Notes under the pieces: generated by a model
What the model was told of the DNA's origin: nothing
Seen by the model: the letters and a program-made list of their open reading frames with translations, nothing else
The model's database searches: none
In this document: one piece after another, positions 1 to 64,000 of the stretch
How positions within the stretch are numbered: the first letter of the stretch is position 1
Layout: every line of letters starts with the position of its first letter
Translations under genes and position numbers: made by a program
Origin: a virus
Direction: 5' to 3' (one strand)
Length of the DNA stretch: 64,000 bases
Virus record (IMG/VR): IMGVR_UViG_3300036820_000003
Span: 32,001 to 96,000 of that record

Positions 1-5
1 GCCGG

Positions 6-1202
6 GTGTCGTCCTCCCGTCCGTACGCCCGTGACCTGGAGAACGGGCTGACCCGCCAGGAGGACGCCCGGGCTCAGAAAAGGCGCGAGGCACTGGCCGA
101 GGCACTCCGGGAGGAGGGTCGGCTCGCGGCGGCGGCGAAAAATGCAGACTCCCCAGGCGTAAACAGCCCGAGGGAGGACGCTGAGGAGGCGGCGGCGGAC
201 CTGGCCGCGCGCCGGGCGGGCTGGAGGGGGCCGGAAAAGGCCCTGGGAGCCACGCTGAGCCCCCTGGAGGGGCTGGGCGGCACAATCACCCCGGAGGCCC
301 CCCTGAAGCCCGCTACGGCCCGCTCAGAGCCTCTGACGGATATCCCGACTGTCAGCCCTCAGATCAGGAATCCGAAATCGGCGACTTCCGGCGGGAAGGC
401 CCCGTTCGAGATCCGGGTCGAGCCGTGGATCCCGGCCGGATGGTCGGTCACGCACACCGAGCCCGTGAAGCCCGAGGCCCCGGAGACCCTCGACGACGTG
501 TTCGCGGAGATGCGGGAGGAGCTGGCTGCGGCGGTGCCGGGCGGCGGGGGCCAGGATGCCGTTTCCGAGGCCGCAGGGACCCCGCAGGCGGGTGCGGAGG
601 CCCCCCCGCGTGTAACGGGCGGGGGCGGGGGTCCCGAGGCTTCTGAGGGCCTCTCCGAGGCTGCGGAGCGGAAGACGTGCTCGCAGTGCGGGCACGAGCG
701 AGGGCTGGGGCAGTTCCAGCGCGACAAGCGGGCCTCGGACGGACGCAGGCCCAGCTGCAAGATCTGCACGGCGCGATATGACGCGATGAGGCGAAGTCTG
801 CGGAAATCCGCGAAAAAGGCGGTTGACGTCGCGATCGAGGCGGGTGAGGACGCGAAAAAGGCGGTTGAGGCGGAAATCGTGGCTCCGCCTCCTGAGAAGC
901 CGATTCCCAAAAAACCGGTCGCGCCCTTGAAGATCGTCAAGACCCCGAAGCCGGTGAAGGTCGTCAGGCCGGCTGACCGGCCGGTCGTGCTCCAGAAGAT
1001 CTTCCGGCCCCCGGTTGAAGACGAGATCCCCGAGCTGGAGGAGGATCTCAGCCTGCGGAAGTGCAGGTCGTGTCACGTGGGGAAGTCGGAGGAGGCGTAC
1101 TACACCCGAGCGGACGGGAGAATCAGGTCGGTCTGCAAGGAGTGCGAAATCCGGGAAAGCCGCGAGCGACGGATCGCGAGGAAGCTCCGTGAAGTTCTCT
1201 GA
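6..1202 (+). CDS. Low-complexity protein with two CxxC...CxxC zinc-binding modules
   Basis: KTCSQC...PSCKIC and RKCRSC...VCKEC modules, like the N-terminal Zn modules of phage HNH/EndoVII proteins; no catalytic domain seen; may be 5' truncated. Confidence 0.65.
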   Translation: MSSSRPYARDLENGLTRQEDARAQKRREALAEALREEGRLAAAAKNADSPGVNSPREDAEEAAADLAARRAGWRGPEKALGATLSPLEGLGGTITPEAPLKPATARSEPLTDIPTVSPQIRNPKSATSGGKAPFEIRVEPWIPAGWSVTHTEPVKPEAPETLDDVFAEMREELAAAVPGGGGQDAVSEAAGTPQAGAEAPPRVTGGGGGPEASEGLSEAAERKTCSQCGHERGLGQFQRDKRASDGRRPSCKICTARYDAMRRSLRKSAKKAVDVAIEAGEDAKKAVEAEIVAPPPEKPIPKKPVAPLKIVKTPKPVKVVRPADRPVVLQKIFRPPVEDEIPELEEDLSLRKCRSCHVGKSEEAYYTRADGRIRSVCKECEIRESRERRIARKLREVL

Positions 1203-1239
1203 GCCCGAGCCCGGCCCGGGGGCTGACGGCGACCCGGAG

Positions 1240-1902
1240 ATGTGGGTTGACGATCTGGCCGAGCCGATCCGGGCACATGAGGCTTGCCCGGAGTGCGGGT
1301 GCTCGGGGATGTCGTCAGTTGTCCGGTTCATCCCGGTGGACGCGGACGGCGGCGGGATTCTCACGCCGGAGGACTATGCACGGCGCAGGAAACGTGCTAT
1401 GCTCGAACTGTCGCGGGAGCTGGAGCGGGAAGCGGCCGAGGGACTGGACCCGGTTGACGTGTGGCTGGGGGATGAGATCGTCATGCAGGTTCTCGGACTT
1501 TCGAACGGGACCTGGAGGGCGACGATCATCGCGACCGGCGGCAACTTCGGGCAGACGAGGGTGAAGTACGGACGGGGGAGCCGGGCGCACGGGGCGAAGT
1601 CCTGGAGACACGCGCTTGCTCTCGCAAGCGCTGCGACCGAGGTCACGACCGAGGCCGAGAAGATGAACGGGATCCGGGCTTTCGAGGGGGAGCCCGGAAC
1701 CCTGATGTTCAGGAAGCAGCAGCTGAGTCACTACACGCCAGACCGGATCACGGAGCAGCAGAGAATCGAGCGGAATCTGCGGGACCGGCTGTCCCCGACC
1801 ACGGCCTGGGAGCGGCACGGCAAGCCGCAGGACAGACGCAGAAAGGCTCGGGAGGCGGCGCTGGAGTTCAGTGAAAAGCCCCCCTCAGGAGGGGAATCCT
1901 GA
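1240..1902 (+). CDS. Hypothetical protein (N-terminal CPECGC)
   Basis: ORF following the previous gene; start uncertain (GTG 1189 possible). Confidence 0.6.
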   Translation: MWVDDLAEPIRAHEACPECGCSGMSSVVRFIPVDADGGGILTPEDYARRRKRAMLELSRELEREAAEGLDPVDVWLGDEIVMQVLGLSNGTWRATIIATGGNFGQTRVKYGRGSRAHGAKSWRHALALASAATEVTTEAEKMNGIRAFEGEPGTLMFRKQQLSHYTPDRITEQQRIERNLRDRLSPTTAWERHGKPQDRRRKAREAALEFSEKPPSGGES

Positions 1903-1908
1903 GGGGGG
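1879..1908. terminator. Hairpin between convergent genes
   Basis: Perfect 12-bp stem CCCCCCTCAGGA / TCCTGAGGGGGG with 6-nt loop. Confidence 0.6.
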
Positions 1909-1924
1909 CGCGGACGGCGGGGGG

Positions 1925-2719
1925 TCAGGGAGAGACTGACTCGCGCCCCGCGTCCTGGTTCCGGAGGTGGCGGACGCCCCACGCCCGACCCGAGGCGACG
2001 GAGCTGCGATGAGCGTGCTCGTCGACGAGGCGGGCGCGGGTCGCGTCCTTGAACGGAGCGGGGCGCGTGGTCCCGGGCTCGCGAAGCGTCGCGGCCGCTC
2101 CCTGCACGAATCCGGCGATCGAGGCGCGCGTGAGACGCGTGACGTCGTAGCTGCCCTTGAAGGCGCGACCTTCCTTGCGAGCGGCGGCCCGGACGGACGC
2201 GGCGTGCGACTCGGCCTCGGGCGCTATGATGTCGTAGACGTCGTTTATCCGCTCGAAGAGAGGGAGAGGGGCGGTGACGGTCACCTGGAGAGGGCTAGCC
2301 CCGGTTGAGCGGGTTCCGCCCTGAGTGAGCTCGGCCTCGACGTTGAGCGCCTTGGCGACGGCGATGTAGCCGTACGCCCGCGCGACTCCGTGACCCGCTG
2401 ATCCGGGGATGTCACGGGTGAAGGTCTCGAGTTCGGGGGCGGTCAGCCGCTCGAACGGCTCTTTCCAGGAGTCATCCGGTTCCGGAGATGCTTCCTCGTC
2501 CTTGACTTCCTCATCAGCGGGAAGCTGCTGAACAGAGGGTACTTCCGGTTCCACCACAGGTACCTCAAGTGCCGGTACGCTCTCCTCTGCATTGTCCACC
2601 TCCTCGCTAGGATTAGCTGCGACCTGCTCCGACGCGGCTTCCTGCTCGATCGACGTATCTGCCCGGTTCGAGGCCGGGCGGAATGTGAACTTCGTGGGCT
2701 CCGGGGGGCTTGCGGTCAT
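1925..2719 (-). CDS. Hypothetical protein, acidic N-terminus
   Basis: GGAGG RBS before ATG 2719 (MTASPPEP). Confidence 0.7.
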   Translation of the reverse strand: MTASPPEPTKFTFRPASNRADTSIEQEAASEQVAANPSEEVDNAEESVPALEVPVVEPEVPSVQQLPADEEVKDEEASPEPDDSWKEPFERLTAPELETFTRDIPGSAGHGVARAYGYIAVAKALNVEAELTQGGTRSTGASPLQVTVTAPLPLFERINDVYDIIAPEAESHAASVRAAARKEGRAFKGSYDVTRLTRASIAGFVQGAAATLREPGTTRPAPFKDATRARLVDEHAHRSSVASGRAWGVRHLRNQDAGRESVSP

Positions 2720-3134
2720 AACTTCCTCCTGGTAAGGTGGGAGTTGCAGGACCGGGGGGTCGTGCAACCGGAGTGGCTTTAGGGAGTCACTCCGGTTTAA
2801 ACATAGCACACAGGACGGCGGTTGTAAACAGATGCGAGCATCCGAGTTTCCCTGCCTCCCAGGAGGCCCGTAAGCCTCGCGACCCTGCCCCCGCCCCCCT
2901 TTTACACGCGGCCCGGCCACGCGACGTCGTCAGGGGCCTCCCCGCGCCTCGGAGGCGGCTCCGGGCGGGCTACCAGCCGTGCGCCAGCGCCCAGCCCACG
3001 AATGACAGCCAGCATGCGAGAATGAGAATGAGCAGGGCGATAGTGAAGCTAGCCCTCTGCCGCAAACTCCACGACGACGGCCACATGGTTTCCAGCAGCC
3101 AGTACACGAACTCCTCGATGAGGCGGATCATCCG

Positions 3135-4433
3135 CTAATCCTGGACGTAGGTGCGGACGGGCGGGCGCGGATCGGCGGGCTGTTGCTGCGCGGGCTGCCG
3201 GCCCAAACCACCCGCTACACCCGCTACACCCGCTACATCCTGCTCGTCTTCGTAGCCGGGAACCGGACCCTCGTCCACTTCCTCGTCCTCGTCGTAGGCG
3301 AACGGGTCAATCTCCTCCGGAAGCTCCCCGTCCTCCGGCTCCGGCGGCTTCACCTGATCCCACGCCCGGAGCACATCGCGCAGGTAGTAGCCGCGCTGCG
3401 GGATCTCGAAGCCGGGGATGCGACGCTGGTGAGTGTTCACCGGCATCTCGTCGGATATCATCCTTGACATGCTGTTGAGCGAGTGATCCTCCTCCTCGTA
3501 CTCCTCGTGCGCTCGCATCGCGTTTGACAGGTCAGGCGATCGCACGAACCCCCGAAGGTACGTGTCGAGGCCGGGTGCGAGCTCGGCCGCTATCTGCAGC
3601 ATCCGCTGGCCCGGCGTCAACGCCGGCGCGTCCATCTCGGAGAATGCCAGCGCCCGGAACGCCTCGGTGCAGTACCGAAGCCAGCGGGGACCGCCAAGCT
3701 TGATAGCGACGGCGAACATCAGCTCCCACACCTCGGCCCTGCGCCCGCTGAGTCCCTTGATGTCCAGGCTGTCCGCCCGGAACCGGGCGATCTGGTCCGC
3801 CTTGGCGCGAGTCTGCTGGCCGAGCGCCCGGCCGTAGCGGTACATCTTGGGCTCGGCGTCCCGCACGTCGTAGTATTTGCGCGGCTTGCCTCGCTCGGTG
3901 GTTATGACGACGCAGCGGCTGCGGACGTCTCGCTTGACGCAGTCCCGGAGGCCGGTGAATATGAACGGCCCGTAGGTGCTGTAAGTCTCCTGGACGCCGC
4001 TGACGGAGCGGCCCCGGGTCGCGTTGCAGTGGTACCCTTCTCGGAGGACGTCCCCGATGATGCCGGAATTGGAGAGCTTCCTGGTCATCTCGTCCCGATA
4101 GACGACAAGCGGGATCTTGCGCTCAAGCGCGTTCCCCGCCTCCGCCAGCGCGGACGCCAAGTCGAATCCGGTACCGGACGCGTTGACGGCACGGGGGGAA
4201 AGTGCCAGCGTGATTCGCATTCCGAGGGTCTTTGCGGATTCCTCGTCTGCGGAGGTGAACATCAGGCGGCCGACTGTCGCCCCCTTGTCAGCCACCCAGG
4301 AAGCAGCCGCGTACAGGATCATCGCGCGTCGCTGCTCGTCGCTGGATACGAAATACCGTGCGACCGCACGGTCTATCTCGTCCAGTATCCCCAGCTGCTC
4401 TACTGATCCTTCGGACTCGTCTTGATTCGTCAT
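3135..4433 (-). CDS. DUF3631-like primase/helicase-associated P-loop protein
   Basis: RLMFTSADEESAKT (degenerate Walker A), RDE, YGPFIFTGL, RSRCVVI match the DUF3631-family pattern. Confidence 0.65.
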   Translation of the reverse strand: MTNQDESEGSVEQLGILDEIDRAVARYFVSSDEQRRAMILYAAASWVADKGATVGRLMFTSADEESAKTLGMRITLALSPRAVNASGTGFDLASALAEAGNALERKIPLVVYRDEMTRKLSNSGIIGDVLREGYHCNATRGRSVSGVQETYSTYGPFIFTGLRDCVKRDVRSRCVVITTERGKPRKYYDVRDAEPKMYRYGRALGQQTRAKADQIARFRADSLDIKGLSGRRAEVWELMFAVAIKLGGPRWLRYCTEAFRALAFSEMDAPALTPGQRMLQIAAELAPGLDTYLRGFVRSPDLSNAMRAHEEYEEEDHSLNSMSRMISDEMPVNTHQRRIPGFEIPQRGYYLRDVLRAWDQVKPPEPEDGELPEEIDPFAYDEDEEVDEGPVPGYEDEQDVAGVAGVAGGLGRQPAQQQPADPRPPVRTYVQD

Positions 4434-4547
4434 TCCGTCCTCCTTCTTCCTGTTCCTTCCTGCGGGCGCGCATGCGCGCCCGTAAACAGCATAGCACTCC
4501 GCAGCAAGCCGCGCAAGGGCGCGACTGCGGCGGAGTGCTATGCCCGA

Positions 4548-4721
4548 CTATTCCTCTCGACTGATGAAACTAACCTCCTGAACTGACACGAGACGCCATT
4601 CCGGCGGGATCCCGGACTGAGCCTCGACAGCGGCGTGCACGATGGACTGGCAGTCGTAATCAGCCTCGAAAATCTCGGCGTCATCGAGATTATCCACGAA
4701 TACAGCCTGATAGATAGGCAT
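4548..4721 (-). CDS. Hypothetical protein (57 aa, not in ORF track)
   Basis: MPIYQAVFVDNLDD...REE*, GAAGGA RBS. Confidence 0.6.
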   Translation of the reverse strand: MPIYQAVFVDNLDDAEIFEADYDCQSIVHAAVEAQSGIPPEWRLVSVQEVSFISREE

Positions 4722-4749
4722 CCTTCACTCCTTCCGCGAAGGCATCCTA

Positions 4750-5115
4750 TCACATGGCCGGAGGATCCGACGCGGGGTGCTCGGGCTCGGGCTCGGAGGC
4801 TGAAGGAGGATCCGGCACATTCCACACCGTCGTCTGGCCGAACAGGATCATCCGCAGCGCGGCCTGCATTCTACCAGCTCGGTATGAGGGTCCGATGACG
4901 GGGTCAGACAGAGCGCACTGATCGCAGATAAGACTCTCGATCATCCCCTCGACCTCCGGGGGCATCACCTGGTCAGCCTGGACCCACACCGGCAGGTCGC
5001 ATTCCCTGCACGCGCCCCTGACGACGGTTAGGATCTCGAGGCCCATCAGCGGGTTGTCCTCTACGCGACAGCAGACGCGGGTGCGAGTCTCAGGTTCCGG
5101 TGCGGGGTCGCTCAT
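4750..5115 (-). CDS. Hypothetical protein with CxxC pairs
   Basis: CREC, CDQC motifs. Confidence 0.6.
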   Translation of the reverse strand: MSDPAPEPETRTRVCCRVEDNPLMGLEILTVVRGACRECDLPVWVQADQVMPPEVEGMIESLICDQCALSDPVIGPSYRAGRMQAALRMILFGQTTVWNVPDPPSASEPEPEHPASDPPAM

Positions 5116-5425
5116 TCCATTCCCTCTGGTAGTCGGCGGCCAGCTTGTCGATCTCGTTTTCGGATGGAGGCTTGAGCGCGAAGCTGCGCTCCATATGCTC
5201 CTCCAGCAGCTTGAGCGCCGCCTCCAGGCGACTCACCTGCCACAGGAGCCGCTGCATGTCCTCGACTCCCGCCTCCGCGATCTCCCGGGCTCCCTGCGGC
5301 GGCTCCCCCAGCAGCCACCACGCATCCAGGATGTCGCCCAGTTCGGACTCGATGAAGCCGTCCGGCATCGACTCAAGCGACTCCGCCAGCTCCCGGAGCC
5401 TGTGAATTACCTGGCTTTTTGTCAT
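5090..5425 (-). CDS. Hypothetical protein
   Basis: RBS before MTKSQVIHRL; helical protein. Confidence 0.65.
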   Translation of the reverse strand: MTKSQVIHRLRELAESLESMPDGFIESELGDILDAWWLLGEPPQGAREIAEAGVEDMQRLLWQVSRLEAALKLLEEHMERSFALKPPSENEIDKLAADYQREWNERPRTGT

Positions 5426-5825
5426 CTCGCCGCCTTCCCTTCCTTGATTGATGCGCCGGGCGACGTGCCCGGAAGTCACGGCGCTGCCACTTGTAGCGAA
5501 GCGCGGAGCGAAGCCGGAGGAAAGGGTACACGAACGTCCGCAGAAAAGGCCAGATGACATATCGTCCGAACGTGCGCCGGAACAGCCTGCGGAGGAAAGC
5601 CCGGATTCTGCGAGGCTTCACGTGCCCGATGTGATAGTGCAGCCGGTACGAGCGACCGTTTTCGAACACCGGCCCCCAGCGACATTCGTAAGGCGTGATC
5701 ACCTGAGCCCGCCGGGTGTCGCGGATGAGGCGGCCGACCGCGATCCACGCCTCACCACGAGTGGAGTAGGAACGTTTCCGCAGATGGGAGTACATCCACC
5801 GCTTACGACGCTTCTTGACGCTCAC
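5373..5825 (-). CDS. Basic hypothetical protein
   Basis: ORF overlapping both neighbours. Confidence 0.5.
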   Translation of the reverse strand: MSVKKRRKRWMYSHLRKRSYSTRGEAWIAVGRLIRDTRRAQVITPYECRWGPVFENGRSYRLHYHIGHVKPRRIRAFLRRLFRRTFGRYVIWPFLRTFVYPFLRLRSALRYKWQRRDFRARRPAHQSRKGRRRDDKKPGNSQAPGAGGVA

Positions 5826-6126
5826 TCAGCAGCTCCGTCCCCTCCGCCAGCAGGCTCAGCATCTCGGCGGGGAACTCCAGCTCGAAGTCGAACTCCCGGA
5901 CGGGGAATCCAGAGTCGAGGGAGCGAATCCACTGCTCGCGATCGGCGGGATTATACACCCGATAGTGAACTTCCCACGGCGGCGGCAGCACGATGTTGAT
6001 CGCGTGCTCAAGGACGGCGACCCTGCACCGGGGGAACAGACGGCTGACCGCCACCTGGATCGGACAGCTTCGCGCGTCACCCCGACACCCCTCGTCGGGA
6101 TCGACGTGAACCTGAACCTTCGGCAT
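5803..6126 (-). CDS. Hypothetical protein
   Basis: GGAAGGAG RBS. Confidence 0.7.
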   Translation of the reverse strand: MPKVQVHVDPDEGCRGDARSCPIQVAVSRLFPRCRVAVLEHAINIVLPPPWEVHYRVYNPADREQWIRSLDSGFPVREFDFELEFPAEMLSLLAEGTELLSERQEAS

Positions 6127-6205
6127 ACCCCATTCTCCTTCCTGGCGGACTCAGCCCGCTCCGCCGACCGCCTCGAACGAGGCGGGCGACGGGCCGGGTT
6201 GAGGC

Positions 6206-6457
6206 CTACTTGAAGGTGACCTCCCAGGTGCCGTTGTCCAGACGACGCGGCGGGTGCTTGTCCATGCTGAGCTTTTTCGCGTCCAGTTTGAGGTACTCTG
6301 AATGCGAGACGATCTTGTGCTTGGAGTTCTTGGAGCTCTCCTCCTTCAAACGCTCGAACTCCGCCGTCCTGGCGTCGTGCCGATCGTTGCGACCCTGCTG
6401 ACCGCTCTTGCGGAGCTGCTCAGCGGCAGCTTCCGCGATTTTCCTTCCGATTCCCAT
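6206..6457 (-). CDS. Hypothetical protein
   Basis: GGAAGG RBS. Confidence 0.65.
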   Translation of the reverse strand: MGIGRKIAEAAAEQLRKSGQQGRNDRHDARTAEFERLKEESSKNSKHKIVSHSEYLKLDAKKLSMDKHPPRRLDNGTWEVTFK

Positions 6458-6470
6458 GAAGGTTTCCTTC

Positions 6471-6683
6471 CTAAGAGTACTTCACCCAGTACTTGCCGTG
6501 CTTGTCCACGTGGACCGCATCCACGTTGTCCATTCCCTTCTCCGCCATCAGCTGCTCGGGGCTGACCTCCACCGCGCCGTGCGGCTTGCCGGTCATCGTC
6601 TGGACAGTCCTGCCGTGGGCGTTCCTCGCGCCGCCGTGCAGCTTCCGGGCCAGCTCGACCGCCTTCTTGGTCTTCTCGAACAT
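6471..6683 (-). CDS. Hypothetical protein
   Basis: GGAAGGG RBS. Confidence 0.65.
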   Translation of the reverse strand: MFEKTKKAVELARKLHGGARNAHGRTVQTMTGKPHGAVEVSPEQLMAEKGMDNVDAVHVDKHGKYWVKYS

Positions 6684-6891
6684 CAGCTTCCTGTTCCCTT
6701 CCTCTTCGGTGCCCAGCGCACCGAGCCGCCCCCGACACGTCGGGGGCGACCCGCTAGGCTGGACGCCAGGCCCCGCTGTCGCAATGGGCGACGCGAGGAA
6801 TCGTGAACCTTTTCATGTTCCTCCTTTCCCCTTACGGTTGCGCGTGCGTGCGCACGCTGCCAGTTTAGCAGCCGGGAACCCCGGCTGCCAC

Positions 6892-7074
6892 CTAGGAATG
6901 CCGGGACGAGGGCCGGATATCCTTGAGAATCGTGTTGATAAGACTATCTCGGCTGGCGATCCGCACCGCGCCCCGGGCGAGCATCCGCTGCACGCCCGGA
7001 AATCGATCTGCCTGGGTCATCGCGATCTTCCGAAGCTCCGAAGTCCGCATTCCCTCAAGCTCCTCGCGCGTCAT
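6892..7074 (-). CDS. Hypothetical protein
   Basis: GGAGGGAG RBS. Confidence 0.6.
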   Translation of the reverse strand: MTREELEGMRTSELRKIAMTQADRFPGVQRMLARGAVRIASRDSLINTILKDIRPSSRHS

Positions 7075-7249
7075 TGACTCTCCCTCCGTTGTCTCGCACG
7101 AACTTCTCCAGCACGGCGGGGGACATCATCCGCACCCGGATCGGAATGTCCGTCGCGCTCGGATCCAGACTCGAGAGGATATCCGTCGCCTGGGCCGTCA
7201 GCGCCGCCAGCCTGTCATCACTCGCGTTCGCTCTCTCGATCGCGCTCAC
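7055..7249 (-). CDS. Hypothetical protein
   Basis: GTGA overlap with upstream gene. Confidence 0.6.
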   Translation of the reverse strand: MSAIERANASDDRLAALTAQATDILSSLDPSATDIPIRVRMMSPAVLEKFVRDNGGRVNDARGA

Positions 7250-7569
7250 GCCTTCAGCGCCTTCCTTATCACCAGGACGGCGAGCATGCTAGCCCCTGAG
7301 ATCGCCAGGAAGCTGCATCCCCAGATGAGCAGCCAGAATCCAGGCTCCAGACGAATCCCGAAGATCCCGGTCCCGGCTGCCGACAGCCACACCGAACTGC
7401 AGAAAGGGCAGCTGATCAAGTCGAAAGCCCAGCGAGTGACAGCGTTCGGACGCCTGGGCCTGGCGAGCTTCATGCGGAGCGGACGCGAGATCTGCGCGCT
7501 GCTCGCAATCTGCGCGACGGTCCCGACGGCGAGGGCCAGAACCCCCGCCGCCAGCAGCGGACCGGTCAC
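7246..7569 (-). CDS. DUF1360-like membrane protein
   Basis: LISCPFCSSVW motif between hydrophobic segments; GTGA overlap start. Confidence 0.65.
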   Translation of the reverse strand: MTGPLLAAGVLALAVGTVAQIASSAQISRPLRMKLARPRRPNAVTRWAFDLISCPFCSSVWLSAAGTGIFGIRLEPGFWLLIWGCSFLAISGASMLAVLVIRKALKA

Positions 7570-7880
7570 TCCGACTCGTACCTGTAGAAGCCACTGCCAC
7601 AGCAGTCCTCGCCGAAGCGAAGTCCCAGATGCGCGTACTCGGCCTGCCACACGCGCAGCTCGTCCGAGGTCTGCGCGTAGCTGATCTCGACTCGCTCGAA
7701 CTTCGCCTTGATCTCGTCAAACTCCCGAGTCGCCTTGTCCTTCTCGGACTCGACCTCGGCGAGGCAGCAGGCTGTGTCCTCGTCGAGCCGCTCGTTGCGC
7801 TGATCCTGCGGAGTCTCGTCGACGGGCTGGTCTGCCTTCGAGGCCGAGCCGGAGGTCGCGCGCTGCTTGCGTTCTGACAT
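7566..7880 (-). CDS. Coiled-coil hypothetical protein
   Basis: AAGGAAGG RBS. Confidence 0.65.
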   Translation of the reverse strand: MSERKQRATSGSASKADQPVDETPQDQRNERLDEDTACCLAEVESEKDKATREFDEIKAKFERVEISYAQTSDELRVWQAEYAHLGLRFGEDCCGSGFYRYESE

Positions 7881-8043
7881 CTTCCGTCCTTCCTTGCGTG
7901 CGTTGCATGTGCTTGCAGCCGCAGGCCCGGAGGGGCCTGCGGACGTCGCCGGGTGCCTCCGGGAGGTCGCGCGGGCGTGGCGCGCGGTTGCGCACGCGCG
8001 TTAAGCGCGCGTGCGCACGGCCTCCTGCGAGGCTCCCGCCGGC

Positions 8044-8331
8044 TCACTCGATATCGCGCTCTTCCGGATCGGCCGGAGACGCGGGAGTCGAGGGGTCGGT
8101 GTCGTACCTGACGATCTGCGAGGCCTGGGTGGCGTTAACGAGCCGCAGGATCTGAACCAGCTCCTCGTAGCGAGCCCTGGCGGCGTTCCGCAGCGGAATG
8201 TAGTGATCCCGCAGGCTCCGCTGCGCGTCCAGGTAGGTCATGCGGTCCTCCGCCCGGGTGCGGATGATCTCCGGCTCGGGGCCGCTCCAGTCAACCTGAA
8301 AGCCCTCGGCCGGGACGCGGGTGCCGCTCAT
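8044..8331 (-). CDS. Hypothetical protein
   Basis: ATGA overlap start MSGTRVP. Confidence 0.6.
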   Translation of the reverse strand: MSGTRVPAEGFQVDWSGPEPEIIRTRAEDRMTYLDAQRSLRDHYIPLRNAARARYEELVQILRLVNATQASQIVRYDTDPSTPASPADPEERDIE

Positions 8332-8420
8332 CGGGTGAGCCTGGCGAAGACCGGGATGAAGAGCACCGCCAGATTGGCGGCGATAAGAGACACCCCGATC
8401 TCGATTCCGATCGTGAACAT
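8328..8420 (-). CDS. Small membrane peptide (30 aa)
   Basis: MFTIGIEIGVSLIAANLAVLFIPVFARLTR; GGAGG RBS. Confidence 0.55.
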   Translation of the reverse strand: MFTIGIEIGVSLIAANLAVLFIPVFARLTR

Positions 8421-8429
8421 GCGAGCCTC

Positions 8430-8612
8430 CTAGCGCTCGAACTTCACCAGATAGTCGATTATCTCTATGCGAGGCTGCCTGCACAGCTTTGCGATTGCGG
8501 ATTTCTTCTCGTCCGCCTTCAGCGTCGTCCAGCTGTTGAACATCTTCTCGACCCGCTTCTTCAGGTCCCTCTCGCTGAGTGCGTCCAGCTCCCGGCGCTT
8601 GGCGTCAGACAT
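8430..8612 (-). CDS. Hypothetical protein
   Basis: AAGGAG RBS. Confidence 0.6.
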   Translation of the reverse strand: MSDAKRRELDALSERDLKKRVEKMFNSWTTLKADEKKSAIAKLCRQPRIEIIDYLVKFER

Positions 8613-8640
8613 TGTCGCTCCTTGCTCCTTTCCTTCCGGG

Positions 8641-8847
8641 CTACCCGAGAGACTGAAGCCACCTGCGCAGGCTGGCGGCGTCCCAGGTGCCGGTCTTGTC
8701 GTAAATCCCCTGACGGTATCTCTTGATCATCGCCACCGGAAGCTGCAGCAATTCCGAGATCTGCCCGTCGGTCTTCTCATGGGCCGCGTGTCGCGCGATT
8801 TGACTTTCGCGGGCCGTGAAGATATGATTGGTGTTGGCGGCGGTCAT
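8641..8847 (-). CDS. Hypothetical protein, possible HTH
   Basis: TDGQISELLQLPVAMIKRYR resembles an HTH. Confidence 0.55.
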   Translation of the reverse strand: MTAANTNHIFTARESQIARHAAHEKTDGQISELLQLPVAMIKRYRQGIYDKTGTWDAASLRRWLQSLG

Positions 8848-9191
8848 GTGACGGTGAACTTGCCTTCCTCAATGCAGGTAAGCGTGGCGATCCACGCGTG
8901 CGCGGACCTTGAGTAGCCGAGTGCCCTCGCGTCCGGATGACCCTCAACGTCGAGGCTCATCCCGGGCTTGAGACTGATGACCCGGATGTAGGCGACCAAA
9001 CCCCAGCCGCCCGAAGCGGCTGATGTCACGGGCACCTCCCCCGGAAGCTGGAGTATGACCAGCTCCGGGTATTTGAACACCGCCTCCCGGAACACCGTGA
9101 TCGACCCGTCGTATGGCGGCAGCGCGATGAGCGCGTCTGTCACGGGCTCCGAACCGGGTTCCGGTTCCGGGGTGATTGCAGGCTCTGACAT
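8844..9191 (-). CDS. Hypothetical protein
   Basis: AAGGAGG RBS. Confidence 0.65.
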   Translation of the reverse strand: MSEPAITPEPEPGSEPVTDALIALPPYDGSITVFREAVFKYPELVILQLPGEVPVTSAASGGWGLVAYIRVISLKPGMSLDVEGHPDARALGYSRSAHAWIATLTCIEEGKFTVT

Positions 9192-9265
9192 CGGGCCTCC
9201 TTTCGAACTTCGGTCCTGAGGACCGGACCCGGCACGGCGCAGCCGTGCCGGATCCCGCGCTCAGG

Positions 9266-10066
9266 CTACTTGTTCCTGCTCCTAGCCCGGATGATAGTAA
9301 CCCCGACCGCCATCATCAGCGCTACGAAGAACACCCAGAGGTCGTAGCCCTGGGCTTTCAGGCCCTGATCCCCGAACATCCCACTAATCGCCGCGCTCGA
9401 CATCAGCATGCCAGCCATAGCGAGAATCATCTGAAGATGCCTGTCGTAGCTCTTGCTGCGCCGGACTAGCTCCGTGACCTTGGCGTCGGGCTTTTCCAGC
9501 TCGCTCCTGAAGCCTGACGGCATATCCGGCAGATTAACCAGCAGCGCCTTCAGGTCGTCGTCGAAGCGCGCCTCCATGCACGCCTCCATCCGCGCGGTGA
9601 ACTCCTCGACCTTGAGACGGCCCTCGGCGAGGCATTGCTCCAGGTAAGCGCGGTAGCGCTCGCGGGTTTCGTCTTTGACGAAGATGCGCGTTTCCTTCAC
9701 TTCCGGTTCCTTTTCCGATTCTTGAACTGCTTTCAGATCGTCCACCAGGCTCCGCGCTGCCACCACAGCCAGATGGTCAATCTTGAACTGCCCGCCTTTA
9801 CGAACTGCTTCCATCAATTGCCAGACCACCTCGAAACCCCGGCGTATTTCCGGGTCGTCGAGTGTGAATCGGGTAATATCCAGTCCAGGCGTCACCAGCA
9901 GAATGCCCTTATCGACCCAGTGGGCGTGCATAATCGACTGGATCTGCTTATCTTGCTCTTGATTCGCCCGGATGATCCGACTCCCTTCGGGAGTCGCCCA
10001 GCTGTAAACGACAGCGCCGTTCTGAATGTCACGACGAACGACCCAGTAGCGAATGCCTGACGTCAT
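9266..10066 (-). CDS. DUF1707 (SHOCT-like) domain membrane protein
   Basis: RERYRAYLEQCLAEGRLKVEEFTARME...LKALLVNLP plus two C-terminal TM segments. Confidence 0.75.
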   Translation of the reverse strand: MTSGIRYWVVRRDIQNGAVVYSWATPEGSRIIRANQEQDKQIQSIMHAHWVDKGILLVTPGLDITRFTLDDPEIRRGFEVVWQLMEAVRKGGQFKIDHLAVVAARSLVDDLKAVQESEKEPEVKETRIFVKDETRERYRAYLEQCLAEGRLKVEEFTARMEACMEARFDDDLKALLVNLPDMPSGFRSELEKPDAKVTELVRRSKSYDRHLQMILAMAGMLMSSAAISGMFGDQGLKAQGYDLWVFFVALMMAVGVTIIRARSRNK

Positions 10067-10134
10067 CCTTCCTCCTTCCGAGGCCGACTAGCCCGCGCCG
10101 CGCTCAGCCGATTCCGGGCTGAGCGCGACGCCGG

Positions 10135-10317
10135 TCATCCGGATTCGCGAGCGAGCGCTCCCGCAATTCGCCCGATCAGGCTGAAACGAGGGATCGGCTT
10201 CCTGAAGGAGGCTGACCTCGCCGTCTTCCGGGCCTCCCGTGCGAGCCTGGCGTTGCGTCCGCGCTGGAGCGCCTCGGCGTGTTTCAGCCGGGTCAGCTCC
10301 ATGTGGATGTCGTTCAT
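10135..10317 (-). CDS. Small basic protein
   Basis: GGAAGGAA RBS before MNDIHMEL. Confidence 0.6.
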   Translation of the reverse strand: MNDIHMELTRLKHAEALQRGRNARLAREARKTARSASFRKPIPRFSLIGRIAGALARESG

Positions 10318-10327
10318 GATTTCCTTC

Positions 10328-10402
10328 CTAGGTGAAGTACAGCAGCACGCCCACGACGACAAGCGCGATGAACAGCCACGCGATCCTCTGCCAGTCATTC
10401 AT
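10328..10402 (-). CDS. Small membrane peptide (24 aa)
   Basis: MNDWQRIAWLFIALVVVGVLLYFT; one-base TGATG overlap with upstream stop. Confidence 0.55.
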   Translation of the reverse strand: MNDWQRIAWLFIALVVVGVLLYFT

Positions 10403-10581
10403 CAGCAGTCTCCAAGCGTCGCGGAGATCTCGCAGTACGATCTCCCCTGGCCCCCGCCCGTCCCCGGGCTGCCCATGAGCATCAGCCCGGCGATCAGGCA
10501 GCCGAGCGCCCCGGCGAGGATGATGATCGAGATGACGCCGCCCCGCCGGCTCTCCTGCTCGTCCCCCGGGGCGGGGGTCAC
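10402..10581 (-). CDS. Small membrane protein
   Basis: One TM segment; GTGA overlap start. Confidence 0.55.
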   Translation of the reverse strand: MTPAPGDEQESRRGGVISIIILAGALGCLIAGLMLMGSPGTGGGQGRSYCEISATLGDC

Positions 10582-10799
10582 GGGATGCTCCAGCTGATGA
10601 CGTACTGGAACACGTCCACGCGCAGCGGCCGGGCGACGATCGTGATGTGACCGTCTCGCCACGGGATGTACACGCCCCTCGCCCCGGCTGAGTGCGATCC
10701 GGACACCTGGCCCCGAGCCTGAGGCCGGGGCATCCCCAGAGCGAACAGATGGTCGACTGCGGCCTGGAAGGTGTCGCAATCCTTGGAGCCCGAGGTCAT
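10578..10799 (-). CDS. Small protein (paralog family B candidate)
   Basis: ATGA overlap; AVDHLFALGMPRPQAR. Confidence 0.6.
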   Translation of the reverse strand: MTSGSKDCDTFQAAVDHLFALGMPRPQARGQVSGSHSAGARGVYIPWRDGHITIVARPLRVDVFQYVISWSIP

Positions 10800-11014
10800 G
10801 ACGGAGGCCCTTCGGTGATGACGAGCCTGCGACGGAAGCCAGCCCGTCGCACTTCGACTCGCACGACGTTCCCGGATCTGAGTGAGATCCGGCCCGGCTG
10901 GCCGAGGACGGCGGCGGCGACCATGTCCGTCGCGTCCCTCCCCGAAAGCCCCAGTCCCGTCAGGTAGCCGGACGCCGCCGCCTCCTCCGCGACCGGGAAC
11001 ATGCGCTCGCTCAT
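10796..11014 (-). CDS. Small protein (paralog family B candidate)
   Basis: YLTGLGLSGRDATDMVAAA. Confidence 0.6.
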   Translation of the reverse strand: MSERMFPVAEEAAASGYLTGLGLSGRDATDMVAAAVLGQPGRISLRSGNVVRVEVRRAGFRRRLVITEGPPS

Positions 11015-11250
11015 GTCGCGGCCCCCTTCTTCCTGCGACACGAGGGGCAGAGAATCTTCAGCTCCCCGCCCGGAAGCGTCGCCAGCGACAAATCCCGATC
11101 CGGCTTCCCGCACTCCGCGCAGACCGGGGGCGACGGAGGCCTCCGCTCGGCCGGGGCGCGGTTCTTCGGGTAGTTGTTCACGCCCGGTCCATTCCCGAGA
11201 AGGACAGATTCCGGATCGCCCGCAGGGCGTTCCGCTTGTGACGCGGACAC
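11011..11250 (-). CDS. Small zinc-ribbon protein
   Basis: CAEC and CPSC motifs. Confidence 0.6.
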   Translation of the reverse strand: MSASQAERPAGDPESVLLGNGPGVNNYPKNRAPAERRPPSPPVCAECGKPDRDLSLATLPGGELKILCPSCRRKKGAAT

Positions 11251-11387
11251 AGCTTGCGCACGGCGATCGTAGCCCCGTCAACGACGAAACTGACTTTCGT
11301 CACCGGCTGCTCGCCGGTCTTGCCGTCGTAGTCGCATCTAGGCTGCGGCGGCCCGGTCGCGGGCCTCACAACCCGCTCTCTGCTCAC
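11178..11387 (-). CDS. Hypothetical protein
   Basis: GTGA overlap start; CD...LCPRH. Confidence 0.5.
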   Translation of the reverse strand: MSRERVVRPATGPPQPRCDYDGKTGEQPVTKVSFVVDGATIAVRKLCPRHKRNALRAIRNLSFSGMDRA

Positions 11388-11566
11388 GTACTGGTCACCA
11401 CGTAGGTGCCGGCGACTTCCATCACGACGACGCCGCCCGGACCGGTCCAGGATCCCTGGGCGTCCGCCGTGTCGACGGCGTCGTACAGCTGACGGCCCCT
11501 CAGCTCGGGGAGCAGTCCGGCGAGATGATGAATCGCGTCTGACTGCTGCGTGAATGTATTTTCCAT
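11384..11566 (-). CDS. Hypothetical protein
   Basis: RBS before MENTFTQQ. Confidence 0.6.
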   Translation of the reverse strand: MENTFTQQSDAIHHLAGLLPELRGRQLYDAVDTADAQGSWTGPGGVVVMEVAGTYVVTST

Positions 11567-11754
11567 TTTCCTGCCTGCCTTCCTTTGCGGGCCTGCCCGC
11601 ATACTGCCAGTATAGCAGCAGCGAGCCCCGCATGCCGCTCGCTGGCGGCATCACGGGGCTCGCGCCGGGCCGCCGCATAGGGCAGCGGCCCGCCCGGCTC
11701 TGTCGGGGGGACATGTGCGGAGCCGGACGTCGGACCCGGCCCTCCGGCCGGGAG

Positions 11755-13128
11755 TCAGGGAATCATCATCGCGAACGCCGCCGTGTAGGGAAGCGTCCGG
11801 AACATGGAGTCGACGTTGTCGGGGATGAGCGCGACAGTCGGATCATCGACCTCCGCGCGCATGAACGGCAGGGCGGCGATGGTGCCGATGCCGTACATCT
11901 CCCGGTCCGGCAGCTTGCGGGCGACCGGGACGACGGACCCCCTGGAACCGGTGAAAACGGGCCAGGATGACGGACTGGGAACCGCCCTCATGTTCCCGGT
12001 GCGGGTGTTGCCCGCGCACACGACGACCAGGTCGTACTGGCGACGCGCCACGATGCCCCCGGCGGGGGTGTCGATTGGCTGCTCCTTGACCCGGAAGGTG
12101 CGGAGCCTGCGCTGACGGGTGAGGTCGGGGGTGTTCGGCGTGGAGAGGTCGACCGCCCGGGGAAGCTTGGCGCCGATCATCTGGTAGCGAGCCGGGGCGG
12201 TCGCCTTCCACTCCTGGCAGGTGCGCGGCAGGTTCGTGTTGTACCAGTCCACCTGGCGAATCCAGTCCAGGCCGGGCACGCTGTAATGCGACCCGAAGAT
12301 GTTCAGCGCGGACTCGACGGCGCAGTTCCCGGCGTTGCCCCTTCCGGCCCCGCCGCCGATGATCGCGACGGAGGAAATCCCCTGGAACGGGAAGGGCCGC
12401 GCCATCCGCTCCATGAACTCCCACCAGGTTTCCACGTGGAAGCGCACGTCAGGAAGCGCGAGGGCGCTCTCGTATCCCTTTCCCCGGGCGTCGACGATCC
12501 GGGCGGGGGTGATCTCCGTCCCGTTTGCAAGGCTGACCAGGTTGGTGTACCCTGAGCCGTAGGCGGCAACCGTTCCCAGCCGGACGTCCGCGTAGGCGGC
12601 GAGCGTCCAGCGAATGAGGAAGCGCATGGCGGCGTTCGTGGGGTAGTCGCCGGACTCCAGCTCGTTCGGCTGTACGACAGCGCCGGGGATGTAGTTGAGA
12701 TTAGCCTCCCGGGGCAGGCCGCCCATGCCGGGACGGGACGAGGAGTTCAGCCGGAAGACCGGCTTCCCGCCGCCGACTGCGAAGGAGCCGCCCGGCCGGT
12801 CAGTGATTACGACGGGAGGTTCTTCCCCCATCGCCGCTCGGCAGGCGGCGTAAACAGCGGAGTGGACGCCGCCCCCGATCACCAGGTCCTCGACGGGGGG
12901 GAAACCATAGATCCCGTACACCTGACCGGCCCAGTACTCGTCCAGGAGACGATCGGCGTACTCACGCGCGTCGGGATTCATGTAGATGGCGGCCAGAGTT
13001 GCGGCCCATGGGGTGCTGAACTCATCCTTCCGGGCTTCCATCAGCCCGATGAGCCGATTCTTAATCGGAGTCTTGCGAATCGTGTCCAGCGTCTTGGTGA
13101 ACCAGCCGGACGGGACAGCGAGCGCCAT
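11755..13128 (-). CDS. FAD/NAD(P)-binding oxidoreductase-like protein
   Basis: Two Rossmann motifs, LVIGGGVHSA and VAIIGGGAGRGNAG; AAGGAAGAG RBS. Confidence 0.6.
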   Translation of the reverse strand: MALAVPSGWFTKTLDTIRKTPIKNRLIGLMEARKDEFSTPWAATLAAIYMNPDAREYADRLLDEYWAGQVYGIYGFPPVEDLVIGGGVHSAVYAACRAAMGEEPPVVITDRPGGSFAVGGGKPVFRLNSSSRPGMGGLPREANLNYIPGAVVQPNELESGDYPTNAAMRFLIRWTLAAYADVRLGTVAAYGSGYTNLVSLANGTEITPARIVDARGKGYESALALPDVRFHVETWWEFMERMARPFPFQGISSVAIIGGGAGRGNAGNCAVESALNIFGSHYSVPGLDWIRQVDWYNTNLPRTCQEWKATAPARYQMIGAKLPRAVDLSTPNTPDLTRQRRLRTFRVKEQPIDTPAGGIVARRQYDLVVVCAGNTRTGNMRAVPSPSSWPVFTGSRGSVVPVARKLPDREMYGIGTIAALPFMRAEVDDPTVALIPDNVDSMFRTLPYTAAFAMMIP

Positions 13129-13266
13129 AGGCTCTTCCTTCCTACCTTTCCTGCGGATCGCTCCTGCGAACCGCACCCGACCTGGCCCTGCCAGGTCGGA
13201 TGCCGCGCTCAGGGGCGGGTGCGCGTGCTGTAAACAGCCTAGCGGTCCCGAGCCCGGGAAACCAGG

Positions 13267-13512
13267 CTATGAGCCCGGGGCATTGCGCTTCGTAATTTTC
13301 ACCGTGAATGTGATCTCAGTCCCCGACCCGCCGGGTCGAAGAGCCGTCACGGCGAAGTTCCGCAGGGCCGTCGCGTCGTACTGAGGATGACCTACCCGGA
13401 CGACGGCCCGGCTCAGCATCCGATCCACCGTGCGAGGGAACAATCCCATCTGCTCCATGTACACGCGCACCTCCTCGCGCGTGCCGGTGAAGTCGCGCGA
13501 GATCGGGCTCAC
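13267..13512 (-). CDS. Small protein (paralog family B candidate)
   Basis: GTGA overlap; TREEVRVYMEQMGL. Confidence 0.55.
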   Translation of the reverse strand: MSPISRDFTGTREEVRVYMEQMGLFPRTVDRMLSRAVVRVGHPQYDATALRNFAVTALRPGGSGTEITFTVKITKRNAPGS

Positions 13513-13733
13513 GGGACGACTTCCAGCTTGAAACGCCAGTTCAACTGATCGATGAAGGCGATAAGCCGAACCTTGTCCGCCTCCCGGGCCACACGACTCG
13601 GAGCCGGGCGAACCGGATTTCCGGGGGTCCCCTTCGCGCGCTCGATCAGATCGTCGGTGATCGCGTCGCTCATGAAGAACCGGCTGGTCAGATAGGAGCG
13701 CGCCCACGCCTGCGGGCCGGTCAGCTCGCTCAC
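13509..13733 (-). CDS. Hypothetical protein
   Basis: GTGA overlap. Confidence 0.6.
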   Translation of the reverse strand: MSELTGPQAWARSYLTSRFFMSDAITDDLIERAKGTPGNPVRPAPSRVAREADKVRLIAFIDQLNWRFKLEVVP

Positions 13734-13924
13734 GCGCCGCCCCTTCGAATGCGGAACACGCCGGGGCCGACGCAGATCAGCAGCTCATTATTGAGGAAGA
13801 ACGTGCTGCCGCGCTCCTTAGCGCGCCGGACGGCCTCCTCGGCCTGCCCCTTGATCATCCCGAGTCGCTGCATTTCCCGCAGGACCTCGGCCTCGCTCAT
13901 GCGAGGTCCATTCGAGTCTGTCAT
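13730..13924 (-). CDS. Small protein (paralog family B)
   Basis: EAEVLREMQRLGMIKGQAEEAVRRAKERG...FRI. Confidence 0.65.
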   Translation of the reverse strand: MTDSNGPRMSEAEVLREMQRLGMIKGQAEEAVRRAKERGSTFFLNNELLICVGPGVFRIRRGGA

Positions 13925-13959
13925 TTCCTTCGCTCCCTTCCAGAGCTCCCCGTGAGCTC

Positions 13960-13988
13960 AAAACCGCCCGCGTCCGGAGACGCGGGCG
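13960..13988 (-). terminator. Intrinsic terminator-like hairpin
   Basis: 10-bp stem CGCCCGCGTC/GACGCGGGCG followed by TTTT on the minus strand. Confidence 0.55.
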
Positions 13989-14024
13989 ATCTTCAACCGG
14001 GGAGTGCGGGAGTGCGGGAGATGA

Positions 14025-14204
14025 TCACGTCTTGCGAATGATGATCCTGCCGTTGTCGTGCACGAGCTGAACGCGAGTGCCCGGGATGGTGAAGATGGTG
14101 AAAATGAGGACTGTGAGCACGGCGGCCCGCGCTTCCCCGCGACTCACATTGTGCTTGTCGACAAGCTCATCGACGGCGATCTCGGGATCGAGTGCCTCTG
14201 ACAC
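14025..14204 (-). CDS. Small protein (59 aa, not in ORF track; family B candidate)
   Basis: VSEALDPEIAVDELVDKHNVSRGEARAAV...RKT*. Confidence 0.55.
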   Translation of the reverse strand: MSEALDPEIAVDELVDKHNVSRGEARAAVLTVLIFTIFTIPGTRVQLVHDNGRIIIRKT

Positions 14205-14346
14205 GAGGTCTCAGCCCCTTTCTAATTGAAGGGAACAGCAGTGCGACGGCGGCCGTCACGATGACGGCTGTCGCGATGACGCACACGGCCCTGAACCAGG
14301 TCGGGAGCGCGTCCGGAGCGGATGTGACCACGTAGGATGGAATCAT
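14167..14346 (-). CDS. Small membrane protein
   Basis: One TM segment; ATGA overlap. Confidence 0.55.
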   Translation of the reverse strand: MIPSYVVTSAPDALPTWFRAVCVIATAVIVTAAVALLFPSIRKGLRPRVRGTRSRDRRR

Positions 14347-14486
14347 TCCCGTCGCTTGCCCATCCAGTAGTTGAAGACGATCCCCGCCGCGAAGAACGCG
14401 ACGGGGATCGCGACAAGCTGCCACGGCTGGAGATGCAGGGTGATGACGCGAGGCGTCGTGCGGGCGACCGCGTCGGAGAGTCTCAC
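14343..14486 (-). CDS. Small membrane protein
   Basis: One TM segment; GTGA overlap. Confidence 0.55.
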   Translation of the reverse strand: MRLSDAVARTTPRVITLHLQPWQLVAIPVAFFAAGIVFNYWMGKRRE

Positions 14487-14761
14487 GTCAGGAACTCCTC
14501 GATGAACGGGTGAATCGGATAATCCATCGGGAGCAGCTTCCTGCTCCCGAACCTGACCCATCCCCCCTGCCGACGTCGGTACCACACCCCGTCCGCGTCC
14601 CGGATGACAGCGCCGATCGGATACGATCTGCCCGCCTGGCGAAGCTTCTGCACCTCCCGGATAATCAGCCGAGTGAGATCGGAGTTTCCCATCCCGGCGG
14701 TGTTGTGAACTTCCCTGACCTTGCGAACTGCGGTCTCCAGCTCTCGCTCCCTGATCCTCAC
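14483..14761 (-). CDS. Hypothetical protein sharing its C-terminal domain with 14758-15579
   Basis: PIGAVIRDADGVWYRR. Confidence 0.65.
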   Translation of the reverse strand: MRIRERELETAVRKVREVHNTAGMGNSDLTRLIIREVQKLRQAGRSYPIGAVIRDADGVWYRRRQGGWVRFGSRKLLPMDYPIHPFIEEFLT

Positions 14762-15579
14762 TTGTCGTCCATCCGGGTGAGCGGCTGGACGGGAGAGCGA
14801 TCGAGGTACATGTGCCCCGCCTCGGCGAAGCGGGACCAGGTCCGGCCCTCCTCGCGTCGGAACCACTTCCCTTCGGCGTCGCGGACGACAGCCCCGACGG
14901 GGAGCTCGATCCGCTGGGCACGGATGCTCTCGCGAATGACATTGTTCATCCACAAGACCGAGGAAGGGCTGCCCGGGCCCCAGCTCTGCAGCCGGATGCG
15001 CAGCTCGCTGAGCGCGTTCACCAGCTCGTCCCAGGTGGGATGATCAGCGAGCACGTCCGGCCCGGATGCCTGCGACGGCGGACGGGACTCGCGAAAGGCC
15101 CGCGCCTCGCGTATGAGATTCCCCGCGACGACGCGATCCGAACTGAGCCTGTCGGCCGCCGCGTTAAGGTCCTCCTCGGTGTACCTCTCCGGACGAGCGG
15201 GACGCTTCCAGGCGGCTCGCGCATTCGAGATCAAATCCGACATCTGACCGTCGGTGATCCCGGTGCCCGCCCCCGCCGTCCGCATCTCCGCCGCCGTGAA
15301 CTCCATCTCCCCGAATCGGGGCTCGGGCTCGGGCGCGATCGGCTTGCCCCGGTTCAACCTCGCGAGAATGATCGATCGGGCGACGGCGTCCTGCGCGAGC
15401 GGCCCGATCTCACGGGCCGCTCGTCGCAGCTCCACCTGGGTGAACGTCTCCGGCTCGTTTGAGCTGAAATTCAGGGATCTCAGACTGTCGATCACATCCC
15501 GGGCGGCAGGATCGCGAACGTGAGAGTCAGACAGAGCCCTCATGACCTGGATCTCGCTGTAGCGGCGTTCTCGCGTCAC
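14758..15579 (-). CDS. Helical-repeat protein with C-terminal GAVVRDAEG domain
   Basis: About five degenerate [YF][ST]xxE[LM]xxA repeats. Confidence 0.65.
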   Translation of the reverse strand: MTRERRYSEIQVMRALSDSHVRDPAARDVIDSLRSLNFSSNEPETFTQVELRRAAREIGPLAQDAVARSIILARLNRGKPIAPEPEPRFGEMEFTAAEMRTAGAGTGITDGQMSDLISNARAAWKRPARPERYTEEDLNAAADRLSSDRVVAGNLIREARAFRESRPPSQASGPDVLADHPTWDELVNALSELRIRLQSWGPGSPSSVLWMNNVIRESIRAQRIELPVGAVVRDAEGKWFRREEGRTWSRFAEAGHMYLDRSPVQPLTRMDDK

Positions 15580-15857
15580 AGCATTCCCTCCAGCTTCTCC
15601 CGAACATCCGGGTCGACGGAGCTGACCTGCACGCTGAACCAGTTGCCCTGGGCATCCCGGAGCTGAAGCCCCGTCGCAGCCGGATGGAAGTTGCTCTCGC
15701 ACTCCCGGCTGAAAGGCGCGATCTCGGGCTCCGACGGGAGAACGGATATGTCGGTGACCGTCACATCCGGATTCTTCGCGAGAGCCTGGCTGATGATCGC
15801 CGCCGCGCCCTGATTGCGAGCGCACTGCACGTGATCGCAGCTGTCCTGCACTTGCAT
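15576..15857 (-). CDS. Hypothetical protein
   Basis: GAAGGAAGGA RBS. Confidence 0.65.
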   Translation of the reverse strand: MQVQDSCDHVQCARNQGAAAIISQALAKNPDVTVTDISVLPSEPEIAPFSRECESNFHPAATGLQLRDAQGNWFSVQVSSVDPDVREKLEGML

Positions 15858-15932
15858 GTTATTCCTTCCTTCTTCCCGGTGCGGATTAGCACCGCACGCC
15901 GGGCGTCCCCCTCGGACGTCCGGCATGCCGCG

Positions 15933-16142
15933 TCAATCCGCGTCCGCGTCCGCGTCCGCGTCCGCGACAGGCGGCAGGTACACCCGCGCTCGCTGTTCCC
16001 AGTTCCCAGCTTCCAGCACCCAGACGCAGAACGGGTCCTGGCACGCGCACAGCGCGCTGACGACTCGCTCCCGGCCGACGGTCGTGAACCGGATCTCCCG
16101 AGTTCGAACCGTCTCGGGCCGCCGGGTGTGCGGGGCGCTCAC
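15933..16142 (-). CDS. Small Cys protein (paralog family A)
   Basis: LCACQDPFCVWVLEAGNW; (AD)n tail. Confidence 0.65.
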   Translation of the reverse strand: MSAPHTRRPETVRTREIRFTTVGRERVVSALCACQDPFCVWVLEAGNWEQRARVYLPPVADADADADAD

Positions 16143-16327
16143 GCCGGATCACGCTCCTTGACGTCCGTGCCGGAGCCCGTGTAACGGAGCCACTCGCCCC
16201 CGCGCCGAATCCAGATGCAGTCCGGGTTCTTCGGATTCGCCTGGCAGACGCAGAGCTGGCGCGCCACGCCCGCGATCCAGGTCTCCTTGCCCGGCATCCG
16301 GGCGTGCCGGACCGTATCGTCGCTCAC
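16139..16327 (-). CDS. Small Cys protein (paralog family A)
   Basis: LCVCQANPKNPDCIWIRRGGEW. Confidence 0.65.
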   Translation of the reverse strand: MSDDTVRHARMPGKETWIAGVARQLCVCQANPKNPDCIWIRRGGEWLRYTGSGTDVKERDPA

Positions 16328-16545
16328 GGGTTCGGATTCGGATTCGGGTCGGGCTCGGGACCGTTCTTCAGCAGATCCGAGCAGTCCACCAGATCGTCGC
16401 CCATGAGACCGTCCGGGTGGACCCACCAGCGTCCCCTCGGGGCGCTGAAGCCCCCCGAATTGGAGACGGTGCCCCACTTTCGGAGCGGCTTGACGTACAC
16501 TCGCATTCCCGATGTGATCGGGATGTTATCGGCTGTCCTGTCCAT
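16324..16545 (-). CDS. Small SH3/beta-barrel-like protein
   Basis: PITSGMRVYVKPLRKWGTV; (NP)n tail. Confidence 0.55.
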   Translation of the reverse strand: MDRTADNIPITSGMRVYVKPLRKWGTVSNSGGFSAPRGRWWVHPDGLMGDDLVDCSDLLKNGPEPDPNPNPNP

Positions 16546-16550
16546 GCGCC

Positions 16551-16697
16551 TCAGTTCCAATCCCAGTCGCCGTTAGCGTAGAAGGTCCACTTGCAGGTGA
16601 TGCTGCCGCAGATGCAGTAGCACACGGTGACGGTCTTCCCTGAGTCGAGCCTGACCTTGCTGTCAGTTTTCCTGTTCGCCCGGTGGACGGTCTTCAT
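16551..16697 (-). CDS. Small Cys protein (family A; 48 aa, not in ORF track)
   Basis: MKTVHRA...VCYCICGSITCKWTFYANGDWDWN*. Confidence 0.6.
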   Translation of the reverse strand: MKTVHRANRKTDSKVRLDSGKTVTVCYCICGSITCKWTFYANGDWDWN

Positions 16698-16769
16698 TCG
16701 GGTCGTTCCCTCCTTCCCCTCCGTTCGACGGAGGGGGCCGAGCCCGGGCGCGGAGCCCGGGCGCGACCC

Positions 16770-17021
16770 TCACAGCCGAGTCGGATCCACCCTTCTGAAC
16801 TCGGGACGCGGATTCGCGAAGGAGATCTCCAGGCCCGCGTCCCTGACGCTGCGCTGACTGGTCAGCCTCGCGATGACGCTGGCGGCGGCCTTCTCCTGCG
16901 CAGGAGTCAGATAAGGTCCGGCGACGCAGTGCACCCGATCTTTCACGCAGTAGAACACGTGCCAGCGCGGGACGCTGTAAAGATCGCCCTCGCGCCGGGG
17001 CGGCGGATCGAGGGTGCTCAC
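16770..17021 (-). CDS. Hypothetical protein
   Basis: GTGA overlap. Confidence 0.55.
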   Translation of the reverse strand: MSTLDPPPRREGDLYSVPRWHVFYCVKDRVHCVAGPYLTPAQEKAAASVIARLTSQRSVRDAGLEISFANPRPEFRRVDPTRL

Positions 17022-17419
17022 GCGGGCGCGTGGCTGACGCTCATCACGTCGAATCCGGAGCCTCGCCGGGTCTGCTCGATGTGCTCGATGAACGGCCGGT
17101 CAGCCCGGACGGTCACCGTGGAGCCGTCGGGAGACGGACTCCAGAGGATCATCTGCATCTCCTGCTCCGCGAACTCGCAGCGGAACAGCAGCTCCGACAT
17201 CGCGCTGCATATCAGCTCGACGGGGGACGGGTAGTCCTCAACCGCGAGGAGCTCGAGGTAGGCCTGGTCGCCCACGTCGTGCCACGACATGGTGAGCTTG
17301 GACGGCCACAGGTTCATCAGTCCCGTCGGAACCGGGCCGGGATCCTCGCCGTCGCCGGTTTCGAGGAGGTTGCGGTTCCACGCCTCCTCCTCGGGATCGC
17401 GTTCGTCTTGATTGTTCAT
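17018..17419 (-). CDS. Acidic hypothetical protein
   Basis: AAGGAAGGAAG RBS before MNNQDERD. Confidence 0.65.
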   Translation of the reverse strand: MNNQDERDPEEEAWNRNLLETGDGEDPGPVPTGLMNLWPSKLTMSWHDVGDQAYLELLAVEDYPSPVELICSAMSELLFRCEFAEQEMQMILWSPSPDGSTVTVRADRPFIEHIEQTRRGSGFDVMSVSHAPA

Positions 17420-17597
17420 TTCTTCCTTCCTTTTGCGCGTTTGCGCTGCTTTTAGCTTACACCCGCCGAGCCCCCTGCGGGCCTCGGAGAGGCACTCGGC
17501 TGCCTCGCAGGGGCGGGCCGCGCTGTTTACCATGCAGCTGCCCGCGCGAGGGGGCCGACCCCGTCACGAAAGCGACGGGGGCGACCCTCACGTTCGG

Positions 17598-17828
17598 TCA
17601 GCAGGTGTCGGTGCGCTCGCTGAGCGGGATGAAGAAGATCACGGACGATTCCTCGTCCTCTTCGTCGTCCGGCTCGATTTCGCAGACGCCGTTCTCGTGA
17701 TCGCACATCAGATGCGGATCGGAGGCGTAGTCCGGCGGGATCCAGTTGCACGGAAGACCGGAGCCGTCGTCATGCTCGCAGCACGGAAAATCTTCGCAGC
17801 GAGCGGGAAGATCGGGGTTAACCGCCAT
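17598..17828 (-). CDS. Small acidic Cys/His-rich protein
   Basis: CEDFPCCEH...CDHENGVC. Confidence 0.65.
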   Translation of the reverse strand: MAVNPDLPARCEDFPCCEHDDGSGLPCNWIPPDYASDPHLMCDHENGVCEIEPDDEEDEESSVIFFIPLSERTDTC

Positions 17829-17842
17829 ATTGCCTCTCCCTT

Positions 17843-18082
17843 TCAGCAGGTGTCGGTGTAGTCACTCGGATGCGCCCTCCCCTTCTTGCGGATCTCCCGG
17901 CGGCCCCGGACCGCGTAGCGAGGCGACAGAACCCGGTAGACGACGTCGCGCGGCGGGGACTCGACCTTGTCGAGGCTGATCCACTTCCGCCCTCGAAGGC
18001 AGGTGTTGAAGACCTTGCCGTATCTGATCTCGAGGACGTCGTGGACCTCGCGATAGACCTCGAAGTCGGCGTCGGAGCTCAC
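17843..18082 (-). CDS. Hypothetical protein
   Basis: GTGA overlap; ends in the same TDTC* as its neighbour. Confidence 0.6.
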   Translation of the reverse strand: MSSDADFEVYREVHDVLEIRYGKVFNTCLRGRKWISLDKVESPPRDVVYRVLSPRYAVRGRREIRKKGRAHPSDYTDTC

Positions 18083-18273
18083 AGGGACCTCCTTCGGAAC
18101 AGCCCGCCGATTCGCCTCATGAGGCGGAGTCGCCGGGCTTCGACTTCCCTGCGATCGGATTCGATCTGCTCGGGGGACGCGTTCCGGCAGTCCTTCGTGT
18201 GCAGATGGACGTACCCGTGCGGCTGCTCCCGTGCGATGGGGCATCTGCCGGGCTTCCACCCGTCGTCGCTCAC
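18079..18273 (-). CDS. Hypothetical protein
   Basis: GTGA overlap. Confidence 0.6.
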   Translation of the reverse strand: MSDDGWKPGRCPIAREQPHGYVHLHTKDCRNASPEQIESDRREVEARRLRLMRRIGGLFRRRSL

Positions 18274-18503
18274 TTCTTGCGCAGGTACGCGTAGAGCGCG
18301 TACCAGCCCGGCTGCTCCGGGTCGGCCTGCGGCTCGCTGACCTTCCAGCCTCGGTACAGCGGGTCAGTCAGCATGTGCGGGGCGTGATCGTGACGCCCGG
18401 CGTTCGCCTTCGGCCTGGAGGAATAGCGCTCCAGGAATCGCTTGCCGATGATCCCCTCGGCCGCCTCGGCCGGGGTGATGCCGACCTTGTCGCCTGATCT
18501 CAT
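18270..18503 (-). CDS. Hypothetical protein
   Basis: GGAAGGAAAG RBS before MRSGDKV. Confidence 0.6.
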   Translation of the reverse strand: MRSGDKVGITPAEAAEGIIGKRFLERYSSRPKANAGRHDHAPHMLTDPLYRGWKVSEPQADPEQPGWYALYAYLRKK

Positions 18504-18585
18504 GTGCTTTCCTTCCTGTTCGAGGCCCTGCGCCTCGGAGCCGCGCACGTCAGGGGACGTGCGCGACTCCCGGGTGCGGGCCGGG

Positions 18586-18762
18586 TCAGCTGTCGGGCTG
18601 CGGACCCGACTTGCCGTGGATTCGGCGCTCCCACTTGCCGTCGACGCGGATCCAGTAGCATTTGGAGTCGTCGCAGACGCAGAGCGCCGTCGTGACGGTG
18701 ACGCGTCCGTTCAGGATCTCGCTGGACTTCTCGGTCGACGGATCTCTTCCGTGCTCTCGCAT
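18586..18762 (-). CDS. Small Cys protein (family A; 58 aa, not in ORF track)
   Basis: MREHGRD...LCVCDDSKCYWIRVDGKWERR; GGAGAGGAG RBS. Confidence 0.65.
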   Translation of the reverse strand: MREHGRDPSTEKSSEILNGRVTVTTALCVCDDSKCYWIRVDGKWERRIHGKSGPQPDS

Positions 18763-18836
18763 GTGACTCCTCTCCTCCCAGCTGGCGCCCGGAGTCGCGC
18801 CCGGCTCCTCCGGGCGCGACCCTCAACGTCAACCCG

Positions 18837-19076
18837 TCATTCGGAATTGCAGATGTCACACAGGTGGAGGAGTCCGACGTGCTCAGACTTGAGTCGTCCG
18901 CAGATGTGCGACTCCTCTGGGTGATTTTTCCGCGAGGCCGCGTTGTCCCATAGAAAATTGCAGAACTCGGACTTGTTCCGCGCCTCGGTCATCTCCCTGA
19001 CGATACGATCCCCTAGCCGGAGCATCCGGATCTCAAGTTCTCGCTCGCGATTGAGCAATTGCATTCCTCCTTGCAT
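18837..19076 (-). CDS. Hypothetical protein with C-terminal HxC...CxxC
   Basis: ORF with RBS. Confidence 0.55.
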   Translation of the reverse strand: MQGGMQLLNRERELEIRMLRLGDRIVREMTEARNKSEFCNFLWDNAASRKNHPEESHICGRLKSEHVGLLHLCDICNSE

Positions 19077-19079
19077 TCG

Positions 19080-19412
19080 CTAGAAGTCCCGCGCCGGGGC
19101 GTTGACGGTGAACTTGTCGATCCGGTAGCCGTAGAAGACGCCGTCGCCGGGGTCGGTGCGAGCCTGCCACGCGTCGTAGACGGAGGGAATCGGATTCCAG
19201 TCCAGCTTCCACGCCGTGTACTTCTCGTCCGACGTGAAAGCGTCGCCCGCCGTCGCGGCCTCCTTCTCGCGCTCGAAGTCCTGGGCCGCGCCCTTCGCCT
19301 TCTCAAGGGCGAGATCGAGCCCGGTGTCGTCGATATAGATCCCGAGTTCGATCCACTCGGCCGGGTCCGAGCCGTCCGACTCGCGAACGGACAGCAGATA
19401 AGCCGTCGTCAA
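19080..19412 (-). CDS. Hypothetical protein (paralog of 20257-20580)
   Basis: Shared L.W...W.A...GY.[IV]..FT.[ND]AP pattern. Confidence 0.65.
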   Translation of the reverse strand: MTTAYLLSVRESDGSDPAEWIELGIYIDDTGLDLALEKAKGAAQDFEREKEAATAGDAFTSDEKYTAWKLDWNPIPSVYDAWQARTDPGDGVFYGYRIDKFTVNAPARDF

Positions 19413-19594
19413 TTCGACCTCCCGTCGTGACTGATCTCGAACGTGTTGCGAGCCGTCCGGGTGATGAAGACGGTGTCCGACTGATTCGTCCAGCTCCCGA
19501 GCTTGTCAGCGTCCCGGAGGGCCTTGTCCGCCACATCGGCGGCGAGGCCGTACTCCCGGGACGTGAGCAGATCGTGCGCTTCGAAGAAGTTCAC
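19409..19594 (-). CDS. Small protein (paralog family B)
   Basis: EAHDLL...ADKALRDADKLGSWTN...FEI. Confidence 0.65.
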   Translation of the reverse strand: MNFFEAHDLLTSREYGLAADVADKALRDADKLGSWTNQSDTVFITRTARNTFEISHDGRSN

Positions 19595-19608
19595 GCTGAT
19601 TTTCCTTC

Positions 19609-20064
19609 CTAGCTGAGCGGATCCGGATTCCCGGACTCGCGGATTTCCTGCGCGAGGGCGGCGTCGGAGGCGGGATCCGAATTATCCGGATAACGCTCCT
19701 CGCCCCCGGCCTCCGTTCGCCACATCGCGTCCCGCGCCTCCTGGGTGATGAACTCCGGAGCATCACTCAGGACGCCGCTCAGATCGCGGGCGAACTTCAT
19801 CATTTCAAATCGCATGTGATCCTCGGTCTCGCCGTTGATCAGCCCGGCCTGTTCCATCATCCCCCGCAGGTACGTGACCTGCTGCTCCACGCTGAGCGGG
19901 GACGGGGCGGGAGTCCACCCCTGCGGCCGGTCCACCGCCACGTACAGAACATCCGACGGATCGGAATGCGGGTCAAGCTCGAAGACGGGACTCACGAGGC
20001 TCGCGCCTCCCGGACTCAGGTCGGTGACCGTCACCTGGAAACGTTTGGGGATCAACTTGCTCAT
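19609..20064 (-). CDS. Hypothetical protein
   Basis: ATGA overlap start MSKLIPK. Confidence 0.65.
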   Translation of the reverse strand: MSKLIPKRFQVTVTDLSPGGASLVSPVFELDPHSDPSDVLYVAVDRPQGWTPAPSPLSVEQQVTYLRGMMEQAGLINGETEDHMRFEMMKFARDLSGVLSDAPEFITQEARDAMWRTEAGGEERYPDNSDPASDAALAQEIRESGNPDPLS

Positions 20065-20237
20065 GACGGCCTCTCGATTCGGAAGCGGCTCGTCGAGACC
20101 TGCACGACTCGGATTTCGCCGTTCTCCCACGCCCCGAACTCGGCGGCGTCGCTCACGAGCTGACGCGCCTCCTCGACGCTGAGATTATGAGGAGGCCGCT
20201 GAAGAAGCCCGACGGCCTCGTCCCTGGTGATACTCAT
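20061..20237 (-). CDS. Small protein (family B; 58 aa, not in ORF track)
   Basis: MSITRDEAVGLL...EARQLVSDAAEFGAWEN...FRIERPS*; GGAAGGAAGG RBS. Confidence 0.7.
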   Translation of the reverse strand: MSITRDEAVGLLQRPPHNLSVEEARQLVSDAAEFGAWENGEIRVVQVSTSRFRIERPS

Positions 20238-20256
20238 GTGCCTTCCTTCCCCCGGG

Positions 20257-20580
20257 TCAGGGCTCTCGCGGCGGCGCGTCGAGCGTGAAGCGCTCGACGC
20301 TGTAGCCGAAGCTCATGCGCTCGAAGACCTGGAGGGAGATGGCGTGCCACTTGTCCGGACGGGGGATGATCGTGCCGCCCTCTCCGTCGGGACAGGATTC
20401 CCGCTCCCAGGCGAGCTGGACAGGCTCGTACTCGCCGTCGGAGGCGAGGGCCTTGTCCGTCTCGATGCCCTGGGCTGCGGCCTGCGCGAGTTCGAGGGTG
20501 GTGTAGGCTCCCGCGTTGGAGGCCCCGTGATCGTGCTCGGTGAGCACGTAGATGCCGGTCTCGATCTCGGTCCCGGTCAC
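20257..20580 (-). CDS. Hypothetical protein (paralog of 19080-19412)
   Basis: GTGA overlap; GYSVERFTLDAP. Confidence 0.65.
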   Translation of the reverse strand: MTGTEIETGIYVLTEHDHGASNAGAYTTLELAQAAAQGIETDKALASDGEYEPVQLAWERESCPDGEGGTIIPRPDKWHAISLQVFERMSFGYSVERFTLDAPPREP

Positions 20581-20777
20581 TTGACGTTCACGTGCTTCCA
20601 GGGCCTGATCCTGACGTTGCGCTTGTACCAGAAGCACGTTGACCGCCCGGATCCCGAATCCCCGTAGCAGGTCGCTATGGTGATGGTCGCGCCCGGCGCG
20701 TCACTGTGAATGAAGTAGAAGCTGTCCCTTGAGGTGCGCTCGGTGGAAGTCCTGCGCACGTGTTCCTGATCTCTCAC
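20577..20777 (-). CDS. Hypothetical protein
   Basis: GGAAGGAAGG RBS. Confidence 0.55.
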   Translation of the reverse strand: MRDQEHVRRTSTERTSRDSFYFIHSDAPGATITIATCYGDSGSGRSTCFWYKRNVRIRPWKHVNVK

Positions 20778-21036
20778 TGTTCCTTCCTTCCTCCTCGGCG
20801 CTGACGCTGAGGGAGCCCGTCCCGACGGACGTCGGGACGGACCCTCACGGCGCAGCCGTGAGCTAGACGGATGCGGATGCGCTTTACCAGAGACCCATGT
20901 CGCACCTCCTTTTTAGGATGCTGTGTGCTCTCATTTCCCGCGTGTTTGGCTGCGCGCCCGTTGCCAGTTTACCAGCCCGGAGGCCCGCGAACGCGGGGAT
21001 GAGGGCTCACGCGGGCGGCGCGAGGGCGGGGGTCCT

Positions 21037-21330
21037 TCACTCCGGATCCCGGCGCTTCAGCAGCAGCTCGTAGGACGCCCCCTCCTCGCTGTGCACGATC
21101 ATCCCGGTGATGAGCGGGTCGACCGACTGGTGAGTCAGCGCCGGAAGGAAGTCGGCGGGGACCTCGAAGGTCCCGAGCGCGGTGACGCAGCTGATGGCGC
21201 TCCGGCCCTCGTTCAGCTGGCTGAATATCTGGGCGGTGACGCGAAGCTGGTCCTCGACGTCCGGATCGGGCTCTGGCTTGATGTACATGAGATTGATTCC
21301 TTCCTCTTCCTTCGGTGGTGCGCTTGTCAC
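21037..21330 (-). CDS. Hypothetical protein
   Basis: ORF; true start may be the internal ATG of MYIKPEP. Confidence 0.55.
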   Translation of the reverse strand: MTSAPPKEEEGINLMYIKPEPDPDVEDQLRVTAQIFSQLNEGRSAISCVTALGTFEVPADFLPALTHQSVDPLITGMIVHSEEGASYELLLKRRDPE

Positions 21331-21415
21331 ATGTCCTGATATTTCGTGTTAAACCGGACAGTCAGCGCACTCCGCCGGGTCCGGTCGGGCGACCGGACCT
21401 GACGGGGCGGGCTGA

Positions 21416-21760
21416 TCAGTTTCGGGGACGAGCGGAGTTCGGGTGCCAGGTTCCGCCTCCGCGCTTGCTCCAGTTCGGCCCGTAGGTGCTCTTGAGCAGC
21501 TCTACCTGCCCTCTCACCCCGGTGATTCCGTCGGCTGCGAGGGAGGCTCGGTCGTCCTCGTCCGGATAGCCGAGTTCAGCGGAGCGGAGGGTGAAGGCGT
21601 CGCAGTAGGCCGACAGAATCGTCTCCGGATCGCCGTCGAAGCCCGGGTGAATCATCTCGAGAATCTCGTCGTCGGTGCGAGGCACGTAAACAGGTGTCTC
21701 GGCACGCGCGTGCCCGAGGGCTGTGGCGATCTCGATGTCGTCGGGCGGCTGTGATGTCAT
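21416..21760 (-). CDS. Hypothetical protein
   Basis: GGAGAGGA RBS. Confidence 0.65.
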   Translation of the reverse strand: MTSQPPDDIEIATALGHARAETPVYVPRTDDEILEMIHPGFDGDPETILSAYCDAFTLRSAELGYPDEDDRASLAADGITGVRGQVELLKSTYGPNWSKRGGGTWHPNSARPRN

Positions 21761-21824
21761 TTTCCTCTCCTCTCAGGACGCTTCAGCGTCCTGAGCCGGT
21801 CCCGCCCTCGCGGGCGGGGCTGAC

Positions 21825-22094
21825 TCAGGAGGTTGAATCGGATTCGAATCGCAGTCGGCTTCGCAGCTGACGGTCATGCGACATCAGCTCGGGGCCGGTC
21901 ATGCCGAAGGCCTGGGCGCGAGTGCGGAAGCCCCGGGCGAATCCGTTGCCGTAGGCGGGATAGGCCGGATCCCCTCGCCGGTAGATCTTGAGAGCGTAGT
22001 CGGGCGGATTGGAAATGCCGAGCAGGAACCCGGCGTCGTAGGGGCTGAAGGACGGATCGGTGATGCCCGCGTTGGCGTCAGCGTCGGAGGTCAC
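21825..22094 (-). CDS. Hypothetical protein
   Basis: GTG 22094 just after upstream stop; YDAGF...YGNGFARG motifs. Confidence 0.55.
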   Translation of the reverse strand: MTSDADANAGITDPSFSPYDAGFLLGISNPPDYALKIYRRGDPAYPAYGNGFARGFRTRAQAFGMTGPELMSHDRQLRSRLRFESDSTS

Positions 22095-22095
22095 G

Positions 22096-22485
22096 TCAGA
22101 ATCCCAGATGCTGGCAGCTGAGCCGGAAGGACTGAGTCGGATCCGTCGGGATGATGACGGGCCCGAGTGCGATGACGGCCCGGGTGACGTACGGGAAACC
22201 GGATGAGTCGGTCTGATGCGGGAGGTCGTTGCAGAGCGCCTCATGCCCGCACGAGTAGCAGTCCATGTAGTCCGGGCAGAACGCGAGCGGCCCCCGGGCG
22301 AGCTCGCGAGTCGTCCAGTTGACCTCGTGGTAGTTCCCGGGCAGCTCCATCACGATGACGGGATGGAAATACGGAAGCGGGAACATCTCGCCGTAGCGAA
22401 CTCCCGCCTGACGCTCGTAGCTGTAGAGCGTCCGGACGTGCAGGCCGTTTTCGGCGTGTCCGAGGATGATGCTCTTGGGTCGCAT
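22096..22485 (-). CDS. Hypothetical protein (CYSCGH...C)
   Basis: GGAAGGA RBS. Confidence 0.65.
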   Translation of the reverse strand: MRPKSIILGHAENGLHVRTLYSYERQAGVRYGEMFPLPYFHPVIVMELPGNYHEVNWTTRELARGPLAFCPDYMDCYSCGHEALCNDLPHQTDSSGFPYVTRAVIALGPVIIPTDPTQSFRLSCQHLGF

Positions 22486-22521
22486 GTCTGTTTCCTTCCT
22501 TTACTGCGGTATGATGGTAGT

Positions 22522-23167
22522 ATGTCATGGCTTGATGGAAAACCGGCAGGTCCTACTCTGAGCGAACAATTCCCTGATGAGATGCTGCCCGTCCGAGTTA
22601 TAAGGCTCGGAGGAGTGAAGAGACTGTTCGCGATAGTCGACCCGGAAGATTACGAGTGGCTGACTTCGGATCATAACTGGTACCCAGATGGTGACGGGTA
22701 CGCCATGTCCTGGCACGAGCGTAAGCACATTCGGATGCACGTGGCTATCCGGGGAACCGCAGGGATAGATCACCGCAACAGGCAGCGAAGGGATAATCGT
22801 CGCTTTAATCTTCGTGTCTGCGATGACACAGGCAATAAGATCAACACAAGCCTGAAACCTCGCAACACGTCCGGGTACAAGGGCGTCACCAGGGACAATC
22901 GTGTGGATTGCCTCCATTAAGCTGCCTGACAGCCCATCTTCTATGCATCTGGCATCTAGTCCGGATCCTGTTGAGGCTGCTTATGCTTACGACCGAGCAG
23001 CTCGACGTCTTTGGGGCGATTTTGCTTGCACCAATGAGGATCTCGGAATCGTGCCTCCTGATGATGGGCATGAACTGCGGCTCAGACACGCCTATCCTTC
23101 CTGGTGCCTGCCTCTGGAGCAGGAGACCGTCACCGTACGAGACGGTGACGATCCTCCACCTCAGTAG
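22522..23167 (+). pseudogene. HNH-AP2 homing endonuclease with a frameshift near 22902
   Basis: AIVDPEDYEWL, RMH, IDHRNR..DNRRFNLR, NTSGYKGV in one frame; WIASI...EAAYAYDRAARRLWGDFA (AP2) in the next frame; opposite strand to neighbours, lower GC. Confidence 0.8.
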
Positions 23168-23195
23168 TGGAACTGATGTTCGAGCCCGACGCCGC

Positions 23196-23645
23196 TCAGC
23201 CGGAGGTTGAAGTCGGAGCTGACGGAGCTGACGGTGTGAGGCTGTACTTCACGATCTGGAACATGGTGATGTGCCTACCGAGATCGGCGTAGTTGACGAT
23301 ATTCCAGATCTTGCGATCCGGATCGGAATCGTCAAGGGGAGACTCGATGTAAACTAGAGTCGTCGCAGGGTCCTCCATGATCCCGCAGTGCTGGCGATAG
23401 AGCCGCAAGCCGAACTCCTGCGCGTCCTCCAGGCGTCCGAAGTACTCGTAGCTGAAGGAGTCAAGCTCCGGATCGACCTGGTAGAAGTCGACCGGGGCGG
23501 GACCCGGGAGCCAGCCGAGCTCGGGGATGACCGGCGTGCCGGCGTCCGCGCGATAGATCGCGTCGGCGGCGTCGTCAGCCTGGACGCCCCGGAGATGGAC
23601 TGTCTCGCCGGTGTCCTCGTTGCGGACGGTGACTGAGAACGTCAT
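23196..23645 (-). CDS. Hypothetical protein
   Basis: AAGGAAGGAAG RBS. Confidence 0.65.
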   Translation of the reverse strand: MTFSVTVRNEDTGETVHLRGVQADDAADAIYRADAGTPVIPELGWLPGPAPVDFYQVDPELDSFSYEYFGRLEDAQEFGLRLYRQHCGIMEDPATTLVYIESPLDDSDPDRKIWNIVNYADLGRHITMFQIVKYSLTPSAPSAPTSTSG

Positions 23646-23764
23646 GCTGATGCTTCCTTCCTTGAGGGTCCTTTCGACTGGACCGCGCCGCCTCCGAGCT
23701 GTCTGGGATCGGAGACGACGCCGCTCAGCCGGGATCGCCGGTGAGAGGTTCGGGTTCGGCTGCG

Positions 23765-24181
23765 TTAAAGCGAGCCGACTTCAGCGGTTCGCTCGACGTG
23801 CGGAGGCGGTCGGAAGCTGACCGCGCCGTCGCCCGAGCCGGGGGCGGCCGGAACCGCCTCGCGCGCGGACCTGAAGACGTTCGCGGCGGCGAGGAAGCCG
23901 TTCAGCTCCAGGATCCTCGCGGCGAACAGCCGGATGCTGGTCGCGTGATCCAGATCCCGGATGCTGAGGGACGGATCCTGCACCCACTGGAGAATCGGAT
24001 CGTAGTAGGCGACGAACACGCCGTACTTCCCGGACGGACCCTGCACGCGATCCTCCACGTGCACGACGTGACGGCTCGGCTGATACGGGACGTCGGGGAT
24101 CTTCTCGGCCCCGATGACGGCGTAGCCGCTGAAGTCGGCCGGCAGGATGCCGGACAGGACGGGCGGCGGGGTTGAGTTCAC
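23765..24181 (-). CDS. Hypothetical protein
   Basis: GTGA overlap start VNSTPPP. Confidence 0.6.
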   Translation of the reverse strand: MNSTPPPVLSGILPADFSGYAVIGAEKIPDVPYQPSRHVVHVEDRVQGPSGKYGVFVAYYDPILQWVQDPSLSIRDLDHATSIRLFAARILELNGFLAAANVFRSAREAVPAAPGSGDGAVSFRPPPHVERTAEVGSL

Positions 24182-24669
24182 GAGCGGACCTCGAAGCTCT
24201 CTGTCTCGTTGTCGGGAGTAGCCTGCACGAACTGGGAGTCCGCGAAGGAGCGATGATCGGGGATGACCCACACGCCCGCGACCGTGTAGCGTCCGGTGGG
24301 AACGCCGGGGTTGCGCGGGAAGTACGCGCAGAGCGTGAAGATCGTGCCGTGCGTCATGACCGTGTTGCTGGAGATGACGCTGTTGCCCGTTGAATCGTTG
24401 GCGATCCACTGGACCGCGTAGACGACGCGCGGGTCGTGGAACGTCATGCACAGCCAGCTCGAGGGGTCCTTGAACGGACCCTCGTGCACGGTGCGCCGCC
24501 ACAGCCTATAATACGGCTGCGGAGCCCTCGCCGGGGCGCTTTGAGCCTGCGGCCGGGTGGTCGCGCTCGCTGCCGAGGCGGGATGCGCCCCGGTGATCGC
24601 GACTCCCGTGATGCCGAGGGCGAGAGCCGCTGACGCGACGGTCGCCCTCATCTTCCTTTTCCTTGTCAT
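24178..24669 (-). CDS. Secreted hypothetical protein
   Basis: Basic N-terminus, hydrophobic core, ASA cleavage motif. Confidence 0.65.
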   Translation of the reverse strand: MTRKRKMRATVASAALALGITGVAITGAHPASAASATTRPQAQSAPARAPQPYYRLWRRTVHEGPFKDPSSWLCMTFHDPRVVYAVQWIANDSTGNSVISSNTVMTHGTIFTLCAYFPRNPGVPTGRYTVAGVWVIPDHRSFADSQFVQATPDNETESFEVRS

Positions 24670-24745
24670 GTTGCTGTTTTCCTTCCTGAGTCGGACCTGA
24701 CGGTCCGAGCCCCGTCCGCCCGGAGGGCGGGCGGGACTCGCGCTG

Positions 24746-25015
24746 TCAGGTCGCGTACGGATCGTCCTGCATGACGTAGGAGTCGTTCTGGACGTCCGCG
24801 ATGATGACGTTATCGCGTTCGGAGGAGTAGTAGTTGATCATCGCCGCGCAGCTGAGCAGATGGGCTGCGAGCTGCCGGTCGAGGCCCGACGCCCGGGCGA
24901 TGACCTCGCAGCTGAGCGGTCGCCCGTAGTTCGCCTTCAGGACGGAGCGAACCTTCTCCATCTGGGCTAGCCGGATGTCTCTCATCTCCTGCACGAACTT
25001 GTCGATGTCGTCCAT
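24746..25015 (-). CDS. Winged-HTH-like small protein
   Basis: PLSCEVIARASGLDRQLAAHLL; GAGGAGG RBS. Confidence 0.55.
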   Translation of the reverse strand: MDDIDKFVQEMRDIRLAQMEKVRSVLKANYGRPLSCEVIARASGLDRQLAAHLLSCAAMINYYSSERDNVIIADVQNDSYVMQDDPYAT

Positions 25016-25120
25016 GTGACGTGCCTCCTCGTCGGGGCTGAGCGCCCCGCACCCCGCCCGAGGCCCCTGCGCTCGGGCGGGATGCGCGTGGCTCAGGTCA
25101 GATGTTACGCGCGGCGCGCG

Positions 25121-25453
25121 TCAGCGCGTCGGAGGGGCGTTGTCGTAGAACTCCTGCGGGGTCTGGGCGAGGGGCTCCGGCGGCTCGGGCCGTATGACGG
25201 TGACCCGGGCGGTGTCGTGCGCGAAGGTCACGCCGACGTCGGGGACGTGCACGTTGCCGTTGTCCTCGGAGAGGGCGAGCATCCCGACCTTGCCGAGGCC
25301 CGCGACGTCGTCGACGTCCGGGTTGCTCACCTGATGCCCGCTGAGAAGCGCGAAGCAGGTGTGCGTCGGCTTCAGAATGAGCTGCAGATCCCCGTTGGTG
25401 AAGAGGATCTTGTCGTTCGGCTGGAGATCTCGCGCGTTGATCTCGAGTTCCAT
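25121..25453 (-). CDS. Hypothetical protein
   Basis: INARDLQPNDKI beta-barrel-like start; RBS. Confidence 0.65.
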   Translation of the reverse strand: MELEINARDLQPNDKILFTNGDLQLILKPTHTCFALLSGHQVSNPDVDDVAGLGKVGMLALSEDNGNVHVPDVGVTFAHDTARVTVIRPEPPEPLAQTPQEFYDNAPPTR

Positions 25454-25545
25454 GTGTTGTGCCTTCCTTTTCCTTGTGTGAAGCTCGAGCTGAGTTGCCC
25501 GGGAGGCGCTCGAAATTGTTTTCGAGCGCGACCCGCGTGACTCAG

Positions 25546-26289
25546 TTAGGACGCGCTGACCTCGACCTCGACCGCGCTGACGTCGATGTTCAGCTCGGGC
25601 CGGATGAGGTCGATCCGGCTGTTGACGATCAGCTGGAGATCCCTCACCTGCTCGGGATCGATGTTCGACCCGTCTGGGGTTCGGGCGCTGAAGCTGAAGC
25701 GAGCCGTGGAGGCGTCGACGTCGGTGACGTCGGTGCGGGGTCGGCTGACGCTCGCGGTGATCTCGCCCGTGTTGAACGGGGCGTCGTCGAGGAGGATGGC
25801 GATCCCCGCGATGACGCCGCCGATGTAGGCGGAATCCATGTCCTGATCGTTCTTGCGACTGACCGGGACGCTGAGGACGACCTGCTGAGTCCCCTCGACA
25901 CTCGATGTGACGGGGGGGAACAGGCTAGCCTCGGAGCCGAAGGTCGGCGTCCACGGGATGAGCTCCGCGCCCTGCGGTAGATGATCTATCATCCAGTTGA
26001 GGGCGTAGACGACGTGCTCTTCCTCGATCGTCAGCGTCAGCGTGTGATGGAGATTGTAGTTGCCGTACTCCTCCGACACGGAGGCGCTGGAGATGAGATC
26101 AGGCTCGCCGATGGCGTCGATCAGCTCGCCGACGAGCGTGTAGAGCTGCGTCGCCGGCGGCTTCGCGCCCTGTGCCGCGAGGTCGCCCCACGCTGGATAG
26201 ATGGCAGTATCCGAAGGCGGATCCTGACCGTCCGTCGGAGCGGGATGCTCCTGACTCCAGTTCCACGTGAGCGTGCGTGTGTCTCGCAT
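25546..26289 (-). CDS. Hypothetical protein (247 aa)
   Basis: AAGGAAGGAAGGAG RBS; strong GC3 bias. Confidence 0.75.
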   Translation of the reverse strand: MRDTRTLTWNWSQEHPAPTDGQDPPSDTAIYPAWGDLAAQGAKPPATQLYTLVGELIDAIGEPDLISSASVSEEYGNYNLHHTLTLTIEEEHVVYALNWMIDHLPQGAELIPWTPTFGSEASLFPPVTSSVEGTQQVVLSVPVSRKNDQDMDSAYIGGVIAGIAILLDDAPFNTGEITASVSRPRTDVTDVDASTARFSFSARTPDGSNIDPEQVRDLQLIVNSRIDLIRPELNIDVSAVEVEVSAS

Positions 26290-26365
26290 GTGATGCTCCT
26301 TCCTTCCTTGAGGCCGAGTGGCCCGAGCCCGGTCCGAACTGGGTTTTGTTCGGACTGGACTCCCG

Positions 26366-26683
26366 TCACTCGGGCGGGACGCGGTTGAACGGGATGACGT
26401 TCCAGGCGCGCAGGAGATAGGGATGGAAACCCTGACAGCGCTGGTCGGGTGGTCGGGTTCGCTTGCAGACGCAGTCGATGAGGATCATCATCGTCTCGTC
26501 ATCGGCTGCTGCATAGGAGGTCGCCGTCCGCAGGTCGGGGTGATGAGCCCGAGTGTGGATGACGGGAGGCTGCGAGGGCCGGGGCCGGGGTGTGACCGGC
26601 GGGATGAGATCGTGCCGGGTGGGGCCGCCGTGCGGCGGCGGATCCTGCTCGGGCGAGGTGACAACCTCGTTCGCTTCGCTCAC
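26366..26683 (-). CDS. Pro-rich protein with CxC...C motif (possible distant family A)
   Basis: IDCVCKRTRPPDQRCQGF; GTGA overlap. Confidence 0.55.
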   Translation of the reverse strand: MSEANEVVTSPEQDPPPHGGPTRHDLIPPVTPRPRPSQPPVIHTRAHHPDLRTATSYAAADDETMMILIDCVCKRTRPPDQRCQGFHPYLLRAWNVIPFNRVPPE

Positions 26684-26829
26684 GAGGTTGTCACCGGCCC
26701 GATCAGCGCCGTGTACAGCTGGATCTGCTGAGCCTCGCTGTAGGACTTCCACATCTCGCGGAAGCGCTTGCGAGTCGGGGCTCCGAGAGAGCGTCGCAGG
26801 ATCGCGACGTTAGCCGGGCTGAAATTCAT
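26680..26829 (-). CDS. Small hypothetical protein
   Basis: GGAGGAAAGG RBS before MNFSPAN. Confidence 0.6.
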   Translation of the reverse strand: MNFSPANVAILRRSLGAPTRKRFREMWKSYSEAQQIQLYTALIGPVTTS

Positions 26830-26909
26830 GATGTCCTTTCCTCCTTGTGTGCGAGTTGTTGAGCGCACAGGCCGTCGACCGGACGGAGTCCGGGCGGCAG
26901 CCGACGCGC

Positions 26910-27173
26910 TCACGTCGTGAGGCTCGTGCCCGCCGTGCAGTGAGGACACGACTTGACAAGCGAGTCGAAGTGCTCTAGAATGTAGGCGTCGAGGGACAGA
27001 TGCCGACGCAGATCGCAGGCGACGGTGTCGCGACAGAGCCAGAAGCCTCCGTAATGACGGCGGAAGCGCATCGTGAGGTAGGTTCCCTCGACGTTGCAAC
27101 TGGAGCAGATGCGAATGAGCGGCGGGAACTCCGGGATTTGAGCCGGAGCCGGGAGCGAGACGGGCTGAATCAT
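26910..27173 (-). CDS. Small Cys-rich protein
   Basis: CSSC, CRD..AC, CPHC. Confidence 0.6.
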   Translation of the reverse strand: MIQPVSLPAPAQIPEFPPLIRICSSCNVEGTYLTMRFRRHYGGFWLCRDTVACDLRRHLSLDAYILEHFDSLVKSCPHCTAGTSLTT

Positions 27174-27186
27174 GTCGGCCGTCGCC

Positions 27187-27378
27187 CTAGTTCCCCGTGC
27201 AGCTGGACGTGTCGGTCGCGCTGTAGGGGCTCTGGCTGTAGGTGCAGGTGGTGGTCGTGCTGTGCTGCGCGATCGCCACGATCATGACGAAGACCGCGAT
27301 GACGAGCAGGAGCAGCAGGGCCACGATCGCGCCCCCGTTCGAGGTTGAAGCGGACGGGGACGGGGTCTTGTCGTTCAT
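27187..27378 (-). CDS. Small membrane protein with Thr-rich tail
   Basis: One TM segment, two Cys. Confidence 0.6.
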   Translation of the reverse strand: MNDKTPSPSASTSNGGAIVALLLLLVIAVFVMIVAIAQHSTTTTCTYSQSPYSATDTSSCTGN

Positions 27379-27523
27379 TTGATGTCTTTCCTTCCTTGGG
27401 GTTGTGCTCCGTCGTGTGACGGGGGCGAGGTCCCGCTCGCTGCGCTTGCGGGGCCTCGCGCTCTACACACGGTGGCTACACCTCACATGGGTGGATGCGA
27501 GGTGCCTTCCGTGACTCGGGGGG

Positions 27524-27802
27524 TTACAGCAGACTGCGAGGGATGTCGCGATCGCATCTGTGGCAGTGCTGAGTCGGGGCGTCATCTATCGCGAAGACGC
27601 CCGGGTGGATGCAGGGCTCCGGGAAAGCCGGAACCCTGAACGTGAAGACGCGCGCGTCCGCGAAATAGTCCTCCGCGAGGGTCACGACGTGAACGCCCCA
27701 GCCCTGCGGAAGCTCCTTTTCAAGATCTTCCGCCTGATCGGGCGTCGCGTCCAGAATCTCCGACTGCACGACGTTCCAGTCGTTGACGATCTGGATGTGC
27801 AT
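27524..27802 (-). CDS. Hypothetical protein with C-terminal CxH...CxxC
   Basis: GGAAGGAAAGG RBS before MHIQIV. Confidence 0.6.
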   Translation of the reverse strand: MHIQIVNDWNVVQSEILDATPDQAEDLEKELPQGWGVHVVTLAEDYFADARVFTFRVPAFPEPCIHPGVFAIDDAPTQHCHRCDRDIPRSLL

Positions 27803-27913
27803 GTGGCTGCCTTTCCTTCCTTGTTGCCTGCTTCGTGCACAGGAGACCGTACCCCCGCCGATATCGGGCGGGGGTGCGATCCTCACTGCACGAGGTCGAG
27901 GTGCGTGATGGCG

Positions 27914-29020
27914 CTAGATGCCGAGCGTGGCGAACGCGGCCTGAAGGCCCGAGATGTCCGGGGCGGCCTGGACCGGAGTCCGGGTGACGCCCTGAGCGGG
28001 GGCCGGCGGGGCCGGGGTCATGCCGGGCGCGAGAACCGGGAAGCGATTGAGCTTGCTGCCCGCGAAGCTCGCGTTGTACAGCGCGGCGCTGGAGGCCTGG
28101 ACCCTGGCGAAGGCCGGGTCCGAGCTGAGCGCGGCGTGAACCCGCGCGCTGATCTCGTTGGCGACTCGCTGCATCGCGGCCCGGGAGCCCTTGTTCTTGA
28201 GCTGGTACTCCGTGGTCGGGAGACCCTGGGCGTCCGTCAGGCCGTGGAGCTTGACGTGCTCCGCGACGGAGGCGAGCGCCTGGTTCTCGGCGGCCACGAT
28301 CGGGCCGTTGGGCGCGAACTGCAGGAACTGGATGAGCGCAGTCCAGCTCGCCTTGAACTCGGTCGGGAGAATGCTGTAGACCCGACCCGGCTTCTTGGCG
28401 GACTTGTCGTGCGTGACGCAGTCGTGGACGGCCGAGCCGCCGATGGCCTGCGTCAGCTGCGCGATCGCGTTGCCGGGCTGCACGCTGCGACCCTGCTGGC
28501 CGGGGACGAGGGACTGCATGATCTCGCAGGCGATGTTCTCCTGCGAGACGGCGGCTGTGAGAAACTGCCTGGTCATGCCGATGGCGGCGTTGGAGAACGC
28601 CGTGACCTTGCCCGGCACGAGGACGTTGCCGTCCTCGTCCAGCAGGTCGAACACCGGCACGGTCGGGTCGACCGTGCGCTCCAGCTCCTGGCGGATGGTC
28701 CGCTCAGGGGCCGGGGCCGGGGCCGGAGCGGGCTCGGTCTCCTCGGCGACGGGGGCGTCCGTGATGGGCGTCTCGTCGCCGGGGGCGGTCTCGTCCTCGG
28801 TGTCCGGCTCGGTGTCCGTGACCTCGGGGGCGGGGGCGTCCGTGTCCGTGTCGTCCGTGCTGTCAGGCTCGGTCGGCTCGGGGGCGGTCGTGTCCTGCTC
28901 CGTGGTCACGGTCGGCTGCTGCTGCTCGGCGTCCGTGTCCGGCTGCGCGGGGGCGTCCGTGTTGGGGGCGTCCTGCGCGGCCGGGGTCGCGTTGCGGCGG
29001 TTGCTGCGGTTGCTGTTCAT
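27914..29020 (-). CDS. Probably highly expressed protein with acidic P/T/D/E N-terminal low-complexity region
   Basis: Extreme GC3 bias; TDAP/EPD repeats; globular C-terminal half. Confidence 0.8.
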   Translation of the reverse strand: MNSNRSNRRNATPAAQDAPNTDAPAQPDTDAEQQQPTVTTEQDTTAPEPTEPDSTDDTDTDAPAPEVTDTEPDTEDETAPGDETPITDAPVAEETEPAPAPAPAPERTIRQELERTVDPTVPVFDLLDEDGNVLVPGKVTAFSNAAIGMTRQFLTAAVSQENIACEIMQSLVPGQQGRSVQPGNAIAQLTQAIGGSAVHDCVTHDKSAKKPGRVYSILPTEFKASWTALIQFLQFAPNGPIVAAENQALASVAEHVKLHGLTDAQGLPTTEYQLKNKGSRAAMQRVANEISARVHAALSSDPAFARVQASSAALYNASFAGSKLNRFPVLAPGMTPAPPAPAQGVTRTPVQAAPDISGLQAAFATLGI

Positions 29021-29165
29021 TTTTGATGCCTTTCCTACCCTTAACAGTCACACCGTGTCACTGTTTTGATTCTTTGCGCGCGGATTGGTTACCGTTCGCT
29101 TGTAGGCTGATTGCAACCTACGTGACCGCACACAATCTGGTTTTGATTGTGTGCGATCATGAGGG

Positions 29166-29450
29166 TTACGGGTGCTGCTGCGGCTGGATTTCTCCCGGAT
29201 GACAGTTGGGCGCGTTGCTGGTCAGAGCCAAGATTGCCAGGAGCGTACCGGGGGTCGCGCTGTAATAGGTGACCTCCATAGCGTCCGGATCGGTGCTGAA
29301 CGCGCATGAGTAGGGCACGTTGGCATCGGTGGTGATCTGACGCGCGGCGGCCGATAGCCACACTGCGCGGGCGGCCGGACGGGCCATAGTCTCAGGTTCG
29401 TCACTTGAGATTTGGACCGTGAGTCTCTCTTTCACGCTTTGCCTTTCCAT
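29166..29450 (-). CDS. Hypothetical protein (lower GC)
   Basis: Start MERQSVK. Confidence 0.5.
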   Translation of the reverse strand: MERQSVKERLTVQISSDEPETMARPAARAVWLSAAARQITTDANVPYSCAFSTDPDAMEVTYYSATPGTLLAILALTSNAPNCHPGEIQPQQHP

Positions 29451-29525
29451 CCTTGATCTCTCCGCACTGCGCGGATTACACAACGCGCACCGTGGTGCGC
29501 ATCATGCAAAGCGTGCGTGCTGTTG

Positions 29526-29768
29526 CTATACCTCGGTTATGTCGCCGAAGTGGATATCCGGGGCGTCCCATTGGGTCAGCTTTTCGAGAGCTGTCTTGTC
29601 AGTAGATGAGAATGTCGTTACCAGCGTAGGCACGTCGATAACGAAGAACACCATACCGTCAAGTCCTGATTCCGTTATCAACATCTCGGCGGAATCCTCT
29701 AGCTCTAGTCCGATATCCTCCGGCCGGTCAAATTCCTCCGGATCGGCGGTTTCTGTGACTTGGTACAC
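29526..29768 (-). CDS. Acidic hypothetical protein
   Basis: GGAGGGAAGG RBS. Confidence 0.6.
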   Translation of the reverse strand: MYQVTETADPEEFDRPEDIGLELEDSAEMLITESGLDGMVFFVIDVPTLVTTFSSTDKTALEKLTQWDAPDIHFGDITEV

Positions 29769-29853
29769 GGAATGCCTTCCCTCCTTGATTGGTCGCTATT
29801 CACGGCCATGCCGGCGCACACCTCCGGGTGTGCGCCGGCAAAGCGGGGAATCG

Positions 29854-30081
29854 CTAGGGGTTGGTGTTGGGGTCGGGGGACTGGGACGCGAAACCGAGCG
29901 TTGCCACCCAGCCCGAATCGCAGTCATTGAGGTAGCCGTTGCCGGCCTTGACCGTGAGAACGCAATTGACCTGCCGGCCGGAATGCGTGAGCGCGTTTAC
30001 CCGTGTCGGATGCGCGCTGCACCCTATGACCAGAGCGGCGATCGTGGCCGCGCCGAGGATTGACGTCCCGAGCTTGCGCAT
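29854..30081 (-). CDS. Putative lipoprotein
   Basis: MRKLGTSILGAATIAALVIGC signal with lipobox-like Cys. Confidence 0.55.
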   Translation of the reverse strand: MRKLGTSILGAATIAALVIGCSAHPTRVNALTHSGRQVNCVLTVKAGNGYLNDCDSGWVATLGFASQSPDPNTNP

Positions 30082-30173
30082 GGTGCTTTCCCTCCCTTGA
30101 AGTGCGCCCGTGCGCACTGCTAGGCATGCGTCCGGGTTTGGGGGACGCATGCCAAGCGGCATGTAGGGTGCTG

Positions 30174-30554
30174 CTATTCGCATTGATCGCAGGTACCCGC
30201 TATGGGGAGCACGATGTGATGCACGTGGCAACGCGCGCCGTGCTTTGCCTGCGCTTCCGCGCGCTTGGCTATCTGCATAGTGGTCGCGCGCACCGCGAGG
30301 AAATCCTCGGAGTAGTTCTCTGGCCATTCCTTGCGCACTATCGTTTCCTTGACCACTAGCTTTACGTGGCCACGGTGTTGTTGGGTGCCGTTGGCGTACT
30401 CGCGTGGCTCGTTGTCCGCGTACTCGCCTTTAAGACCCCTACGGGTGTGGGAGTCGTCATTGCACTTGCGCCACGTCTGGACCGGGTTGCCCCGGTTCTT
30501 CTGGCCTTTGCGCTTTGACTTGCTTCCCTTACCGCGCTTGGCAGGCCTAAGCAT
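30174..30554 (-). CDS. Basic hypothetical protein
   Basis: Overlaps upstream stop; C-terminal CxxC. Confidence 0.5.
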   Translation of the reverse strand: MLRPAKRGKGSKSKRKGQKNRGNPVQTWRKCNDDSHTRRGLKGEYADNEPREYANGTQQHRGHVKLVVKETIVRKEWPENYSEDFLAVRATTMQIAKRAEAQAKHGARCHVHHIVLPIAGTCDQCE

Positions 30555-30783
30555 CGGCTATGCCAAGCGCGGTCACGTACTGCGCATCGCACCAGTAGTA
30601 GGTAAGCCCGTTGTCGCGATTGCGATTGATGAGCTTAGCCTCATAGCGCGAACGGGTGAGATGCCAGCGAGTCGCCACGGAGCCGTATCGACCGCGCATG
30701 CTATGACCGCGCGTTAGCTGACCGGTCGCGATGCAATTCATAGCCCATTGCTGGTAAGAGAGCATCTGTGTTTTTCCTTTCAT
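30547..30783 (-). CDS. Hypothetical protein; first gene of the leftward block
   Basis: AAGGAAAAA before the internal ATG of MLSYQQW. Confidence 0.55.
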   Translation of the reverse strand: MKGKTQMLSYQQWAMNCIATGQLTRGHSMRGRYGSVATRWHLTRSRYEAKLINRNRDNGLTYYWCDAQYVTALGIADA

Positions 30784-31855
30784 GGTTACCCATAGTGCAG
30801 GCCGGAGGATTGCTCATCCGGCATGCGCCACGGGTGAGGAATGAGAGGCATAGCTCCGCTACGCTACGGGAAAGGATTACCCGCGCAGTCATTCCCCACC
30901 CATGCAAGGATAGGAAAGAAAGGCATCAATATGTCTAGGCGCGTTCGACCGCGCTTCCACCCCTCCCCTTTCAGGGTTGCCTTATTGCGTCACGCGCACT
31001 TTCATGCGCCCGCATGCACTCTTTTCAGCATGCTTTGGATTCCCTACCCACTACACCACACCAATGCCGAGTAATACCCCCGTAAAGCAAGGTAAAAGCC
31101 CGGTAAAGGCATCCGCAGCCTCTCGGTTCGCCGCCGTGAATTGCGCGAAACGCGCAGTGACAATTCTCGCACTTTCCCGCTATTGCTGACCGGTCACCAT
31201 TGCTGGTTTCGGCCCACTACCCTATTGCGTATCATCGCGCAAATAATCGGATCGGGTGTCTGCTTTACCTTTCGCAAGCCCATAGATGAAAGACATTGGG
31301 TGACCGCCATTCCGCCATACAGGCCGGCAGTTACAAGATCACCCGCACGCTATTCGGGGTTACTAAGGGTTGCCCAAATTCGTAGGCTAGCAACGCCGCG
31401 CGCAGTCTAGGACTGCGCACGTGGGATGGAATTTGTATGCCCTACGCGGAATTGACCCGCGCATGAATAGGGCAGAAGAATCGTATGCGCACCTCCGCCC
31501 GGTCAGCTTGCGCCGCCCGTTCGGTGGGGCATGGCTACAGTCAACCACACATGCGCGGAATTGCACCTAACGGCTAGGCCACGAACGTATAACGGGAAGG
31601 TAACGCTCATAAAGGGGTCTCACAGCCACGTAGGCGCATGCAGAAGTCTTCCCGTGTGATCCGCCTACGGTCTACCCATGCGCGCGTCCTAGACCCCTCC
31701 CAGAGTCAGCAAGGCGCATCTACAGGCCGTCCCAGAATGCGCCTGAGAGTACGTGCGCGCCTGGTGAGCGAGTGCGCATCACCAGGCGCGCACGCCATTC
31801 GGTCGAATGCGCGGCGTGCGTCTAGGTGCCTTTGCGGAGCCCGCCGCCTAGCCTG

Positions 31856-31893
31856 CCTAGATACTAGGTAACCTAGTATCTAGGTAACCTAGT
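31856..31893. repeat. CTAG-rich perfect inverted repeat with nested direct repeat
   Basis: CCTAGATACTAGGT-A-ACCTAGTATCTAGG (14-1-14); CTAGGTAACCTAGT at 31864 and 31880. Confidence 0.9.
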
Positions 31894-32437
31894 GTTTGCA
31901 CATGCAACTAGTTTCAGATGCCAGCGAGCCGGCCGGCTTGGTAGGGAATTGCATTCACGATCATGAATTCAGCAATTTGTCAAGCGCCTATATACACATT
32001 CATAAATGCAGCGCATTGTCAAATGCCTATGCCTGATTTGGAGGGATTTGGGGCATATGCCCGGTTTGAGTACGTTTGGGCGGGTTTGGGTGGTTTCACC
32101 AGCGGCCGGCCCCCAAACTCGCGCCCCCCGTTTTCACCTTTCATTTGCGTAAACAGCCCAATGGTATAGGCGTAAACACGTCGTTAGCAAGACTAATTGA
32201 CTGAGCGGTACAAAAAGATAACAGCAAGAAGAAACTCTTCTTGCTGTTATCAGAACGCAAAAAATACCCTTCCCTCACCTCCCGAAAGTAATAGACCGTT
32301 CGGTCCAAAGCGTAAACACCCCCTCCGCCTCAACCCTCGCCCGCAAAAAAAGAGGCCGCCCTCCCCCGGACGACCTCCTCCACCTGGAATCAAAATGCGT
32401 AAACAGCGCCAATTCACGTCACCTGACATCCAAAGTG

Positions 32438-32923
32438 TCATGCATTCCCATCCCCGTCCGACGTGATCGCCCTCAGCAGCTCAGCGTAACTCCCCTCCCA
32501 CCTCCACATAACCCCGGCCACCCTCCCGCACGCACACCAGATCCGAGCCTCAATTCCATTCACGCGCTCATCCTCGGCGAACGACCCGCCCCACTCCGTC
32601 CACACGGCGTCCGTCCAATCACATCGCTCCCAGTCCACCTCGCACCCGACCCCCGTCTCCAGACCCTGCGTCCACTCCGCAACGACTCCGAGCTGGAACT
32701 CAGTCGCGGCCGCCTCTCGAATGAACGCAGGCACATTCAGATGAGCCCCCAGCCCCATCCAGTCTCGATGACGATCCGCGTTGTAGTAACTCACTCCCGG
32801 CTCAACCGGCGTCCCTCGCTCCACAATCACCCGCAGCAAAGCCCTTCGGAACTCCGCCTTCCAACCCGACTCGCCCGCACCCGCACCCGCACCCGCACCC
32901 GCACCCGCACCCGCACCCGTCAC
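32438..32923 (-). CDS. Hypothetical protein with (GA)n N-terminus
   Basis: CCCGCA hexamer tandem repeat at about 32876-32917 encodes the GAGAGA tract. Confidence 0.6.
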   Translation of the reverse strand: MTGAGAGAGAGAGAGAGESGWKAEFRRALLRVIVERGTPVEPGVSYYNADRHRDWMGLGAHLNVPAFIREAAATEFQLGVVAEWTQGLETGVGCEVDWERCDWTDAVWTEWGGSFAEDERVNGIEARIWCACGRVAGVMWRWEGSYAELLRAITSDGDGNA

Positions 32924-32927
32924 ACCC

Positions 32928-33308
32928 TCACTCCTTCCACGTCCCTCGCAGCCTGGAAACCCCTCGCGTAAACAGCTCCGAATCGAACGCCGGGAAGCCC
33001 GAGCCTTCCCTCTCGGCCTCCCCGGCGCGTAAACAGCCCGACGTCACAGCTCCCCGGACCGCTTCCCTCAGCCTACACCACCCCCGCCCCCGACCCGTCA
33101 GCGGCCCCCCGGTAACCCACTTCCCCGAGGCACCCCCCCAGTCCTCGGCCGACATCTCCGCGATCATCTCCCACACCGGCATCGCGCCCGGACCGTCGCA
33201 CCCTTTCCGCCATCCGGTGTGCAAAGTCTCCGCCAGCAGACTCAACCGCTCCGACTCCTCCGCCCGGAAAACATCCGTTCGAAAACACTTTCGACCCGCC
33301 CGCCTCAT
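32928..33308 (-). CDS. Hypothetical protein
   Basis: ATGA overlap start. Confidence 0.45.
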   Translation of the reverse strand: MRRAGRKCFRTDVFRAEESERLSLLAETLHTGWRKGCDGPGAMPVWEMIAEMSAEDWGGASGKWVTGGPLTGRGRGWCRLREAVRGAVTSGCLRAGEAEREGSGFPAFDSELFTRGVSRLRGTWKE

Positions 33309-33541
33309 CCGATTTCCTCGAAGACGATTCGCACGACTGGCAGCACGTTCGCCGACCCGATAAGGGGCTCCAGCCGCGTAAACAGCCCCTCCGCCACGCG
33401 ACCGTAAAACTCCCAGTGCGACCCCGCCCCCGCCTCCTTCTGTCGCGCGTACCGACCGCACTTCTCCGCCATCCCGTCCCCGCACAGTTCCAGATGCAGC
33501 GCGTCCGCGAGCGACTCCGTCCCGTCAGTTCCCCCCGCCAT
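33305..33541 (-). CDS. Hypothetical protein
   Basis: One-base TGATG overlap with the pth2 stop. Confidence 0.5.
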   Translation of the reverse strand: MAGGTDGTESLADALHLELCGDGMAEKCGRYARQKEAGAGSHWEFYGRVAEGLFTRLEPLIGSANVLPVVRIVFEEIG

Positions 33542-33939
33542 CAGTAAAGCCTCAGCCGACCGGTCACCGCGTCCACAGTCGCGTCCCAGTCCGGTCCGAC
33601 AGCGCACGCCGTCACGGTCGGCACGCCCCCGAACTCCGTCAGCCCGGCGTCCACAATCACCTGCTGCGTCAGTCCCGCCGCTCGAGCGACCCGCGCCACC
33701 TCCAGCAGAGCCTCCTCGCTCTCCACCACGCAGACGATTTTCCGCATCCCGCCCTCCAGCCACGCGACCTCGGCCTCGCTGAACTCACGCTCTTCCCCTG
33801 TCACCCGTCGCGCGATCCACTCCATCGCGGCGTGCGCCCCCTGCGCGATCTCCTTCCCCCTCCGCATCTTCAGATCCTTCCGGATGACGATCACCTGCTT
33901 GACGTCCTGACGCACACAACTCGCGTCTTCACCTTCCAT
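33541..33939 (-). CDS. pth2: Peptidyl-tRNA hydrolase, Pth2 type
   Basis: KQVIVIRKDLKMRRGK..AQ.AHA, KIV, VDAGLTE, TACAVGP, VD.VTG.L.LY. Confidence 0.9.
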   Translation of the reverse strand: MEGEDASCVRQDVKQVIVIRKDLKMRRGKEIAQGAHAAMEWIARRVTGEEREFSEAEVAWLEGGMRKIVCVVESEEALLEVARVARAAGLTQQVIVDAGLTEFGGVPTVTACAVGPDWDATVDAVTGRLRLY

Positions 33940-34237
33940 CTTCCAGCTCCTTCCGAATTCCTTCGAGAACGCGATTCAGCAGCGGAAACATCTCACGACT
34001 CCCCAGTCCGTGCCCGTCGCCGTCCCCTTCAAGCACTTCCAGGATGTGCCGACCCACGGACTTCCGCCAGCCCTCGTCGCCCGCGCCCTGGAAAGTCGCC
34101 AGCGAGTTGAGCAACTCCCGCAGATCCCCCAGATTCCCGCAGCACGGCCCGACCTCCGACTCCTCTCCCTCTGCCGCCAGATGCAGCCACTCATCAGCGG
34201 TGAGGCCATACGTCCACACCGGGCTCGACTCTGACAT
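33929..34237 (-). CDS. Hypothetical protein
   Basis: GAGGAAGGAA RBS before MSESSP. Confidence 0.6.
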   Translation of the reverse strand: MSESSPVWTYGLTADEWLHLAAEGEESEVGPCCGNLGDLRELLNSLATFQGAGDEGWRKSVGRHILEVLEGDGDGHGLGSREMFPLLNRVLEGIRKELEDGR

Positions 34238-34283
34238 TCTGTTCCTTCCTCTCGACTGGAAAACATCCGCTCGAAAATGTTTT

Positions 34284-34577
34284 CTAACGTCCTCGCACCT
34301 TCCCGCATCCCCGACACGCAATCAGCTTTCCCAGTCGGAATCGCCAGGCGTGCCCGCGACACAGAAACAGTCGGTAATCAGCACCGCAGCGTCCGCAGCG
34401 CACACGAAGTCGCACGACGGAGGGCTTCCCGCAGACTCGGTAAACCCTTCGTCCGAGCAAAGCCGTTCCCACTCGCATCCACTTGCACTCACACGGCGGA
34501 GCCCCCTCCAGCTCCACCCCCGCAAGCACGTCAATCTCGACGTCGACGCCCGCGCCCGCACCTTCCACTTCCGTCAC
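34284..34577 (-). CDS. Cys-rich zinc-binding protein
   Basis: CEC...C...CGRC...CRGH...CRGC; GTGA overlap. Confidence 0.55.
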   Translation of the reverse strand: MTEVEGAGAGVDVEIDVLAGVELEGAPPCECKWMRVGTALLGRRVYRVCGKPSVVRLRVRCGRCGADYRLFLCRGHAWRFRLGKLIACRGCGKVRGR

Positions 34578-34747
34578 TTCCCTCGACTCTGCCGGTATTC
34601 CCTTCGAGACTGATCCGTCATAAAGCGCCACACCCGCTTCCAGTTCGCCTCGCCCTCTCGCAGTCCGCGCGCCAGTCTGCGCAGCTCAGCCTGCGACATC
34701 TGCTCCAGTTCCTCGTCACCCGGAACCTCCGCACCTGCGCCTTTCAT
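34574..34747 (-). CDS. Small protein (57 aa, not in ORF track)
   Basis: MKGAGAEVPGDEELEQMSQAELRRLAR... Confidence 0.5.
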   Translation of the reverse strand: MKGAGAEVPGDEELEQMSQAELRRLARGLREGEANWKRVWRFMTDQSRREYRQSRGK

Positions 34748-35074
34748 TCAGTTCACCCCCGTCGTAGCCGGATTCGGAACGACCGAAACGAAGGAGTCGC
34801 CGTTTGGGCAGGTGTACACGCCGTCCTGAACGACTGGCGGATCGATCTCCAGAGAGTTGATGATCACCTGCTGTTCGATGTCGCTGTACGTGGACGTGTC
34901 ATTCCAGCAGATTCCGAGTCGAGCGACCTGGGCCGCCTTGCCGACGGAGCCGGTTGCACCCCTCGCACCAGGCGGTCCTTGCGGGCCGCGCGCACCCGCA
35001 TGTCCCAGAGCCACGCCCAGAGCCGCCCCTGCAACCGCGCAGGCGATGATGCACAGAATTCGCTCGGTCATCAT
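34748..35074 (-). CDS. Membrane-anchored protein with short collagen-like GXY run
   Basis: N-terminal TM segment, then GARGPQGPPGARGATG. Confidence 0.7.
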   Translation of the reverse strand: MMTERILCIIACAVAGAALGVALGHAGARGPQGPPGARGATGSVGKAAQVARLGICWNDTSTYSDIEQQVIINSLEIDPPVVQDGVYTCPNGDSFVSVVPNPATTGVN

Positions 35075-35367
35075 CGTCCTCCCCTGTCTCTGAAGTCGAC
35101 GGGGGTGACAGCGTTGGTTCGAGCTGCAACGAACTGCGGCATCTGGGAGATCATCTTCGCGACGGGTACCTTGGCGAAGTACCCCGCGCCAAAGCACACG
35201 TTCATCATCACATACCAGAACGCCTCGGCTCCGGTCATCTCGGCCACCAGACCGAAGTCCACCATCGCCTTCTTAGCCGGAATCCTGGCTAGATATCCCG
35301 CTCCGAACGCGATGTTGCTCATCACGTACCAGAATGTTTCCGCTCCTGTGAGCTGGATCTTTCTCAT
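35071..35367 (-). CDS. Small membrane protein made of two internal repeats
   Basis: TGAE[TA]FWYVM.N[IV].FGAGY.A[RK][IV]P..K occurs twice. Confidence 0.75.
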   Translation of the reverse strand: MRKIQLTGAETFWYVMSNIAFGAGYLARIPAKKAMVDFGLVAEMTGAEAFWYVMMNVCFGAGYFAKVPVAKMISQMPQFVAARTNAVTPVDFRDRGGR

Positions 35368-35434
35368 GTGTTCCTTCCTTCCGGAAGCGGGCTGTCGAAA
35401 ACACTTTCGACAGCCCGCCCCTTCACGTCAGCCC

Positions 35435-36319
35435 TCACAGACCGTAACTGCACCCGGAGTCCACCGCCACCGCGCCCAGCGCCCCGGCCGTCGGCGAGTT
35501 CTCCGCGATCACGCCTCTCACACCGCTCGAGCCGCCTGACACGTGGAGAACGAGATGACTGTTCCCGTACGTCCAGCAGCCGTACCCGAAGTCCACCCCC
35601 GAGCTGTCGTCCACCCGGAATGAGGTGCCGTCGGCGTACATGCCTCCGGCAGCGCCCGCGATCACGCCTTCCGTCCCGCATCCGGCGAAAGCGATTCCCT
35701 CACATTCTTCCAGGACGTAGCCGGTTCCGGAGGAGTCGACCCCGCAGGCTCCCAGCCGAGAGTAGTTCATCTTCTGCAGGTGAAACCCCGACTTCGCGCA
35801 GGCGACGGCGTAGCAGCTGGCGAAGTCCACCGAGGTGCCGGCAGCGCCGCCCGGGACCCCCGTGAGATTGAAGCCGAACCCGCCCAGGGACTCACAGGTG
35901 ACTTTCTTGAAGCTGGACACGATGACATTCGCCTCGACGCCATGGATTCCGTCGCCTCCGAACTGCTGGATGACCACATCGTCAAAGATCAAGCCGAAGG
36001 TATTTGCAGCAGCGCTTCGAGCAAGCACAACTCCCGAAGCCGCGTCCGTCACGCCGGTCCCGGTCAGACCCACGCCTGCCAGGGTGAGTCGAGCGCCGTC
36101 GGTCATGCTGATCGCGGGAACCCCCGGCTCCGTCATCTGGATGACTGAACGGTAGGAGTTGACGCCCTCCACGGTGCAGGCCACCGGAGGTACCAGAGTG
36201 CGACTCACCGGGAACACCCCCACCGGAAGACTGCATCCGCCCTGATTCATCGCGGCTTGCAGCAGCGCGTAGTTATCGCCCGAGGAACTCAGTCCAGCGA
36301 GCACGGACACTGACGACAT
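35435..36319 (-). CDS. Right-handed beta-helix (pectate-lyase-like) protein
   Basis: DNYALLQAAMNQGG..LP.G.F.VSRTL N-terminal motif and beta-helix repeats. Confidence 0.75.
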   Translation of the reverse strand: MSSVSVLAGLSSSGDNYALLQAAMNQGGCSLPVGVFPVSRTLVPPVACTVEGVNSYRSVIQMTEPGVPAISMTDGARLTLAGVGLTGTGVTDAASGVVLARSAAANTFGLIFDDVVIQQFGGDGIHGVEANVIVSSFKKVTCESLGGFGFNLTGVPGGAAGTSVDFASCYAVACAKSGFHLQKMNYSRLGACGVDSSGTGYVLEECEGIAFAGCGTEGVIAGAAGGMYADGTSFRVDDSSGVDFGYGCWTYGNSHLVLHVSGGSSGVRGVIAENSPTAGALGAVAVDSGCSYGL

Positions 36320-36506
36320 AGCTTTTCCCCCTCATCCTGCGCAGCGCCGGACGGAGTCGCACCAGCGCCATCACCGCCATGATAACAGTGATAACGGCGA
36401 TCACGTGACTCAAATCCGCGTAAGCCCCGGGAGTTCTCACCGTCGCAAACCCCGCGTGCAGTCCGGGGCTCACGTTCACATCTAGATACTGGTGCCAGCG
36501 CCCCAT
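36273..36506 (-). CDS. Small membrane protein
   Basis: One TM segment; GGAAGGA RBS. Confidence 0.55.
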   Translation of the reverse strand: MGRWHQYLDVNVSPGLHAGFATVRTPGAYADLSHVIAVITVIMAVMALVRLRPALRRMRGKSYVVSVRARWTEFLGR

Positions 36507-37786
36507 GAGGTTTCCTTCCTTTTCGCCGCGCGATACGCCGCGCGAATGTACACGTACTGACGAGCCAGGGAATAGGCCAGATCCGGCAGAATCAGCACCG
36601 TCGAGGCAATCGCCTTCCAGCCTGCTTTCCGAGCCTGGAACGCCTGTTCCAGAATCACGAGCGCGATCCCGATGAAGTAGTAAGGCGCGTTCACCGGATT
36701 AATCCCGCGCCAGCCGAACAAGTAGAACGACCAGCCGAGGTACACCAGCACCATCGGGGTGGCGAGCATCACAGCGTATGTCAGCACTTGACGAACAATC
36801 TGCTCGCGAGTCACTCGCGTCCAGCCGTACGCTCGCAGGGCGATGAGGGTGCCGTGCTGCCATCGTAGACGCTGGCTGTACCAGTCGCTCACGGTTTCCA
36901 TCACGTCGGTCAGCACCTGGCAGTTGGACGGCGCAACTGTCTTGACTCCGAGCTTCTTCAGTCGCAAGGTCAGCTCGTAGTCCTCGACAATCGAGCGCAC
37001 GTCGTAAACAGCTCCGTCGGGACGACTAGCGCAGACCTGGCGCATGACCCCAACCGGGATGGCCCATCCGGTTCCGCTCAGCACGTCGCACAGCGTCCTG
37101 CGATGCTGATGCCGAGCGAAGCGGGCGAACTCCGCGCGCTGCAACAGTCCCAGCAGGCCACCGCCCCTCCGCCCGTGGAAAGTCGCCCCCACTGCTCCGT
37201 ATCCAGCGTCCAGCCAGCGCAGGGCGTTCCGGATGAAGTTCGCGTCCGGAACCGAGTCGGCATCAAATCCGCATATCACGTCTTCGTCTTCCAGCCACGG
37301 CAGCAGCATCGCGAGACTGCGGTTCAAGTTACCCGCCTTGCGATCCTGATTCCCGATCGTGCACGTGATCGACACCGGGAAGCGCGCCGCCTCCTCGGCC
37401 AGCCCAGGGACGGCGTTGTCGGTGAGGACGTACACCTCATCTGGCTCGCGACTCTGAGTGAGCACCGCGCTGAGAGTCGCGCCCAGCTGCTCCACCTCGT
37501 TGTGAGCCGGAATCAGCACCACGACTTTTCGCGCACGCAGAGGTGACGGCGGCGGGAGAGGCTCACCCGGCACTGCGACTAGATCACAGCTGGTGACGCG
37601 CTCCCACGGCGCACGCTCCGTCACTCGCCTCCGACGCGGTAGCGTCGGAGCCGGAGCCTCCTCCCAGCGAGCACCTTCATCGAACAACTGCTCGAGCTGG
37701 TCAATCTCCGCCTTCACCTCGGGCGGGGGATGCGGCTCCGCGTACACCGGCATCTCAACAGTCGGATCCTGCTCTTCCGCGTTCAT
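36482..37786 (-). CDS. Processive family 2 glycosyltransferase (PgaC/IcaA/hyaluronan-synthase-like)
   Basis: LIPAHNE, DADS, LSGTG, VEDYELT, QRLRW and C-terminal TM helices; GGAAGGA RBS before MNAEEQ. Confidence 0.88.
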   Translation of the reverse strand: MNAEEQDPTVEMPVYAEPHPPPEVKAEIDQLEQLFDEGARWEEAPAPTLPRRRRVTERAPWERVTSCDLVAVPGEPLPPPSPLRARKVVVLIPAHNEVEQLGATLSAVLTQSREPDEVYVLTDNAVPGLAEEAARFPVSITCTIGNQDRKAGNLNRSLAMLLPWLEDEDVICGFDADSVPDANFIRNALRWLDAGYGAVGATFHGRRGGGLLGLLQRAEFARFARHQHRRTLCDVLSGTGWAIPVGVMRQVCASRPDGAVYDVRSIVEDYELTLRLKKLGVKTVAPSNCQVLTDVMETVSDWYSQRLRWQHGTLIALRAYGWTRVTREQIVRQVLTYAVMLATPMVLVYLGWSFYLFGWRGINPVNAPYYFIGIALVILEQAFQARKAGWKAIASTVLILPDLAYSLARQYVYIRAAYRAAKRKETSWGAGTSI

Positions 37787-37796
37787 GTTTCCTTCC

Positions 37797-38174
37797 TCAC
37801 AGCAGGCTCGGGTTGCGCCTTTGCTGTAAATACAGCATACCACGCCCAGCCGGCGCGAAGCGTCGGCCGAGGGCTCGGGGGGCTTCAATTGCAACTGGAA
37901 AACAGCCGCGTAAACAGCCACCCGCTTCTCGACTCCGGAGCATCCCAGCGAAAATCTCGTCCGGATCATCCACCGGATATGCCGGACTGACGGAGTATCC
38001 CCAGGCGGACGCCGCCATCCCCTCCAGAACTACCGGATCCTCCCGGGATCCGGCGTCCAGCTCCTCGCGCACTCGCCTGTCCATCCAGGTCACGGCCTCA
38101 ACCCAGCGTTCACTGGTGACGACTTCGAGGGGAGGAGAATCCGGGTCCGGCATCCCACGCCACAGCCAGCTCAT
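37797..38174 (-). CDS. Hypothetical protein
   Basis: GAAGGAGA RBS. Confidence 0.55.
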   Translation of the reverse strand: MSWLWRGMPDPDSPPLEVVTSERWVEAVTWMDRRVREELDAGSREDPVVLEGMAASAWGYSVSPAYPVDDPDEIFAGMLRSREAGGCLRGCFPVAIEAPRALGRRFAPAGRGMLYLQQRRNPSLL

Positions 38175-38196
38175 TCCGAGTCTCCTTCTTCCTCGC

Positions 38197-38463
38197 TCAG
38201 GTGAGCGGACGCGGGGACGGGGGGATGTGAGGAGGAGGAGGGACCTCCAACAGGGGAGCGGGGCTCGAAAGTGTATTCGAGTCCAGCATCACCTCCTCCG
38301 TCACCCGAATCAGCCTGATTCGAGTTCCGTTCCGGGTGGCGCGCGCGAGCGTCTCGTCGAAGCGCGTGCGAGCCCGTCGCTCCGACGAGCTGACCGGCAG
38401 GCGAATCAGCCGTCGCCATCCGCCGGGCACCTCCTCACGCAGCTCAAAGCGCTCAGTTCTCAT
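38197..38463 (-). CDS. Hypothetical protein (paralog of the C-terminal half of 38453-38923)
   Basis: RFE...W...RLIRVTEEVM. Confidence 0.6.
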   Translation of the reverse strand: MRTERFELREEVPGGWRRLIRLPVSSSERRARTRFDETLARATRNGTRIRLIRVTEEVMLDSNTLSSPAPLLEVPPPPHIPPSPRPLT

Positions 38464-38923
38464 ATTCCGTCAGCACCTCCTCCGTCACGCGCACCGCGCG
38501 CAGCGCTCCCGTTCCCGACCGCGCGAGCCAGCCCTCCGCCAGTTCCTCGCGAACGCGAGCCAGCTCTCGCAGGGCGTCCTCCGGCTTCCAGGTCACTGAG
38601 CGTGTGAAGGTGAACCACTCCCCGTCCGGTTCGAAGCGCTGCTGGATTTCGAAACGCGTCGAAAATGTTTTCGAACGAAGGACGCGCTCAGCCGCCTCGC
38701 GTATGCGAGTGAGCTCCTCCGGAGGCGTCGCCGAGGCGACGATCTGACGCGGGCAGATGTGAGATGCGGACCAGGTGATGAGATCCTCCAGCCAGGTAGC
38801 GTCACCGCGCGGATCTCCGAACACGTGAGTGACGCCGCACACCACGTGTCGCACCTCCACGTCGCCTTCGGCATTCAGACCTGTCACGTGGAAGGCGCGG
38901 AAGTTGACCGTCACAGGAACCAC
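38453..38923 (-). CDS. Hypothetical protein
   Basis: RFE...W...RAVRVTEEVL. Confidence 0.65.
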   Translation of the reverse strand: MVPVTVNFRAFHVTGLNAEGDVEVRHVVCGVTHVFGDPRGDATWLEDLITWSASHICPRQIVASATPPEELTRIREAAERVLRSKTFSTRFEIQQRFEPDGEWFTFTRSVTWKPEDALRELARVREELAEGWLARSGTGALRAVRVTEEVLTEYEN

Positions 38924-39189
38924 ACCTCGCCTTCCGTCTGACCCGCAGGGGTCGCGCGGGTGAGACGGAGCTGATCGCCGGAGGATAGCTCGGCTTCGAG
39001 TTTCCCGGCGCGAGACAGAGCACGATTAACCGCCTGGGTGATTCCCCAGCCGTTCAGCTCCTGCAGAGCCTGCAGACCGCGCAGACCCTCCCCGTCCAGC
39101 ACGACCGTCACGCGACGCTCGCGAGAGGAATCCCCGCCGTCGCCGCCGATCTGCTCGGACGGGAAATCGGGATCAGTACTTGCGATCAT
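38911..39189 (-). CDS. Ribbon-helix-helix-like DNA-binding protein
   Basis: RRVTVVL.....L..L....G..IT.AVNRAL. Confidence 0.5.
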   Translation of the reverse strand: MIASTDPDFPSEQIGGDGGDSSRERRVTVVLDGEGLRGLQALQELNGWGITQAVNRALSRAGKLEAELSSGDQLRLTRATPAGQTEGEVWFL

Positions 39190-39418
39190 GCAGTTCCTCC
39201 CGGGCGGGATTCGATTGCATCTGCGTCCTTTCATCTTCGGGCGCTAGAATGATGCAGCAGCGCTCACCCGCAGGACCCGTCACGTCCAGCGTCCAGCCGT
39301 CCTCGCGAACTCGCATCTCCTCCCTGACGACCGTCACGTCGGAGGGAAGCACCGACTCCACGTAAACAGCTATTCGTCTAGCGAACTCGTAGTTCGGATC
39401 CGAATTCGGCTCAGGCAT
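39173..39418 (-). CDS. Hypothetical protein
   Basis: AAGGAG RBS. Confidence 0.6.
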   Translation of the reverse strand: MPEPNSDPNYEFARRIAVYVESVLPSDVTVVREEMRVREDGWTLDVTGPAGERCCIILAPEDERTQMQSNPAREELHDRKY

Positions 39419-39698
39419 CTGAATCTGACTCCTTGTCGGGGACGTTCCTCGAACCCTGGAAACGGGGCGCGTAAACAGCAGGCTGGAAGAAGAGGGACGG
39501 AGCGTCGAAAACAGTTTCGAAGTGGGGCGGGGCGAGGGTGAGCGTGAGACCGGTGATGCAGCCGAAGCGCAGGATGTCGGCGATGTTCGGATTCTGATTC
39601 GGAATTCCGAGCCAGGTGACGGCCTCGACGCGACGACCTCGGAATAGGGCTCCGGGACGGGGGACTGGACGAGGGATGTAGTTGAGAGTGAGCTGCAT
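39411..39698 (-). CDS. Hypothetical protein
   Basis: ATG 39698 overlapping upstream stop. Confidence 0.5.
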   Translation of the reverse strand: MQLTLNYIPRPVPRPGALFRGRRVEAVTWLGIPNQNPNIADILRFGCITGLTLTLAPPHFETVFDAPSLFFQPAVYAPRFQGSRNVPDKESDSDA

Positions 39699-39956
39699 CA
39701 GCGAGTCGGACCCCCTAGGACGATTAGCGCGACTGTGATGAGCAGCTCCGTCAGCAAGAATCCGAGCATCAGCCACATGAGCGCCCAGGCCAGGACGTTG
39801 ACAACGCGCAGGATTCGCATCACACGCATCCGGTCACCGCCAGCGCCCCGAGGGCCAGAATCAGGAACCACACCGCGAGAGTCACCGAGGCCCAGCGAAC
39901 CTGTGAGGAGTGACGCAGGGCGCGCGGGTAGCAGCGCAGCCAGTTGAGAGCGAAGA

Positions 39957-40205
39957 TCACCCGGAAGCGGAAGTGAAGAACATGTGAACGGGTGAGGGAG
40001 CGCGGGAGGGGGGTTTTCGAACTAGTGTTCGGCATAATTCCGGCCTCCTCAAACGTCGACGCGGGACGTCCTTGTAGCCGAAAATCCGAGCGCGATCTTC
40101 CGAAGTCAGAGGGGCGGCCACTGTCTTGCGATAACGTCGCGCCGCGCGACGTTCGCTGATGCGAGTCGGGGTGATTCGCCACCAGACTTCACGCAGTACT
40201 GACAT
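39957..40205 (-). CDS. Basic hypothetical protein
   Basis: ORF overlapping neighbours. Confidence 0.5.
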   Translation of the reverse strand: MSVLREVWWRITPTRISERRAARRYRKTVAAPLTSEDRARIFGYKDVPRRRLRRPELCRTLVRKPPSRAPSPVHMFFTSASG

Positions 40206-40404
40206 GCGCGGCTCCGGGAAGGATGACGGTCCAGCCGTCGCGCGAGGTGTGCCGGACGCTGACCTCGCCGCCCGCAGGGGAGCAAGTGACGACGGGGACG
40301 TCGATTCCCGGTCGCATGGCGGTGTTCACCATGTCGATGGCGGTGTCCTCGGGGATGTAAACTGCCATCGCCGTGACGGCCTGATCCGCGGTCATTTCAT
40401 TCAT
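40189..40404 (-). CDS. Hypothetical protein
   Basis: AGGAAGGAAGGGAAGG RBS. Confidence 0.65.
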   Translation of the reverse strand: MNEMTADQAVTAMAVYIPEDTAIDMVNTAMRPGIDVPVVTCSPAGGEVSVRHTSRDGWTVILPGAAHVSTA

Positions 40405-40535
40405 TCCTTCCTTCCTTCCTTCCTTTTCCTCCGGGTTCGATTCCTCAAAGCCCCGCTGGGCGGACGACGGGCGGTCGAGTTCCCAGCGGGACGTTCAGGG
40501 TCCGACCGGGACCCGCCCCGGTCGGACGTTGGGGG

Positions 40536-41510
40536 TTAGGAGGAGGCGCTGCCCTCGTTGATGCTGAAGGAGTTGCCGGTGATGGCGCTGGGCTCCATCG
40601 TGATCTGGCTCGCTCCGTTGATGGTGTTCGCCTGGACGAGCAGCTCGCCGCCGATCAGCCGATTACGGATGCTGCCGTTGTAGTTGTCAAAGGTCGCGTT
40701 GCTGAACGTGACCAGGGGGAGGTCTGCGGGTGCGGTCAGATTGGGCGCGTTGGTGTTGTCCGCCCCGATGGCCGCCTCGAAGAAGTTCTCGGCGTTGACC
40801 CGCTCGGTGTACTGCAACTCCTTGACGAAAGTGCCCGAGGTGTTGTAGATGTCCACCGTGTACTGGATGAAGTGACGCTTCCCGGCGGGGGAGTAGTACG
40901 CGTCGAGAGTTACGGTGTCCCCCACGACGAGCGAGGTCTCGTCGACCGACGGCTGGACCTGATTGCCGGTGAACACGTAAGTGTCCGGGTCGCTGCCGGT
41001 GGCGATGCTGTTGACCCCCGTGGCGGAAGCGCCCAGTTCAGCGCCCGCCAGCTGAACGGCGGAGCCGGAGCGCAGGTTCGTCGAGCCCGGGTCGGTGACG
41101 ATGACGCCATCCTGACTGCAAGGGTCGCTGCCGGTGGCGTTCTCAGTCAGATCGCCGTATGCGCCCAGCACCTCGAACTGACCGCCCAGGAACGTGACGC
41201 CGAGCTGCGCGGCCACGTTGTCGTCGTCGTCGCACAGCTCGACGCCGGTCGCGCCGGGATAGCTGCTGTCCAGGGCGTTGTTCAGATGCATCATCGCGGC
41301 AGTGATCTTGAATGTGGCGTGTGCGTCCCTGAGGTGCCAGTTGTCCCAGTGCTCCACGTACAGGCCGGCCTCACCGGTGACGTTGCTGCTAGGACCGACG
41401 ACGGGAGCCGCGCTGGCCGCCGGAGCGAGGAAAGCCGAACCGCCGAGAGCCGCGACTGCGACGCCGGAGGCGATCAGCCTTGAGCGCCTGTTGTTGTACT
41501 TGCTGGACAC
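40536..41510 (-). CDS. Secreted beta-rich protein (weak resemblance to the G1/A4 peptidase fold)
   Basis: Signal peptide ending ASA-A; SSNVTG start of mature part; GTG start with GGAAGGA RBS. Confidence 0.75.
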   Translation of the reverse strand: MSSKYNNRRSRLIASGVAVAALGGSAFLAPAASAAPVVGPSSNVTGEAGLYVEHWDNWHLRDAHATFKITAAMMHLNNALDSSYPGATGVELCDDDDNVAAQLGVTFLGGQFEVLGAYGDLTENATGSDPCSQDGVIVTDPGSTNLRSGSAVQLAGAELGASATGVNSIATGSDPDTYVFTGNQVQPSVDETSLVVGDTVTLDAYYSPAGKRHFIQYTVDIYNTSGTFVKELQYTERVNAENFFEAAIGADNTNAPNLTAPADLPLVTFSNATFDNYNGSIRNRLIGGELLVQANTINGASQITMEPSAITGNSFSINEGSASS

Positions 41511-41617
41511 GGATGTCCTTCCTACGTTGGAAGGGCTTGCGGCCGCAAGCCCATGCGTAAAACCTACAGCATACGACCGCGCGCCGCAACCTTTTGATGC
41601 GGTGCGCGGTCAGTCGG

Positions 41618-42397
41618 CTATGCCTGAGTGGGAACCACCGCGAGCGCCATGTCCTCGGCTACCTCACGGTAGTTGGACACCCGGTCGAAGTAGTAGGCGT
41701 GAATCCAGGAGTGAGTCTTGGCGATTTCGACGTACTGGCTGTACGCCTCCTTGCCGGTGCCGTCGCCCAGGATGCCGACGGCCCACACCTCATCCCACTC
41801 GCCGTGGGAGCCGAGACCGTTCTTGAGCGTCGCCTGGGCGAGATACGCCTGGAATGCCTGCGCGTCGGCTAGCGCGCCGTCGGACAGGAGGATCCGAGCG
41901 CGAACCGGACGCTCGGCACGATGGGTGCTCCCGAACTCCGACATGTAGTGCGCGTCGCCGGCGCGGATAGCCGCCATGATCTCGGTTCCGCCCTGCGGCT
42001 TGCCGTCCTTGAAGTACTTAGCGACGAACGCCTGCATCTTCTCGTCGAAGTTGGAGGAGTTCAGATCGCCGTCGTCGTCCCCCTCCCCGATAGGGCAGAA
42101 GATGTTGCTGAACGGGTAGGTGTAGACTCCGCCCTTGTCGTCGTCGCCGTCGGACTGCTCGGCGGCAGCCTGGCTGTCCAGCTGCTCGAAGGGAATGATG
42201 ATCTCTCGCAGCGCCGCCACCTGCACATCGTAGGTGTTGACCGAGGAGTCGCTGGCCCAGGGCCAGCCTTCGGACTCCGACACGTCGAAGTAGATCTCCG
42301 GCTCTACCTCCCGAGGTCCGGTGAGCAGCGGTACGATGCGCTCGCGCGGAGTGCGATCCGGCCCGCCGGTCGGTGTTTCCGTTCTGGTGATTAGCAC
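41618..42397 (-). CDS. von Willebrand factor A domain protein
   Basis: MIDAS residues DVSES, GGT, LLSDG. Confidence 0.75.
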   Translation of the reverse strand: MLITRTETPTGGPDRTPRERIVPLLTGPREVEPEIYFDVSESEGWPWASDSSVNTYDVQVAALREIIIPFEQLDSQAAAEQSDGDDDKGGVYTYPFSNIFCPIGEGDDDGDLNSSNFDEKMQAFVAKYFKDGKPQGGTEIMAAIRAGDAHYMSEFGSTHRAERPVRARILLSDGALADAQAFQAYLAQATLKNGLGSHGEWDEVWAVGILGDGTGKEAYSQYVEIAKTHSWIHAYYFDRVSNYREVAEDMALAVVPTQA

Positions 42398-42479
42398 GCT
42401 CTTCCTTCCGTAAACCCTCTGTGTGGGGGCGTGTGCGTAAACAGCCTACAGCCGCCGACTTCGCGATGCAAGGGGCAGG

Positions 42480-43703
42480 CTAAGGGAGCGACGGCAGCGT
42501 GACGCCCGCCTCCTGCAGACGGGTTTTGATGTGATTGATCAGATGATACAGATCCCTGCAGTAAACGGACGGATTGTCGAATGATCCGACTCCGTTCTCG
42601 GTCGTCATGTAGCGATTCGGATAGTAGCCTCCTCCGCACACGTCGAAGACGGGACAAGTCTGGCAGACGGCTGACGGAGCGGGAGGCGTGTACCCCGGAT
42701 GGAGGGCTATCTGGTCAAGGGTGGAGGTTCGAACTGAGAGACCTGTGGCGGAGCCTCCGTCCGCTGTGGAGCGGAGAGCGTCCAGCAACTCGGCGGAGCC
42801 GTCGGCGTTCACCGCGAGGGAACGAGATCGAGGCGGAGGGCCGATGAAGCCGGCGCGCACATCGCGTCCCAGCAGACGACTGATGATGATGCGGAAGAGG
42901 CGGATCTGAGGGGCTCCCGGATCCAGGTACCAGGCGTCGAAAATATTTTCGAGCCAATCAGACGTCCCTGCGGCAGGAGGGCGATCCCATGTCTTCAGGC
43001 GAGGCAGCAGATCCAGCATCGGCGGGGACTGCGAGCGCAGGAACCTGTACGTCTCCACGGGATCGGAGTCGAGATTGACCACCGCCAGCAGACCCCCGTA
43101 ACTGGAAGTCCAGCGCGGGGAGCGCAGCAGGGCGAGGGCGTCCAGAACCTGAGACGTCGAGGAGGATCCGCTTTTGAAGGGACGATGCGAATTCTGGGCG
43201 TCGTTGCCGTCCAGGCTCACGCCGAAGCGAATCCCGGCTGGCGCGAGCGTCGTCAGCATGTCCTCGGTGAGGAGCGTCGCGTTGGTCTGCATGCTGAAGG
43301 TGAGAGTGGTTCCGGGGGGCGCCTCCGCTTTGAACGCGCTGACGATGTCGAGGATGCGAGCGGGACCCGCCAGCAGCGGCTCGCCTCCGTGCAGGATGAC
43401 GCGGAAGCGAGGGACGCTGTGGGAGCGCAGGTAGGTGCCCAGACGCGCCGCGAGGGTCAGGTAGATCGAGGGGGATATGAATCTGGGCTGGACGAGCCAG
43501 CTAGTATCCGCGAGGGAGTACATGTAGCAGTAATCGCAGTCCAGATTGCAGCGCGACGCTATCTTGAGCACAAGCTCGCTAAATATCGGAGTTGAAGGGG
43601 GTGTCGGGACTGATCTTCGACTGGAAGAGGGAATCAGGGGCTGAGTCGTTTTCGTCTCTGATCGCGTTGTTGAAGGGGTAGATATCCGGGCTGTCGCTTC
43701 CAC
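42480..43703 (-). CDS. fxsB: FxsB-family cyclophane-forming radical SAM/SPASM peptide maturase
   Basis: LVLKIASRCNLDCDYCYMY, LHGGEPLL, MQTNA, GVSLDG, CQTC...CGGGYY.NRY, FDNPSVYCRDL; GGAGGAG RBS. Confidence 0.88.
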   Translation of the reverse strand: MEATARISTPSTTRSETKTTQPLIPSSSRRSVPTPPSTPIFSELVLKIASRCNLDCDYCYMYSLADTSWLVQPRFISPSIYLTLAARLGTYLRSHSVPRFRVILHGGEPLLAGPARILDIVSAFKAEAPPGTTLTFSMQTNATLLTEDMLTTLAPAGIRFGVSLDGNDAQNSHRPFKSGSSSTSQVLDALALLRSPRWTSSYGGLLAVVNLDSDPVETYRFLRSQSPPMLDLLPRLKTWDRPPAAGTSDWLENIFDAWYLDPGAPQIRLFRIIISRLLGRDVRAGFIGPPPRSRSLAVNADGSAELLDALRSTADGGSATGLSVRTSTLDQIALHPGYTPPAPSAVCQTCPVFDVCGGGYYPNRYMTTENGVGSFDNPSVYCRDLYHLINHIKTRLQEAGVTLPSLP

Positions 43704-43752
43704 AAGAGGTCTCCTCCAGGATGACGGCGAGGGGGGTGATGGCGATGGGCAT
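43579..43752 (-). CDS. fxsA: FxSxx-COOH (FxsA-like) RiPP precursor, 57 aa, three cores (not in ORF track)
   Basis: MPIAITPLAVILEETSCGSDSPDIYPFNNAIRDENDSAPDSLFQSKISPDTPFNSDI*; GAAAGG RBS; ends in FNSDI. Confidence 0.85.
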   Translation of the reverse strand: MPIAITPLAVILEETSCGSDSPDIYPFNNAIRDENDSAPDSLFQSKISPDTPFNSDI

Positions 43753-43776
43753 GAGACGGCTGCCTTTCGTTGCGGG

Positions 43777-44580
43777 CTATCTGAGGGTGCGGGTGTCGAT
43801 GAGGCGGATGTTGGAGTCGTTGCCGTCGTAGTGCAGGCCGGTCACCAGGACGGGAGGGGCGTTGACCAGAGCGCGCTCGTGCAGCGTCTCGTGGAAGAGA
43901 TGATAGTGCCCGTGGAACACCCGGGTGACTTTGGTTCTGATGGCGATGTCCTGCAGGAGCCGGGAGTGCTGACGCGCGATGTGAATCATCGGCTTCCAGG
44001 ACTCGTGCGGGCGCGGGAGCGACGGGACCCAGCAGTCCGGCACGTCATGCGAGAGCAGCACGTCGGCCGGTCCGTCGGCGATGATTGAGTCGGCCTGCTC
44101 GCGGGTGATCTGCTCGTCCGGCCACCAGTCCACCCCCTCGGTTCGAGAGTGACGATCGACGCTGACCGCGCCTCCGACCGCGAGCCAGGTCTTCGAATTC
44201 CAGTTCCAACGAGTGCCGCGAGGGAGATAGCTGATCGCTTGGAATCCGCGCAGTCGCAGCGGGTAGTCGTGAGGCTGCTCGTAAGCTGCGAGCAGCTCTT
44301 GGATTTCGGGCCACCACTCGTGATTCCCGTCGATCCACCACAGCTCCATCCCGAGTTCGACCAGAGCGTTGTCGAGCTGCTGGATGGGCATGAGCCCGGC
44401 GGTCCAAGCGGCGGGCTCCATCAGCTTGAATCCGAAGTCGCCCAGCTGGATGACGATCTTCCGAGTCTCCCCGGCCTGGGCGAACTGGCCGTCGAGAGCC
44501 TCCAGGGCGTGCAGGGTCCACTTCAGATTCCCGTGCACGTCGCCGAGGAGTCCCACGAACTCGGGATCCTTGTCTTCCAT
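43777..44580 (-). CDS. Calcineurin-like metallophosphoesterase
   Basis: GDVHG, GDFG, GNHE, SHD, HGHYH. Confidence 0.88.
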   Translation of the reverse strand: MEDKDPEFVGLLGDVHGNLKWTLHALEALDGQFAQAGETRKIVIQLGDFGFKLMEPAAWTAGLMPIQQLDNALVELGMELWWIDGNHEWWPEIQELLAAYEQPHDYPLRLRGFQAISYLPRGTRWNWNSKTWLAVGGAVSVDRHSRTEGVDWWPDEQITREQADSIIADGPADVLLSHDVPDCWVPSLPRPHESWKPMIHIARQHSRLLQDIAIRTKVTRVFHGHYHLFHETLHERALVNAPPVLVTGLHYDGNDSNIRLIDTRTLR

Positions 44581-44664
44581 TCGTCCTTCCGTCCTTCCGT
44601 GGGAGGGGGCGGGCTGCGCCCGCCCCCTCACTATATACCCGCGTGCGCGCGTGCGCGCGGGGGA

Positions 44665-45387
44665 TCAGGCGTCGGAGTCGGAGCCGGGAATCAGCCTCGA
44701 GCGCAGGGTGCGCGGGATGCTCGGGGTGACCTTGACGGACGCGATGGTCGCGCCGTGCTCCAGACGCAGACGTGCGACGGCCGTGGCGACGGCCGCCGCA
44801 GCTCGCTCCTTGGCGACCTGCTCGCGCTGGGCTTGGCCGTAGTCGGACGGGAAGGCCGTCAGCGGCACGTCAAGCTCATGAGTCGTGATGACCCGGACGC
44901 GCATGACGGCGAGGGGAGCGGAGGGGGCTGACGAGGCGGATTCAGGCTTCAGGATGCTGATCAGTTCCTTGCGCAGGTGAGCGGGAATCTCGTAATCGTC
45001 GATCCTCTCGCTGCTCAGATAGCCGATCATGCCGCTCCGCCAGGCCTCCCCCTGCGCGCGGAAGGCGCTGAGCCGGGTCTCCAGGACGGCGGACGTGTCA
45101 TCCGCTCCGGCGGGGGGCAGGGGGACGTCGTAGACTGCCTGCTGACGGATGTGCTCCTCATCGAACTGGCTGTTGCGTCCCGGGATGCGCGGGACGCCGC
45201 GCGCTCGCAGCCAGTCGTTGGTGCCTTCGTGACACGGACCCGGGCCGCCGAAGTACACGCGCATCTTGTGCGCGTAGCGCGCCACCTCCACTCTCCAGGT
45301 GATCTGCCGGACGCGCTCCGCGTCGAGGGCGGACTGCAGCTCCTCCTGACGGGAAGGGCGGGGCGGGGATTCAATTGTCTCGGTCAT
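44665..45387 (-). CDS. Hypothetical protein
   Basis: GGAAGGAA RBS before MTETIE. Confidence 0.7.
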   Translation of the reverse strand: MTETIESPPRPSRQEELQSALDAERVRQITWRVEVARYAHKMRVYFGGPGPCHEGTNDWLRARGVPRIPGRNSQFDEEHIRQQAVYDVPLPPAGADDTSAVLETRLSAFRAQGEAWRSGMIGYLSSERIDDYEIPAHLRKELISILKPESASSAPSAPLAVMRVRVITTHELDVPLTAFPSDYGQAQREQVAKERAAAAVATAVARLRLEHGATIASVKVTPSIPRTLRSRLIPGSDSDA

Positions 45388-45472
45388 TGCGTTCCTTCCG
45401 GGTGCTTGCGTTTGCCGCACTTTTAGTGTACTGGCGGGGAGGTGGCGCGTAAACAGCTTTGACGGGGTTGAG

Positions 45473-45502
45473 TTGCGGGGATGGGGTGCGCTGGTGTATG
45501 CT
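45473..45502 (+). promoter_or_regulatory. Putative sigma-A-type promoter for the tRNA cluster
   Basis: TTGCGG-N18-TATGCT in the divergent intergenic region. Confidence 0.5.
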
Positions 45503-45647
45503 TTTAGTAGCAGGCGGGCGGGTTGAGGTTGCCCCCCACCTATGGTGACTTACCCGTGAGCGTGGTTAGGCGCTCCCGGCTGAGGACCGGTCCGTCTGCA
45601 GCTGACCGTCGTCGGTCTTCGGGGTTTTCCCGATGACGGTCAGTCGA

Positions 45648-45721
45648 CGCGGGGTGGTGCAGTTAGGTGGCACGCTGGGCTCATAATCCAGAGGTCGGAG
45701 GTTCAAATCCTTCCCCCGCAA
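45648..45721 (+). tRNA. tRNA-Met(CAT), initiator type
   Basis: CGCGGGG/CCCCGCA acceptor stem with C1:A72 mismatch, CTCATAA loop, GGTTCAAATCC T-arm; no encoded CCA. Confidence 0.92.
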
Positions 45722-45746
45722 CTAGGTTGACAACTGAATACGTCAG

Positions 45747-45828
45747 GCCAGGTTGCCCGAGTGACCAAAGGGAGCGGACTGTAAATCCGTCGACGTAGTC
45801 TACCCAGGTTTGAATCCTGGACCTGGCA
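45747..45828 (+). tRNA. tRNA-Tyr(GTA)
   Basis: GCCAGGT/ACCTGGC stem, CTGTAAA loop, long variable arm. Confidence 0.9.
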
Positions 45829-45906
45829 CGAGGGTCATCTCGCTAGAGCTCTGACACCAGTGTCAAGCAGGCCCCTGATCGTTCAAGTCGAGGCAGAAGC
45901 CTGCCT

Positions 45907-45977
45907 GCGGATGTAGCTCAATGGCAGAGTTCCAGCTTCCCAAGCTGGTTACGCGGGTTCGATTCCCGTCATCCGCT
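45907..45977 (+). tRNA. tRNA-Gly(CCC)
   Basis: GCGGATG/CATCCGC stem, TTCCCAA loop, GGTTCGATTCC T-arm, U73 discriminator. Confidence 0.93.
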
Positions 45978-45995
45978 CGGAAAGGAAGGTGGAAG

Positions 45996-46229
45996 ATGAC
46001 AGCGGGCAAGAAGAAGTCGAACCTGCATCGCAAGGAGTCGCGCGCGGGTCGCTGGAAGTCGGGTCAGGAGCGCAAGCGGGCTCGTCGGGAGAGGCAGGCG
46101 GCTGCCGCCGCTCGGAATAAAGCGACTCGCGCGGCTGGCGGGATGACGCCGTGGGATGCGGCGTGCGCGGCGGCTCGGGTGCGTCGGGCGGCTCGCAGGT
46201 CGGCGGCGGCGGCGGTGGGGGGTGCTTGA
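45996..46229 (+). CDS. Small basic protein
   Basis: GGAAGGTGGAAG before MTAGKKK. Confidence 0.55.
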   Translation: MTAGKKKSNLHRKESRAGRWKSGQERKRARRERQAAAAARNKATRAAGGMTPWDAACAAARVRRAARRSAAAAVGGA

Positions 46230-46346
46230 GTGGGCGCGAACCTGGGCGGTGGAACTGGGGCTCTACGGCAGGGAGCTGAGATACGGGGCGGCGGAACGTC
46301 GTCGGGTGTACGCTCCTCGACACTCCGGGGGGTGGAAGGGGGTCGG

Positions 46347-46808
46347 ATGGAAGTGGAAGGTGACGCTGTGGATGATGGCGATATTGCTGGCGACGGCAGC
46401 GTCGTGGGCGTTGGCGATCGGCAGCTGAAGGAGCGACCTCCGGAGTTCCTGTGGGCGGCGGAGGTGGCGCGAATCGTCTGGGAGGCGAACAGGGCCATCC
46501 AGGTGCGCGACGGCGAGGAAGTTCCCGACGTTCCGTGGGATGCGGCGGAGTGGCATCGCAAGAAGGCTGTCATCTTCGGGGTCATGAAGATGCGCGACGG
46601 CTCAATCCGGGGTGCTCAGGAAGCGCACGTATTCTGGTGGGAGTACATGTCGTCAAAGGGCTGGGAGTGGGGCGAGGTGAAGGATCCCGGGATGCGGAGG
46701 CACCCTTTGCTGAAAGAGTGGGGCGAGCTGACGTCCAGGGAGCAGCTGGCTCAGAGAGCAAGCTGGGAGATCGTGCAGCTGGTGATGGCGTCGGAAGTAG
46801 AAGGATGA
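46347..46808 (+). CDS. RyR-domain-like phage protein
   Basis: ARIVWEANRA...H..W...M..KGWEWGEVKD...RRHPLL..W.EL..REQ; start uncertain. Confidence 0.65.
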   Translation: MEVEGDAVDDGDIAGDGSVVGVGDRQLKERPPEFLWAAEVARIVWEANRAIQVRDGEEVPDVPWDAAEWHRKKAVIFGVMKMRDGSIRGAQEAHVFWWEYMSSKGWEWGEVKDPGMRRHPLLKEWGELTSREQLAQRASWEIVQLVMASEVEG

Positions 46809-46820
46809 TATAGTCGCTAT

Positions 46821-47420
46821 GTGAGCGACGATGTGAGGGAGAGGATCTCAGCGCTGCGCGCTGAGGTCCTTTTGCTTGATGAGAGGCTCAGGGCGGCCGT
46901 AGCTCATCAATCGAAAACCAGTTCGAATGGAGGAGGGGGAGGAGGGGGAGGTAAGATCTCGCATTCTCCCCCGCCGTGGAACGCGGCGGCCGGACTGTGT
47001 CGGATGGATCTGCACGCGCTGGCGCGGGAGATCGAGCGAACGTGGAGATCGGAAGGGCGACTCAGGGTCAAGGCGCGCGGGGGTTCCGACGCGAACACGC
47101 GCGGGGCTCTGGAGGCGCTGGACGCGCTTTTGCTCGTAGTGCCGGGATGGCTGGTGGCGGACTCGATGCGTCAGCTTGCGAAGTGGGGTCTGCGAGCCGG
47201 GGTGATCCTGGGGGATCTGGAGCAGCCGCGTCGGCTGCCGGGGGATGTGGCGTGTCCTTATTGTTCCATGAAGACCTTGCGCATGTGGGCGGGAGCTGGC
47301 ATAGTTCGCTGTGTCAACCCCTCGTGCACGATGGAAGACGGCGGAAAGGCCGTCGCGACTCCGGAGTGGATCGACGGGGAGGGAATTCGACTGACATGGC
47401 AGGACGGGAGAGTGCTGTGA
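46821..47420 (+). CDS. Conserved phage protein with C-terminal zinc ribbon
   Basis: CPYC...CVNPSC. Confidence 0.7.
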   Translation: MSDDVRERISALRAEVLLLDERLRAAVAHQSKTSSNGGGGGGGGKISHSPPPWNAAAGLCRMDLHALAREIERTWRSEGRLRVKARGGSDANTRGALEALDALLLVVPGWLVADSMRQLAKWGLRAGVILGDLEQPRRLPGDVACPYCSMKTLRMWAGAGIVRCVNPSCTMEDGGKAVATPEWIDGEGIRLTWQDGRVL

Positions 47421-47974
47421 CTCAAGGAGCGGGGGACGGGGGGGCTTCAATTGCAACTGTTCCTCCGGAAGGGGTTCGGGAGGGCGACTTCCGGATTGTG
47501 CGAGTGAGGGGAATCGGCGGATGGGGGATATCCGTCGGTCAGATGCTGAACGGAGAGCGACTCTCGTGGCACGATCACGCTGAAGTGTTCCTGGGAGTTG
47601 TCGGGAACGCGAATGCGACGGCGAGCGCGTATCCGGATCGTCGAGGAATCCAGCTGTATGAGAGAGCTGAGCAGGAAGTCTGGTCGACGGGGGTTATCGA
47701 GCTTTCGGACGCTCAGCGGACGGGAATCGTCAACTGGTGCCTGGGGCATCCCTGCGTCCAGTACGGCTGGCTGGACTACGCGGCGCTGATCCTGCATCGA
47801 CTGGGGATGAAGGATCCTGCTTTGCGACGCTATATCGCTGCATCGGGACACGATATCTGCTCGCAATATGCGTCGCTGGCGTATCTGCACGGGGGCGGAA
47901 TGGATCTTTTTCCGGGGGAGTGGGAAGGGTACGTGACTCCGGAGATGCTGGCCGGGAGGGTGGGACAGGCGTGA
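47417..47974 (+). CDS. Permuted papain-like NlpC/P60 (YaeF/YiiX-type) amidase
   Basis: EGDF, HAEV, YGWLDY, ICSQY, YVTP in permuted His-before-Cys order. Confidence 0.7.
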   Translation: MTQGAGDGGASIATVPPEGVREGDFRIVRVRGIGGWGISVGQMLNGERLSWHDHAEVFLGVVGNANATASAYPDRRGIQLYERAEQEVWSTGVIELSDAQRTGIVNWCLGHPCVQYGWLDYAALILHRLGMKDPALRRYIAASGHDICSQYASLAYLHGGGMDLFPGEWEGYVTPEMLAGRVGQA

Positions 47975-48291
47975 GCTGGGAGTCGCGTGAGCTGGGAGTC
48001 GTCGGATTTCAAGGAGACCGCTGGTCCACGGCCGACGCCGCGTGGCTGCTGGGAGTGGAGGAGCGGGATGTGCGAGATGCGATTCGGAGGGAGGGGGTGG
48101 AGGCTGTGGGAAAGAGAAAGTCGCTCTGGGGCGGCACGCGGCACGTTAGGGTTTTTCTCGCCGACGACATTCTGAGAGTTTTGGGGATGGGAGTTGAAAA
48201 ATTTTTTTGGAGGGCTGACCTGGGGTTACGCGGTTATTTTTTGGTTTTGCGTTGGCGGAAGGGAGTTTGGTGCTATGTTATGGCATACTAA
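47971..48291 (+). CDS. HTH DNA-binding protein (excisionase/MerR-like)
   Basis: WSTADAAWLLGVEERDVRDAIRR ... RVFLADDI. Confidence 0.65.
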   Translation: MSWESRELGVVGFQGDRWSTADAAWLLGVEERDVRDAIRREGVEAVGKRKSLWGGTRHVRVFLADDILRVLGMGVEKFFWRADLGLRGYFLVLRWRKGVWCYVMAY

Positions 48292-48427
48292 AGCCAGCGG
48301 GGGTTTCATCTCCTGATGCGACTGGCTGGAGTGATCCAGTCCCGCCAGGAAGATTCACCCTGACCCTGTGAATTGGAACGGAAACCGGGACGCCACGCTC
48401 CTACGGGAGCTGACACCGGAGATCTGA

Positions 48428-49138
48428 ATGAACGTGAGGCCCAAGGTCTCAACGGTCGCGTCCGTCGCATTCGTCACGGGAGCCCTGCTAGCCGGGGTTG
48501 CGACCAGCGCATCAGCAAGCTCAGTTGCTAAGACTCAACCCGCTCGCGTCGGAATGCACGCGACGCTCATCGCGGAAGTGACACGCGCGACTGTCACGGG
48601 GAGTCGGGAGTATCGAGTGATCGGGGGCGACACGCTCTCCGAAATCAGTCGGAAGGAATACGGAACCGGCGGATGCTGGCGCGGCATCTGGACGGCGAAT
48701 TCATCCTCGATATCTGATCCCAATCTCATCTACGTCGGTCAGGAACTCACGATTCCCGGCGAGTGCGACAGAGGTGACGGGGGGGGCGTCCGGACTGTCT
48801 CCAAGGTGACGCCTGTGCCCGCGCCCGCGCCCGCGCCCGCGCCCTCTTCCGGAAGCGGGGGATTCTACGATGACGTCCTCAGCTACGGACAGATCGAGGA
48901 GCTGTGGGACGACGCCGGGGGGCCGGGATGGGCGGCTGCGGAGTCAGCTTCGATAGCCGAGTGCGAGAGCGGCGGGAATCGATTCGCGTACAATCCCTCG
49001 GGGGCGACCGGGATCTGGCAGATCCTCGGTCAGGTGACGGACTTCGGTCGGAGTCTCGACGACCCGTGGGTGAACGCAGCGAACGCAGTTTCGAAATTCA
49101 GGGCCTCGGGAGACACATTCGCTCAGTGGGTTTGCTAG
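48428..49138 (+). CDS. Secreted LysM plus lytic-transglycosylase-like protein
   Basis: Signal peptide; Y.V..GDTLSEIS...N......PNLIYVGQEL.IP; IAECESGG...ATGIWQI. Confidence 0.88.
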   Translation: MNVRPKVSTVASVAFVTGALLAGVATSASASSVAKTQPARVGMHATLIAEVTRATVTGSREYRVIGGDTLSEISRKEYGTGGCWRGIWTANSSSISDPNLIYVGQELTIPGECDRGDGGGVRTVSKVTPVPAPAPAPAPSSGSGGFYDDVLSYGQIEELWDDAGGPGWAAAESASIAECESGGNRFAYNPSGATGIWQILGQVTDFGRSLDDPWVNAANAVSKFRASGDTFAQWVC

Positions 49139-49204
49139 CCGCGCGGGATGGGGGTACACTTAGGTGTGTCCCCGTCCCTGCGGGGTAGGACACCCGGAGG
49201 TGTC

Positions 49205-49534
49205 ATGAGAAACTGGCTAAGGGACACGCTAGCCCGAATCGAGCAGAAGGTGGACAAAATCATGTCGCAGCAGGATGACATCAACGCGGACGTGGCAGGC
49301 ATCCAGACGGCGATCGCCGGACTGACCGCCGCTGACGCTCAGCTCGCCACGGACGTGACGGCTATCCAGGCGGCACTCGCGGCGCTTCCCCCGGAGGTGG
49401 ACACGTCGGCGCTTGACGCGGCGGTGGCGTCGCTGGGATCGACCTCGACCGCGTTCACGACGGCAGTCGGCTCGGTCACGGCGCTGGTGCCGGGCGGGAC
49501 GGCCGCGACTACGCCGGTGACGCCGGCATCGTAG
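49205..49534 (+). CDS. Coiled-coil Ala/Thr-rich protein
   Basis: GGAGG RBS before MRNWL. Confidence 0.7.
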   Translation: MRNWLRDTLARIEQKVDKIMSQQDDINADVAGIQTAIAGLTAADAQLATDVTAIQAALAALPPEVDTSALDAAVASLGSTSTAFTTAVGSVTALVPGGTAATTPVTPAS

Positions 49535-49892
49535 GGGCGGCCGTGGTATACTTGGGTTATAGTATGCCAACGGAAGGATGTTACATGGACGTCAAGAGCC
49601 ACGCCAACGGAAACGGCCCGGCATTGCTGAGCTTCGCCAACGGAAATGGGAGGGACGTTGTGAGCAAGACGCAGCGTGACTCCGGATTCTGGATCAGGGA
49701 TGTCCACTGGTGGGTGATGGTGTTATGAGCCCTGCGTTCCAGTACGAAGGGATTCGCGGAGGAGCTAGTACACCGGATCCTCGGAGTATGAACAACGGGA
49801 ACGGACCGATCCAATCGCCTGGAATCCCGGATGAGTTCCGGGTTCACTGGTGGCTGATGGTCTAGTTCGTGCCAGCCCGTCTCATTTGGCAT

Positions 49893-49921
49893 TTGACAAG
49901 TGAGGCGGGCTTTGGTATGCT
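49893..49921 (+). promoter_or_regulatory. Sigma-A-type promoter, leaderless
   Basis: TTGACA-N17-TATGCT, 6 nt before GTG 49928. Confidence 0.8.
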
Positions 49922-49927
49922 CGGAAT

Positions 49928-50641
49928 GTGACGGATGACAAGATTGTCTCGGTTCCGGTCGGGGAACTCAAGTTCTGGCCGGGGAATCCTCGAGTGGGTG
50001 ACCTGGACGCGATCCGGGAGTCGATTGAGGCGCACGGGGTGTACAAGCCTCTGCTGGTGCATCGAGGGACCGGACGAGTCATGGTCGGAAACAATACCCT
50101 GAAGGCCGCCGTGGAACTGGGGATGGAGCGAGTCCCGGTGGTGTACAAGGACGTCGACGATGATGTGGCGCGTCGCATCATGCTGGTCGACAATCGGACG
50201 TCGGATCGCTCGGACTACGACGAGGAACTGCTGCGAGCGGCGCTGCTGGCGGTGGCCGACGATTTCTCCGGGACGGGTTATCACGACGACGACGAGGACG
50301 TCGCGGCGCTGCTGGCCATTGTGATGGCGGCGGACGAGTACAGCTTCGCGGGAGGGGCTGACGAGGAGGAAGTGCTGCTCCTCGACGAGGTGCGAACCGG
50401 AGCTGACTGGGCCGAGCTGCCCCAGCAGGAGGCCGCTCGGGCGGAACGGCAGGCTCAGCAGACTCCCTCGGCCGTCAAGGGGCTGCGCGAGATCATGCTG
50501 GTGTATCCGGTGGACGAGCATCGCGAGATGATTTCCGTGTTGGAAGGGCTCAAGCGGGTGTGGGGGGATCTGCGATATCCGCAGATTGTGGCGCGGGCTC
50601 TGCGGGAGGCGGCCGAGCGCGGCGGCGTGGTAGGCTTGTAA
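49928..50641 (+). CDS. ParB/Srx N-terminal-domain protein
   Basis: L...PGNPR.GD...IRESI..HG...PLLV.......GN....AA..LG...VPV. Confidence 0.88.
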   Translation: MTDDKIVSVPVGELKFWPGNPRVGDLDAIRESIEAHGVYKPLLVHRGTGRVMVGNNTLKAAVELGMERVPVVYKDVDDDVARRIMLVDNRTSDRSDYDEELLRAALLAVADDFSGTGYHDDDEDVAALLAIVMAADEYSFAGGADEEEVLLLDEVRTGADWAELPQQEAARAERQAQQTPSAVKGLREIMLVYPVDEHREMISVLEGLKRVWGDLRYPQIVARALREAAERGGVVGL

Positions 50642-50642
50642 G

Positions 50643-51566
50643 GTGCAAGCTACGGTGCCTGACGACAGGCTGATGGCGGATTATTTTTCGTTCCATCGGA
50701 TTCAGATTGCGAATAGGGACGTCGATCCCGTTTACCCCGTCTTGAAGGCGGTGGGGGACAGGCTGTCGTTGAGCACCGAGGATCGCCTGCGTCTGGTATT
50801 CCTGCATGTGGCCTACTACGACATCGGGTCCGCGCTGACGGCGTTCGAGATAACGGGGGACGTGCACTACTGGTTCAAGTGCACCGAGACTAAACTGCCG
50901 TGCGGAACGGAACGTCGTAGGCATCGCATGGGCGACAACCTGCGCAATCACCTAGCATCTTTGCAGACTAGGGCGTTCGGCTGGCAAGGACTGGAACCGT
51001 GGCTCACGCACGGTCTGGACGATGACGCCCGAGGTAATTGGAAAACGGTGTCAGAGCGACTCATGCAGGTGGACGGAAACGGTCGCTGGGCGGCATTCAA
51101 GACCTGCGAGATGCTCAGGGAAGTGTGCGGGCTGCCGTTGGAGGCCCCGGACATGGGACACGCGAACAGTTCGGGTCCTCGCAAGGGACTGGGGTTGCTG
51201 TTTGCGGAGGCGCGAGTGGCGGGGAACTCGGCTGAGGTGATAGCGGGATTGGATAGGCTGTCGGTTAGGCTGGTCGAGGAGCTGCGGGGGGCCGGGGCCG
51301 AGGCGTCGCTTGCGACCGCGGAGACGACGCTGTGCGACTTTCACAGTATGTGGAATGGCCGGTACTATCCGGGGCTTGATATCGATGTGATGCACGAGCA
51401 GATCGCGATGTCCCCGATGAGCCCGGAGATGCGACGTGAGGCCTATCTGGCGCGCGAGGCGGCGCTGCCCCTGGCTTACCTCGGTGAAGAGGGCGGCTGG
51501 CAGGGCGTCGACGTCAAGCGGAAGCGGATTTACCGGATGACGGGGGAGATTGTCACTCGTGGCTGA
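50643..51566 (+). CDS. Amino acid:DNA transferase (alpha-glutamyl/putrescinyl-thymine pyrophosphorylase type)
   Basis: D.DPVY, ERR.HR, GRWAAFK..E, GPRKGL, ETTLCDF, GRYYPG.DID. Confidence 0.8.
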   Translation: MQATVPDDRLMADYFSFHRIQIANRDVDPVYPVLKAVGDRLSLSTEDRLRLVFLHVAYYDIGSALTAFEITGDVHYWFKCTETKLPCGTERRRHRMGDNLRNHLASLQTRAFGWQGLEPWLTHGLDDDARGNWKTVSERLMQVDGNGRWAAFKTCEMLREVCGLPLEAPDMGHANSSGPRKGLGLLFAEARVAGNSAEVIAGLDRLSVRLVEELRGAGAEASLATAETTLCDFHSMWNGRYYPGLDIDVMHEQIAMSPMSPEMRREAYLAREAALPLAYLGEEGGWQGVDVKRKRIYRMTGEIVTRG

Positions 51567-52434
51567 TGTGGGGGGCTGGACGTTCGGGGCGGAGCTGGAA
51601 TGGCCGGATGTGGACCGGCGGGCCGAGCTGGGGGGAGGCTGGGCGTGGTCGGTGACGGACTACACCGTCGTCAACTCGGACGGGACCGCCAACGATCCGC
51701 GCGGTGAGCTGAATCGCTGGGGCGGGGAGCTGAACACGCCGGTTTGCGGATCGGTCGAGGAGCTGGGCGAGCGCGCGGGAGAGATGCGGGCGCAGTTGAA
51801 GCCTGGTCACAACTACCGGTCGAATCTCCACATTCACGTGGCGGCTCCGGAATTTGCGGACGTCGAAAATCTGAAGAGAATCGCTGAATTCTCGCGTCGG
51901 GAGCTGCCAGGGGCGCTCAAGATGATGGACCCGCTGAACGGGCTTTTCTCGGGTCTGACGGACGAGGCGGAAGTGGCGGGGGCGCGGAAGCGAATGGCGC
52001 ACTCGGAGCGGAGTCGTCACTATTTTGTGTCGGATGCTCGGCACGCTCGTCGGATGGAGGCTCGGGGGATTGAGGAGATGCTGCGAGCCGAGGTTCCGAT
52101 GAGTCGCGAAGGGGCTCCGTGCTGGGCGCTGGCGTCGCGGGAAGCCGTCAATTTGCGTTCGATGCGGAAACACGGGACGATCGAGCTGCGCTGTTTCGCG
52201 GCGGACGGATCGGGCGAGAACGTGTGGGCGGCGGCGAGCTTCAGTCGGGACTGGCTGGCGACGGCGCTTGAGGGAGGCGAGGTGTTCGAGCTTCCCTACT
52301 TCTACTCGCTGCCGATTCAGCCTGCTTTCGAGCTGAAGCTCGAAAGAGGCTGGGAGTGGACGAACCTCAAGCACAATCGTCGGAACGTGGTGCGCGGACG
52401 GCTGGCTGAGATGAGGGGCCTGTGCGAATCGTAG
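51550..52434 (+). CDS. Amidoligase (COOH-NH2 ligase, glutamate-cysteine-ligase-like)
   Basis: TFGAELEW, ELNTP, LHIHV, AVNL, HGTIELRCF. Confidence 0.8.
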   Translation: MSLVADVGGWTFGAELEWPDVDRRAELGGGWAWSVTDYTVVNSDGTANDPRGELNRWGGELNTPVCGSVEELGERAGEMRAQLKPGHNYRSNLHIHVAAPEFADVENLKRIAEFSRRELPGALKMMDPLNGLFSGLTDEAEVAGARKRMAHSERSRHYFVSDARHARRMEARGIEEMLRAEVPMSREGAPCWALASREAVNLRSMRKHGTIELRCFAADGSGENVWAAASFSRDWLATALEGGEVFELPYFYSLPIQPAFELKLERGWEWTNLKHNRRNVVRGRLAEMRGLCES

Positions 52435-52862
52435 CCGTCTGCACGGGGAACGTCGCCCGGAGCCCCGCCCTGGAGTGCCTGCTGCAGGAAGGGCTGGCGG
52501 GGGTGGAAGTGCGCTCGGCGGGGGTGGGCGACAAGGCCGTCGCCGGGCTGCGGATGAAGCCCTACATGCGGATGATCCTGGGGAGAGAGGGTTTCGGCGA
52601 CTTCGCGGAATCCCATCGCTCGTTCGTGCTGCGAGGCGAGGAAGCGATCGCACCGGATCTTTTCGTCGCGGTGAGCCGAGTGCACGTGCGGAAGCTTGGC
52701 GGGATGTTTCCCGAGGTGCCGGTTCTCTTGTGCGATCCGATTATCCCGGATCCGGCTTTCGGCGGGCTGGATGCCTACGAGGAAGCGTGGAACTTGATTC
52801 AGACGGCCTCGGATGATATGATTCGCAGAATCGAATCCGAGGACTGGGGGAGCTGCGAGTGA
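52422..52862 (+). CDS. Low-molecular-weight phosphotyrosine phosphatase / ArsC family protein
   Basis: VCTGNVARS (CX5R) P-loop and IPDP general-acid motif. Confidence 0.88.
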   Translation: MRIVAVCTGNVARSPALECLLQEGLAGVEVRSAGVGDKAVAGLRMKPYMRMILGREGFGDFAESHRSFVLRGEEAIAPDLFVAVSRVHVRKLGGMFPEVPVLLCDPIIPDPAFGGLDAYEEAWNLIQTASDDMIRRIESEDWGSCE

Positions 52863-53701
52863 AGATTCTGGTGGTGGGGGCGGGAATCGCCGGGTCGTGC
52901 GTGGCTCGACTGGGGTCCGAGCGCGGTCACGAGATGAGGGTGATCGCGCGAGGCGATGAGCCGGATTCGCTCGCGGCGACGGCGGTGCTGCGTCGAGGTT
53001 ATCACTCAGGGGGGTCGCTTGAGTCCTGGGACTACGCGATCCAGTGCTATGAGCGCTGGGGCGTTCGAATGGCGAGAGGCGGGGCGGTTTCCAGCTATCG
53101 GAGACTGCTGGCGGAACCTCGTGCTGATGCGGACTGGACCCTGATTGATCCGGCTGCCCCCCTGGTGCAGGCCGATGTGAAAAGGGAAGTGGTGTCGGCG
53201 CATGGCGGCCGGGTGTGGTTCGGACCGGGGGCGGGGGAGGCGGGGGACGCCGTTGTGGTGGCCTGTGGCGCTCGCGGCGGGCTGTTGCGGCCGGCGGGCG
53301 CTGTTGGCGGCGCGATCGTTACCTATGGCGTTACGTGGGTCCACGCGCCGGAGGCTTTGAAGGAGCCCGAGGTTATGAGGGTGTATCAGTACGCCCCTTA
53401 TCGAACTCTGCTGGCGGGTGTGGCCGGAGGAAAGGCGCGCGTCGGTAGTTCCTCGGCTGCGGGAGAGGAAAAGGCGGTGGAGCAGGGGCGGAAGATGCTC
53501 CAGACCGCGTGGGATCTGGGCTGGCTGACGACTCTTGACGAGTGGGAAATGCGAGTGGGGGCGCGTCTGAAGAGTCAGGAAGTCTGGTGGCGCGAAGGCG
53601 ACGGTCACTGGGAAATCGGCGGATTTCATCGAACGGGGTACGCTTTGGCTCCCGGGGCCGCTCGCGATGTGCTGGACGACATCGAGAAGTCAGCTCTGTG
53701 A
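52859..53701 (+). CDS. FAD-dependent oxidoreductase (glycine oxidase/DAO-like)
   Basis: ILVVGAGIAG, AVVVACG, GGFHRTGYALAPG. Confidence 0.82.
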   Translation: MKILVVGAGIAGSCVARLGSERGHEMRVIARGDEPDSLAATAVLRRGYHSGGSLESWDYAIQCYERWGVRMARGGAVSSYRRLLAEPRADADWTLIDPAAPLVQADVKREVVSAHGGRVWFGPGAGEAGDAVVVACGARGGLLRPAGAVGGAIVTYGVTWVHAPEALKEPEVMRVYQYAPYRTLLAGVAGGKARVGSSSAAGEEKAVEQGRKMLQTAWDLGWLTTLDEWEMRVGARLKSQEVWWREGDGHWEIGGFHRTGYALAPGAARDVLDDIEKSAL

Positions 53702-53707
53702 TTTGAT

Positions 53708-53736
53708 TTGACAGGCTCTTTTTTTTACGCTAGATT
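53708..53736 (+). promoter_or_regulatory. Sigma-A-type promoter, leaderless
   Basis: TTGACA-N17-TAGATT, 6 nt before ATG 53743. Confidence 0.8.
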
Positions 53737-53742
53737 TTGCTT

Positions 53743-54315
53743 ATGGATCTCGTTTATCTGGCCGGGGCTCCCGCCGTCGGCAAGTCGACTCTGATGGCCA
53801 GGCTGACTGAGGGCGCTGAGCGGGTGGCTCGAGCTGACGTGAAGCTGGTGCCCTACGACGAGCTGAGGGTTGCGGGCGAGGTTGTCGGGGCGGAGATCGG
53901 GAAGCGTCGGGTGAACTTCCCGGGGACTGATTCGCTTGCGATGAACGCTCTGCCGAACGTCGCTAAATGGCTCGACGCGAAGATGTTCGACGTGGTGTGC
54001 GCGGAGGGGGATCGTCTGACGCACGTGCGATTCTTTGGCTCGGCGGCGGACGCCGGGTACTCGGTGCACGTTTTCCTGCTGCGAGCGCCAATGTCGGTGC
54101 TGGATCGGCGATGCGAGGCGCGAGGGTCGAACCAGAGTCGGAGCTGGCGGCTCAGCCGGGTGACTCTGGGCGAGCGGGTGGCGGCCTGGGCCGAGGCCGA
54201 GGACAGGATCTCGATGCACTACCTCGATTCTCAGAGACCTGTCACGGAGCTGGCCGAGGAAGTGCGACGGGCTGTGCCCGCGATGGAGATTCTGCGTGAG
54301 CGGGTGGCTGGCTGA
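53743..54315 (+). CDS. P-loop nucleotide kinase (putative 5-hydroxymethyluracil DNA kinase)
   Basis: YLAGAPAVGKST, EGDRL, R..RC..RGS.Q; context next to the transferase and TET/JBP genes. Confidence 0.75.
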   Translation: MDLVYLAGAPAVGKSTLMARLTEGAERVARADVKLVPYDELRVAGEVVGAEIGKRRVNFPGTDSLAMNALPNVAKWLDAKMFDVVCAEGDRLTHVRFFGSAADAGYSVHVFLLRAPMSVLDRRCEARGSNQSRSWRLSRVTLGERVAAWAEAEDRISMHYLDSQRPVTELAEEVRRAVPAMEILRERVAG

Positions 54316-55574
54316 TGGCTGCCGCCGCTGTTGTGAGGACCCCGGGAGTGCGACTGGGCTATCGAGTTGCGGACTCCATTATCGAGCGCGACATTGAAGG
54401 TCGGACCTTGGGGGAGGACGACTACGACTGGCTTCTCACGGGCGGACCGCTGATGGTCAGGAGTCCGGAGGGGGCTCCGGTGGCGTGCTATCTGCCAGGG
54501 GTTTTGAAGGGCGTCATGGCCGAGGTCGACGCTTACCGGCTGCTGCATCCCCTGCACACGATGATGACGAACAATCGAGGCAAGGCGTCGGGTACGCGAC
54601 GGATCGCCCGGGGGGACGGGGACGGGACGAGGAGCGACTCCGTCTCGATGTCGAGTCCCACTATCGGGTCGGCGGATCCAGGGTCGGTGTACCGCTACTG
54701 TCGCATGACGGAGTGGACCGGGGCGCATCTGCCGGAGTGGGAGGCGCTGGCTCCCCTGTTCCGGGTGATTGCGAGTCATCTTGAAGAGCGAGTTCCGGAG
54801 CGATACAACGCCCAGATGGAGTACGTCCGGAAGACGAATGAAGCGTGGGTGGTGCCGGGAACGCCGTTCACGACGATCACGGTGAATAACAGTTACTCCA
54901 CCGGGGTGCACAAGGATCAGGGCGATCTGGAGGCCGGGTTCTCGACGCTGGCGTGCGTGCGTCGCGGCGAGTACTCGGGCGGCGTGCTGGTCATGCCGCA
55001 GTATAGGTTCGGCGTGGACATGCAAGACGGTGATCTTTTGCTGATGGACGCGCACCAGTGGCACGGGAACACGCGAATGACGTGCGCCTGCGGCGAGCGG
55101 ATTTTCAATCGATTCTGCGGGGTATGCGGCGCGGAGCGGATTTCGCTGGTGTGCTACTATCGGACTCGGATGGCGGAATGCGGGAGCCCTGCGGACGAGC
55201 TGGAAAGAGCGCAGGTAAACACCGAGAAGCGATCCCAGCCGCGCGTCGGACAGGATATCATTGACGCTGCCGCGTCAGTGATGCCGATTCCGATTGCAAA
55301 TCCTGACCCCGCCCCTGATGACGGGGGGGCTTCAATTGCAACTGTGCCTGCGGCGCCGATTGTCGACGAACTTGAGGCTCCCGCCAAGAGGCGCGGTCGT
55401 CCCAAGAAGCAGGTCGGGGTGCTCGACGTTGAGGTTGAGGTTGAGGCCGCGAAGCCGGAACCTGTCGTCAAGCGTCGGGGTCGGCCGCGCAAGGTCGCTG
55501 AGCCTGATAAGATCGCAGTGGCCAAGGCCGATTTGATGAAGTTTGATCCCGTGACCGGTGAGCCTTTGGAGTGA
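54315..55574 (+). CDS. TET/JBP-family 2OG-Fe(II) dioxygenase with C-terminal AT-hooks
   Basis: FTTITVN, HKD, GG.L, DGD.L..DAH.WHGN, ERISLVCYYR; tail KRRGRPKK and KRRGRPRK. Confidence 0.85.
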   Translation: MAAAAVVRTPGVRLGYRVADSIIERDIEGRTLGEDDYDWLLTGGPLMVRSPEGAPVACYLPGVLKGVMAEVDAYRLLHPLHTMMTNNRGKASGTRRIARGDGDGTRSDSVSMSSPTIGSADPGSVYRYCRMTEWTGAHLPEWEALAPLFRVIASHLEERVPERYNAQMEYVRKTNEAWVVPGTPFTTITVNNSYSTGVHKDQGDLEAGFSTLACVRRGEYSGGVLVMPQYRFGVDMQDGDLLLMDAHQWHGNTRMTCACGERIFNRFCGVCGAERISLVCYYRTRMAECGSPADELERAQVNTEKRSQPRVGQDIIDAAASVMPIPIANPDPAPDDGGASIATVPAAPIVDELEAPAKRRGRPKKQVGVLDVEVEVEAAKPEPVVKRRGRPRKVAEPDKIAVAKADLMKFDPVTGEPLE

Positions 55575-55577
55575 GGA

Positions 55578-56120
55578 GTGAGTGGAATGGGTCGTCGAAC
55601 CGAAACGATGGAACGCGACGCTAAGATGTACTTGCGTCACACCAACAACATCCCGCACGACGCGATCGCGGCTGAGTTCGGGGTGTCGCTTGCTACTGTC
55701 GCGACGGGGATTCGACGGGCCATCCAGGACACCTTCAGGCTGTCGGCTGAGGAAGAGCGCCAGGTCGTGGACGATAGACTTTTGTATTTGGAGCGTCGTC
55801 TGCGGGTGATGGCCTCCAATAAGCACTATCGCGTTTCGGTTTCAGGGAAGGTCGTCGTCGATCCGATGACCGGGGAGCCGTTGCTGGACGACGAGCCGGA
55901 GTATCGGGCTCTGATGGCCATCTCGAAGATCGAGGGGCAGCGCAGCAAGCTTCTCGGACTCGACATGCCGGTGCGTCATCGAGTCGAGATCACCGACAAG
56001 ATGGACGAGGAGATCGAGAAGCTCGCGATGGAGCTTTCGATCCACGGCGCTGGCGAGAAGGTAGAGCCGGAGCTGCCGGTGGGGACGGGAGTCGTTGATG
56101 GTGACGGTAGCGACTCCTGA
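55578..56120 (+). CDS. terS: Terminase small subunit
   Basis: N-terminal HTH; position before terL; R.KLLGLD.P. Confidence 0.75.
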   Translation: MSGMGRRTETMERDAKMYLRHTNNIPHDAIAAEFGVSLATVATGIRRAIQDTFRLSAEEERQVVDDRLLYLERRLRVMASNKHYRVSVSGKVVVDPMTGEPLLDDEPEYRALMAISKIEGQRSKLLGLDMPVRHRVEITDKMDEEIEKLAMELSIHGAGEKVEPELPVGTGVVDGDGSDS

Positions 56121-57792
56121 TCCTGGGGGGGAAGAGCCGGAGAAAGGCGATCTGCCTCCGGATTGGCGGGATCTCAGTCCCGAGGCCAAGAAGGCCCTGC
56201 TGCATAAGCTCAAAGGGAAACACATCTCTTTGGGACTGGGCGGACCGCGCAAGTGGCGGGCTCTGGCGCGACCCAAGCAGCTGAGTCCAGATGATCCGGT
56301 GCATCATCTGCCGGACGGCAACGGGTTCGCCTGCGCGTGCGGGGCGCTGGATAGTAGCTTCAACATCTGGATGTTCATGGCCGGCCGAGGCTGCGGGAAG
56401 ACCTGGGCCGGATCCAACTGGATCATCGAGCAGGCGCTGAAAAACCCGGGGACCATGTGGGCCGTCGTGGCTCCCACCTTCCGCGACGTCCGAGTGACTT
56501 GCTTCGAGGGACCGTCTGGGATACGCCGTCAGCTAGAACCAGGTGAGGAAGACCAATGGCGACGCAACGAGTTGCGACTCGACCTGGTGAACGGCTCGAT
56601 TCTCTACGGGTACTCGGCTGACCAGCCTGAGCGACTTCGCGGGAGTAATCTTTCAGGTGCTTGGTGTGACGAGATGGGCTCGTGGCAATATGAGGAGACC
56701 TGGTACGAAGGGCTGGTTCCCGCTCTGCGTATTGGCGAGCATCCCCGTGTGATGGTAACCACCACTCCTCGTCCCACCAAGCTGGTGCGCGATCTGTACG
56801 GACGTCGCGACGGGACGGTCCACATCACCACCGCCTCGACCTGGGAGAACGCCGCAAACCTTTCCGCCGCAGCTCTTGACGAACTACGTCGTCGGTACGA
56901 GGGAACGCGCCTGGGTCGTCAGGAGCTTGAAGGCGAGCTGCTGGAGGACCTTGAGGGGGCTTTGTGGAAGCGATCCGACATCGACGCCGCGCGAGTGCGG
57001 CTGGGGGATGTGCCGGATCTGATCCGGGTGGTTGTCGGGATTGACCCGGCTGTCACCTCGACCGAAGAGAGTGACGAGACCGGAATCATCGTCGCGGGGG
57101 ATGACGGGCATGGTCACGGCTACGTGCTGGCGGACTACAGTATGAAAGGGTCGCCTGAGGCGTGCATGCGGGAGGCCGTCCGGGCATACAAGCGTCACGG
57201 GGCTGACTGCATTGTCGCGGAGGTGAACAACGGCGGTGACTTCATCGGAGCGGTGGTTCGTGCAGTTGACCCGGATGTGCCATATCACACCGTGCGAGCT
57301 AGCAGGGGTAAAGCTCTCCGAGCTGAGCCTGTTTCTGCTCTTGCTGAGCAACGGAGACTTCACCACGTAGGCAACCTGCCCGAGCTGGAAGATCAATTGT
57401 GCGCCTACGTGCCCGGAATAGGCGACTCGCCTGACCGGATGGACGCGCTGGTCTGGGCGGTCTTCGAGCTCAAGGGATTGAGTCAGGCCTCGTGGCTGTC
57501 GGCCTACGGAGCCTGTCGCTGCTCGGGATGCGACCACGTGTACACCTCGCATCTTAAGGAGTGCCCGCGCTGCCGGACGGCGAATCCGGCGGAGGCTGAG
57601 CGGATTGCGGCTCGGGAGCGAGATGAGCCGACGGAGGAGGAGCCTGTCGTGGGCGGCTGGGCGTCGGTTTATCACCTGCGTCGCTGCGAGCGAGGGCACG
57701 CCTACCCCGAGAAAATGGGGGCCGGGGGATGCCCGCGCTGCCGATCGGACGGACTGGGTTTTTTGAAGTCGGCCGGTCGCGCTGTGCGTTGA
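56095..57792 (+). CDS. terL: Terminase large subunit
   Basis: AGRGCGKT, W.DE, VMVTTTPR, R...ELEGE, VGIDPA, SPDRMDA. Confidence 0.95.
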   Translation: MMVTVATPDPGGEEPEKGDLPPDWRDLSPEAKKALLHKLKGKHISLGLGGPRKWRALARPKQLSPDDPVHHLPDGNGFACACGALDSSFNIWMFMAGRGCGKTWAGSNWIIEQALKNPGTMWAVVAPTFRDVRVTCFEGPSGIRRQLEPGEEDQWRRNELRLDLVNGSILYGYSADQPERLRGSNLSGAWCDEMGSWQYEETWYEGLVPALRIGEHPRVMVTTTPRPTKLVRDLYGRRDGTVHITTASTWENAANLSAAALDELRRRYEGTRLGRQELEGELLEDLEGALWKRSDIDAARVRLGDVPDLIRVVVGIDPAVTSTEESDETGIIVAGDDGHGHGYVLADYSMKGSPEACMREAVRAYKRHGADCIVAEVNNGGDFIGAVVRAVDPDVPYHTVRASRGKALRAEPVSALAEQRRLHHVGNLPELEDQLCAYVPGIGDSPDRMDALVWAVFELKGLSQASWLSAYGACRCSGCDHVYTSHLKECPRCRTANPAEAERIAARERDEPTEEEPVVGGWASVYHLRRCERGHAYPEKMGAGGCPRCRSDGLGFLKSAGRAVR

Positions 57793-57817
57793 CAAGTCGA
57801 GCGAAGTTTGCTAGACT
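57789..57817 (+). promoter_or_regulatory. Sigma-A-type promoter, leaderless
   Basis: TTGACA-N17-TAGACT, 6 nt before ATG 57824. Confidence 0.8.
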
Positions 57818-57823
57818 TGCGGA

Positions 57824-58081
57824 ATGGACAGCCTCTCAGAAGAAGAACGCGAAGCCGCCCGACGTGTTTTCGGGGATGGAAGTCAAGTCTGCTCCTTCTG
57901 CGGAGGCTTCCATCTAAGGGCATGTCCCAGGGTCGCCGAGTTCGAGCTTTACGAGGCGCACGGCGAGGTGGCGGGATCGATCAAGAGAGTGCGATTCTGG
58001 GCCGCTGGCGAGTGGGACGAGAGGTGCGTCGTGTGGCCCGAGGCGATGGCTGAAGGCGAGGAGGAGTCGAATGGAAGCTGA
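57824..58081 (+). CDS. Small zinc-knuckle-like protein
   Basis: CSFCGGFHLRAC. Confidence 0.65.
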   Translation: MDSLSEEEREAARRVFGDGSQVCSFCGGFHLRACPRVAEFELYEAHGEVAGSIKRVRFWAAGEWDERCVVWPEAMAEGEEESNGS

Positions 58082-58262
58082 GAGCGCAGGTGCGGGTGCG
58101 GGCGAGTTCATTCCGGCTCTTCAAACCGGGGCGATCGCTCTGCACGAGAACATGATGTCGTTTATCGCGGCGGGATTCACTCGTGAGGAAAGCCTGCGGA
58201 TCGTCATGATGATGCTAGCCGAGGCGATCCGGAAGGGTGACGGAACGGGGGGAAGCGGATGA
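58071..58262 (+). CDS. Small hypothetical protein
   Basis: AIALHE.M.SFIAAGFTREESLRIV. Confidence 0.65.
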   Translation: MEAESAGAGAGEFIPALQTGAIALHENMMSFIAAGFTREESLRIVMMMLAEAIRKGDGTGGSG

Positions 58263-58594
58263 GCGCTACCGGCGCGGTTCCCATCTCCCGGCTGTCTTTG
58301 CAGTATCTGACCGTGCCGGTGCAGGCGTTCAAGTCCGGAACTGCGTACGATCCGACTGCGGATGTGGTTCAGTTCGCCTTCGTCGACAATGTGGGCTCGG
58401 TTCCCACGTCGGGGATGTGGGTGAGCGGGTCGTGGATCTCTCTTCCGAACTACTCTTATCCTTGGGCGGCGCAGTGCCTGGTCGGTCCCGGAGGATCGAC
58501 GGCTCCGTCTACGGGGACGTACACGGTGTGGGTGCAGATCTTCGACAATCCTGAGATTCCGGTGCTCATCGCCGGGCAGATGCAGGTCAGTTGA
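58259..58594 (+). CDS. Small beta-sandwich (possibly virion) protein
   Basis: GTYTVWVQI.DNPEIPVL.AG. Confidence 0.65.
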   Translation: MSATGAVPISRLSLQYLTVPVQAFKSGTAYDPTADVVQFAFVDNVGSVPTSGMWVSGSWISLPNYSYPWAAQCLVGPGGSTAPSTGTYTVWVQIFDNPEIPVLIAGQMQVS

Positions 58595-58607
58595 TTGGAG
58601 GTGCGGG

Positions 58608-61600
58608 ATGGCTGGACGTAATTCAACATTGATGGCGGCGAAGTACGTGCCGGGCGGGGCTCGTCCGACCGCCGCACCTCAGGGAGCCGGGGCTCCCTAC
58701 TACGGGATGCTAAGCCCCTTGGCAAATCAGCTGGCGAATGAGCGCGGGTATTGCCTCGGTCCAGACACGCAAGTGCTGTGCTCGGATTTCCAGTGGCGGC
58801 CGGTGATCAGTCTTGCTGAAGGTGACCAGATCATTGGGTTCGATGAATTCCCGGAGCCACACAGCAAGCGTAAGTTCCGTATGTCAACAGTACTCAGCTG
58901 CCCGATCGTGGAACTACCCTCCTACCGGATCACGTTCACTGATGGTCGGCAGGTCACGGCTTCAGCTGAGCACATGTGGCTGGATGGACGATGCAGTCGT
59001 TGGTTGAAGACGAAGAATCTACGTCCTGGTTACAGGATCATGCACCTAGGCACCCCCTGGAAGCAAGACAGGTCGTGGGGCGGAGGCTGGCTTGCAGGGG
59101 CATTTGATGGTGAGGCTAACTTTGCTACTCATTCTGAGAACAGCCATTGCGGTTGGCACATCCAGTTCTCTCAGAACGCTGGAAGTGTCCTCGATCTGGC
59201 AGAACGACTCCTCAAGGAACGCGGGTATGAGACTCGGGTTAAGGCTCCTCAAGATGGTCGAGCAGTTCACCGTCTACTCATTACCGGCGTAGAGGACTGC
59301 TTCCGATTCCTCGGTTCGTGTCAGCCGGTTCGACTGCTGGACAATTCGGCTGCGTGGATCGAAGGTCAGAGCGGCAAGAAGTCCCGTGGAACTGCACGCG
59401 GTCGGGTGTACAACGCTGTCGTAGAGAGCGTTGAGTACCTGGGTGAGCAGGACGTGGTAGCTATCTCCACGTCCACCCGGACGCTGTTCGCCGAAGGTCT
59501 GTACTCGCACAACTCGAACAGCTACGGCCCGTTTCTGCCGAGGCCCGCTCGTACTTTTACAGAGGGTGCGTTCGGGCCGTTCAGTCCGATCCTGCCGGTG
59601 CCGCTGGATGCTCCGGCTGTTGAAGACGGTCAGCCGGATCCTCGACTATGGGAGTACCCGGTCGGGTGGAACCTGCCGGTGGGGCAGCCGGGGACCGAGG
59701 GACTCAAGCTCGTCGACTTCGCTACTCTCAAGACGCTTAGTGACACTTATTCGGTCGCGCGTAGTTGCATCGACCGTCGCAAGTACGAGGTCTGCGGACT
59801 GGACTGGGATATCGTCCCCACGCACGAGGCTTCGAAGGCGTATCAAGGGGACAGGAAAGCGATGCGCGACTTCGGGGAACGAGTCGCCAAGGCTAAGCGA
59901 TTCTTTCGGCATCCCGATCCGGACTATTTTACTTTCTCGGACTTTCTATCGGCTATGCTGGAGGAAGTGTTCGTTTACGACGCTTTGGCAATCGTCATGC
60001 GACCCAAGTGGGGCAAGGGAGTCGGGGCGGGGCTACTGGGTTCCGACCTGGACTGCCTGGAGCTGATCTCGGGTCCGACGATCCGACCTCTGGTCGGGCT
60101 GCACGGAGAGGTGCCGCGTCCGCCTGCTCCCGCGTACCAGCAGTACCTGTACGGCGTTCCGCGCTCGGACTACATGACGATGATCACCCAGCGAGACATC
60201 GACGAGGCCGGAATCGGCGGGTCGGAGCTGCAGAACTTCCGCACCGACCAGCTTATGTACCTGCGCACGACGCCGCGACGGGAAACGCCCTACGGGTTCT
60301 CGCTTACCGAGAAGGCGATCATCCCCATCCTGACCGGACTGCAGAAGCAGGCCTTCCAGTATGACTACTTCCGGGAGGGGACCGTCCCGGCGGTCTACAT
60401 CTCACCCGGGGATGCTTCTATCACCCCGAATCAAATCCGGGAGCTGCAGGACGCCCTTAACGCGATCGCCGGGGACGTGGCGTTCCATCACAAGATCATC
60501 GTTTTGCCACCCGGTTCCAAGACCATGCCGCAGAGGGACGCTCAGCTGGCGGATCAGTTCGACGAGATCGTCATGACCGAGGTCGCGATGGTCTACGACG
60601 TGGACCCGATGAGCCTGGGAATCGTCCCGAAAGTCGCGACTTCGGTGTCGCCTTTCGCCGCGAAGGAGATGGCGCAGGCGTCGGCGTCGGTTCATCAGAG
60701 GACGTCGACTAAGCCTCTGTTGTCTTTTATCACCGACATCTTCAACAACATCCTGCATCGCGTGTGCGGTCAGGACGACATGAAGTTCACCTTCGAGGGG
60801 ATGTCGGAGACCTCGGACGCGGCTGCGACGACTGACCTGGTGGTCAAGCAGGTCCAGTACGGAATCCGGTCGGTCGACGAGGGTCGGGCCGAGCTGGAGC
60901 TGCCGCCGTGGAACATGCCCGAGACCTCGGGTCCTGTCGTGTTCACGCAGATGGGACCGGTCCCGTTCGAGATGGCACCGCAGCTGCTGATGCAACAGCA
61001 GCAGGGCGCGGGTGGGAGCGGAGGGGGAGCCAAGGCCGGGGGAGGGAATTCTTCCGGATCGGGGAAGCGAACGCGGGCTACTTCGACGACTGGTCGCGGT
61101 GATCAGTACGGCGGGCCGGGAGTTCCCCGGCACGGGAACCTGCCGGCTCCTTCTTCGACTCGGATTTCTTCGGACGTTCCGCCGGAGCGGAAGAAGACCC
61201 CGGCTCACGACGCGGCCGAGGGGGCGATGTCGACCGGGAGTTCGAAGCCGGGGGGCGGCCGGGTCGGGGCCTCCAAGGCGGCGGCGGCCGAGCTGGAGGC
61301 GCTTGGTCGTCACTTGCGGAAGGGTCGGGACATTCGCACCTGGAAGGCGGTCAACGTTCCCGGGGCAATTGTCGAAGCGATAGCCGAGGACCTGCAAAAG
61401 GGCCTCTCGTTCGACGAGGCAGTCGGATCTATTCCCGTGTTCGGCGTGGAATGGGTGACCGGAGACACGCTCCCAAAAGCCCGAGGGGTCACTGAGTGGC
61501 CCGGCTGGAAGCACGATCTAGGGTTGGTCGCGGCTTACACCGACCTGCTGCGGAGGATGTTTTCCAAGGCTGACGGGCAAGCCGGGAAGATCCGTGGCGA

Positions 61601-62957
61601 GTACGCGCACTCGGTGGTGTCATACACGCCGGGCATGTTCGACGGGATGATTGCGGATCATCTGCAGGAAAAGGTGGCGGGAGCGCTTGAGCCGCTGGCG
61701 CGGGAGGCCTGGAAGCTCGGCTACGGGAGCGCGCTGGAGCTAATAGGCGACCGGTCGGTTAGCTTCGGGTCGAATCCGGATGCGTTCGTCGGGACGGAGG
61801 TGCGACATTGGGCCGAGACGATTGCGCGGACCGGTCTTAAGGACGCCGCGCGCCGGGCGGAGGTTATCGCCCGGACCGAGGTGGCTCGCGGAGTGAGCGC
61901 CGGAGCGATGCAGGCGTATGCGGATGCCGGGATTTCGTACAAGCACCTGCTCCTGGCTCCGGATGACGCCTGCGAGAAGTGCGTCGATGCTGATGAGGAA
62001 GTAATTCCCCTGCACGCTCCGTTCGGGACGGGGGATGTCGCTCCTCCGTTTCACCCGCAGTGTCGCTGCGGAGTGGCCCCGTCCGGAGTGGACGTGACGC
62101 CTCCGCAGGGGCACCTCGGGAAGTCGGAGTCAGAGAGGAAGCCCGACGTCGCTTTTCTTCTCATCCGCACTCGTAATTCCGAGGGGAAGCGTCGCTACCT
62201 GCTGCAGAAGCGAGGCGAGGAAGCCTCGCACCCTGGGACCTGGGGGCTGTTCGGCGGGAAGGGGCATCCGGGGGAGACCCCGTGGGAGACGGCTTGCCGG
62301 GAGGCGGGGGAGGAAACCGGGGGACTGCCGAAGGATCTTGTCCCTCGGGGCGTCATGTTCACGCCCGGTGACAAGCGAGACTGCTGGACCTACGTGTGCG
62401 ACGTGGCGGAGGAGTTCAGTCCGGGTGGCGGGGTCACCCCCTGGGAGTCGGCGAGCTGGGGCTGGTTCAGTCGGGACGACGTGTCGGGACTGGAGCTGCA
62501 TCCCAAATTCGCGGAAACGTGGGACGTGTACGTCGGGGAAGTGCTCGGCAAATCGAAGAAGAGGGTGCTGGTCTCCGGTCAGGAGATCTACCCGTCGGAC
62601 TCGGAGACCGGCGAAGACGATGAGTGGCCTGCGAGCGGCGGGGGCGGGGAGTACCCGCACTCGCACGACGTGGACGGGACTCCGGTGGCTCCGGGCGGGA
62701 AGCCCGGGTCGGAGCCTCCGCGCTGGGACGGTGATGAAGCTGAACCCTATGTGCAGATGCCGGGTGGTCCCGGAGGAGCAGCCGGGCGTGCCCCGGATTC
62801 GCCCGCCGGAGGCGGGAGTTGCGACTCGACGTGTGATGATCCCGGTCATGCTCACTCGACTCCGATTGACGGGAACGTTCCGGACGACGAGGATGACGCT
62901 CGTCAGCCGTTCGTGAGGGGGCGACCTCCGAATGCTATCGGAAAAGGCCGCTCGTGA
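58608..62957 (+). CDS. Portal protein fused to MuF-like head-morphogenesis and NUDIX domains, with an intein
   Basis: Portal core (LELISGPTIRP, PYGFS, YFREGTVP); MuF (IARTEV...C..C...PPFHPQCRC); Nudix box GGKGHPGETPWETACREAGEETG. Confidence 0.88.
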   Translation: MAGRNSTLMAAKYVPGGARPTAAPQGAGAPYYGMLSPLANQLANERGYCLGPDTQVLCSDFQWRPVISLAEGDQIIGFDEFPEPHSKRKFRMSTVLSCPIVELPSYRITFTDGRQVTASAEHMWLDGRCSRWLKTKNLRPGYRIMHLGTPWKQDRSWGGGWLAGAFDGEANFATHSENSHCGWHIQFSQNAGSVLDLAERLLKERGYETRVKAPQDGRAVHRLLITGVEDCFRFLGSCQPVRLLDNSAAWIEGQSGKKSRGTARGRVYNAVVESVEYLGEQDVVAISTSTRTLFAEGLYSHNSNSYGPFLPRPARTFTEGAFGPFSPILPVPLDAPAVEDGQPDPRLWEYPVGWNLPVGQPGTEGLKLVDFATLKTLSDTYSVARSCIDRRKYEVCGLDWDIVPTHEASKAYQGDRKAMRDFGERVAKAKRFFRHPDPDYFTFSDFLSAMLEEVFVYDALAIVMRPKWGKGVGAGLLGSDLDCLELISGPTIRPLVGLHGEVPRPPAPAYQQYLYGVPRSDYMTMITQRDIDEAGIGGSELQNFRTDQLMYLRTTPRRETPYGFSLTEKAIIPILTGLQKQAFQYDYFREGTVPAVYISPGDASITPNQIRELQDALNAIAGDVAFHHKIIVLPPGSKTMPQRDAQLADQFDEIVMTEVAMVYDVDPMSLGIVPKVATSVSPFAAKEMAQASASVHQRTSTKPLLSFITDIFNNILHRVCGQDDMKFTFEGMSETSDAAATTDLVVKQVQYGIRSVDEGRAELELPPWNMPETSGPVVFTQMGPVPFEMAPQLLMQQQQGAGGSGGGAKAGGGNSSGSGKRTRATSTTGRGDQYGGPGVPRHGNLPAPSSTRISSDVPPERKKTPAHDAAEGAMSTGSSKPGGGRVGASKAAAAELEALGRHLRKGRDIRTWKAVNVPGAIVEAIAEDLQKGLSFDEAVGSIPVFGVEWVTGDTLPKARGVTEWPGWKHDLGLVAAYTDLLRRMFSKADGQAGKIRGEYAHSVVSYTPGMFDGMIADHLQEKVAGALEPLAREAWKLGYGSALELIGDRSVSFGSNPDAFVGTEVRHWAETIARTGLKDAARRAEVIARTEVARGVSAGAMQAYADAGISYKHLLLAPDDACEKCVDADEEVIPLHAPFGTGDVAPPFHPQCRCGVAPSGVDVTPPQGHLGKSESERKPDVAFLLIRTRNSEGKRRYLLQKRGEEASHPGTWGLFGGKGHPGETPWETACREAGEETGGLPKDLVPRGVMFTPGDKRDCWTYVCDVAEEFSPGGGVTPWESASWGWFSRDDVSGLELHPKFAETWDVYVGEVLGKSKKRVLVSGQEIYPSDSETGEDDEWPASGGGGEYPHSHDVDGTPVAPGGKPGSEPPRWDGDEAEPYVQMPGGPGGAAGRAPDSPAGGGSCDSTCDDPGHAHSTPIDGNVPDDEDDARQPFVRGRPPNAIGKGRS
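58752..59513 (+). mobile_element. Intein with LAGLIDADG homing endonuclease (254 aa)
   Basis: Begins CLGPDT, ends GLYSHN with +1 Ser; WLAGAFDGE block. Confidence 0.93.
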
Positions 62958-63378
62958 TCTGTGGGATCCTAATCCGGTGGAGGCGCTGCACGTCCACGGG
63001 ATGATGATGCAGAACTTCCCCGGGGAGGCGCTCGACTGGGTGCTGCGGACTCGCTGGATCGGCCCGATGGCCGTCCCGTGGGAGCGGATCGATCGAGATG
63101 ATCAGGAAAAGTGGGCGGCGTCGCATCAGCCGGGGAAAGTGGCGTCGTTTCGAAAGATGATCGCGAACGGGGAGGGCGTTCATCCCTGCGTGCTGGTGCA
63201 GCCTCCCGATTCGGATCGGGCTGTCATCGTCGACGGTCATCATCGCGCGATGGCTTGGGCTCAATGTGGAAAGCCGGTGCGAGGTTACGTCGGATTTGTG
63301 CGTCGGGGAGATGTTCAGGCCGCGTTGGAGACTCACTCGTCGCAAATGCACTCAGGGTCGAGTCCTAGCAATCGCTAA
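62932..63378 (+). CDS. ParB/Srx-like domain protein
   Basis: P.VLV.......VIVDGHHRA.A. Confidence 0.75.
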   Translation: MLSEKAARDLWDPNPVEALHVHGMMMQNFPGEALDWVLRTRWIGPMAVPWERIDRDDQEKWAASHQPGKVASFRKMIANGEGVHPCVLVQPPDSDRAVIVDGHHRAMAWAQCGKPVRGYVGFVRRGDVQAALETHSSQMHSGSSPSNR

Positions 63379-63407
63379 TTGACAATGCGAGATACTCGTG
63401 CTAGGAT
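63379..63407 (+). promoter_or_regulatory. Sigma-A-type promoter, leaderless
   Basis: TTGACA-N17-TAGGAT, 6 nt before ATG 63414. Confidence 0.8.
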
Positions 63408-63413
63408 CGTCAC

Positions 63414-63797
63414 ATGGCGAAAAAGATGAGTGTCGAACTGATCGACGACATTGACGGATCCGAGGCGTGCGAGAGCATTCGATTCTCGATTGACGGCGGC
63501 GTCTATGAAATCGATCTGAATGCCGTGCACGCGAGTGAAATGCGCGCGGCCTTCGAGGAATATGTCAAGGCCGGGCGCAGAGGATCGGCTATCCGGGCTG
63601 CGGCTCCCATCTCGACGGGGGATCGCGGAGGATCGCGTCGTCGGGCGGCTGATCCGCACAACGCGGTGGTGCGCGCGTGGGCGGCCGAGAAGGGACTGGC
63701 GTGCAACACGCACGGCAGGATTCCCGAGCACATTCTAGTTCTATTCAATAACATGAACAAGGATAGAGATAGGGATACGGAACATGGCGAACAGTGA
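63414..63797 (+). CDS. lsr2: Lsr2 nucleoid-associated protein
   Basis: MAKK..VELIDDIDG...F.IDG..YEIDL...VRAWA..KG....HGRIP. Confidence 0.95.
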   Translation: MAKKMSVELIDDIDGSEACESIRFSIDGGVYEIDLNAVHASEMRAAFEEYVKAGRRGSAIRAAAPISTGDRGGSRRRAADPHNAVVRAWAAEKGLACNTHGRIPEHILVLFNNMNKDRDRDTEHGEQ

Positions 63798-64000
63798 CAT
63801 CTACGAGGCGAACTCGGGACTTATCTCAGTCGCCTCCACGGGCGGGACTGTCCCCGTCATGTACGTGCAGGCCCCTGCTACGAAGCGAACCTGGATCGTC
63901 GGGGTTCGGGTCGGAATCGGCGTGACGGCGGCTGCGGCGGGGAACTCGATCCTTTTCGCGATGGCGCGCTCGACGGTGGGCACGGCGGGAGGGACCTACG
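63784..64000 (+). CDS. Hypothetical protein, probably structural (3' truncated)
   Basis: ATG 63784; open to the window end. Confidence 0.6.
   Translation, partial: MANSDIYEANSGLISVASTGGTVPVMYVQAPATKRTWIVGVRVGIGVTAAAAGNSILFAMARSTVGTAGGTY

Follow-up and report, generated by a model that had tools for sequence, protein, structure and literature searches.

An oriented 11-bp word in the early leftward gene block of a large uncultured actinophage is most likely bound by a transcription regulator

An 11-bp, non-palindromic word, GCTGTTTACGC, is dispersed in one orientation through the early leftward gene block of a large actinophage, and its most likely role is to bind a transcription regulator. 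The window analysed here is a stretch of 64,000 nucleotides, positions 32,001 to 96,000 of IMG/VR virus record IMGVR_UViG_3300036820_000003, and coordinates are those of the window. As to what the word does, we give an even chance to the reading that a phage regulator uses the copies as operators and roadblocks, much as the stoperators of mycobacteriophages act. Networks of oriented words are already known from other phages, and the kind is not new.

On the plus strand the word reads GCGTAAACAGC, of which GCTGTTTACGC is the form in gene direction, and 11 exact copies occur, at 157, 12848, 32147, 32397, 32966, 33027, 33376, 37908, 39469, 42435 and 45447. All of these positions had been listed in an earlier note made from the letters of the window. 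No further exact copy is found on either strand across the whole 129,940-bp genome; in the window, the note had noticed no full copy beyond 45.5 kb. One-mismatch copies start at 4480, 32310, 37002 and 39360 and two-mismatch copies at 2823, 13228, 21684 and 32170, within one base of where such near copies had been noticed, and the reverse partial copy at 17522 is likewise present. Altogether there are 11 exact and about 13 one- or two-mismatch copies, and the 7-bp core is found 28 times, GTAAACA lying 25 times on the plus and 3 times on the minus strand versus 1.6 expected per strand. A chance origin is ruled out: for the exact word, dinucleotide shuffles predict 0.01 copies and a third-order Markov model predicts 0.016 (P 6e-28). 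The ribosome-binding site excepted, it is the most over-represented word of the genome. A literature search for it returned primer sequences only.

Where copies lie within genes they do impose minor codons (GTT, 11% of Val codons; GCT, 17% of Ala; TTT, 10% of Phe); the earlier note had them force AT-rich codons. They fall in two different reading frames: A-V-Y for the exact copy at 12848..12858 within a 473-aa gene and for the one-mismatch copy GCTGTTTACGA at 37002..37012 in the gene of a GT2 glycosyltransferase, and L-F-T for the exact copy at 33376..33386, in the 3′ part of a 78-aa ORF with a degenerate GTTTTACGG 20 bp upstream (all on the minus strand). The constraint thus acts at the level of the DNA and not of the peptide. 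A repeat at the peptide level (A-V-Y-A..F-Q) is ruled out by the two frames, by the many non-coding copies and by the codons being invariant as well as rare.

The strand bias of the word tracks transcription, not replication. Between 1.9 and 45.4 kb the window is a single leftward gene block; 21 core copies point with the local gene direction versus 3 against it (P 1.4e-4), and four more, in divergent gaps, each face the gene that they precede, which brings the co-oriented total to 25 of 28. In the left arm of the genome the degenerate copies switch strand together with their genes, and those on the other strand lie 28-38 nt before plus-strand genes. One clear exception is the exact copy at 157..167 (minus strand), which is antisense within a plus-strand gene of 453 aa. 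This copy, and the fact that all 11 exact copies share one strand, would be expected of a polar replication, recombination or packaging signal (Chi-like, KOPS-like or pac-like) or of a strand-specific nicking site, and a polar replication or packaging signal was among the three options of the earlier note. However, copies that follow gene direction on both strands, intergenic enrichment and fixed positions relative to promoters (see below) are foreign to such a signal; the copies are moreover confined to 45 kb in mid-genome, the early block, instead of being chromosome-wide, and 11 bases are far longer than known Chi or KOPS words. We regard a signal of this type as extremely improbable.

With genes called by a home-made codon-usage caller, 14 of the 28 core copies are intergenic, as are 5-7 of the 11 exact ones, in a genome of which 17% is non-coding (P 7e-5 and about 1e-3 to 5e-3, respectively), so that the earlier impression that many copies lie in ORFs is only partly right. 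Most copies are 28-120 nt upstream of start codons, with the ribosome-binding site between, and three contexts can be told apart: the −35 of the first leftward promoter, fusion to the −10 of five promoters, and promoter-free positions, often paired. The phage has a recurrent promoter type, TTGNNN-N17-TA(T/G)GCT, some members of which carry the box and others do not, and at seven sites the word is physically joined to a −10 or a −35 hexamer. It lies on the −35 of P_L (45447) and of a promoter at 2824, the latter overlap having come independently from a consensus scan, and on the −10/+1 of TA(T/G)GCT promoters at 42435, 13228 and 4480 and of two in the left arm; TA.GCT stands immediately before GTTTAC in 5 of the 19 GCTGTTTAC copies (P 2.9e-5).

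The block opens at P_L, where the exact copy at 45447..45457 (minus strand) supplies TTTACG as the −35, followed after a spacer of 17 by the −10 TACACT (45425-45430). A divergent promoter, P_R (TTGCGG-N18-TATGCT, 45473..45502, plus strand), has the same copy 16 bp upstream of its −35; no box follows its −10, and it precedes three tRNAs and the rightward genes. Further into the block, on the minus strand throughout, an exact copy is fused to a −10 at 42435..42448 (TTGCAT-N17-TAGGCT directly followed by GTTTACGC), 37 nt before the start of a 259-aa gene, and a second GGTTTACGG follows 18 nt downstream. Similar fusions are intergenic at 13228..13241 (TAGGCT and GTTTACAG; the 473-aa gene starts 51 nt further on) and at 4480..4493 (TTGCGC-N17-TATGCT and GTTTACGG; a 432-aa gene starts 46 nt further on), and a −10 TATGCT is joined to degenerate boxes at 41555..41573 (GTAGGTTTTACGC) and at 37824..37839 (GTATTTACAG, where the GT2 gene starts after 48 nt). 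The promoter of the block's last gene, at 2800..2833, contains the variant TCTGTTTACAA, whose TTTACA serves as the −35 of TTTACA-N17-TATGTT.

The remaining copies, also on the minus strand, stand apart from promoter hexamers. An exact copy followed by GTTTTCCAG (37892..37918) precedes the TATGCT promoter of the gene for the glycosyltransferase by about 65-75 bp, and a two-mismatch copy, CCTGTTTACGT, is found in a 114-aa ORF (21684..21694). At 39442..39479 the word heads a 38-nt composite, GCTGTTTACGC-N5-GTTTCCAGG-N3-CGAGGAACGT, in the 3′ end of a 95-aa ORF and 50 nt before the next start codon, with a one-mismatch copy, GCTGTTTACGT, 109 bp downstream of the 39469 copy in an 81-aa ORF (39360..39370). 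Two other exact copies share the composite, at 32939..32976 and 32370..32407, whereas most copies have only the 11 bases in common. The first of these precedes the final gene of the P_L operon, which starts with GTG, by 42 nt, and 61 bp upstream of the 32966 copy is another exact one (33027..33037), in a stretch of doubtful coding status. The second lies directly between the stop codon of the last gene and a first, terminator-like intrinsic hairpin with a T run (32351..32367); next come the one-mismatch copy GGTGTTTACGC (32310..32320), a strong intrinsic terminator with a 16-bp stem and T run (32217..32251), and a pair of copies 23 bp apart (CGTGTTTACGC and an exact one, 32147..32180) facing a non-coding island of 2.3 kb. 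Seven copies thus lie at the operon end, among terminators and beyond or around its last gene. They make up the cluster at 32.1-33.4 kb already noticed in the window, which proves to consist of five exact and two near copies, spaced irregularly at 23, 140, 87, 569, 61 and 349 bp.

Such a cluster could suggest that a replication initiator binds the copies in the manner of iterons, with the origin in the island and the initiator doubling as a transcription factor, as with DnaA boxes. DnaA boxes and the iterons of plasmids and phages are asymmetric sites for a monomer, and the likeness lies in asymmetric sites clustered beside a non-coding region and present in promoters too: seven copies in the same orientation flank an island that is repeat-rich and lower in GC, and this placement is kept in the relative G001. 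The irregular spacing (23-569 bp) of copies spread over 45 kb, an orientation tied to transcription on both strands, fixed promoter positions and the distance of 30 kb to the replication genes set the word apart from such sites, and 13 copies of GTAACACC within 460 bp beside the DNA polymerase gene are a better candidate for the origin. The same 9-mer occurs in an iteron array of locus L281, but this array was picked out by the very pattern used for searching and carries no weight. The iteron option of the earlier note therefore appears improbable, and the iteron, packaging, Chi-like and RNA-structure readings are all weak.

A more serious question is whether the word is itself a promoter, or a core module of one, which host RNA polymerase would recognise with the help of a phage factor, in which case every copy would start a transcript, including short RNAs and transcripts that run into the island. 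Host RNA polymerase is used with a phage factor at the MotA boxes and late promoters of T4, and the MotA box, an asymmetric site of 9-10 bp (TGCTTtA-like), replaces the −35 at middle promoters of this lytic phage. At two or three sites the word indeed occupies the −35 position like a MotA box. The distance of most copies to start codons, the fusion to hexamers at seven sites, the longer 38-nt element common to three copies, and the copies past the last gene, which each precede a terminator or the island in the manner of small transcription units, would all suit a promoter. Unlike MotA boxes, however, most copies are not at a −35 and many have no −10 downstream. The word takes three registers relative to the hexamers (−35, −10/+1 or none), the essential A of a −10 is missing in the stand-alone copies, and some copies are deep within genes (12848, 37002, 21684). 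Nor does a host SigA-type core (TTGNNN, 17 ± 1 bp, TANNNT) account for the word, which is found in two registers with it, most exact copies being without TANNNT at the right distance. No recognisable sigma factor is encoded: searches found neither a Sigma70_r2 domain nor a T7-type RNA polymerase, and a single r4-like match was the small terminase, though the PF00940 search was weak, its control remaining silent. Overall, we consider the promoter reading possible but doubtful. Among consensus readings that were rejected, a sigma-54-like one (CTGGAA-N7-GC) is one base off register, and Actinobacteria are not known to have sigma-54; for ECF, SigF and WhiG the spacings do not fit.

The word is also present in the sense of the mRNA, mostly 30-60 nt before start codons, which would be compatible with an RNA-level signal in polycistronic early transcripts, either a processing or cleavage site or the site of a translational regulator. 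Against this, no conserved secondary structure was found around the word, at the promoter-fused copies most of the word would precede the transcript start, and the P_L copy, being the −35 itself, would not be transcribed from P_L. A role in RNA is in our opinion very improbable.

The only close relative, G001, has structural genes of 65-80% nucleotide identity. Its P_L/P_R region keeps AGCTGTTTACG and both −10 hexamers (TTTACG-N17-TACTAT), as well as GGTGTATGCT of P_R, while the spacers and the surrounding sequence have diverged; three copies are retained, too, where its P_L operon, of different gene content, has its distal end, and GTAAACAGCT is its top non-repetitive 10-mer. The word was not found in three genomes of about 60% terminase identity (G002, G003 and G005), in which other words are over-represented. 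A two-copy pattern retrieved from IMG/VR G001 and, besides, arrays of iterons or promoters that are unrelated and owe their selection to the pattern; the composite pattern had no match there, and a metagenome scan gave single chance matches only. Searches anchored on proteins, namely a 368-aa protein, the phosphoesterase (by itself and also as a profile) and the product of the first leftward gene, matched homologues on contigs of 130-186 kb and recovered no further close relative. Since one relative only carries the word, the support from conservation is thin. That both phages have the word at both ends of the P_L operon, with different genes inside, and that three copies share about 38 nt of flank, might point to boundary or recombination sequences, or to remnants of small mobile cassettes, serving module swapping between related phages. 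But homologous exchange needs more than 11 bases, no similarity extends past these in most copies, and the fixed register with promoter hexamers would be left unexplained; the chances of this reading seem slim indeed.

The closest parallels are the stoperator systems. In Cluster A mycobacteriophages, the L5-type repressors (L5 gp71, the TipsytheTRex repressor) act on operators plus oriented stoperators (PMC9283540), and R4-type Streptomyces phages have a comparable system (PMC10276819). Cluster A systems are marked by more than 20 dispersed copies of an asymmetric site of about 13 bp, correlated in orientation with transcription and located in the early promoter and short intergenic spaces, and by a bound repressor that halts elongation in one orientation only. 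Here, too, a short asymmetric word is present in two dozen copies, within promoters and short intergenic gaps and also 3′ of genes, and its orientation tracks transcription (21 versus 3, and the four copies in divergent gaps). Unlike in Cluster A, the word has 11 bases instead of 13 and an unrelated sequence, and its copies are found only in the early block, with the greatest density where one operon has its distal end. Compared with CGTGTAAACG, from a temperate actinobacterial phage, the GTTTAC/GTAAAC core is alike and the flanking bases differ. Strict membership in the stoperator class is not borne out: a six-frame search with L5 gp71 (N-terminal HTH plus stoperator domain) gave no match at E up to 10, neither a tyrosine nor a serine integrase was found in the genome, and among 185,579 species genomes searched for prophage relatives the best terminase match is less than 50% identical. 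The phage, an uncultured one from soil with a genome of 130 kb (129,940 bp), is probably lytic.

Of the three options in the earlier note, an asymmetric, stoperator-like protein-binding site is the one that stands, on the grounds of co-orientation, intergenic enrichment, promoter overlap and the footprint in the relative. From the statistics, the positions relative to hexamers and start codons and this conservation, we infer that a protein binds the word and that repression would be the effect. One sequence-specific DNA-binding regulator, probably phage-encoded, would bind the asymmetric GCTGTTTACGC; bound over a promoter hexamer (the −35 of P_L and of 2824, or the −10/+1 of the TA(T/G)GCT promoters), it would stop host RNA polymerase from initiating. 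The stand-alone and often paired copies may act as an orientation-dependent roadblock or insulator, densest at the distal end of the P_L operon, where they are interleaved with two terminators and face the central non-coding island. Taken together, this would amount to a timed shut-off of the early leftward block, with P_R and the promoter of the DNA-modification operon, both box-free, staying on. Some points weigh against the operator reading: as the phage looks lytic, a silencing network has no immunity context, and seven copies are placed around or past the operon's last gene, where nothing remains to be silenced. In addition, the exact copies are mostly without promoter hexamers, and in the promoter-fused ones the final two bases vary, so that a pair of overlapping signals instead of a single one is conceivable.

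If operator or roadblock sites are indeed present without a lysogeny module, oriented operator networks might be a general timing tool and not just a device of prophage immunity. A concrete regulatory map of a lineage of large uncultured actinophages emerges, with one promoter type, a divergent P_L/P_R region and an oriented word by which early promoters with the box are set apart from promoters without it.

As regards the protein that would read the word, a Pfam search of the block's 92 proteins gave no HTH. The sole XRE protein of the genome, encoded at genome positions 19299-19877, models as an HTH with a long coiled coil, which suggests a dimer that would suit palindromes, and fold and profile searches with it retrieved no Cluster A repressor. 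The product of the first leftward gene, an orphan with no DNA-binding signal, was discarded, and a SprT-like protein is absent from this phage. A parS half-site bound by ParB, which the earlier note had among its proposed binders, is rejected as well: ParB here belongs to the thymine-dioxygenase cluster, and ParBs tied to 5mYOX enzymes have no obvious DNA-binding domain (PMC13229309). One candidate, as a lead only and judged from its sequence, is a 199-aa Cys4 zinc-ribbon protein encoded by the second gene of the rightward operon (46821..47420, plus strand), which matches PHROG 1568 ‘DNA binding protein’ (E 2.5e-5), has an ortholog of 48-50% identity in G001 and yields a structure model of low confidence (pLDDT 63.5). 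One could imagine an apparently lytic phage with hypermodified DNA that runs a stoperator-like network without lysogeny or a gp71-type repressor, in which the zinc-ribbon protein, made from the box-free P_R, lands on GCTGTTTACGC, shuts P_L and the box-bearing internal promoters, and forms oriented roadblocks that, with the two terminators, shield the island from early transcription; in its entirety we think this scheme unlikely. The word itself is a short, specific sequence with which the reader protein could be fished out.

The 11-mer GCGTAAACAGC (reading GCTGTTTACGC along leftward genes) occurs in 11 exact copies in the window, all on the + strand, whereas dinucleotide shuffles predict 0.01 copies, and no further exact copy is present on either strand in the rest of the 129,940-bp genome. 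Under a third-order Markov model the expectation is 0.016 (P = 6e-28), and the word and its sub-words lead the genome in over-representation, their sole rival being the complement of the ribosome-binding site. A one-mismatch search gave 16 sites, 15 of them on the + strand, and the 7-mer GTAAACA is found 25 times on the + and three times on the - strand, for 1.6 expected per strand. The repeat that an earlier note had picked out by eye thus holds against a Markov background (11 versus 0.016), with number, strand and coordinates of the exact copies all reproduced and every near copy recovered.

The source genome, taken from IMG/VR, has direct terminal repeats; the window spans its bases 32001-96000, and its genes were called with a codon-usage model trained on its own long ORFs. 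Positions 1925-45387 form a single leftward block of ~92 genes, mostly small orphans, broken by a non-coding island at 30.1-32.4 kb; Pfam searches of this block gave almost no matches, and none to an HTH. From 46 kb, rightward genes comprise tRNAs, a thymine-modification cluster, terminase and portal, and the left arm of the genome holds replication genes (DNA polymerase A, primase-helicase, SNF2 helicase, nuclease). Since no integrase of the tyrosine or serine type was found in the genome, no terminase above ~49% identity is present in bacterial genomes of 185,579 species, and phosphoesterase matches are to actinophages only, the phage is probably a lytic actinophage. No close isolated phage was found.

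The strand bias of the word tracks transcription. Core copies (TGTTTAC, n = 28) are co-oriented with local genes in 21 cases and not in three (P = 1.4e-4), and four lie in divergent gaps, each facing the gene that it precedes. Left-arm copies flip strand with their genes, as degenerate forms are on the opposite strand and precede genes of the + strand by 28 and 38 nt. The rule is clearly broken by the exact copy at 157, antisense in a + strand gene, and by partial copies at 17522 and 55215. Many copies had been thought to lie in ORFs and to force codon choice; the codons used by in-gene copies are indeed minor ones (GTT is 11% of Val codons, GCT 17% of Ala and TTT 10% of Phe), but one in two core copies falls between genes, versus 17% of the genome being non-coding (P = 7e-5). 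Because in-gene copies combine minor codons with the use of two reading frames, the constraint is at the nucleic acid level and not on the peptide. RNAalifold on five copies detected no shared RNA fold around the word, and we regard RNA-level, recombination-boundary and Chi, packaging or nick readings each as very improbable.

Part of the copies are tied to promoters. At P_L, the first leftward promoter of the early block, TTTACG of the word at 45447 forms the -35, followed by 17 bp and TACACT, and a variant word occupies the -35 at 2824 (TTTACA-N17-TATGTT), a site independently recovered by a consensus scan. Listing every intergenic TA(T/G)GCT revealed a recurrent phage promoter type, TTGNNN-N17-TA(T/G)GCT, with ~13 co-oriented examples. 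In five TA(T/G)GCT promoters (window 42435, 13228 and 4480; genome 21689 and 25745), GTTTAC directly follows the -10, and the word shares its initial GCT with the end of that hexamer; TA precedes GCTGTTTAC at the right place in 5 of 19 copies, whereas its frequency is 0.02 (P = 2.9e-5). Promoters at 41555-41573 and 37824-37839 carry a degenerate form of the word, or box. Box-free promoters are the divergent rightward P_R (TTGCGG-N18-TATGCT), that of the ParB/modification operon at 49916 (TTGACA-N17-TATGCT), and three in the left arm. A protein bound to the word over the -35 or the -10/+1 would repress initiation.

For most exact copies, no TANNNT lies at a plausible spacing. Such stand-alone copies are often paired, with 21-109 bp between them, and three copies have in common a 38-nt element, GCTGTTTACGC-N5-GTTTCCAGG-N3-CGAGGRACGT. 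The P_L operon has seven copies at its distal end, three in the final 950 bp of coding sequence and four past the last stop codon, the latter interleaved with two intrinsic terminators (32367-32351 and 32251-32217) and facing the non-coding island. The last gene of this operon has a (Gly-Ala)n N-terminus corresponding to eight tandem CCCGCA units (32874-32919). Features of the island itself (30100-32430; 2.3 kb, lower in GC) are ACTAGGTAACCTAGT palindromes in tandem, repeats of TTGTCAA..GCCTAT and a GC hairpin with a 13-bp stem. It also has, at 30556-30790 on the - strand, a short and unusually GC-poor ORF that is absent from the gene calls but comes with a ribosome-binding site, gaaaggaaaaacacagATG.

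Only one close relative reaching the word region was found, IMGVR_UViG_3300031759_000043 (48.7 kb, syntenic; terminase identity 81%, structural genes 65-80% nucleotide identity), whose contig covers just 12 kb of the leftward block. Its top non-repetitive 10-mer is GTAAACAGCT, with four copies on the + and none on the - strand, in the same positions as in the window phage: on the -35 of P_L (TTTACG-N17-TACTAT) and at the far end of a P_L operon that is half as long, has different inner genes and there carries three copies, one followed by ATTCCAG and one directly after a hairpin. In the P_L/P_R alignment, AGCTGTTTACG and both -10 hexamers are conserved islands amid diverged sequence. The non-coding island is syntenic but unalignable save for a 28-nt stretch (30905-30932) of 96.6% identity. 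Relatives at ~60% terminase identity have other over-represented words instead of this one, and regulatory words seem to be private to each lineage; searches of IMG/VR, metagenomes and the genome collection gave no further carrier. The words of these relatives are GAGTAGCGTAGCAT (nine on +, four on -), CTGAGCTA (11/0) and ATGAGTAA (8/0) in G005 (L232-L234), and GGGTTCCTCT in G002 (L221-L226).

Three registers relative to the promoter hexamers together with off-promoter copies, orientation with transcription and base-for-base conservation favor a protein-binding site, which would explain the word better than a promoter element. A factor-dependent promoter, which we consider unlikely, could account for the start-codon distances and for the small 'units' past the last gene, but it leaves the three registers unexplained and no sigma factor or polymerase is recognisable. 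Among the options of the earlier note, the stoperator-like site is therefore favored, and the polar signal is not. Nor is the iteron, or a DnaA-box-like element, for which we see little chance: the conserved cluster does adjoin a repeat-rich island, but spacing is irregular, copies are tied to transcription, and a far better array exists elsewhere, with 13 copies of GTAACACC in 460 bp beside the polymerase gene. That array, in both orientations and often doubled (GTAACACCGTAACACC), lies between the genes for DNA polymerase A and its neighbour (L097:11275-11740, genome 31275-31740, 262-725 bases before the window start) and is the best candidate for a replication origin or other operator array. 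A textbook origin was seen in an unrelated viral contig (L281:11050-11300), at the end of a RepB-primase/DUF3987 gene, where inverted sets of tandem GCTGTTTACT(T/G) iterons flank an AT-rich core; this contig was picked out by the search pattern itself and has no bearing on the window.

We give an even chance to the word forming an operator and roadblock network by which a lytic phage times the shut-off of its early genes. Oriented operator networks are already known: Cluster A mycobacteriophages have >20 asymmetric 13-mer stoperators in promoters and short gaps, at which a monomeric repressor has its effect in one orientation only (PMC9283540). The stand-alone oriented copies resemble these, but reader protein and life style do not fit that family, as a six-frame search gave no match to L5 gp71 and the window phage has no integrase. 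What sets the present case apart is the apparently lytic context with no known repressor type, the clean divide between box-bearing and box-free promoters, and the piling up of copies with terminators at an operon end.

The lead for a putative reader, from sequence, is a 199-aa protein (46821-47420, +) that has a Gly-rich linker and, at its C-terminus, a zinc ribbon of the Cys4 type (CPYC...CVNPSC). It has a weak match to PHROG 1568 'DNA binding protein' (E = 2.5e-5), is conserved at 48-50% identity in the close relative, and has actinobacterial and actinophage clusters as language-model neighbours; its structure model was too poor for a fold search. The gene is on the box-free rightward side of the control region, from where its expression is predicted. 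The genome encodes a single XRE-type HTH protein, P0122 (192 aa; genome 19299-19877, L235:1351-1929, +), with 16 homologues at 27-34% identity in a library of 1.8 billion proteins. It was rejected as a gp71-like two-domain repressor, its confident model (pLDDT 90; an HTH, then four long helices with a long coiled coil) resembling instead small dimeric XRE regulators, and it would better suit the TCGAAA-N4-TTTCGA palindromes of the same block. These number six exact copies and two with one mismatch (25510, 33279, 34271, 35395, 38265, 38659, 39505 and 42937), and resemble the actinobacterial LexA box, TCGAAC-N4-GTTCGA; they could be bound by the coiled-coil XRE protein or by host LexA. Two of the palindromes are followed by gcggatGTTTTCC(AG), and the same GTTTTCCAG follows several of the 11-mers.

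Follow-up and report, generated by a model that had tools for sequence, protein, structure and literature searches.

A putative two-gene, three-core triceptide-type RiPP cassette in the genome of a probable soil actinophage

Gene organization at the phage locus

The window analysed in this study is a 64,000-nt stretch (positions 32,001 to 96,000) of the virus record IMGVR_UViG_3300036820_000003, a complete virus genome of 129,940 bp with direct terminal repeats. It was identified as a phage by its genes for the large terminase and for a protein in which portal and MuF are fused. No match to tyrosine or large serine recombinases (PF00589, PF07508) was found in the phage, other recombinase types being outside the search. 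The genome probably represents a lineage of large soil actinophages that is apparently virulent, in that no integrase was detected; the host itself is unidentified. A search of sequencing runs located the DNA in a soil metagenome, possibly the source sample, and listed no RNA run. Among 50,697 phage records, megablast of 8 kb found nothing similar, and tblastn of the enzyme described below gave only partial matches to the radical SAM core, with less than 60% identity.

The locus holds a small ORF followed by a radical SAM/SPASM gene, both lying among leftward, early-type small genes. The features are as follows:

45447-45457, minus strand: 11-mer GCTGTTTACGC (minus-strand reading), candidate promoter/operator, a copy upstream of the four-gene block
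43777-44631, minus strand: metallophosphoesterase gene (phrog_1649, 1e-35; PF00149), immediately upstream of the small ORF and in the same bracketed block
43579-43752, minus strand: precursor-like small ORF, 57 aa plus stop, with ATG start and TAG stop, encoding a leader and then three F-x-[SN]-x-I units
43720-43737, minus strand: candidate leader recognition motif TPLAVI (residues 6-11), proposed from the occurrence pattern of TPL..I
43660-43674, minus strand: core 1, FNNAI (residues 27-31), with a C-beta link predicted between Phe27 and Asn29 from the sequence and the Phe-to-Asn precedent of XncB/OscB (PMC11002830)
43612-43626, minus strand: core 2, FQSKI (residues 43-47), with a C-beta link predicted between Phe43 and Ser45 from the sequence and the MscB/FxsB reaction precedent (PMC11002830)
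43582-43596, minus strand: core 3, FNSDI-COOH (residues 53-57), with a predicted Phe53-Ser55 C-beta link, ending at the stop codon like bacterial FxsA
43569-43581, minus strand: junction of the small-ORF TAG, a 7-nt gap and the enzyme GTG
42480-43571, minus strand: gene for an FxsB-like radical SAM/SPASM enzyme, a predicted cyclophane synthase of 363 aa (P0001), on the basis of TIGR04269, NF041707, PF04055, the ChlB structure and its clade
43527-43550, minus strand: CX3CX2C radical SAM cluster motif (Cys8/Cys12/Cys15 of P0001), invariant in alignments A1 and A2
42558-42665, minus strand: C-terminal auxiliary-cluster cysteines (Cys303/Cys306/Cys312/Cys338) and CGGG motif, invariant in the phage clade and bacterial FxsB and aligning with ChlB
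42435-42445, minus strand: next copy of the 11-mer, just past the enzyme stop; 38 nt separate it from the next gene, and it probably marks where the block ends
41618-42397, minus strand: downstream neighbour, probably a vWA-domain protein, with a D-x-S-x-S MIDAS-like motif in its translation and support from a feature search

The 11-mer occurs 16 times in the window at up to one mismatch, against 0.65 copies expected, and all but one of the copies are co-oriented; a scan for sigma-70 consensus promoters over 41.5-45.7 kb found no site. Neither flanking gene is conserved beside the enzyme in its relatives, and the metallophosphoesterase gene gave no tblastx match in the related phages L001, L002 and L009. 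The downstream neighbour had no Pfam, NCBIfam, PHROG or PADLOC match, and its assignment to vWA clusters by an atlas feature search, made with high confidence, serves as a lead only. No protease or exporter look-alike was present among the four genes scanned around the pair, and no transporter, immunity or leader-protease family was recognised in the neighbouring genes of the block.

The preliminary description, made from the sequence alone, had placed in a phage a 57-aa ORF with three tandem cores, the last of them C-terminal, beside a radical SAM/SPASM gene. The phage location, the ORF with its translation, the cores and the adjacent gene all held, whereas the enzyme coordinates were corrected, the likely start being 43571 and not 43703. 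This gene structure is read directly from the DNA; that the small ORF is translated is inferred.

The small ORF as a candidate precursor and the start of the enzyme gene

A protein identical to all 57 residues is on record in the protein collection as P0121, which means that at least one gene caller has predicted the small ORF, and its codon-position GC was 0.47/0.43/0.79. The motif pattern of the small ORF is far above chance expectation. When the whole 129,940-bp genome was translated in six frames, F-x-[SN]-x-I occurred 30 times in 220,638 residues; three of these motifs fall inside the small ORF, the sole segment holding three, which is also the only segment of the genome that ends in F-x-[SN]-x-[ILV]-stop. 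When its own residues were shuffled 200,000 times, three motifs arose in a fraction of 1.5e-5. TPL..I, the candidate leader contact, has three occurrences in the six-frame translation of the phage genome. The peptide meets the FxSxx-COOH criterion, having an FNSDI-stop tail and a gene directly 5′ of an FxsB-type gene.

The full peptide matched no protein family, and homology searches with it were largely silent. Against 5.8 billion proteins it matched only itself, and against 1.84 billion representatives it matched only itself and P0122; the latter, a 1286-aa translation of a tandem repeat, was dismissed as an artefact. As the preliminary description had proposed, the pair was compared with the FxsA and FxsB TIGRFAM models: the FxsA model TIGR04268 (cut-off 28 bits) did not match the peptide at E up to 1, and the FxsB model matched the enzyme below its cut-off. 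TIGR04268 is narrow, a typical bacterial FxsA from locus L040 scoring just 14.5 bits. A home-made profile of 49 bacterial FxsA peptides, run over 3,965 six-frame segments, likewise failed to single out the phage peptide.

The 7-nt gap between the TAG of the small ORF and the GTG at 43571 suggests translational coupling, and no Shine-Dalgarno sequence precedes this GTG. A longer reading from the first in-frame GTG (42480-43703, 407 aa) shares 125 nt with the small ORF but reads them in a different frame. The start at GTG 43571 is favoured by the public gene call P0001 and by codon statistics, in that third-position GC in the overlap was 0.73 in the small-ORF frame versus 0.45 in the radical SAM frame, with neighbouring genes at 0.77-0.88. 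Furthermore, the 44-codon extension from GTG 43703 is rich in Ser, Thr and Pro, and none of the homologues has an equivalent of it. The true start remains unsettled because GTG 43703 has a strong Shine-Dalgarno-like GGAGGAG 8 nt in front of it, and because an F-[ST]-E-L stretch conserved in the homologues is encoded in the window just upstream of GTG 43571. Of the two starts, GTG 43571 is probably the correct one.

These last two observations, together with the absence of a significant homologue of the peptide in two very large protein sets, could be taken to mean that the small ORF is untranslated or is not the substrate, and that the enzyme, made from GTG 43703, modifies a host FxsA or another phage protein. 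We regard this reading as very unlikely. The low third-position GC and the composition of the extension, absent from all homologues, speak against it, and the GGAGGAG is explained by the Glu-Glu codons of the leader. Moreover, the motif statistics and the FNSDI-stop tail are very improbable by chance, and equivalent ORFs occupy the same place in related phages.

An FxsB-like enzyme of a separate clade, conserved with its peptide in related phages

The best family of the enzyme was FxsB (TIGR04269; 6e-95, 318.3 bits), the curated cut-off of 370 bits not being reached; for comparison, the bacterial FxsB proteins of loci L104 and L160 scored 572 and 584 bits. The second family was YhhB (NF041707; 8e-83, 278.4 bits), also below its cut-off of 445. 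More distant models gave lower scores (XyeB, 4e-27 and 95 bits; GrrM, 66 bits), the HxsB model matched only weakly (38.5 bits, cut-off 370), and PF04055 was matched as well. PHROGs and PADLOC yielded only generic matches to the radical SAM core (phrog_1802, viperins). The closest solved structure was the radical SAM domain of ChlB (9gm3; E 7e-60), aligned over enzyme residues 2-354. The alignments showed that the GGEPLL motif and all invariant cysteines are retained. Identity to actinobacterial proteins named FxsB by NCBI was 41-46%, and the phage enzyme clade was split from bacterial FxsB with an SH-aLRT of 100. The enzyme is FxsB-like and belongs to a sister clade, and is not a threshold member of FxsB, so that the label “FxsB-type” in the preliminary description held in part. 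Clustering with non-RiPP families, which that description had named as a possible refutation, did not occur, the enzyme aligning end to end with peptide cyclophane synthases. With CX3CX2C and auxiliary cysteines, full-length synthase homology and an adjacent aromatic-x-x precursor, the pair meets the sequence-based criteria for a triceptide system, the cross-link itself being a prediction. Recent capture of a host fxsB was rejected, since the clade is deep and separate and the best bacterial identity is 44%.

Another possibility is that the enzyme does not mature a peptide and is part of a phage DNA hypermodification pathway, for which a putative gene cluster lies about 6 kb away. Two genes of that cluster have PHROG matches, and a radical SAM enzyme acts in the thymidine hypermodification of phage M6 (PMC8989533). 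This role was rejected and can be all but excluded, because the M6 enzyme resembles spore photoproduct lyase and not a SPASM peptide maturase (PMC8989533). Besides its end-to-end alignment with cyclophane synthases, the enzyme lies on the opposite strand to the putative cluster, in a different transcription block, and its companion in L001 and L002 is the small ORF and not the modification genes.

The preferred reading of the enzyme as a peptide maturase is accompanied by conservation of the pair. The nearest relatives of the enzyme (48-55% identity) are on large, phage-like contigs of about 56-215 kb, and L001, L002 and L009 have further genes in common with the phage. The search for other phage pairs proposed in the preliminary description showed that in all three the sequence immediately 5′ of the enzyme contains several aromatic-x-S/N/A motifs. 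In L001 and L002 this is a separate upstream ORF bearing TPL..I, a motif confined in both to the ORF directly upstream of the radical SAM gene. In L009 it is an in-frame N-terminal extension of the enzyme without TPL..I, with which the core 1 region of the phage peptide aligns (SPDIYPFN / SPATYGFN). The apparent L009 fusion, which could also reflect an assembly indel, gave rise to the idea that a programmed +1 frameshift at the ATT-TAG junction joins the peptide to the enzyme, for which there is no supporting signal. The similarity of the peptide to the upstream ORFs of related phages was marginal (shuffle p about 0.04, 0.04 and 0.35), and BLASTP among the phage-clade precursors was weak or silent. 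The enzyme-peptide pair is conserved in related phages, whose GC content ranges from 0.51 to 0.65; the pair has therefore been kept across different hosts.

In bacteria, the FxsA/FxsB triceptide system belongs to Actinomycetota (Nguyen et al., Nat Chem 2020, summarised in PMC11002830). The 49 bacterial FxsA peptides of our sample most commonly end in FNSSI-stop. None has three cores. In five, the C-terminus holds the double motif FNSFxSSI in tandem, and the remainder have a single C-terminal core, six of these also showing an isolated F-x-[SNA] within the leader; the statement in the preliminary description that one core is typical in bacteria thus held in part. In 13 of the 49, [VIT]PL..[ILM] occurs 32-36 residues before the Phe. 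The fetched bacterial loci place FxsA beside FxsB-HExxH, a TIR-like FxsC and a ParA-like AAA/TPR FxsT: locus L104 carries FxsC, FxsT and HExxH, L108 showed FxsT, and L160 showed the HExxH extension. The partners that had been described as missing near the phage pair, namely FxsC (each of its two domains), FxsT and HExxH, were without a match (E up to 1) anywhere in the phage genome, which extends that claim; FxsT and HExxH were also not found in the records behind L001-L003.

The phage cassette thus resembles FxsA/FxsB (MscA/MscB; TIGR04268/TIGR04269) in its cysteine pattern, in a precursor directly upstream, in the F-N-S-x-I-COOH tail and in the predicted joining of a Phe ring to C-beta of residue i+2. 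It differs in its separate, sub-cut-off enzyme, in a leader that misses the bacterial FxsA profile, in three spaced cores, in lacking the HExxH extension, FxsC and FxsT, and in being carried by a phage without a detected integrase. To our knowledge, triceptides and FxsAB are not known outside bacterial chromosomes.

Predicted chemistry and possible biological roles

The cassette is best explained as a minimal two-gene, three-core triceptide-type RiPP system of a phage, a variant of known chemistry. We consider this explanation likely; the translation of the peptide, its pairing with the enzyme as substrate, the cross-links and the biological role are inferred, without experimental or expression evidence. 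In the proposed mechanism, the peptide would be translated from the ATG at 43752 and the enzyme, probably by coupling, from the GTG at 43571, 7 nt past the peptide stop. The enzyme would bind the N-terminal leader, TPLxxI being the candidate contact, and its [4Fe-4S] cluster with SAM would generate the 5′-deoxyadenosyl radical, as in MscB/FxsB, XncB, OscB and ChlB. The radical would take the C-beta hydrogen from Asn29, Ser45 and Ser55, two positions past each Phe, and that C-beta would be joined to the Phe ring to give three small cyclophane rings. There is precedent for both pairings, since MscB of the FxsB family joins Phe C4 to Ser C-beta and XncB/OscB join Phe C4 to Asn C-beta (PMC11002830). 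The predicted mass change is −2 Da per ring and −6 Da in total; how many of the motifs are truly modified is unknown. The product may act inside the infected cell or be freed at lysis, because no Fxs partners were found in the genome and no protease- or exporter-like gene among the four scanned.

Other systems share parts of this arrangement. The multiple-cyclophane synthase ChlB, in which rSAM and HExxH domains are fused (PDB 9gm3/9gmc; Morishita et al. 2024, Ruel et al. 2025, in PMC12912966), makes several three-residue cyclophanes on one precursor, and in the phage enzyme too no separate RiPP-recognition-element domain is evident. However, ChlB is bacterial, acts on Tyr motifs such as YDR and has an active alpha-ketoglutarate/HExxH hydroxylase domain that is missing in the phage. 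XyeA/XncA, GrrA/OscA and MicA/minviopeptin also receive several aromatic-x-x rings per precursor from one enzyme, but their enzymes are distant, their motifs are others and their location is chromosomal. In the bacterial defence system HXS (HxsA-D; PMC13128918), radical SAM enzymes mature a protein of aromatic-x-Ser repeats that has a role in phage-bacterium conflict, whereas it uses a periplasmic effector, two radical SAM enzymes and HxsD.

A phage genome carrying a ribosomal peptide with its modifying enzyme is known from sublancin on SP-beta (bioRxiv 10.1101/2020.10.01.322628), and one interpretation is that the product is an antibacterial or signalling peptide freed at lysis, a bacteriocin-like weapon aimed at rivals of the host or a phage-to-phage signal comparable to those of temperate Bacillus phages. 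In its favour, phage-borne biosynthetic clusters are known and are mostly for bacteriocins (bioRxiv 10.1101/2020.10.01.322628), peptide signalling in phages is known (PMC12360287), and lysis would free the peptide without an exporter. Nevertheless, we consider it unlikely. Nearly all the known clusters are carried by temperate phages, and it is the lysogen that profits from them; sublancin-type clusters arm the lysogen, include immunity and export genes and rely on other chemistry. Compared with prophage bacteriocin clusters, no integrase was seen in this phage and no immunity gene or exporter in the neighbouring genes, nor was a leader protease recognised in the block, and killing brings little gain to a phage whose host has just lysed.

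The natural role of FxSxx-COOH peptides is unknown. Comparative genomics predicts that FxsAB peptides act as an antiviral molecule or alarm signal together with TIR-ParA/TPR systems, the predicted immune or apoptosis machinery of multicellular actinomycetes (PMC7159879; bioRxiv 10.64898/2026.10.19.760177). The most interesting open possibility, held with low confidence, is counter-defence or signal mimicry, because bacterial FxsAB is encoded inside such predicted immune clusters, as seen in the fetched loci: the FxsA-like peptide of the phage might jam, pre-empt or falsely trigger the suicide-type immunity of a host FxsC-FxsT (TIR-ParA/TPR) system. It is consistent with this possibility that the phage retains only the peptide and the cyclase, with no effector or sensor partner, that core 3 (FNSDI-COOH) resembles the host-type FNSSI-COOH tail, and that the cassette is located among early-type genes. 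On the other side, bacterial Fxs systems have no more than a predicted role in immunity, the presence of an Fxs cluster in the unidentified host is uncertain, the phage enzymes form an old, diverged clade and not a recent host capture, the leader misses the bacterial FxsA profile, and there are no binding or phenotype data. A bolder form of the counter-defence reading, which we put forward only as conceivable, is that a virulent actinophage lineage has long kept an FxsA/FxsB-like mimic whose triple-ring peptide imitates or antagonises modified FxsA. If true, the phage could silence or hijack a host alarm or apoptosis pathway, and the peptide would be the first RiPP used by a virus for counter-defence and would open the first functional access to bacterial Fxs.

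The finding is a strong lead and not a result, and the biological role remains open. RiPP chemistry, here predicted, is rare in apparently virulent phages, and the cassette offers a compact, easily expressed two-gene system for a predicted triply stapled peptide. Moreover, it presents a natural experiment on Fxs peptide function, in which a phage-derived reagent would make the immune-signal question directly testable.

The peptide gene and the adjacent radical SAM gene

The preliminary description had placed a 57-aa ORF beside an FxsB-type radical SAM (rSAM) gene and interpreted the pair as a phage-encoded cyclophane RiPP. The observation held, as the minus strand carries a 57-codon ORF whose translation is the same as that described, and an enzyme ORF lies directly 3′ of it. 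The interpretation was supported, with the caveats that the family cut-offs were missed, the position of the enzyme start is uncertain, the precursors resemble each other only weakly, and the cross-link chemistry was inferred and not tested. The features considered here are as follows:

40536-41510, minus strand: 324-aa protein with a signal-peptide-like N-terminal segment
41618-42397, minus strand: probable vWA protein, downstream flanking gene
42480-43571, minus strand: FxsB-like rSAM/SPASM enzyme (P0001)
43579-43752, minus strand: precursor-like small ORF with three F-x-[SN]-x-I units
45648-45978, plus strand: three tRNA genes (Met-CAT, Tyr-GTA, Gly-CCC)
54315-55574, plus strand: 419-aa protein just ahead of the terminase gene
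56095-57792: large terminase

Counted from its first GTG (43703), the enzyme ORF comprises 407 aa ending at 42480 and shares 125 nt with the small ORF in a different frame. In the public protein collection, P0001 has 363 aa and starts at GTG 43571, 7 nt past the TAG of the small ORF. In the disputed stretch, the third-codon-position GC was 0.73 in the small ORF frame and 0.45 in the enzyme frame (neighbouring genes, 0.77-0.88), and the 44-codon N-terminal extension from 43703 is rich in Ser/Thr/Pro and missing from every homologue; both points favoured GTG 43571. On the other side, a strong Shine-Dalgarno-like GGAGGAG inside the small ORF (43704-43722, minus strand), 8 nt 5′ of GTG 43703, counts for the longer form but also constitutes Glu-Glu codons of the peptide leader, and the conserved N-terminal F-[ST]-E-L stretch of the homologues is encoded just 5′ of GTG 43571, which counts against that start. 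The start is not settled, and translation from GTG 43571 with translational coupling is the likeliest arrangement.

The peptide matched no Pfam, NCBIfam or PHROG family, and two large protein sets contained no homologue except the peptide itself and a repeat artefact (P0122). Its FNNAI, FQSKI and FNSDI-stop represent 3 of the 30 F-x-[SN]-x-I motifs obtained when the whole genome is translated in six frames (220,638 residues); no other segment there had three such motifs or ended in one, and shuffling of the peptide residues gave three motifs in 1.5e-5 of trials. The motif pattern is thus far from random. For comparison, 49 bacterial FxsA (FxSxx-COOH) peptides were taken from loci fetched by enzyme alignment. 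Their tails read FNSSI, FQSSI, FNSAL and the like; a single F-x-[SNA] occurred in 38 of the 49, a tandem FNSFxSSI double motif in five, and three cores in none. This comparison revealed that the third phage core resembles the bacterial FxsA tail and that the other two repeat the five-residue pattern internally. The profile built from these 49 peptides did not detect the phage peptide. A bacterial FxsA subtype at four metagenome loci (L044, L056, L070, L086) ends in a tandem C-[NG]-F-[NS]-S-F-x-S-S-I, so two-core FxsA peptides occur in bacteria. MscB, a member of the FxsB family, joins Phe C4 to Ser C-beta, and XncB and OscB join Phe C4 to Asn C-beta (PMC11002830). By analogy, all three phage cores would fit the chemistry of these characterised relatives, although this chemistry is untested here.

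Enzyme relatives and related phages

The best NCBIfam model for the enzyme was FxsB TIGR04269 (6e-95, 318 bits, profile positions 1-362 of 363), followed by YhhB (278 bits) and then XyeB, anaerobic sulfatase maturase, AmcB and DynA; the scores were under the curated cut-offs of both FxsB (370 bits) and YhhB (445 bits). Among solved structures, the closest was that of ChlB, an enzyme that makes multiple cyclophanes; its rSAM domain (9gm3) matched residues 2-354 at E 7e-60. CX3CX2C, GGEPLL, four C-terminal cysteines and CGGG were invariant in phage-clade and bacterial sequences, and the enzyme appears intact. Its nearest relatives (P0002-P0019) showed 48-55% identity and came mostly from contigs of 56-215 kb, ahead of actinobacterial proteins named FxsB by NCBI (41-46%). 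Among one genome per species (185,579 species), the best match was 44% identical, and the listed matches were all from Actinomycetota. A tree of the 80 best matches split a 26-row clade including the window enzyme from 54 rows containing every named FxsB (SH-aLRT 100). No full-length relative was found among 50,697 deposited phage records, and PHROGs offered just one generic rSAM-core family; IMG/VR yielded three more loci with a full-length relative (L001, L002 and L003, 41-50% identity).

The window is part of one 129,940-bp virus record, which carries direct terminal repeats and has a completeness rating of 100%. Besides the large terminase, the window holds a 1449-aa portal-MuF-NUDIX fusion. 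The sole sequencing run with all of the window DNA was a soil metagenome, maybe the source sample. Neither a tyrosine nor a large serine recombinase was detected, which makes a virulent lifestyle probable. Small genes crowd the leftward arm (~2-45 kb), and structural genes run rightward from ~46 kb; the three tRNA genes lie where the direction switches. The 419-aa protein matched phrog_24024 (3e-48) and, weakly, a queuine tRNA-ribosyltransferase PHROG (1e-6).

L001 (101-kb record), L002 (132-kb record) and L009 (15-kb contig) have several other genes in common with the window phage at 40-60% protein identity; they make up a distant phage lineage (GC 0.51 to 0.65). The ORF upstream of the L001 enzyme carries FNSAA, FVSSD and FSAAL plus a TPLERI stretch and ends 41 nt 5′ of the enzyme start. 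Its L002 equivalent (946-1386, plus strand) ends 1 nt 5′ of the enzyme start and has two TPLGKI units that resemble leaders, with a separate set of aromatic-x-S/N/A motifs after each; judged from sequence, one gene apparently encodes two leader-core cassettes. TPL..I occurs three times in the six-frame translation of the window phage, once inside the small ORF, and in L001 and L002 is confined to the ORF immediately 5′ of the enzyme. In 13 of the 49 bacterial FxsA peptides, [VIT]PL..[ILM] stands at a fixed 32-36 residues ahead of the Phe, which hints at a common recognition element. Whole-sequence similarity between the precursors was marginal. In L009, the enzyme ORF (5064-6329, plus strand) is extended in frame at its N-terminus by ~40 aa that include FNA and FQQ motifs. 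This extension can be aligned to the window peptide at cores 1 and 2 (SPATYGFN / SPDIYPFN, AFQQ / LFQS), and it reflects either a natural fusion of precursor and enzyme or an indel in the assembly. A tRNA-Met gene lies just 5′ of this enzyme gene.

Missing partners, transcription and possible function

In bacterial loci, FxsA adjoins FxsB (often with a HExxH hydroxylase extension), TIR-like FxsC and ParA-like AAA/TPR FxsT. In contrast, the phage pair stands without these partners: even with E values up to 1 allowed, the whole phage genome gave no match to FxsC, FxsT or the HExxH domain, and the records from which L001-L003 come likewise lacked FxsT and HExxH. No protease or exporter family was matched in four scanned genes around the pair.

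The 11-mer GCTGTTTACGC (minus strand; GCGTAAACAGC on the plus strand) has 16 window copies at ≤1 mismatch against 0.65 expected, all left of 46 kb and all but one in the same orientation, including sites at 157, 12848, 32147-33386 (6 sites), 37908, 39469, 42435 and 45447. A TTTCCAG-like string follows four copies 10-15 nt downstream. We infer that the 11-mer is likely a phage promoter or an operator/regulator site for leftward genes. The copies at 45447 and 42435 bracket four genes, encoding a 251-aa unknown protein, a phosphoesterase, the peptide and the enzyme. The upstream flanking gene encodes this metallophosphoesterase. The downstream one had no family match, and its vWA assignment rests on an Atlas feature score of 0.95 to vWA clusters and visible D-x-S-x-S and SDG MIDAS-like motifs; bacterial FxSxx peptides are reportedly tied to vWA-MoxR systems in the literature. 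Neither neighbour is kept beside the enzyme in related phages, and therefore the peptide-enzyme pair is the conserved module. The 324-aa protein two genes 3′ of the enzyme had no family match.

As for function, the enzyme is unlikely to take part in DNA hypermodification, since the phage enzyme known for that pathway is SPL-like. Action at lysis as a bacteriocin-like or signalling peptide is conceivable but fits poorly with a phage in which neither an integrase nor immunity genes were seen. Two comparative-genomics studies assigned bacterial FxsAB to predicted conflict systems found in multicellular actinomycetes and suggested that modified FxsA is either antiviral itself or a diffusible alarm signal tied to TIR-ParA-driven cell death (PMC7159879; bioRxiv 10.64898/2026.10.19.760177). 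Since the phage retains the peptide and cyclase alone, they may plausibly act as a mimic or antagonist of the FxsAB signal, a reading that we rate low, given the lack of any test and of an identified host. With its chemistry still untested, the locus likely represents a phage-borne, partner-less, three-core FxsAB-like triceptide cassette, a variant of the known FxsAB type.

What the first reader, a model, noticed from the sequence alone, without database searches (positions are those of the whole stretch)
49893..55574. Complete post-replicative thymine hypermodification cluster with an amidoligase: candidate new DNA base
Seen: seven adjacent genes just before the terminase (ParB, amino acid:DNA transferase, amidoligase, LMW phosphatase, FAD oxidoreductase, P-loop kinase, TET/JBP dioxygenase). 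Established: characterised phage thymidine hypermodification runs 5hmU -> 5hmU DNA kinase -> amino acid:DNA transferase, sometimes followed by a flavin-dependent step leaving 5-aminomethyl-dU, which is then acetylated. Those phages obtain 5hmU from dUMP hydroxymethylase. Inference: here TET/JBP oxidises T to 5hmU on DNA, the kinase and transferase attach an amino acid (perhaps Gly), the glycine-oxidase-like enzyme frees an amine, and the ATP-dependent COOH-NH2 ligase acylates it (for example with glutamate) in place of an acetyltransferase. I know of no characterised base made by this enzyme set. No dUMP hydroxymethylase is in the window.
Basis: partly seen in the sequence, partly recalled or inferred. 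Interest (0 to 1): 0.93.

Follow-up and report, generated by a model that had tools for sequence, protein, structure and literature searches.

The report
Phage thymine hypermodification gene cluster
An uncultured 130-kb high-GC phage carries seven tightly packed genes that most likely oxidise thymine in finished DNA, attach glycine, trim it to an aminomethyl group and cap that with an unknown acyl group; the capping uses an ATP-dependent ligase plus a small phosphatase where the one characterised pathway uses an acetyltransferase, so the pathway type is already published but the final base is not known.

Summary
Seven co-directional, mostly overlapping genes (49928-55574) encode ParB, an amino acid:DNA transferase (AADT), a glutamine-synthetase-like amidoligase, an LMW phosphatase, an FAD enzyme, a 5-hmdU-type DNA kinase and a TET/JBP dioxygenase, directly before the terminase.

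The complete genome has no thymidylate-synthase-family enzyme, ThyX, gp48-like acetyltransferase or class-II GATase.

Every step up to 5-aminomethyl-dU rests on a characterised homologue:
- ParB plus TET matches the ParB-dependent T-dioxygenase class (PNAS 2026).
- The kinase and AADT match M6 and PaMx11 enzymes.
- The FAD enzyme is a full-length homologue of PaMx11 gp47/NGTO (hhalign E 4e-56; Foldseek top hit 8z79, TM 0.75-0.78).

My new comparative result concerns the last step. The amidoligase-phosphatase pair is adjacent in 22 of 24 dereplicated viral lineages and fused in one. In PaMx11-syntenic cassettes, including phage Simon, it sits exactly where acetyltransferase gp48 sits. The acyl donor and the phosphatase's role remain inferred.

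The cluster type was already noted in print (Lee 2021, O'Toole 2026), and this scan has found it repeatedly on other DNA. I class it as a new variant of a known kind, of moderate interest.

The parts
49893..49921 (+). Sigma-70-like promoter candidate (TTGACA-17-TATGCT, TG extended) before ParB
   Evidence: 10 of 12 matches. Five sites were found in 48000-58500 against 1.4 +/- 1.3 in shuffles. This is a consensus match only.
49928..50641 (+). ParB-like protein (237 aa): N-terminal nucleotide-binding domain, acidic linker, C-terminal domain; likely activator of the dioxygenase
   Evidence: ParB_N 1.3e-7 at residues 25-89; phrog_723, 2.9e-37. It is conserved in relatives and in mycobacteriophage Phelemich gp1. 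The role is taken from PMC13229309 and is inferred here.
50643..51566 (+). Amino acid:DNA transferase (AADT / aGPT-Pplase2), probably glycine-specific
   Evidence: PF18724, 7.3e-17. tblastn hits M6 gp51 at E 8e-4 and actinophage homologues at 42-43% identity. The family HMM hits M6 gp51 at 234 bits and PaMx11 gp46 at 202 bits. PUGT residues D24, Y51, E92, R94, W146, K150, E243, T244, C247 and D262 are conserved; Y47 is H and E265 is V.
51550..52434 (+). Glutamine-synthetase-like carboxylate-amine ligase (Amidoligase_2 family); the likely start is GTG at 51559 (291 aa)
   Evidence: Conserved residues are E15/E17/D20, E60/N62, H94/H96, R148, R197/N201/R203 and E212/R214. The database copy P0002 is 291 aa long.
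52422..52862 (+). LMW-PTP-fold phosphatase with an intact catalytic set; near-obligate partner of the amidoligase
   Evidence: LMWPc 4.8e-9. C7, G9, N10, R13, S14, D110 and P111 are invariant in 22 aligned members and 97-100% conserved in 76. The family profile hits solved LMW-PTPs, Wzb and YwlE at E 1e-27 to 1e-18. It lies next to the amidoligase in 22 of 24 dereplicated lineages. It is fused to the amidoligase in L013.
52859..53701 (+). FAD-dependent N-alpha-glycinylthymidine lyase/oxidase homologue (gp47/NGTO family, 280 aa)
   Evidence: hhalign of family alignment A2 against PaMx11 gp47: probability 100%, E 4.2e-56, 271 columns. The AF2 model has pLDDT 91.3. The Foldseek top hits are 8z79 and 8z2o (gp47/NGTO), E 4e-17, TM 0.75-0.78. 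The GxGxxG and APY motifs are conserved.
53708..53736 (+). Second sigma-70-like promoter candidate (TTGACA-17-TAGATT) in the only intergenic gap, before the kinase
   Evidence: Consensus match only.
53737..54315 (+). P-loop 5-hmdU DNA kinase homologue (192 aa)
   Evidence: Ploopntkinase3, 6.5e-30. The family HMM hits PaMx11 gp49 at 144 bits and M6 gp54 at 82 bits. A Walker A motif, GAPAVGKST, is present.
54315..55574 (+). TET/JBP Fe(II)/2OG dioxygenase (419 aa) with a Cys4 insert and a roughly 107-aa C-terminal tail that carries two AT-hooks
   Evidence: Tet_JBP 7.2e-22. H199, D201, H250 and R275 are invariant among ParB-linked relatives. AT-hooks KRRGRPKK and KRRGRPRK start at residues 358 and 386.
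55578..57792 (+). Context: small terminase-like HTH protein and large terminase immediately downstream
   Evidence: The same junction is found in L003-L005 and in Phelemich.

Best explanation
This is a post-replicative thymidine hypermodification operon. The proposed order of reactions is:

1. The TET/JBP dioxygenase, activated by the ParB-like protein, hydroxylates a subset of thymines in duplex phage DNA to 5-hmdU.
2. The P-loop kinase phosphorylates the hydroxymethyl group, giving 5-PmdU.
3. The AADT displaces the phosphate with the amine of glycine, giving N-alpha-GlyT.
4. The gp47/NGTO-type flavoenzyme oxidises the N-C-alpha bond, leaving 5-aminomethyl-dU (5-NmdU).
5. The GS-like amidoligase uses ATP to join a free carboxylic acid to that amine. 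It takes the role of the acetyltransferase of the PaMx11 pathway.
6. The co-inherited LMW phosphatase removes a phosphate that belongs to this last step, most simply one carried by the acyl donor.

The product would be an undescribed 5-(N-acylaminomethyl)uracil that shields the DNA from host nucleases.

Steps 1-4 rest on homology to characterised enzymes. Steps 5 and 6 are inferred from gene substitution and co-occurrence. None of the steps was shown for this phage.
For: Family assignments.

No other 5hmU source, acetyltransferase or GATase is found in the complete genome.

ParB-dependent phage T-dioxygenases linked to kinases and AADTs were demonstrated in vivo and in vitro (PMC13229309). The window TET keeps the HxD...H...R residues.

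The kinase, AADT and FAD families hit the characterised M6 and PaMx11 enzymes.

The AADT substrate-pocket signature is close to that of the glycine transferases: HYEDV against YYEDE. The GATase-linked AADTs carry YYDYR instead.

The amidoligase is a GS/GCL-fold ligase.

Substitution evidence: in loci L053, L083, L038, L010, L036 and in phage Simon the order is gp46 - gp47 - amidoligase - LMWP - gp49 - gp50 - gp51. These genes are 36-52% identical to their PaMx11 counterparts, and no gp48 is present.

The FAD enzyme and the GATase never co-occur with the pair (11, 5 and 0 of 24 lineages). Closely related amidoligases switch between the two partners. This fits two alternative routes to a DNA-tethered amine.

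The LMWP follows the amidoligase, not the kinase. PaMx11 and Phelemich have the kinase and the AADT but neither the amidoligase nor the LMWP.

The seven-gene order is conserved in L003-L005.
Against: No chemistry was measured, and the phage is uncultured.

The window FAD enzyme is only about 20-28% identical to gp47, so a shifted substrate is possible.

AADT specificity cannot be read from sequence; two of the five pocket residues differ.

8 of 24 amidoligase lineages have neither the FAD enzyme nor the GATase nearby. In those the ligase must work on some other tethered group, so 5-NmdU need not be its universal substrate.

GS-like ligases could equally activate the carboxylate of N-alpha-GlyT.

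A ligase reaction in itself needs no phosphatase, so the LMWP role is a guess.

In vitro, ParB-dependent 5mYOX176 also oxidised 5mC (PMC13229309). The genome has a small C5-methyltransferase-like gene 73 kb away.
Confidence: 0.55

Rival explanations
1. Same front end, but the amidoligase activates the free carboxylate of the DNA-bound amino acid (N-alpha-GlyT) and joins an amine to it (ammonia, a polyamine or a second amino acid). The product would be an amide or a dipeptide-like side chain. The flavoenzyme would act on a different bond or at other sites.
For: GS-like ligases activate carboxylates as acyl phosphates (established). In 5 of 24 lineages, including the most abundant one, the pair sits beside a class-II GATase, a classical ammonia donor for amidation. 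L029 has AADT - amidoligase - LMWP - kinase with neither the FAD enzyme nor a GATase.
Against: In this window a gp47/NGTO homologue is present. Its known reaction removes exactly that carboxylate, so amidating it first would be futile. There is no GATase in the genome. The pair replaces the 5-NmdU acetyltransferase position for position.
Confidence: 0.2
2. The amidoligase and the phosphatase act on free metabolites. They would build and dephosphorylate the small-molecule nucleophile that the AADT then attaches to 5-PmdU.
For: The pair is linked to an AADT in most lineages. Amidoligase_2 relatives also occur in a non-thymine context, next to 7-deazaguanine genes in Vibrio phage 2.275.O. AADTs accept varied nucleophiles: glycine, serine and putrescine (PMC8989533).
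Against: With an NGTO-type lyase downstream, whatever is attached through an alpha-amine would be cut back to 5-NmdU. The window AADT keeps most of the glycine-transferase pocket. An amidoligase-kinase fusion (P0056) and an amidoligase-LMWP fusion (L013) suggest action alongside the DNA-acting enzymes.
Confidence: 0.1
3. The dioxygenase works on 5-methylcytosine made by the phage's small C5-methyltransferase-like protein. The cluster would then hypermodify cytosine.
For: A 223-aa protein at genome 8423-9094 carries FxGxG, PC and ENV motifs (PF00145, 25 bits). 5mYOX176 oxidised 5mC and T comparably in vitro (PMC13229309).
Against: The gene lies 73 kb from the cluster. Five related records that carry the ParB/TET/kinase/AADT/FAD set, including the complete Phelemich genome, have no PF00145 match. 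The kinase, the AADT and NGTO are characterised on uracil derivatives only.
Confidence: 0.05

Closest known systems
Pseudomonas phage PaMx11 5-acetylaminomethyl-dU pathway (gp46 glycine:DNA transferase/PUGT, gp47 FAD lyase/NGTO, gp48 acetyltransferase, gp49 5-hmdU DNA kinase; PMC8989533, PMC11472151)
   Same: Homologous kinase, AADT and flavoenzyme, and the same chemical logic up to 5-NmdU. Intermediate metavirome cassettes and phage Simon are syntenic with gp45-gp53.
   Different: 5-hmdU comes from oxidation of T in DNA by TET/JBP plus ParB, not from a dUMP hydroxymethylase. There is no acetyltransferase. An ATP-dependent GS-like ligase plus an LMW phosphatase takes its place, so the final base should differ.
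ParB-dependent phage T-dioxygenases (5mYOX clade C1, e.g. 5mYOX176/ParB176; O'Toole et al. 2026, PMC13229309)
   Same: A TET_JBP enzyme with a C-terminal tail, co-encoded with a short ParB that lacks an evident DNA-binding domain. It is linked to kinase and AADT genes, with no neighbouring C5-methyltransferase.
   Different: That paper lists GATases, kinases and AADTs as partners. Its text does not mention an amidoligase, an FAD enzyme or a phosphatase. Here ParB and TET are separated by five genes, and the window TET alone carries two AT-hooks. Clade membership was not tested.
Actinophage five-gene clusters: Mycobacterium phages Phelemich and Reprobate gp1-gp5, and Rhodococcus phage Tonitrus (PMC11955845)
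   Same: ParB, TET (annotated there as queuine tRNA-ribosyltransferase), AADT, FAD enzyme (39% identical) and kinase (annotated there as small terminase), directly before TerL. Tonitrus has ParB, TET, AADT and kinase.
   Different: They lack the amidoligase-LMWP pair, so they would stop at 5-NmdU or earlier. The window phage has the pair inserted between the AADT and the FAD enzyme.
Metavirome TET_JBP - GATase - amidoligase - LMWP - AADT - kinase operons (noted in Lee et al. 2021; the abundant lineage)
   Same: The same amidoligase-LMWP pair (28-31% identity), kinase, AADT and TET.
   Different: They have a GATase in place of the FAD enzyme, and the two never occur together. They have no ParB. 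Their AADT pocket signature is YYDYR instead of the glycine-type.

Membership tests
Kinase/AADT-type thymidine hypermodification cluster (Lee et al. 2018, 2021) | 5-hmdU DNA kinase homologue | tested here: met
   PF18751, 6.5e-30. The family HMM hits PaMx11 gp49 at 144 bits and M6 gp54 at 82 bits.
Kinase/AADT-type thymidine hypermodification cluster (Lee et al. 2018, 2021) | Clade-2 aGPT-Pplase/AADT with DNA- and metal-binding residues | tested here: met
   PF18724, 7.3e-17. M6 gp51 is hit directly at E 8e-4. D24, R94, W146, K150, E243, T244 and C247 are conserved.
Kinase/AADT-type thymidine hypermodification cluster (Lee et al. 2018, 2021) | A source of 5-hmdU (dUMP hydroxymethylase or TET_JBP) | tested here: met
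   Tet_JBP is present. No PF00303 or ThyX match in the genome.
Kinase/AADT-type thymidine hypermodification cluster (Lee et al. 2018, 2021) | Hypermodified thymidine in virion DNA | not testable with these tools
   The phage is uncultured and no nucleoside data exist.
ParB-dependent T-dioxygenase (5mYOX clade C1) | 2OG/Fe(II) residues HxD...H...R in a TET_JBP domain | tested here: met
   H199, D201, H250 and R275 are invariant in nine ParB-linked sequences.
ParB-dependent T-dioxygenase (5mYOX clade C1) | Co-encoded short ParB (NBD plus CTD, no DNA-binding domain) | tested here: met
   A 237-aa ParB_N protein lies in the same operon. In relatives L007, L039, L009 and Phelemich, ParB is directly next to TET. 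The absence of a DNA-binding domain is judged only from its size and the lack of other Pfam hits.
ParB-dependent T-dioxygenase (5mYOX clade C1) | Placement in clade C1, and ParB-dependent activity on T in dsDNA | not tested
Activity needs experiments.
gp47/NGTO N-alpha-GlyT FAD-dependent lyase | Full-length homology and fold of the short (about 285 aa) DAO-like enzyme | tested here: met
   hhalign probability 100%, E 4.2e-56, 271 of 286 columns. Foldseek hits 8z79 and 8z2o at E 4e-17, TM 0.75-0.78, ahead of glycine oxidases at about 1e-12.
gp47/NGTO N-alpha-GlyT FAD-dependent lyase | FAD-binding GxGxxG and base-contact residues (W51, Y180, Q182 of NGTO) | tested here: inconclusive
   G7, G9, G12 and the APY motif (Y181, equivalent to Y180) are conserved. 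W51 aligns with Y48 and Q182 with T183.
Amidoligase_2 / GS-like carboxylate-amine ligase | Pfam PF12224 above the gathering score | tested here: inconclusive
   The window protein scores 15.9 bits against a 22-bit cut-off. 21 of 31 homologues at 29-70% identity match, best 7e-9.
Amidoligase_2 / GS-like carboxylate-amine ligase | GS/GCL catalytic fold with conserved acidic, His and Arg positions | tested here: met
   pLDDT 93.7. VIA Z is 11.0 (1tt4), 10.7 (YbdK, 1r8g) and 10.6 (GCL, 2gwc), and about 10 for many GS chains. E15/E17, E60, H94/H96, R203 and E212/R214 are conserved. Mapping these residues to GS metal sites is inferred.
LMW protein-tyrosine phosphatase fold | CX5R(S/T) P-loop and DP general acid | tested here: met
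   C7, R13, S14, D110 and P111 are invariant. The profile hits solved LMW-PTPs at E 1e-27. The substrate is unknown.
PaMx11 5-AcNmdU pathway | gp48 GNAT acetyltransferase and a dUMP hydroxymethylase | tested here: not met
   No gp48 relative and no PF00303 match in the complete genome. The cluster works like the PaMx11 pathway up to 5-NmdU but is not a member of it.

The most novel reading that the evidence does not exclude
The amidoligase-LMW phosphatase pair is a two-enzyme capping module. It joins a phosphorylated carboxylic acid to 5-aminomethyl-uracil in duplex DNA and then removes the phosphate. The result would be an undescribed N-acyl-aminomethyl-uracil base. It would also be the first LMW-PTP-fold enzyme, and the first GS-like ligase, acting on a DNA-tethered substrate.
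Probability: 0.25. Interest if true: 0.75.

Novelty: new variant of a known kind. Interest (0 to 1): 0.55.

Why it matters
Phage DNA hypermodifications defeat restriction and other nucleases, and they supply enzymes for DNA labelling. Only a handful of thymidine hypermodifications have a known structure and pathway.

This cluster combines a fully post-replicative start (ParB-activated T oxidation) with an uncharacterised ATP-dependent capping step that recurs in many viral lineages. Solving one member would name a new base. It would also assign functions to a widespread Amidoligase_2 subfamily and to a phosphatase of a fold known mainly from protein dephosphorylation.

The comparative result is a concrete, testable hypothesis: the pair replaces gp48, and the FAD enzyme and the GATase are mutually exclusive partners. 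The general idea is already in print, however, and this scan has met it repeatedly.

Tried and rejected
Searches that found nothing:
- Megablast of the region against 50,697 phage records gave no match.
- A profile of the amidoligase family against PDB sequences gave no hit even at E 10, so the fold had to be shown by structure prediction.
- A scan of genome contigs found only six relatives, all in MAGs and none close, so it gave no host information.

Tools that gave no result:
- Complex prediction of amidoligase plus LMWP, after several unreachable attempts, returned 'no answer' with a score of 0.00. This is evidence neither for nor against binding.
- Iyer et al. 2013 (NAR), which as far as I recall first predicted TET/JBP-kinase-aGPT-Pplase systems in actinophages, is not held in the library. 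That statement rests on memory.

Ideas considered and rejected:
- The radical SAM gene at 42480-43703 as an M6 gp53-like isomerase belonging to the pathway. It is an FxsB/YhhB-type peptide maturase with no similarity to gp53.
- The LMWP as a recycler of unreacted 5-PmdU. I consider this less likely, because phages with the same kinase and AADT but no amidoligase (PaMx11, M6, Phelemich) lack it.
- My first impression that the FAD enzyme is a rare partner of the amidoligase (15 of 80 loci). This was an artefact of one abundant lineage. After dereplication the FAD enzyme is the commonest partner, at 11 of 24 lineages.

Full report
**Setting.** The window is bases 32001-96000 of a 129,940-bp IMG/VR virus record with direct terminal repeats, rated complete. 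G+C is about 64%. The closest cultured homologues of the cluster's AADT and FAD enzyme are, however, in Gordonia, Mycobacterium, Rhodococcus and Microbacterium phages.

**Observation.** Seven + strand ORFs run from 49928 to 55574. Neighbouring genes overlap by 1-17 nt or lie 1-3 nt apart. The exception is a 35-nt gap before the kinase that holds a sigma-70-like site.

Pfam and PHROGs identify six of the seven proteins: ParB_N, ADDT (PF18724, 7.3e-17), LMWPc, a DAO-type FAD N-terminus, Ploopntkinase3 (6.5e-30) and Tet_JBP (7.2e-22). A small HTH protein and TerL follow.

The third gene is sub-threshold for Amidoligase_2 on its own (E 0.012). Three results settle its identity:
- It has 57 homologues, and 21 of 31 aligned ones hit PF12224.
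- Its AF2 model is confident (pLDDT 93.7).
- Fold searches return only glutamine synthetase, YbdK and glutamate-cysteine ligase relatives: Foldseek E 8e-4; VIA Z 11.0, 10.7 and 10.6.

The conserved E-x-E, E-x-N, H-x-H and E-x-R strands fit that superfamily.

**Conservation.** Three other viral contigs (L003-L005) carry the same seven genes in the same order before TerS/TerL, at 39-74% identity. Mycobacterium phages Phelemich and Reprobate start their genomes with ParB, TET, AADT, FAD enzyme and kinase, then TerL. In those records the TET is annotated as queuine tRNA-ribosyltransferase and the kinase as small terminase. That is the same core without the amidoligase and the phosphatase. Rhodococcus phage Tonitrus was described with a similar set (PMC11955845).

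**The front end.**
- The whole genome lacks thymidylate-synthase-family and ThyX genes, so 5-hmdU cannot come from the nucleotide pool.
- O'Toole et al. 2026 (PMC13229309) showed that phage TET/JBP enzymes of a ParB-associated subclass hydroxylate T in duplex DNA and need their ParB. These enzymes are 'consistently linked' to kinases and AADTs.
- The window TET keeps H199, D201, H250 and R275 and has a roughly 107-aa tail after the catalytic core.
- A small C5-methyltransferase-like gene exists 73 kb away. Five related records with the cluster have none, so T is the likely substrate.

**Kinase, AADT and flavoenzyme.** HMMs built from the window proteins and their metavirome relatives hit the characterised enzymes strongly: M6 gp51 at 234 bits, PaMx11 gp46 at 202, PaMx11 gp49 at 144, M6 gp54 at 82 and PaMx11 gp47 at 257 bits.

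The window AADT conserves the metal- and DNA-contact residues of PUGT. Its substrate-pocket signature, HYEDV, is close to the YYEDE of both glycine transferases (residues from PMC11472151).

The FAD enzyme aligns end to end with gp47 (hhalign E 4.2e-56). Its model (pLDDT 91.3) has the gp47/NGTO crystal structures as top hits (8z79 and 8z2o, TM 0.75-0.78), ahead of the glycine oxidases. The route T, 5-hmdU, 5-PmdU, N-alpha-GlyT, 5-NmdU is therefore well founded by homology.

**The last step.** A pattern scan of IMG/VR returned 80 loci with amidoligase relatives. I screened them with iterated HMMs and dereplicated them at 60% identity into 24 lineages.

| Feature near the amidoligase | Lineages (of 24) |
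|---|---|
| LMW phosphatase adjacent (21 downstream, 1 upstream) | 22 |
| gp47-type FAD enzyme | 11 |
| Class-II GATase (Pfam) | 5 |
| FAD enzyme and GATase together | 0 |
| Neither FAD enzyme nor GATase | 8 |
| TET | 7 |
| dUMP-hydroxymethylase-like gene | 11 |
| TET and dUMP-hydroxymethylase-like gene together | 0 |

- One ORF fuses the two domains: L013, amidoligase at residues 109-399 and LMWP at 412-551. Another protein fuses the amidoligase to the kinase (P0056).
- An AADT and a kinase accompany the pair in most lineages.
- On the amidoligase tree the window's clade is entirely FAD-linked. Elsewhere, sister sequences differ in having the FAD enzyme or the GATase.

The most telling result is synteny. 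In L053, L083, L038, L010, L036 and in phage Simon (PQ683277.1) the cassette matches PaMx11 gp45-gp53, with 36-52% identity for gp46-gp51. The only difference is that the amidoligase-LMWP pair stands where acetyltransferase gp48 stands. The window genome has no gp48 relative and no GATase.

The simplest reading is that the pair does gp48's job by other chemistry: it acylates the amine of 5-NmdU using ATP and a free acid. The FAD enzyme and the GATase then look like alternative ways to provide a tethered amine. This agrees with the distinct AADT pocket (YYDYR) in the GATase-linked loci.

**The phosphatase.** Its C-x5-R-S loop and DP acid are invariant, and its nearest solved relatives are LMW-PTPs, Wzb and YwlE. 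It travels with the amidoligase, not with the kinase: PaMx11, M6 and Phelemich have the kinase but no LMWP. A role in the capping step, for example removing a phosphate carried by the acyl donor, is therefore more likely than recycling of 5-PmdU. This is inference only.

**What is known and what is new.** Lee et al. 2021 (PMC8989533) already reported metavirome contigs that combine a 5-hmdU kinase, an AADT, flavoenzymes, 'amidoligase and glutaminotransferase' genes and TET_JBP in place of a dUMP hydroxymethylase. No paper in the library assigns a function to the amidoligase or mentions the phosphatase partner.

This scan has flagged the same kind of cluster, and the amidoligase-phosphatase pair, on several other genomes. 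Those are unchecked notes, and I reached the pairing independently here.

The window's cluster is a new variant of a known kind. It joins an actinophage-type ParB/TET start and a glycine/NGTO middle to an amidoligase-LMWP end. Its product is unknown.

**Verdict.**
- Confidence that this is a post-replicative thymidine hypermodification operon: about 0.9.
- Confidence that it passes through N-alpha-GlyT and 5-NmdU: about 0.7.
- Confidence that the amidoligase acylates 5-NmdU with the LMWP acting in the same step: about 0.5.
- Interest: 0.55.

Noticed in passing
window 42480-43703 (-): A phage-encoded FxsB/YhhB-type cyclophane-forming radical SAM/SPASM peptide maturase (TIGR04269, 318 bits). It is unrelated to the M6 gp53 isomerase.
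   Followed up: partly
window 58608-62957 (+): A single 1449-aa ORF that combines a portal, a LAGLIDADG-like segment (residues 160-235, possibly an intein), a Mu F-like domain and a NUDIX domain.
   Followed up: no
L003 12508-15315; L005 12118-14859: The TerL genes of two relatives carry an in-frame insert of about 1 kb after roughly residue 100 of the window's TerL. It looks like an intein. The window's TerL has no such insert.
   Followed up: no
window 54315-55574, TET residues 358-393: Two canonical AT-hooks (KRRGRPKK and KRRGRPRK) lie in the C-terminal tail of the dioxygenase, in a 64% G+C genome. The tails of the relatives lack them. A Cys4 (CxC...CxxC) insert lies between the distal His and the 2OG Arg.
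   Followed up: partly
genome 8423-9094 (L002 1492-2163), outside the window: A 223-aa mini C5-methyltransferase-like protein with FxGxG, PC and ENV motifs, next to a DUF6378 protein and a dCMP deaminase.
   Followed up: partly
L093 (Vibrio phage 2.275.O, MG592671.1) 8866-9978: A distant amidoligase relative (29% identity) sits beside QueF-like, QueC-like, Ntn-hydrolase and GTP cyclohydrolase I genes. This ligase family may therefore also tailor 7-deazaguanine bases.
   Followed up: no
L092 (phage Simon, PQ683277.1) 5738-13543: An unannotated sewage phage record carries the PaMx11-like cassette with the amidoligase-LMWP pair in place of gp48. It is a possible experimental handle.
   Followed up: yes
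L006 (Phelemich NC_022063.1) 810-1673 and 3330-3869: The GenBank product names 'queuine tRNA-ribosyltransferase' (gp2) and 'terminase small subunit' (gp5) are most likely wrong. These proteins match the TET/JBP family HMM (221 bits) and the 5-hmdU kinase family HMM (119 bits). M6 gp54 and PaMx11 gp49 carry the same 'terminase small subunit' label.
   Followed up: yes
window 36482-37969 (-): A 495-aa family-2 glycosyltransferase. It is not linked to the cluster.
   Followed up: no
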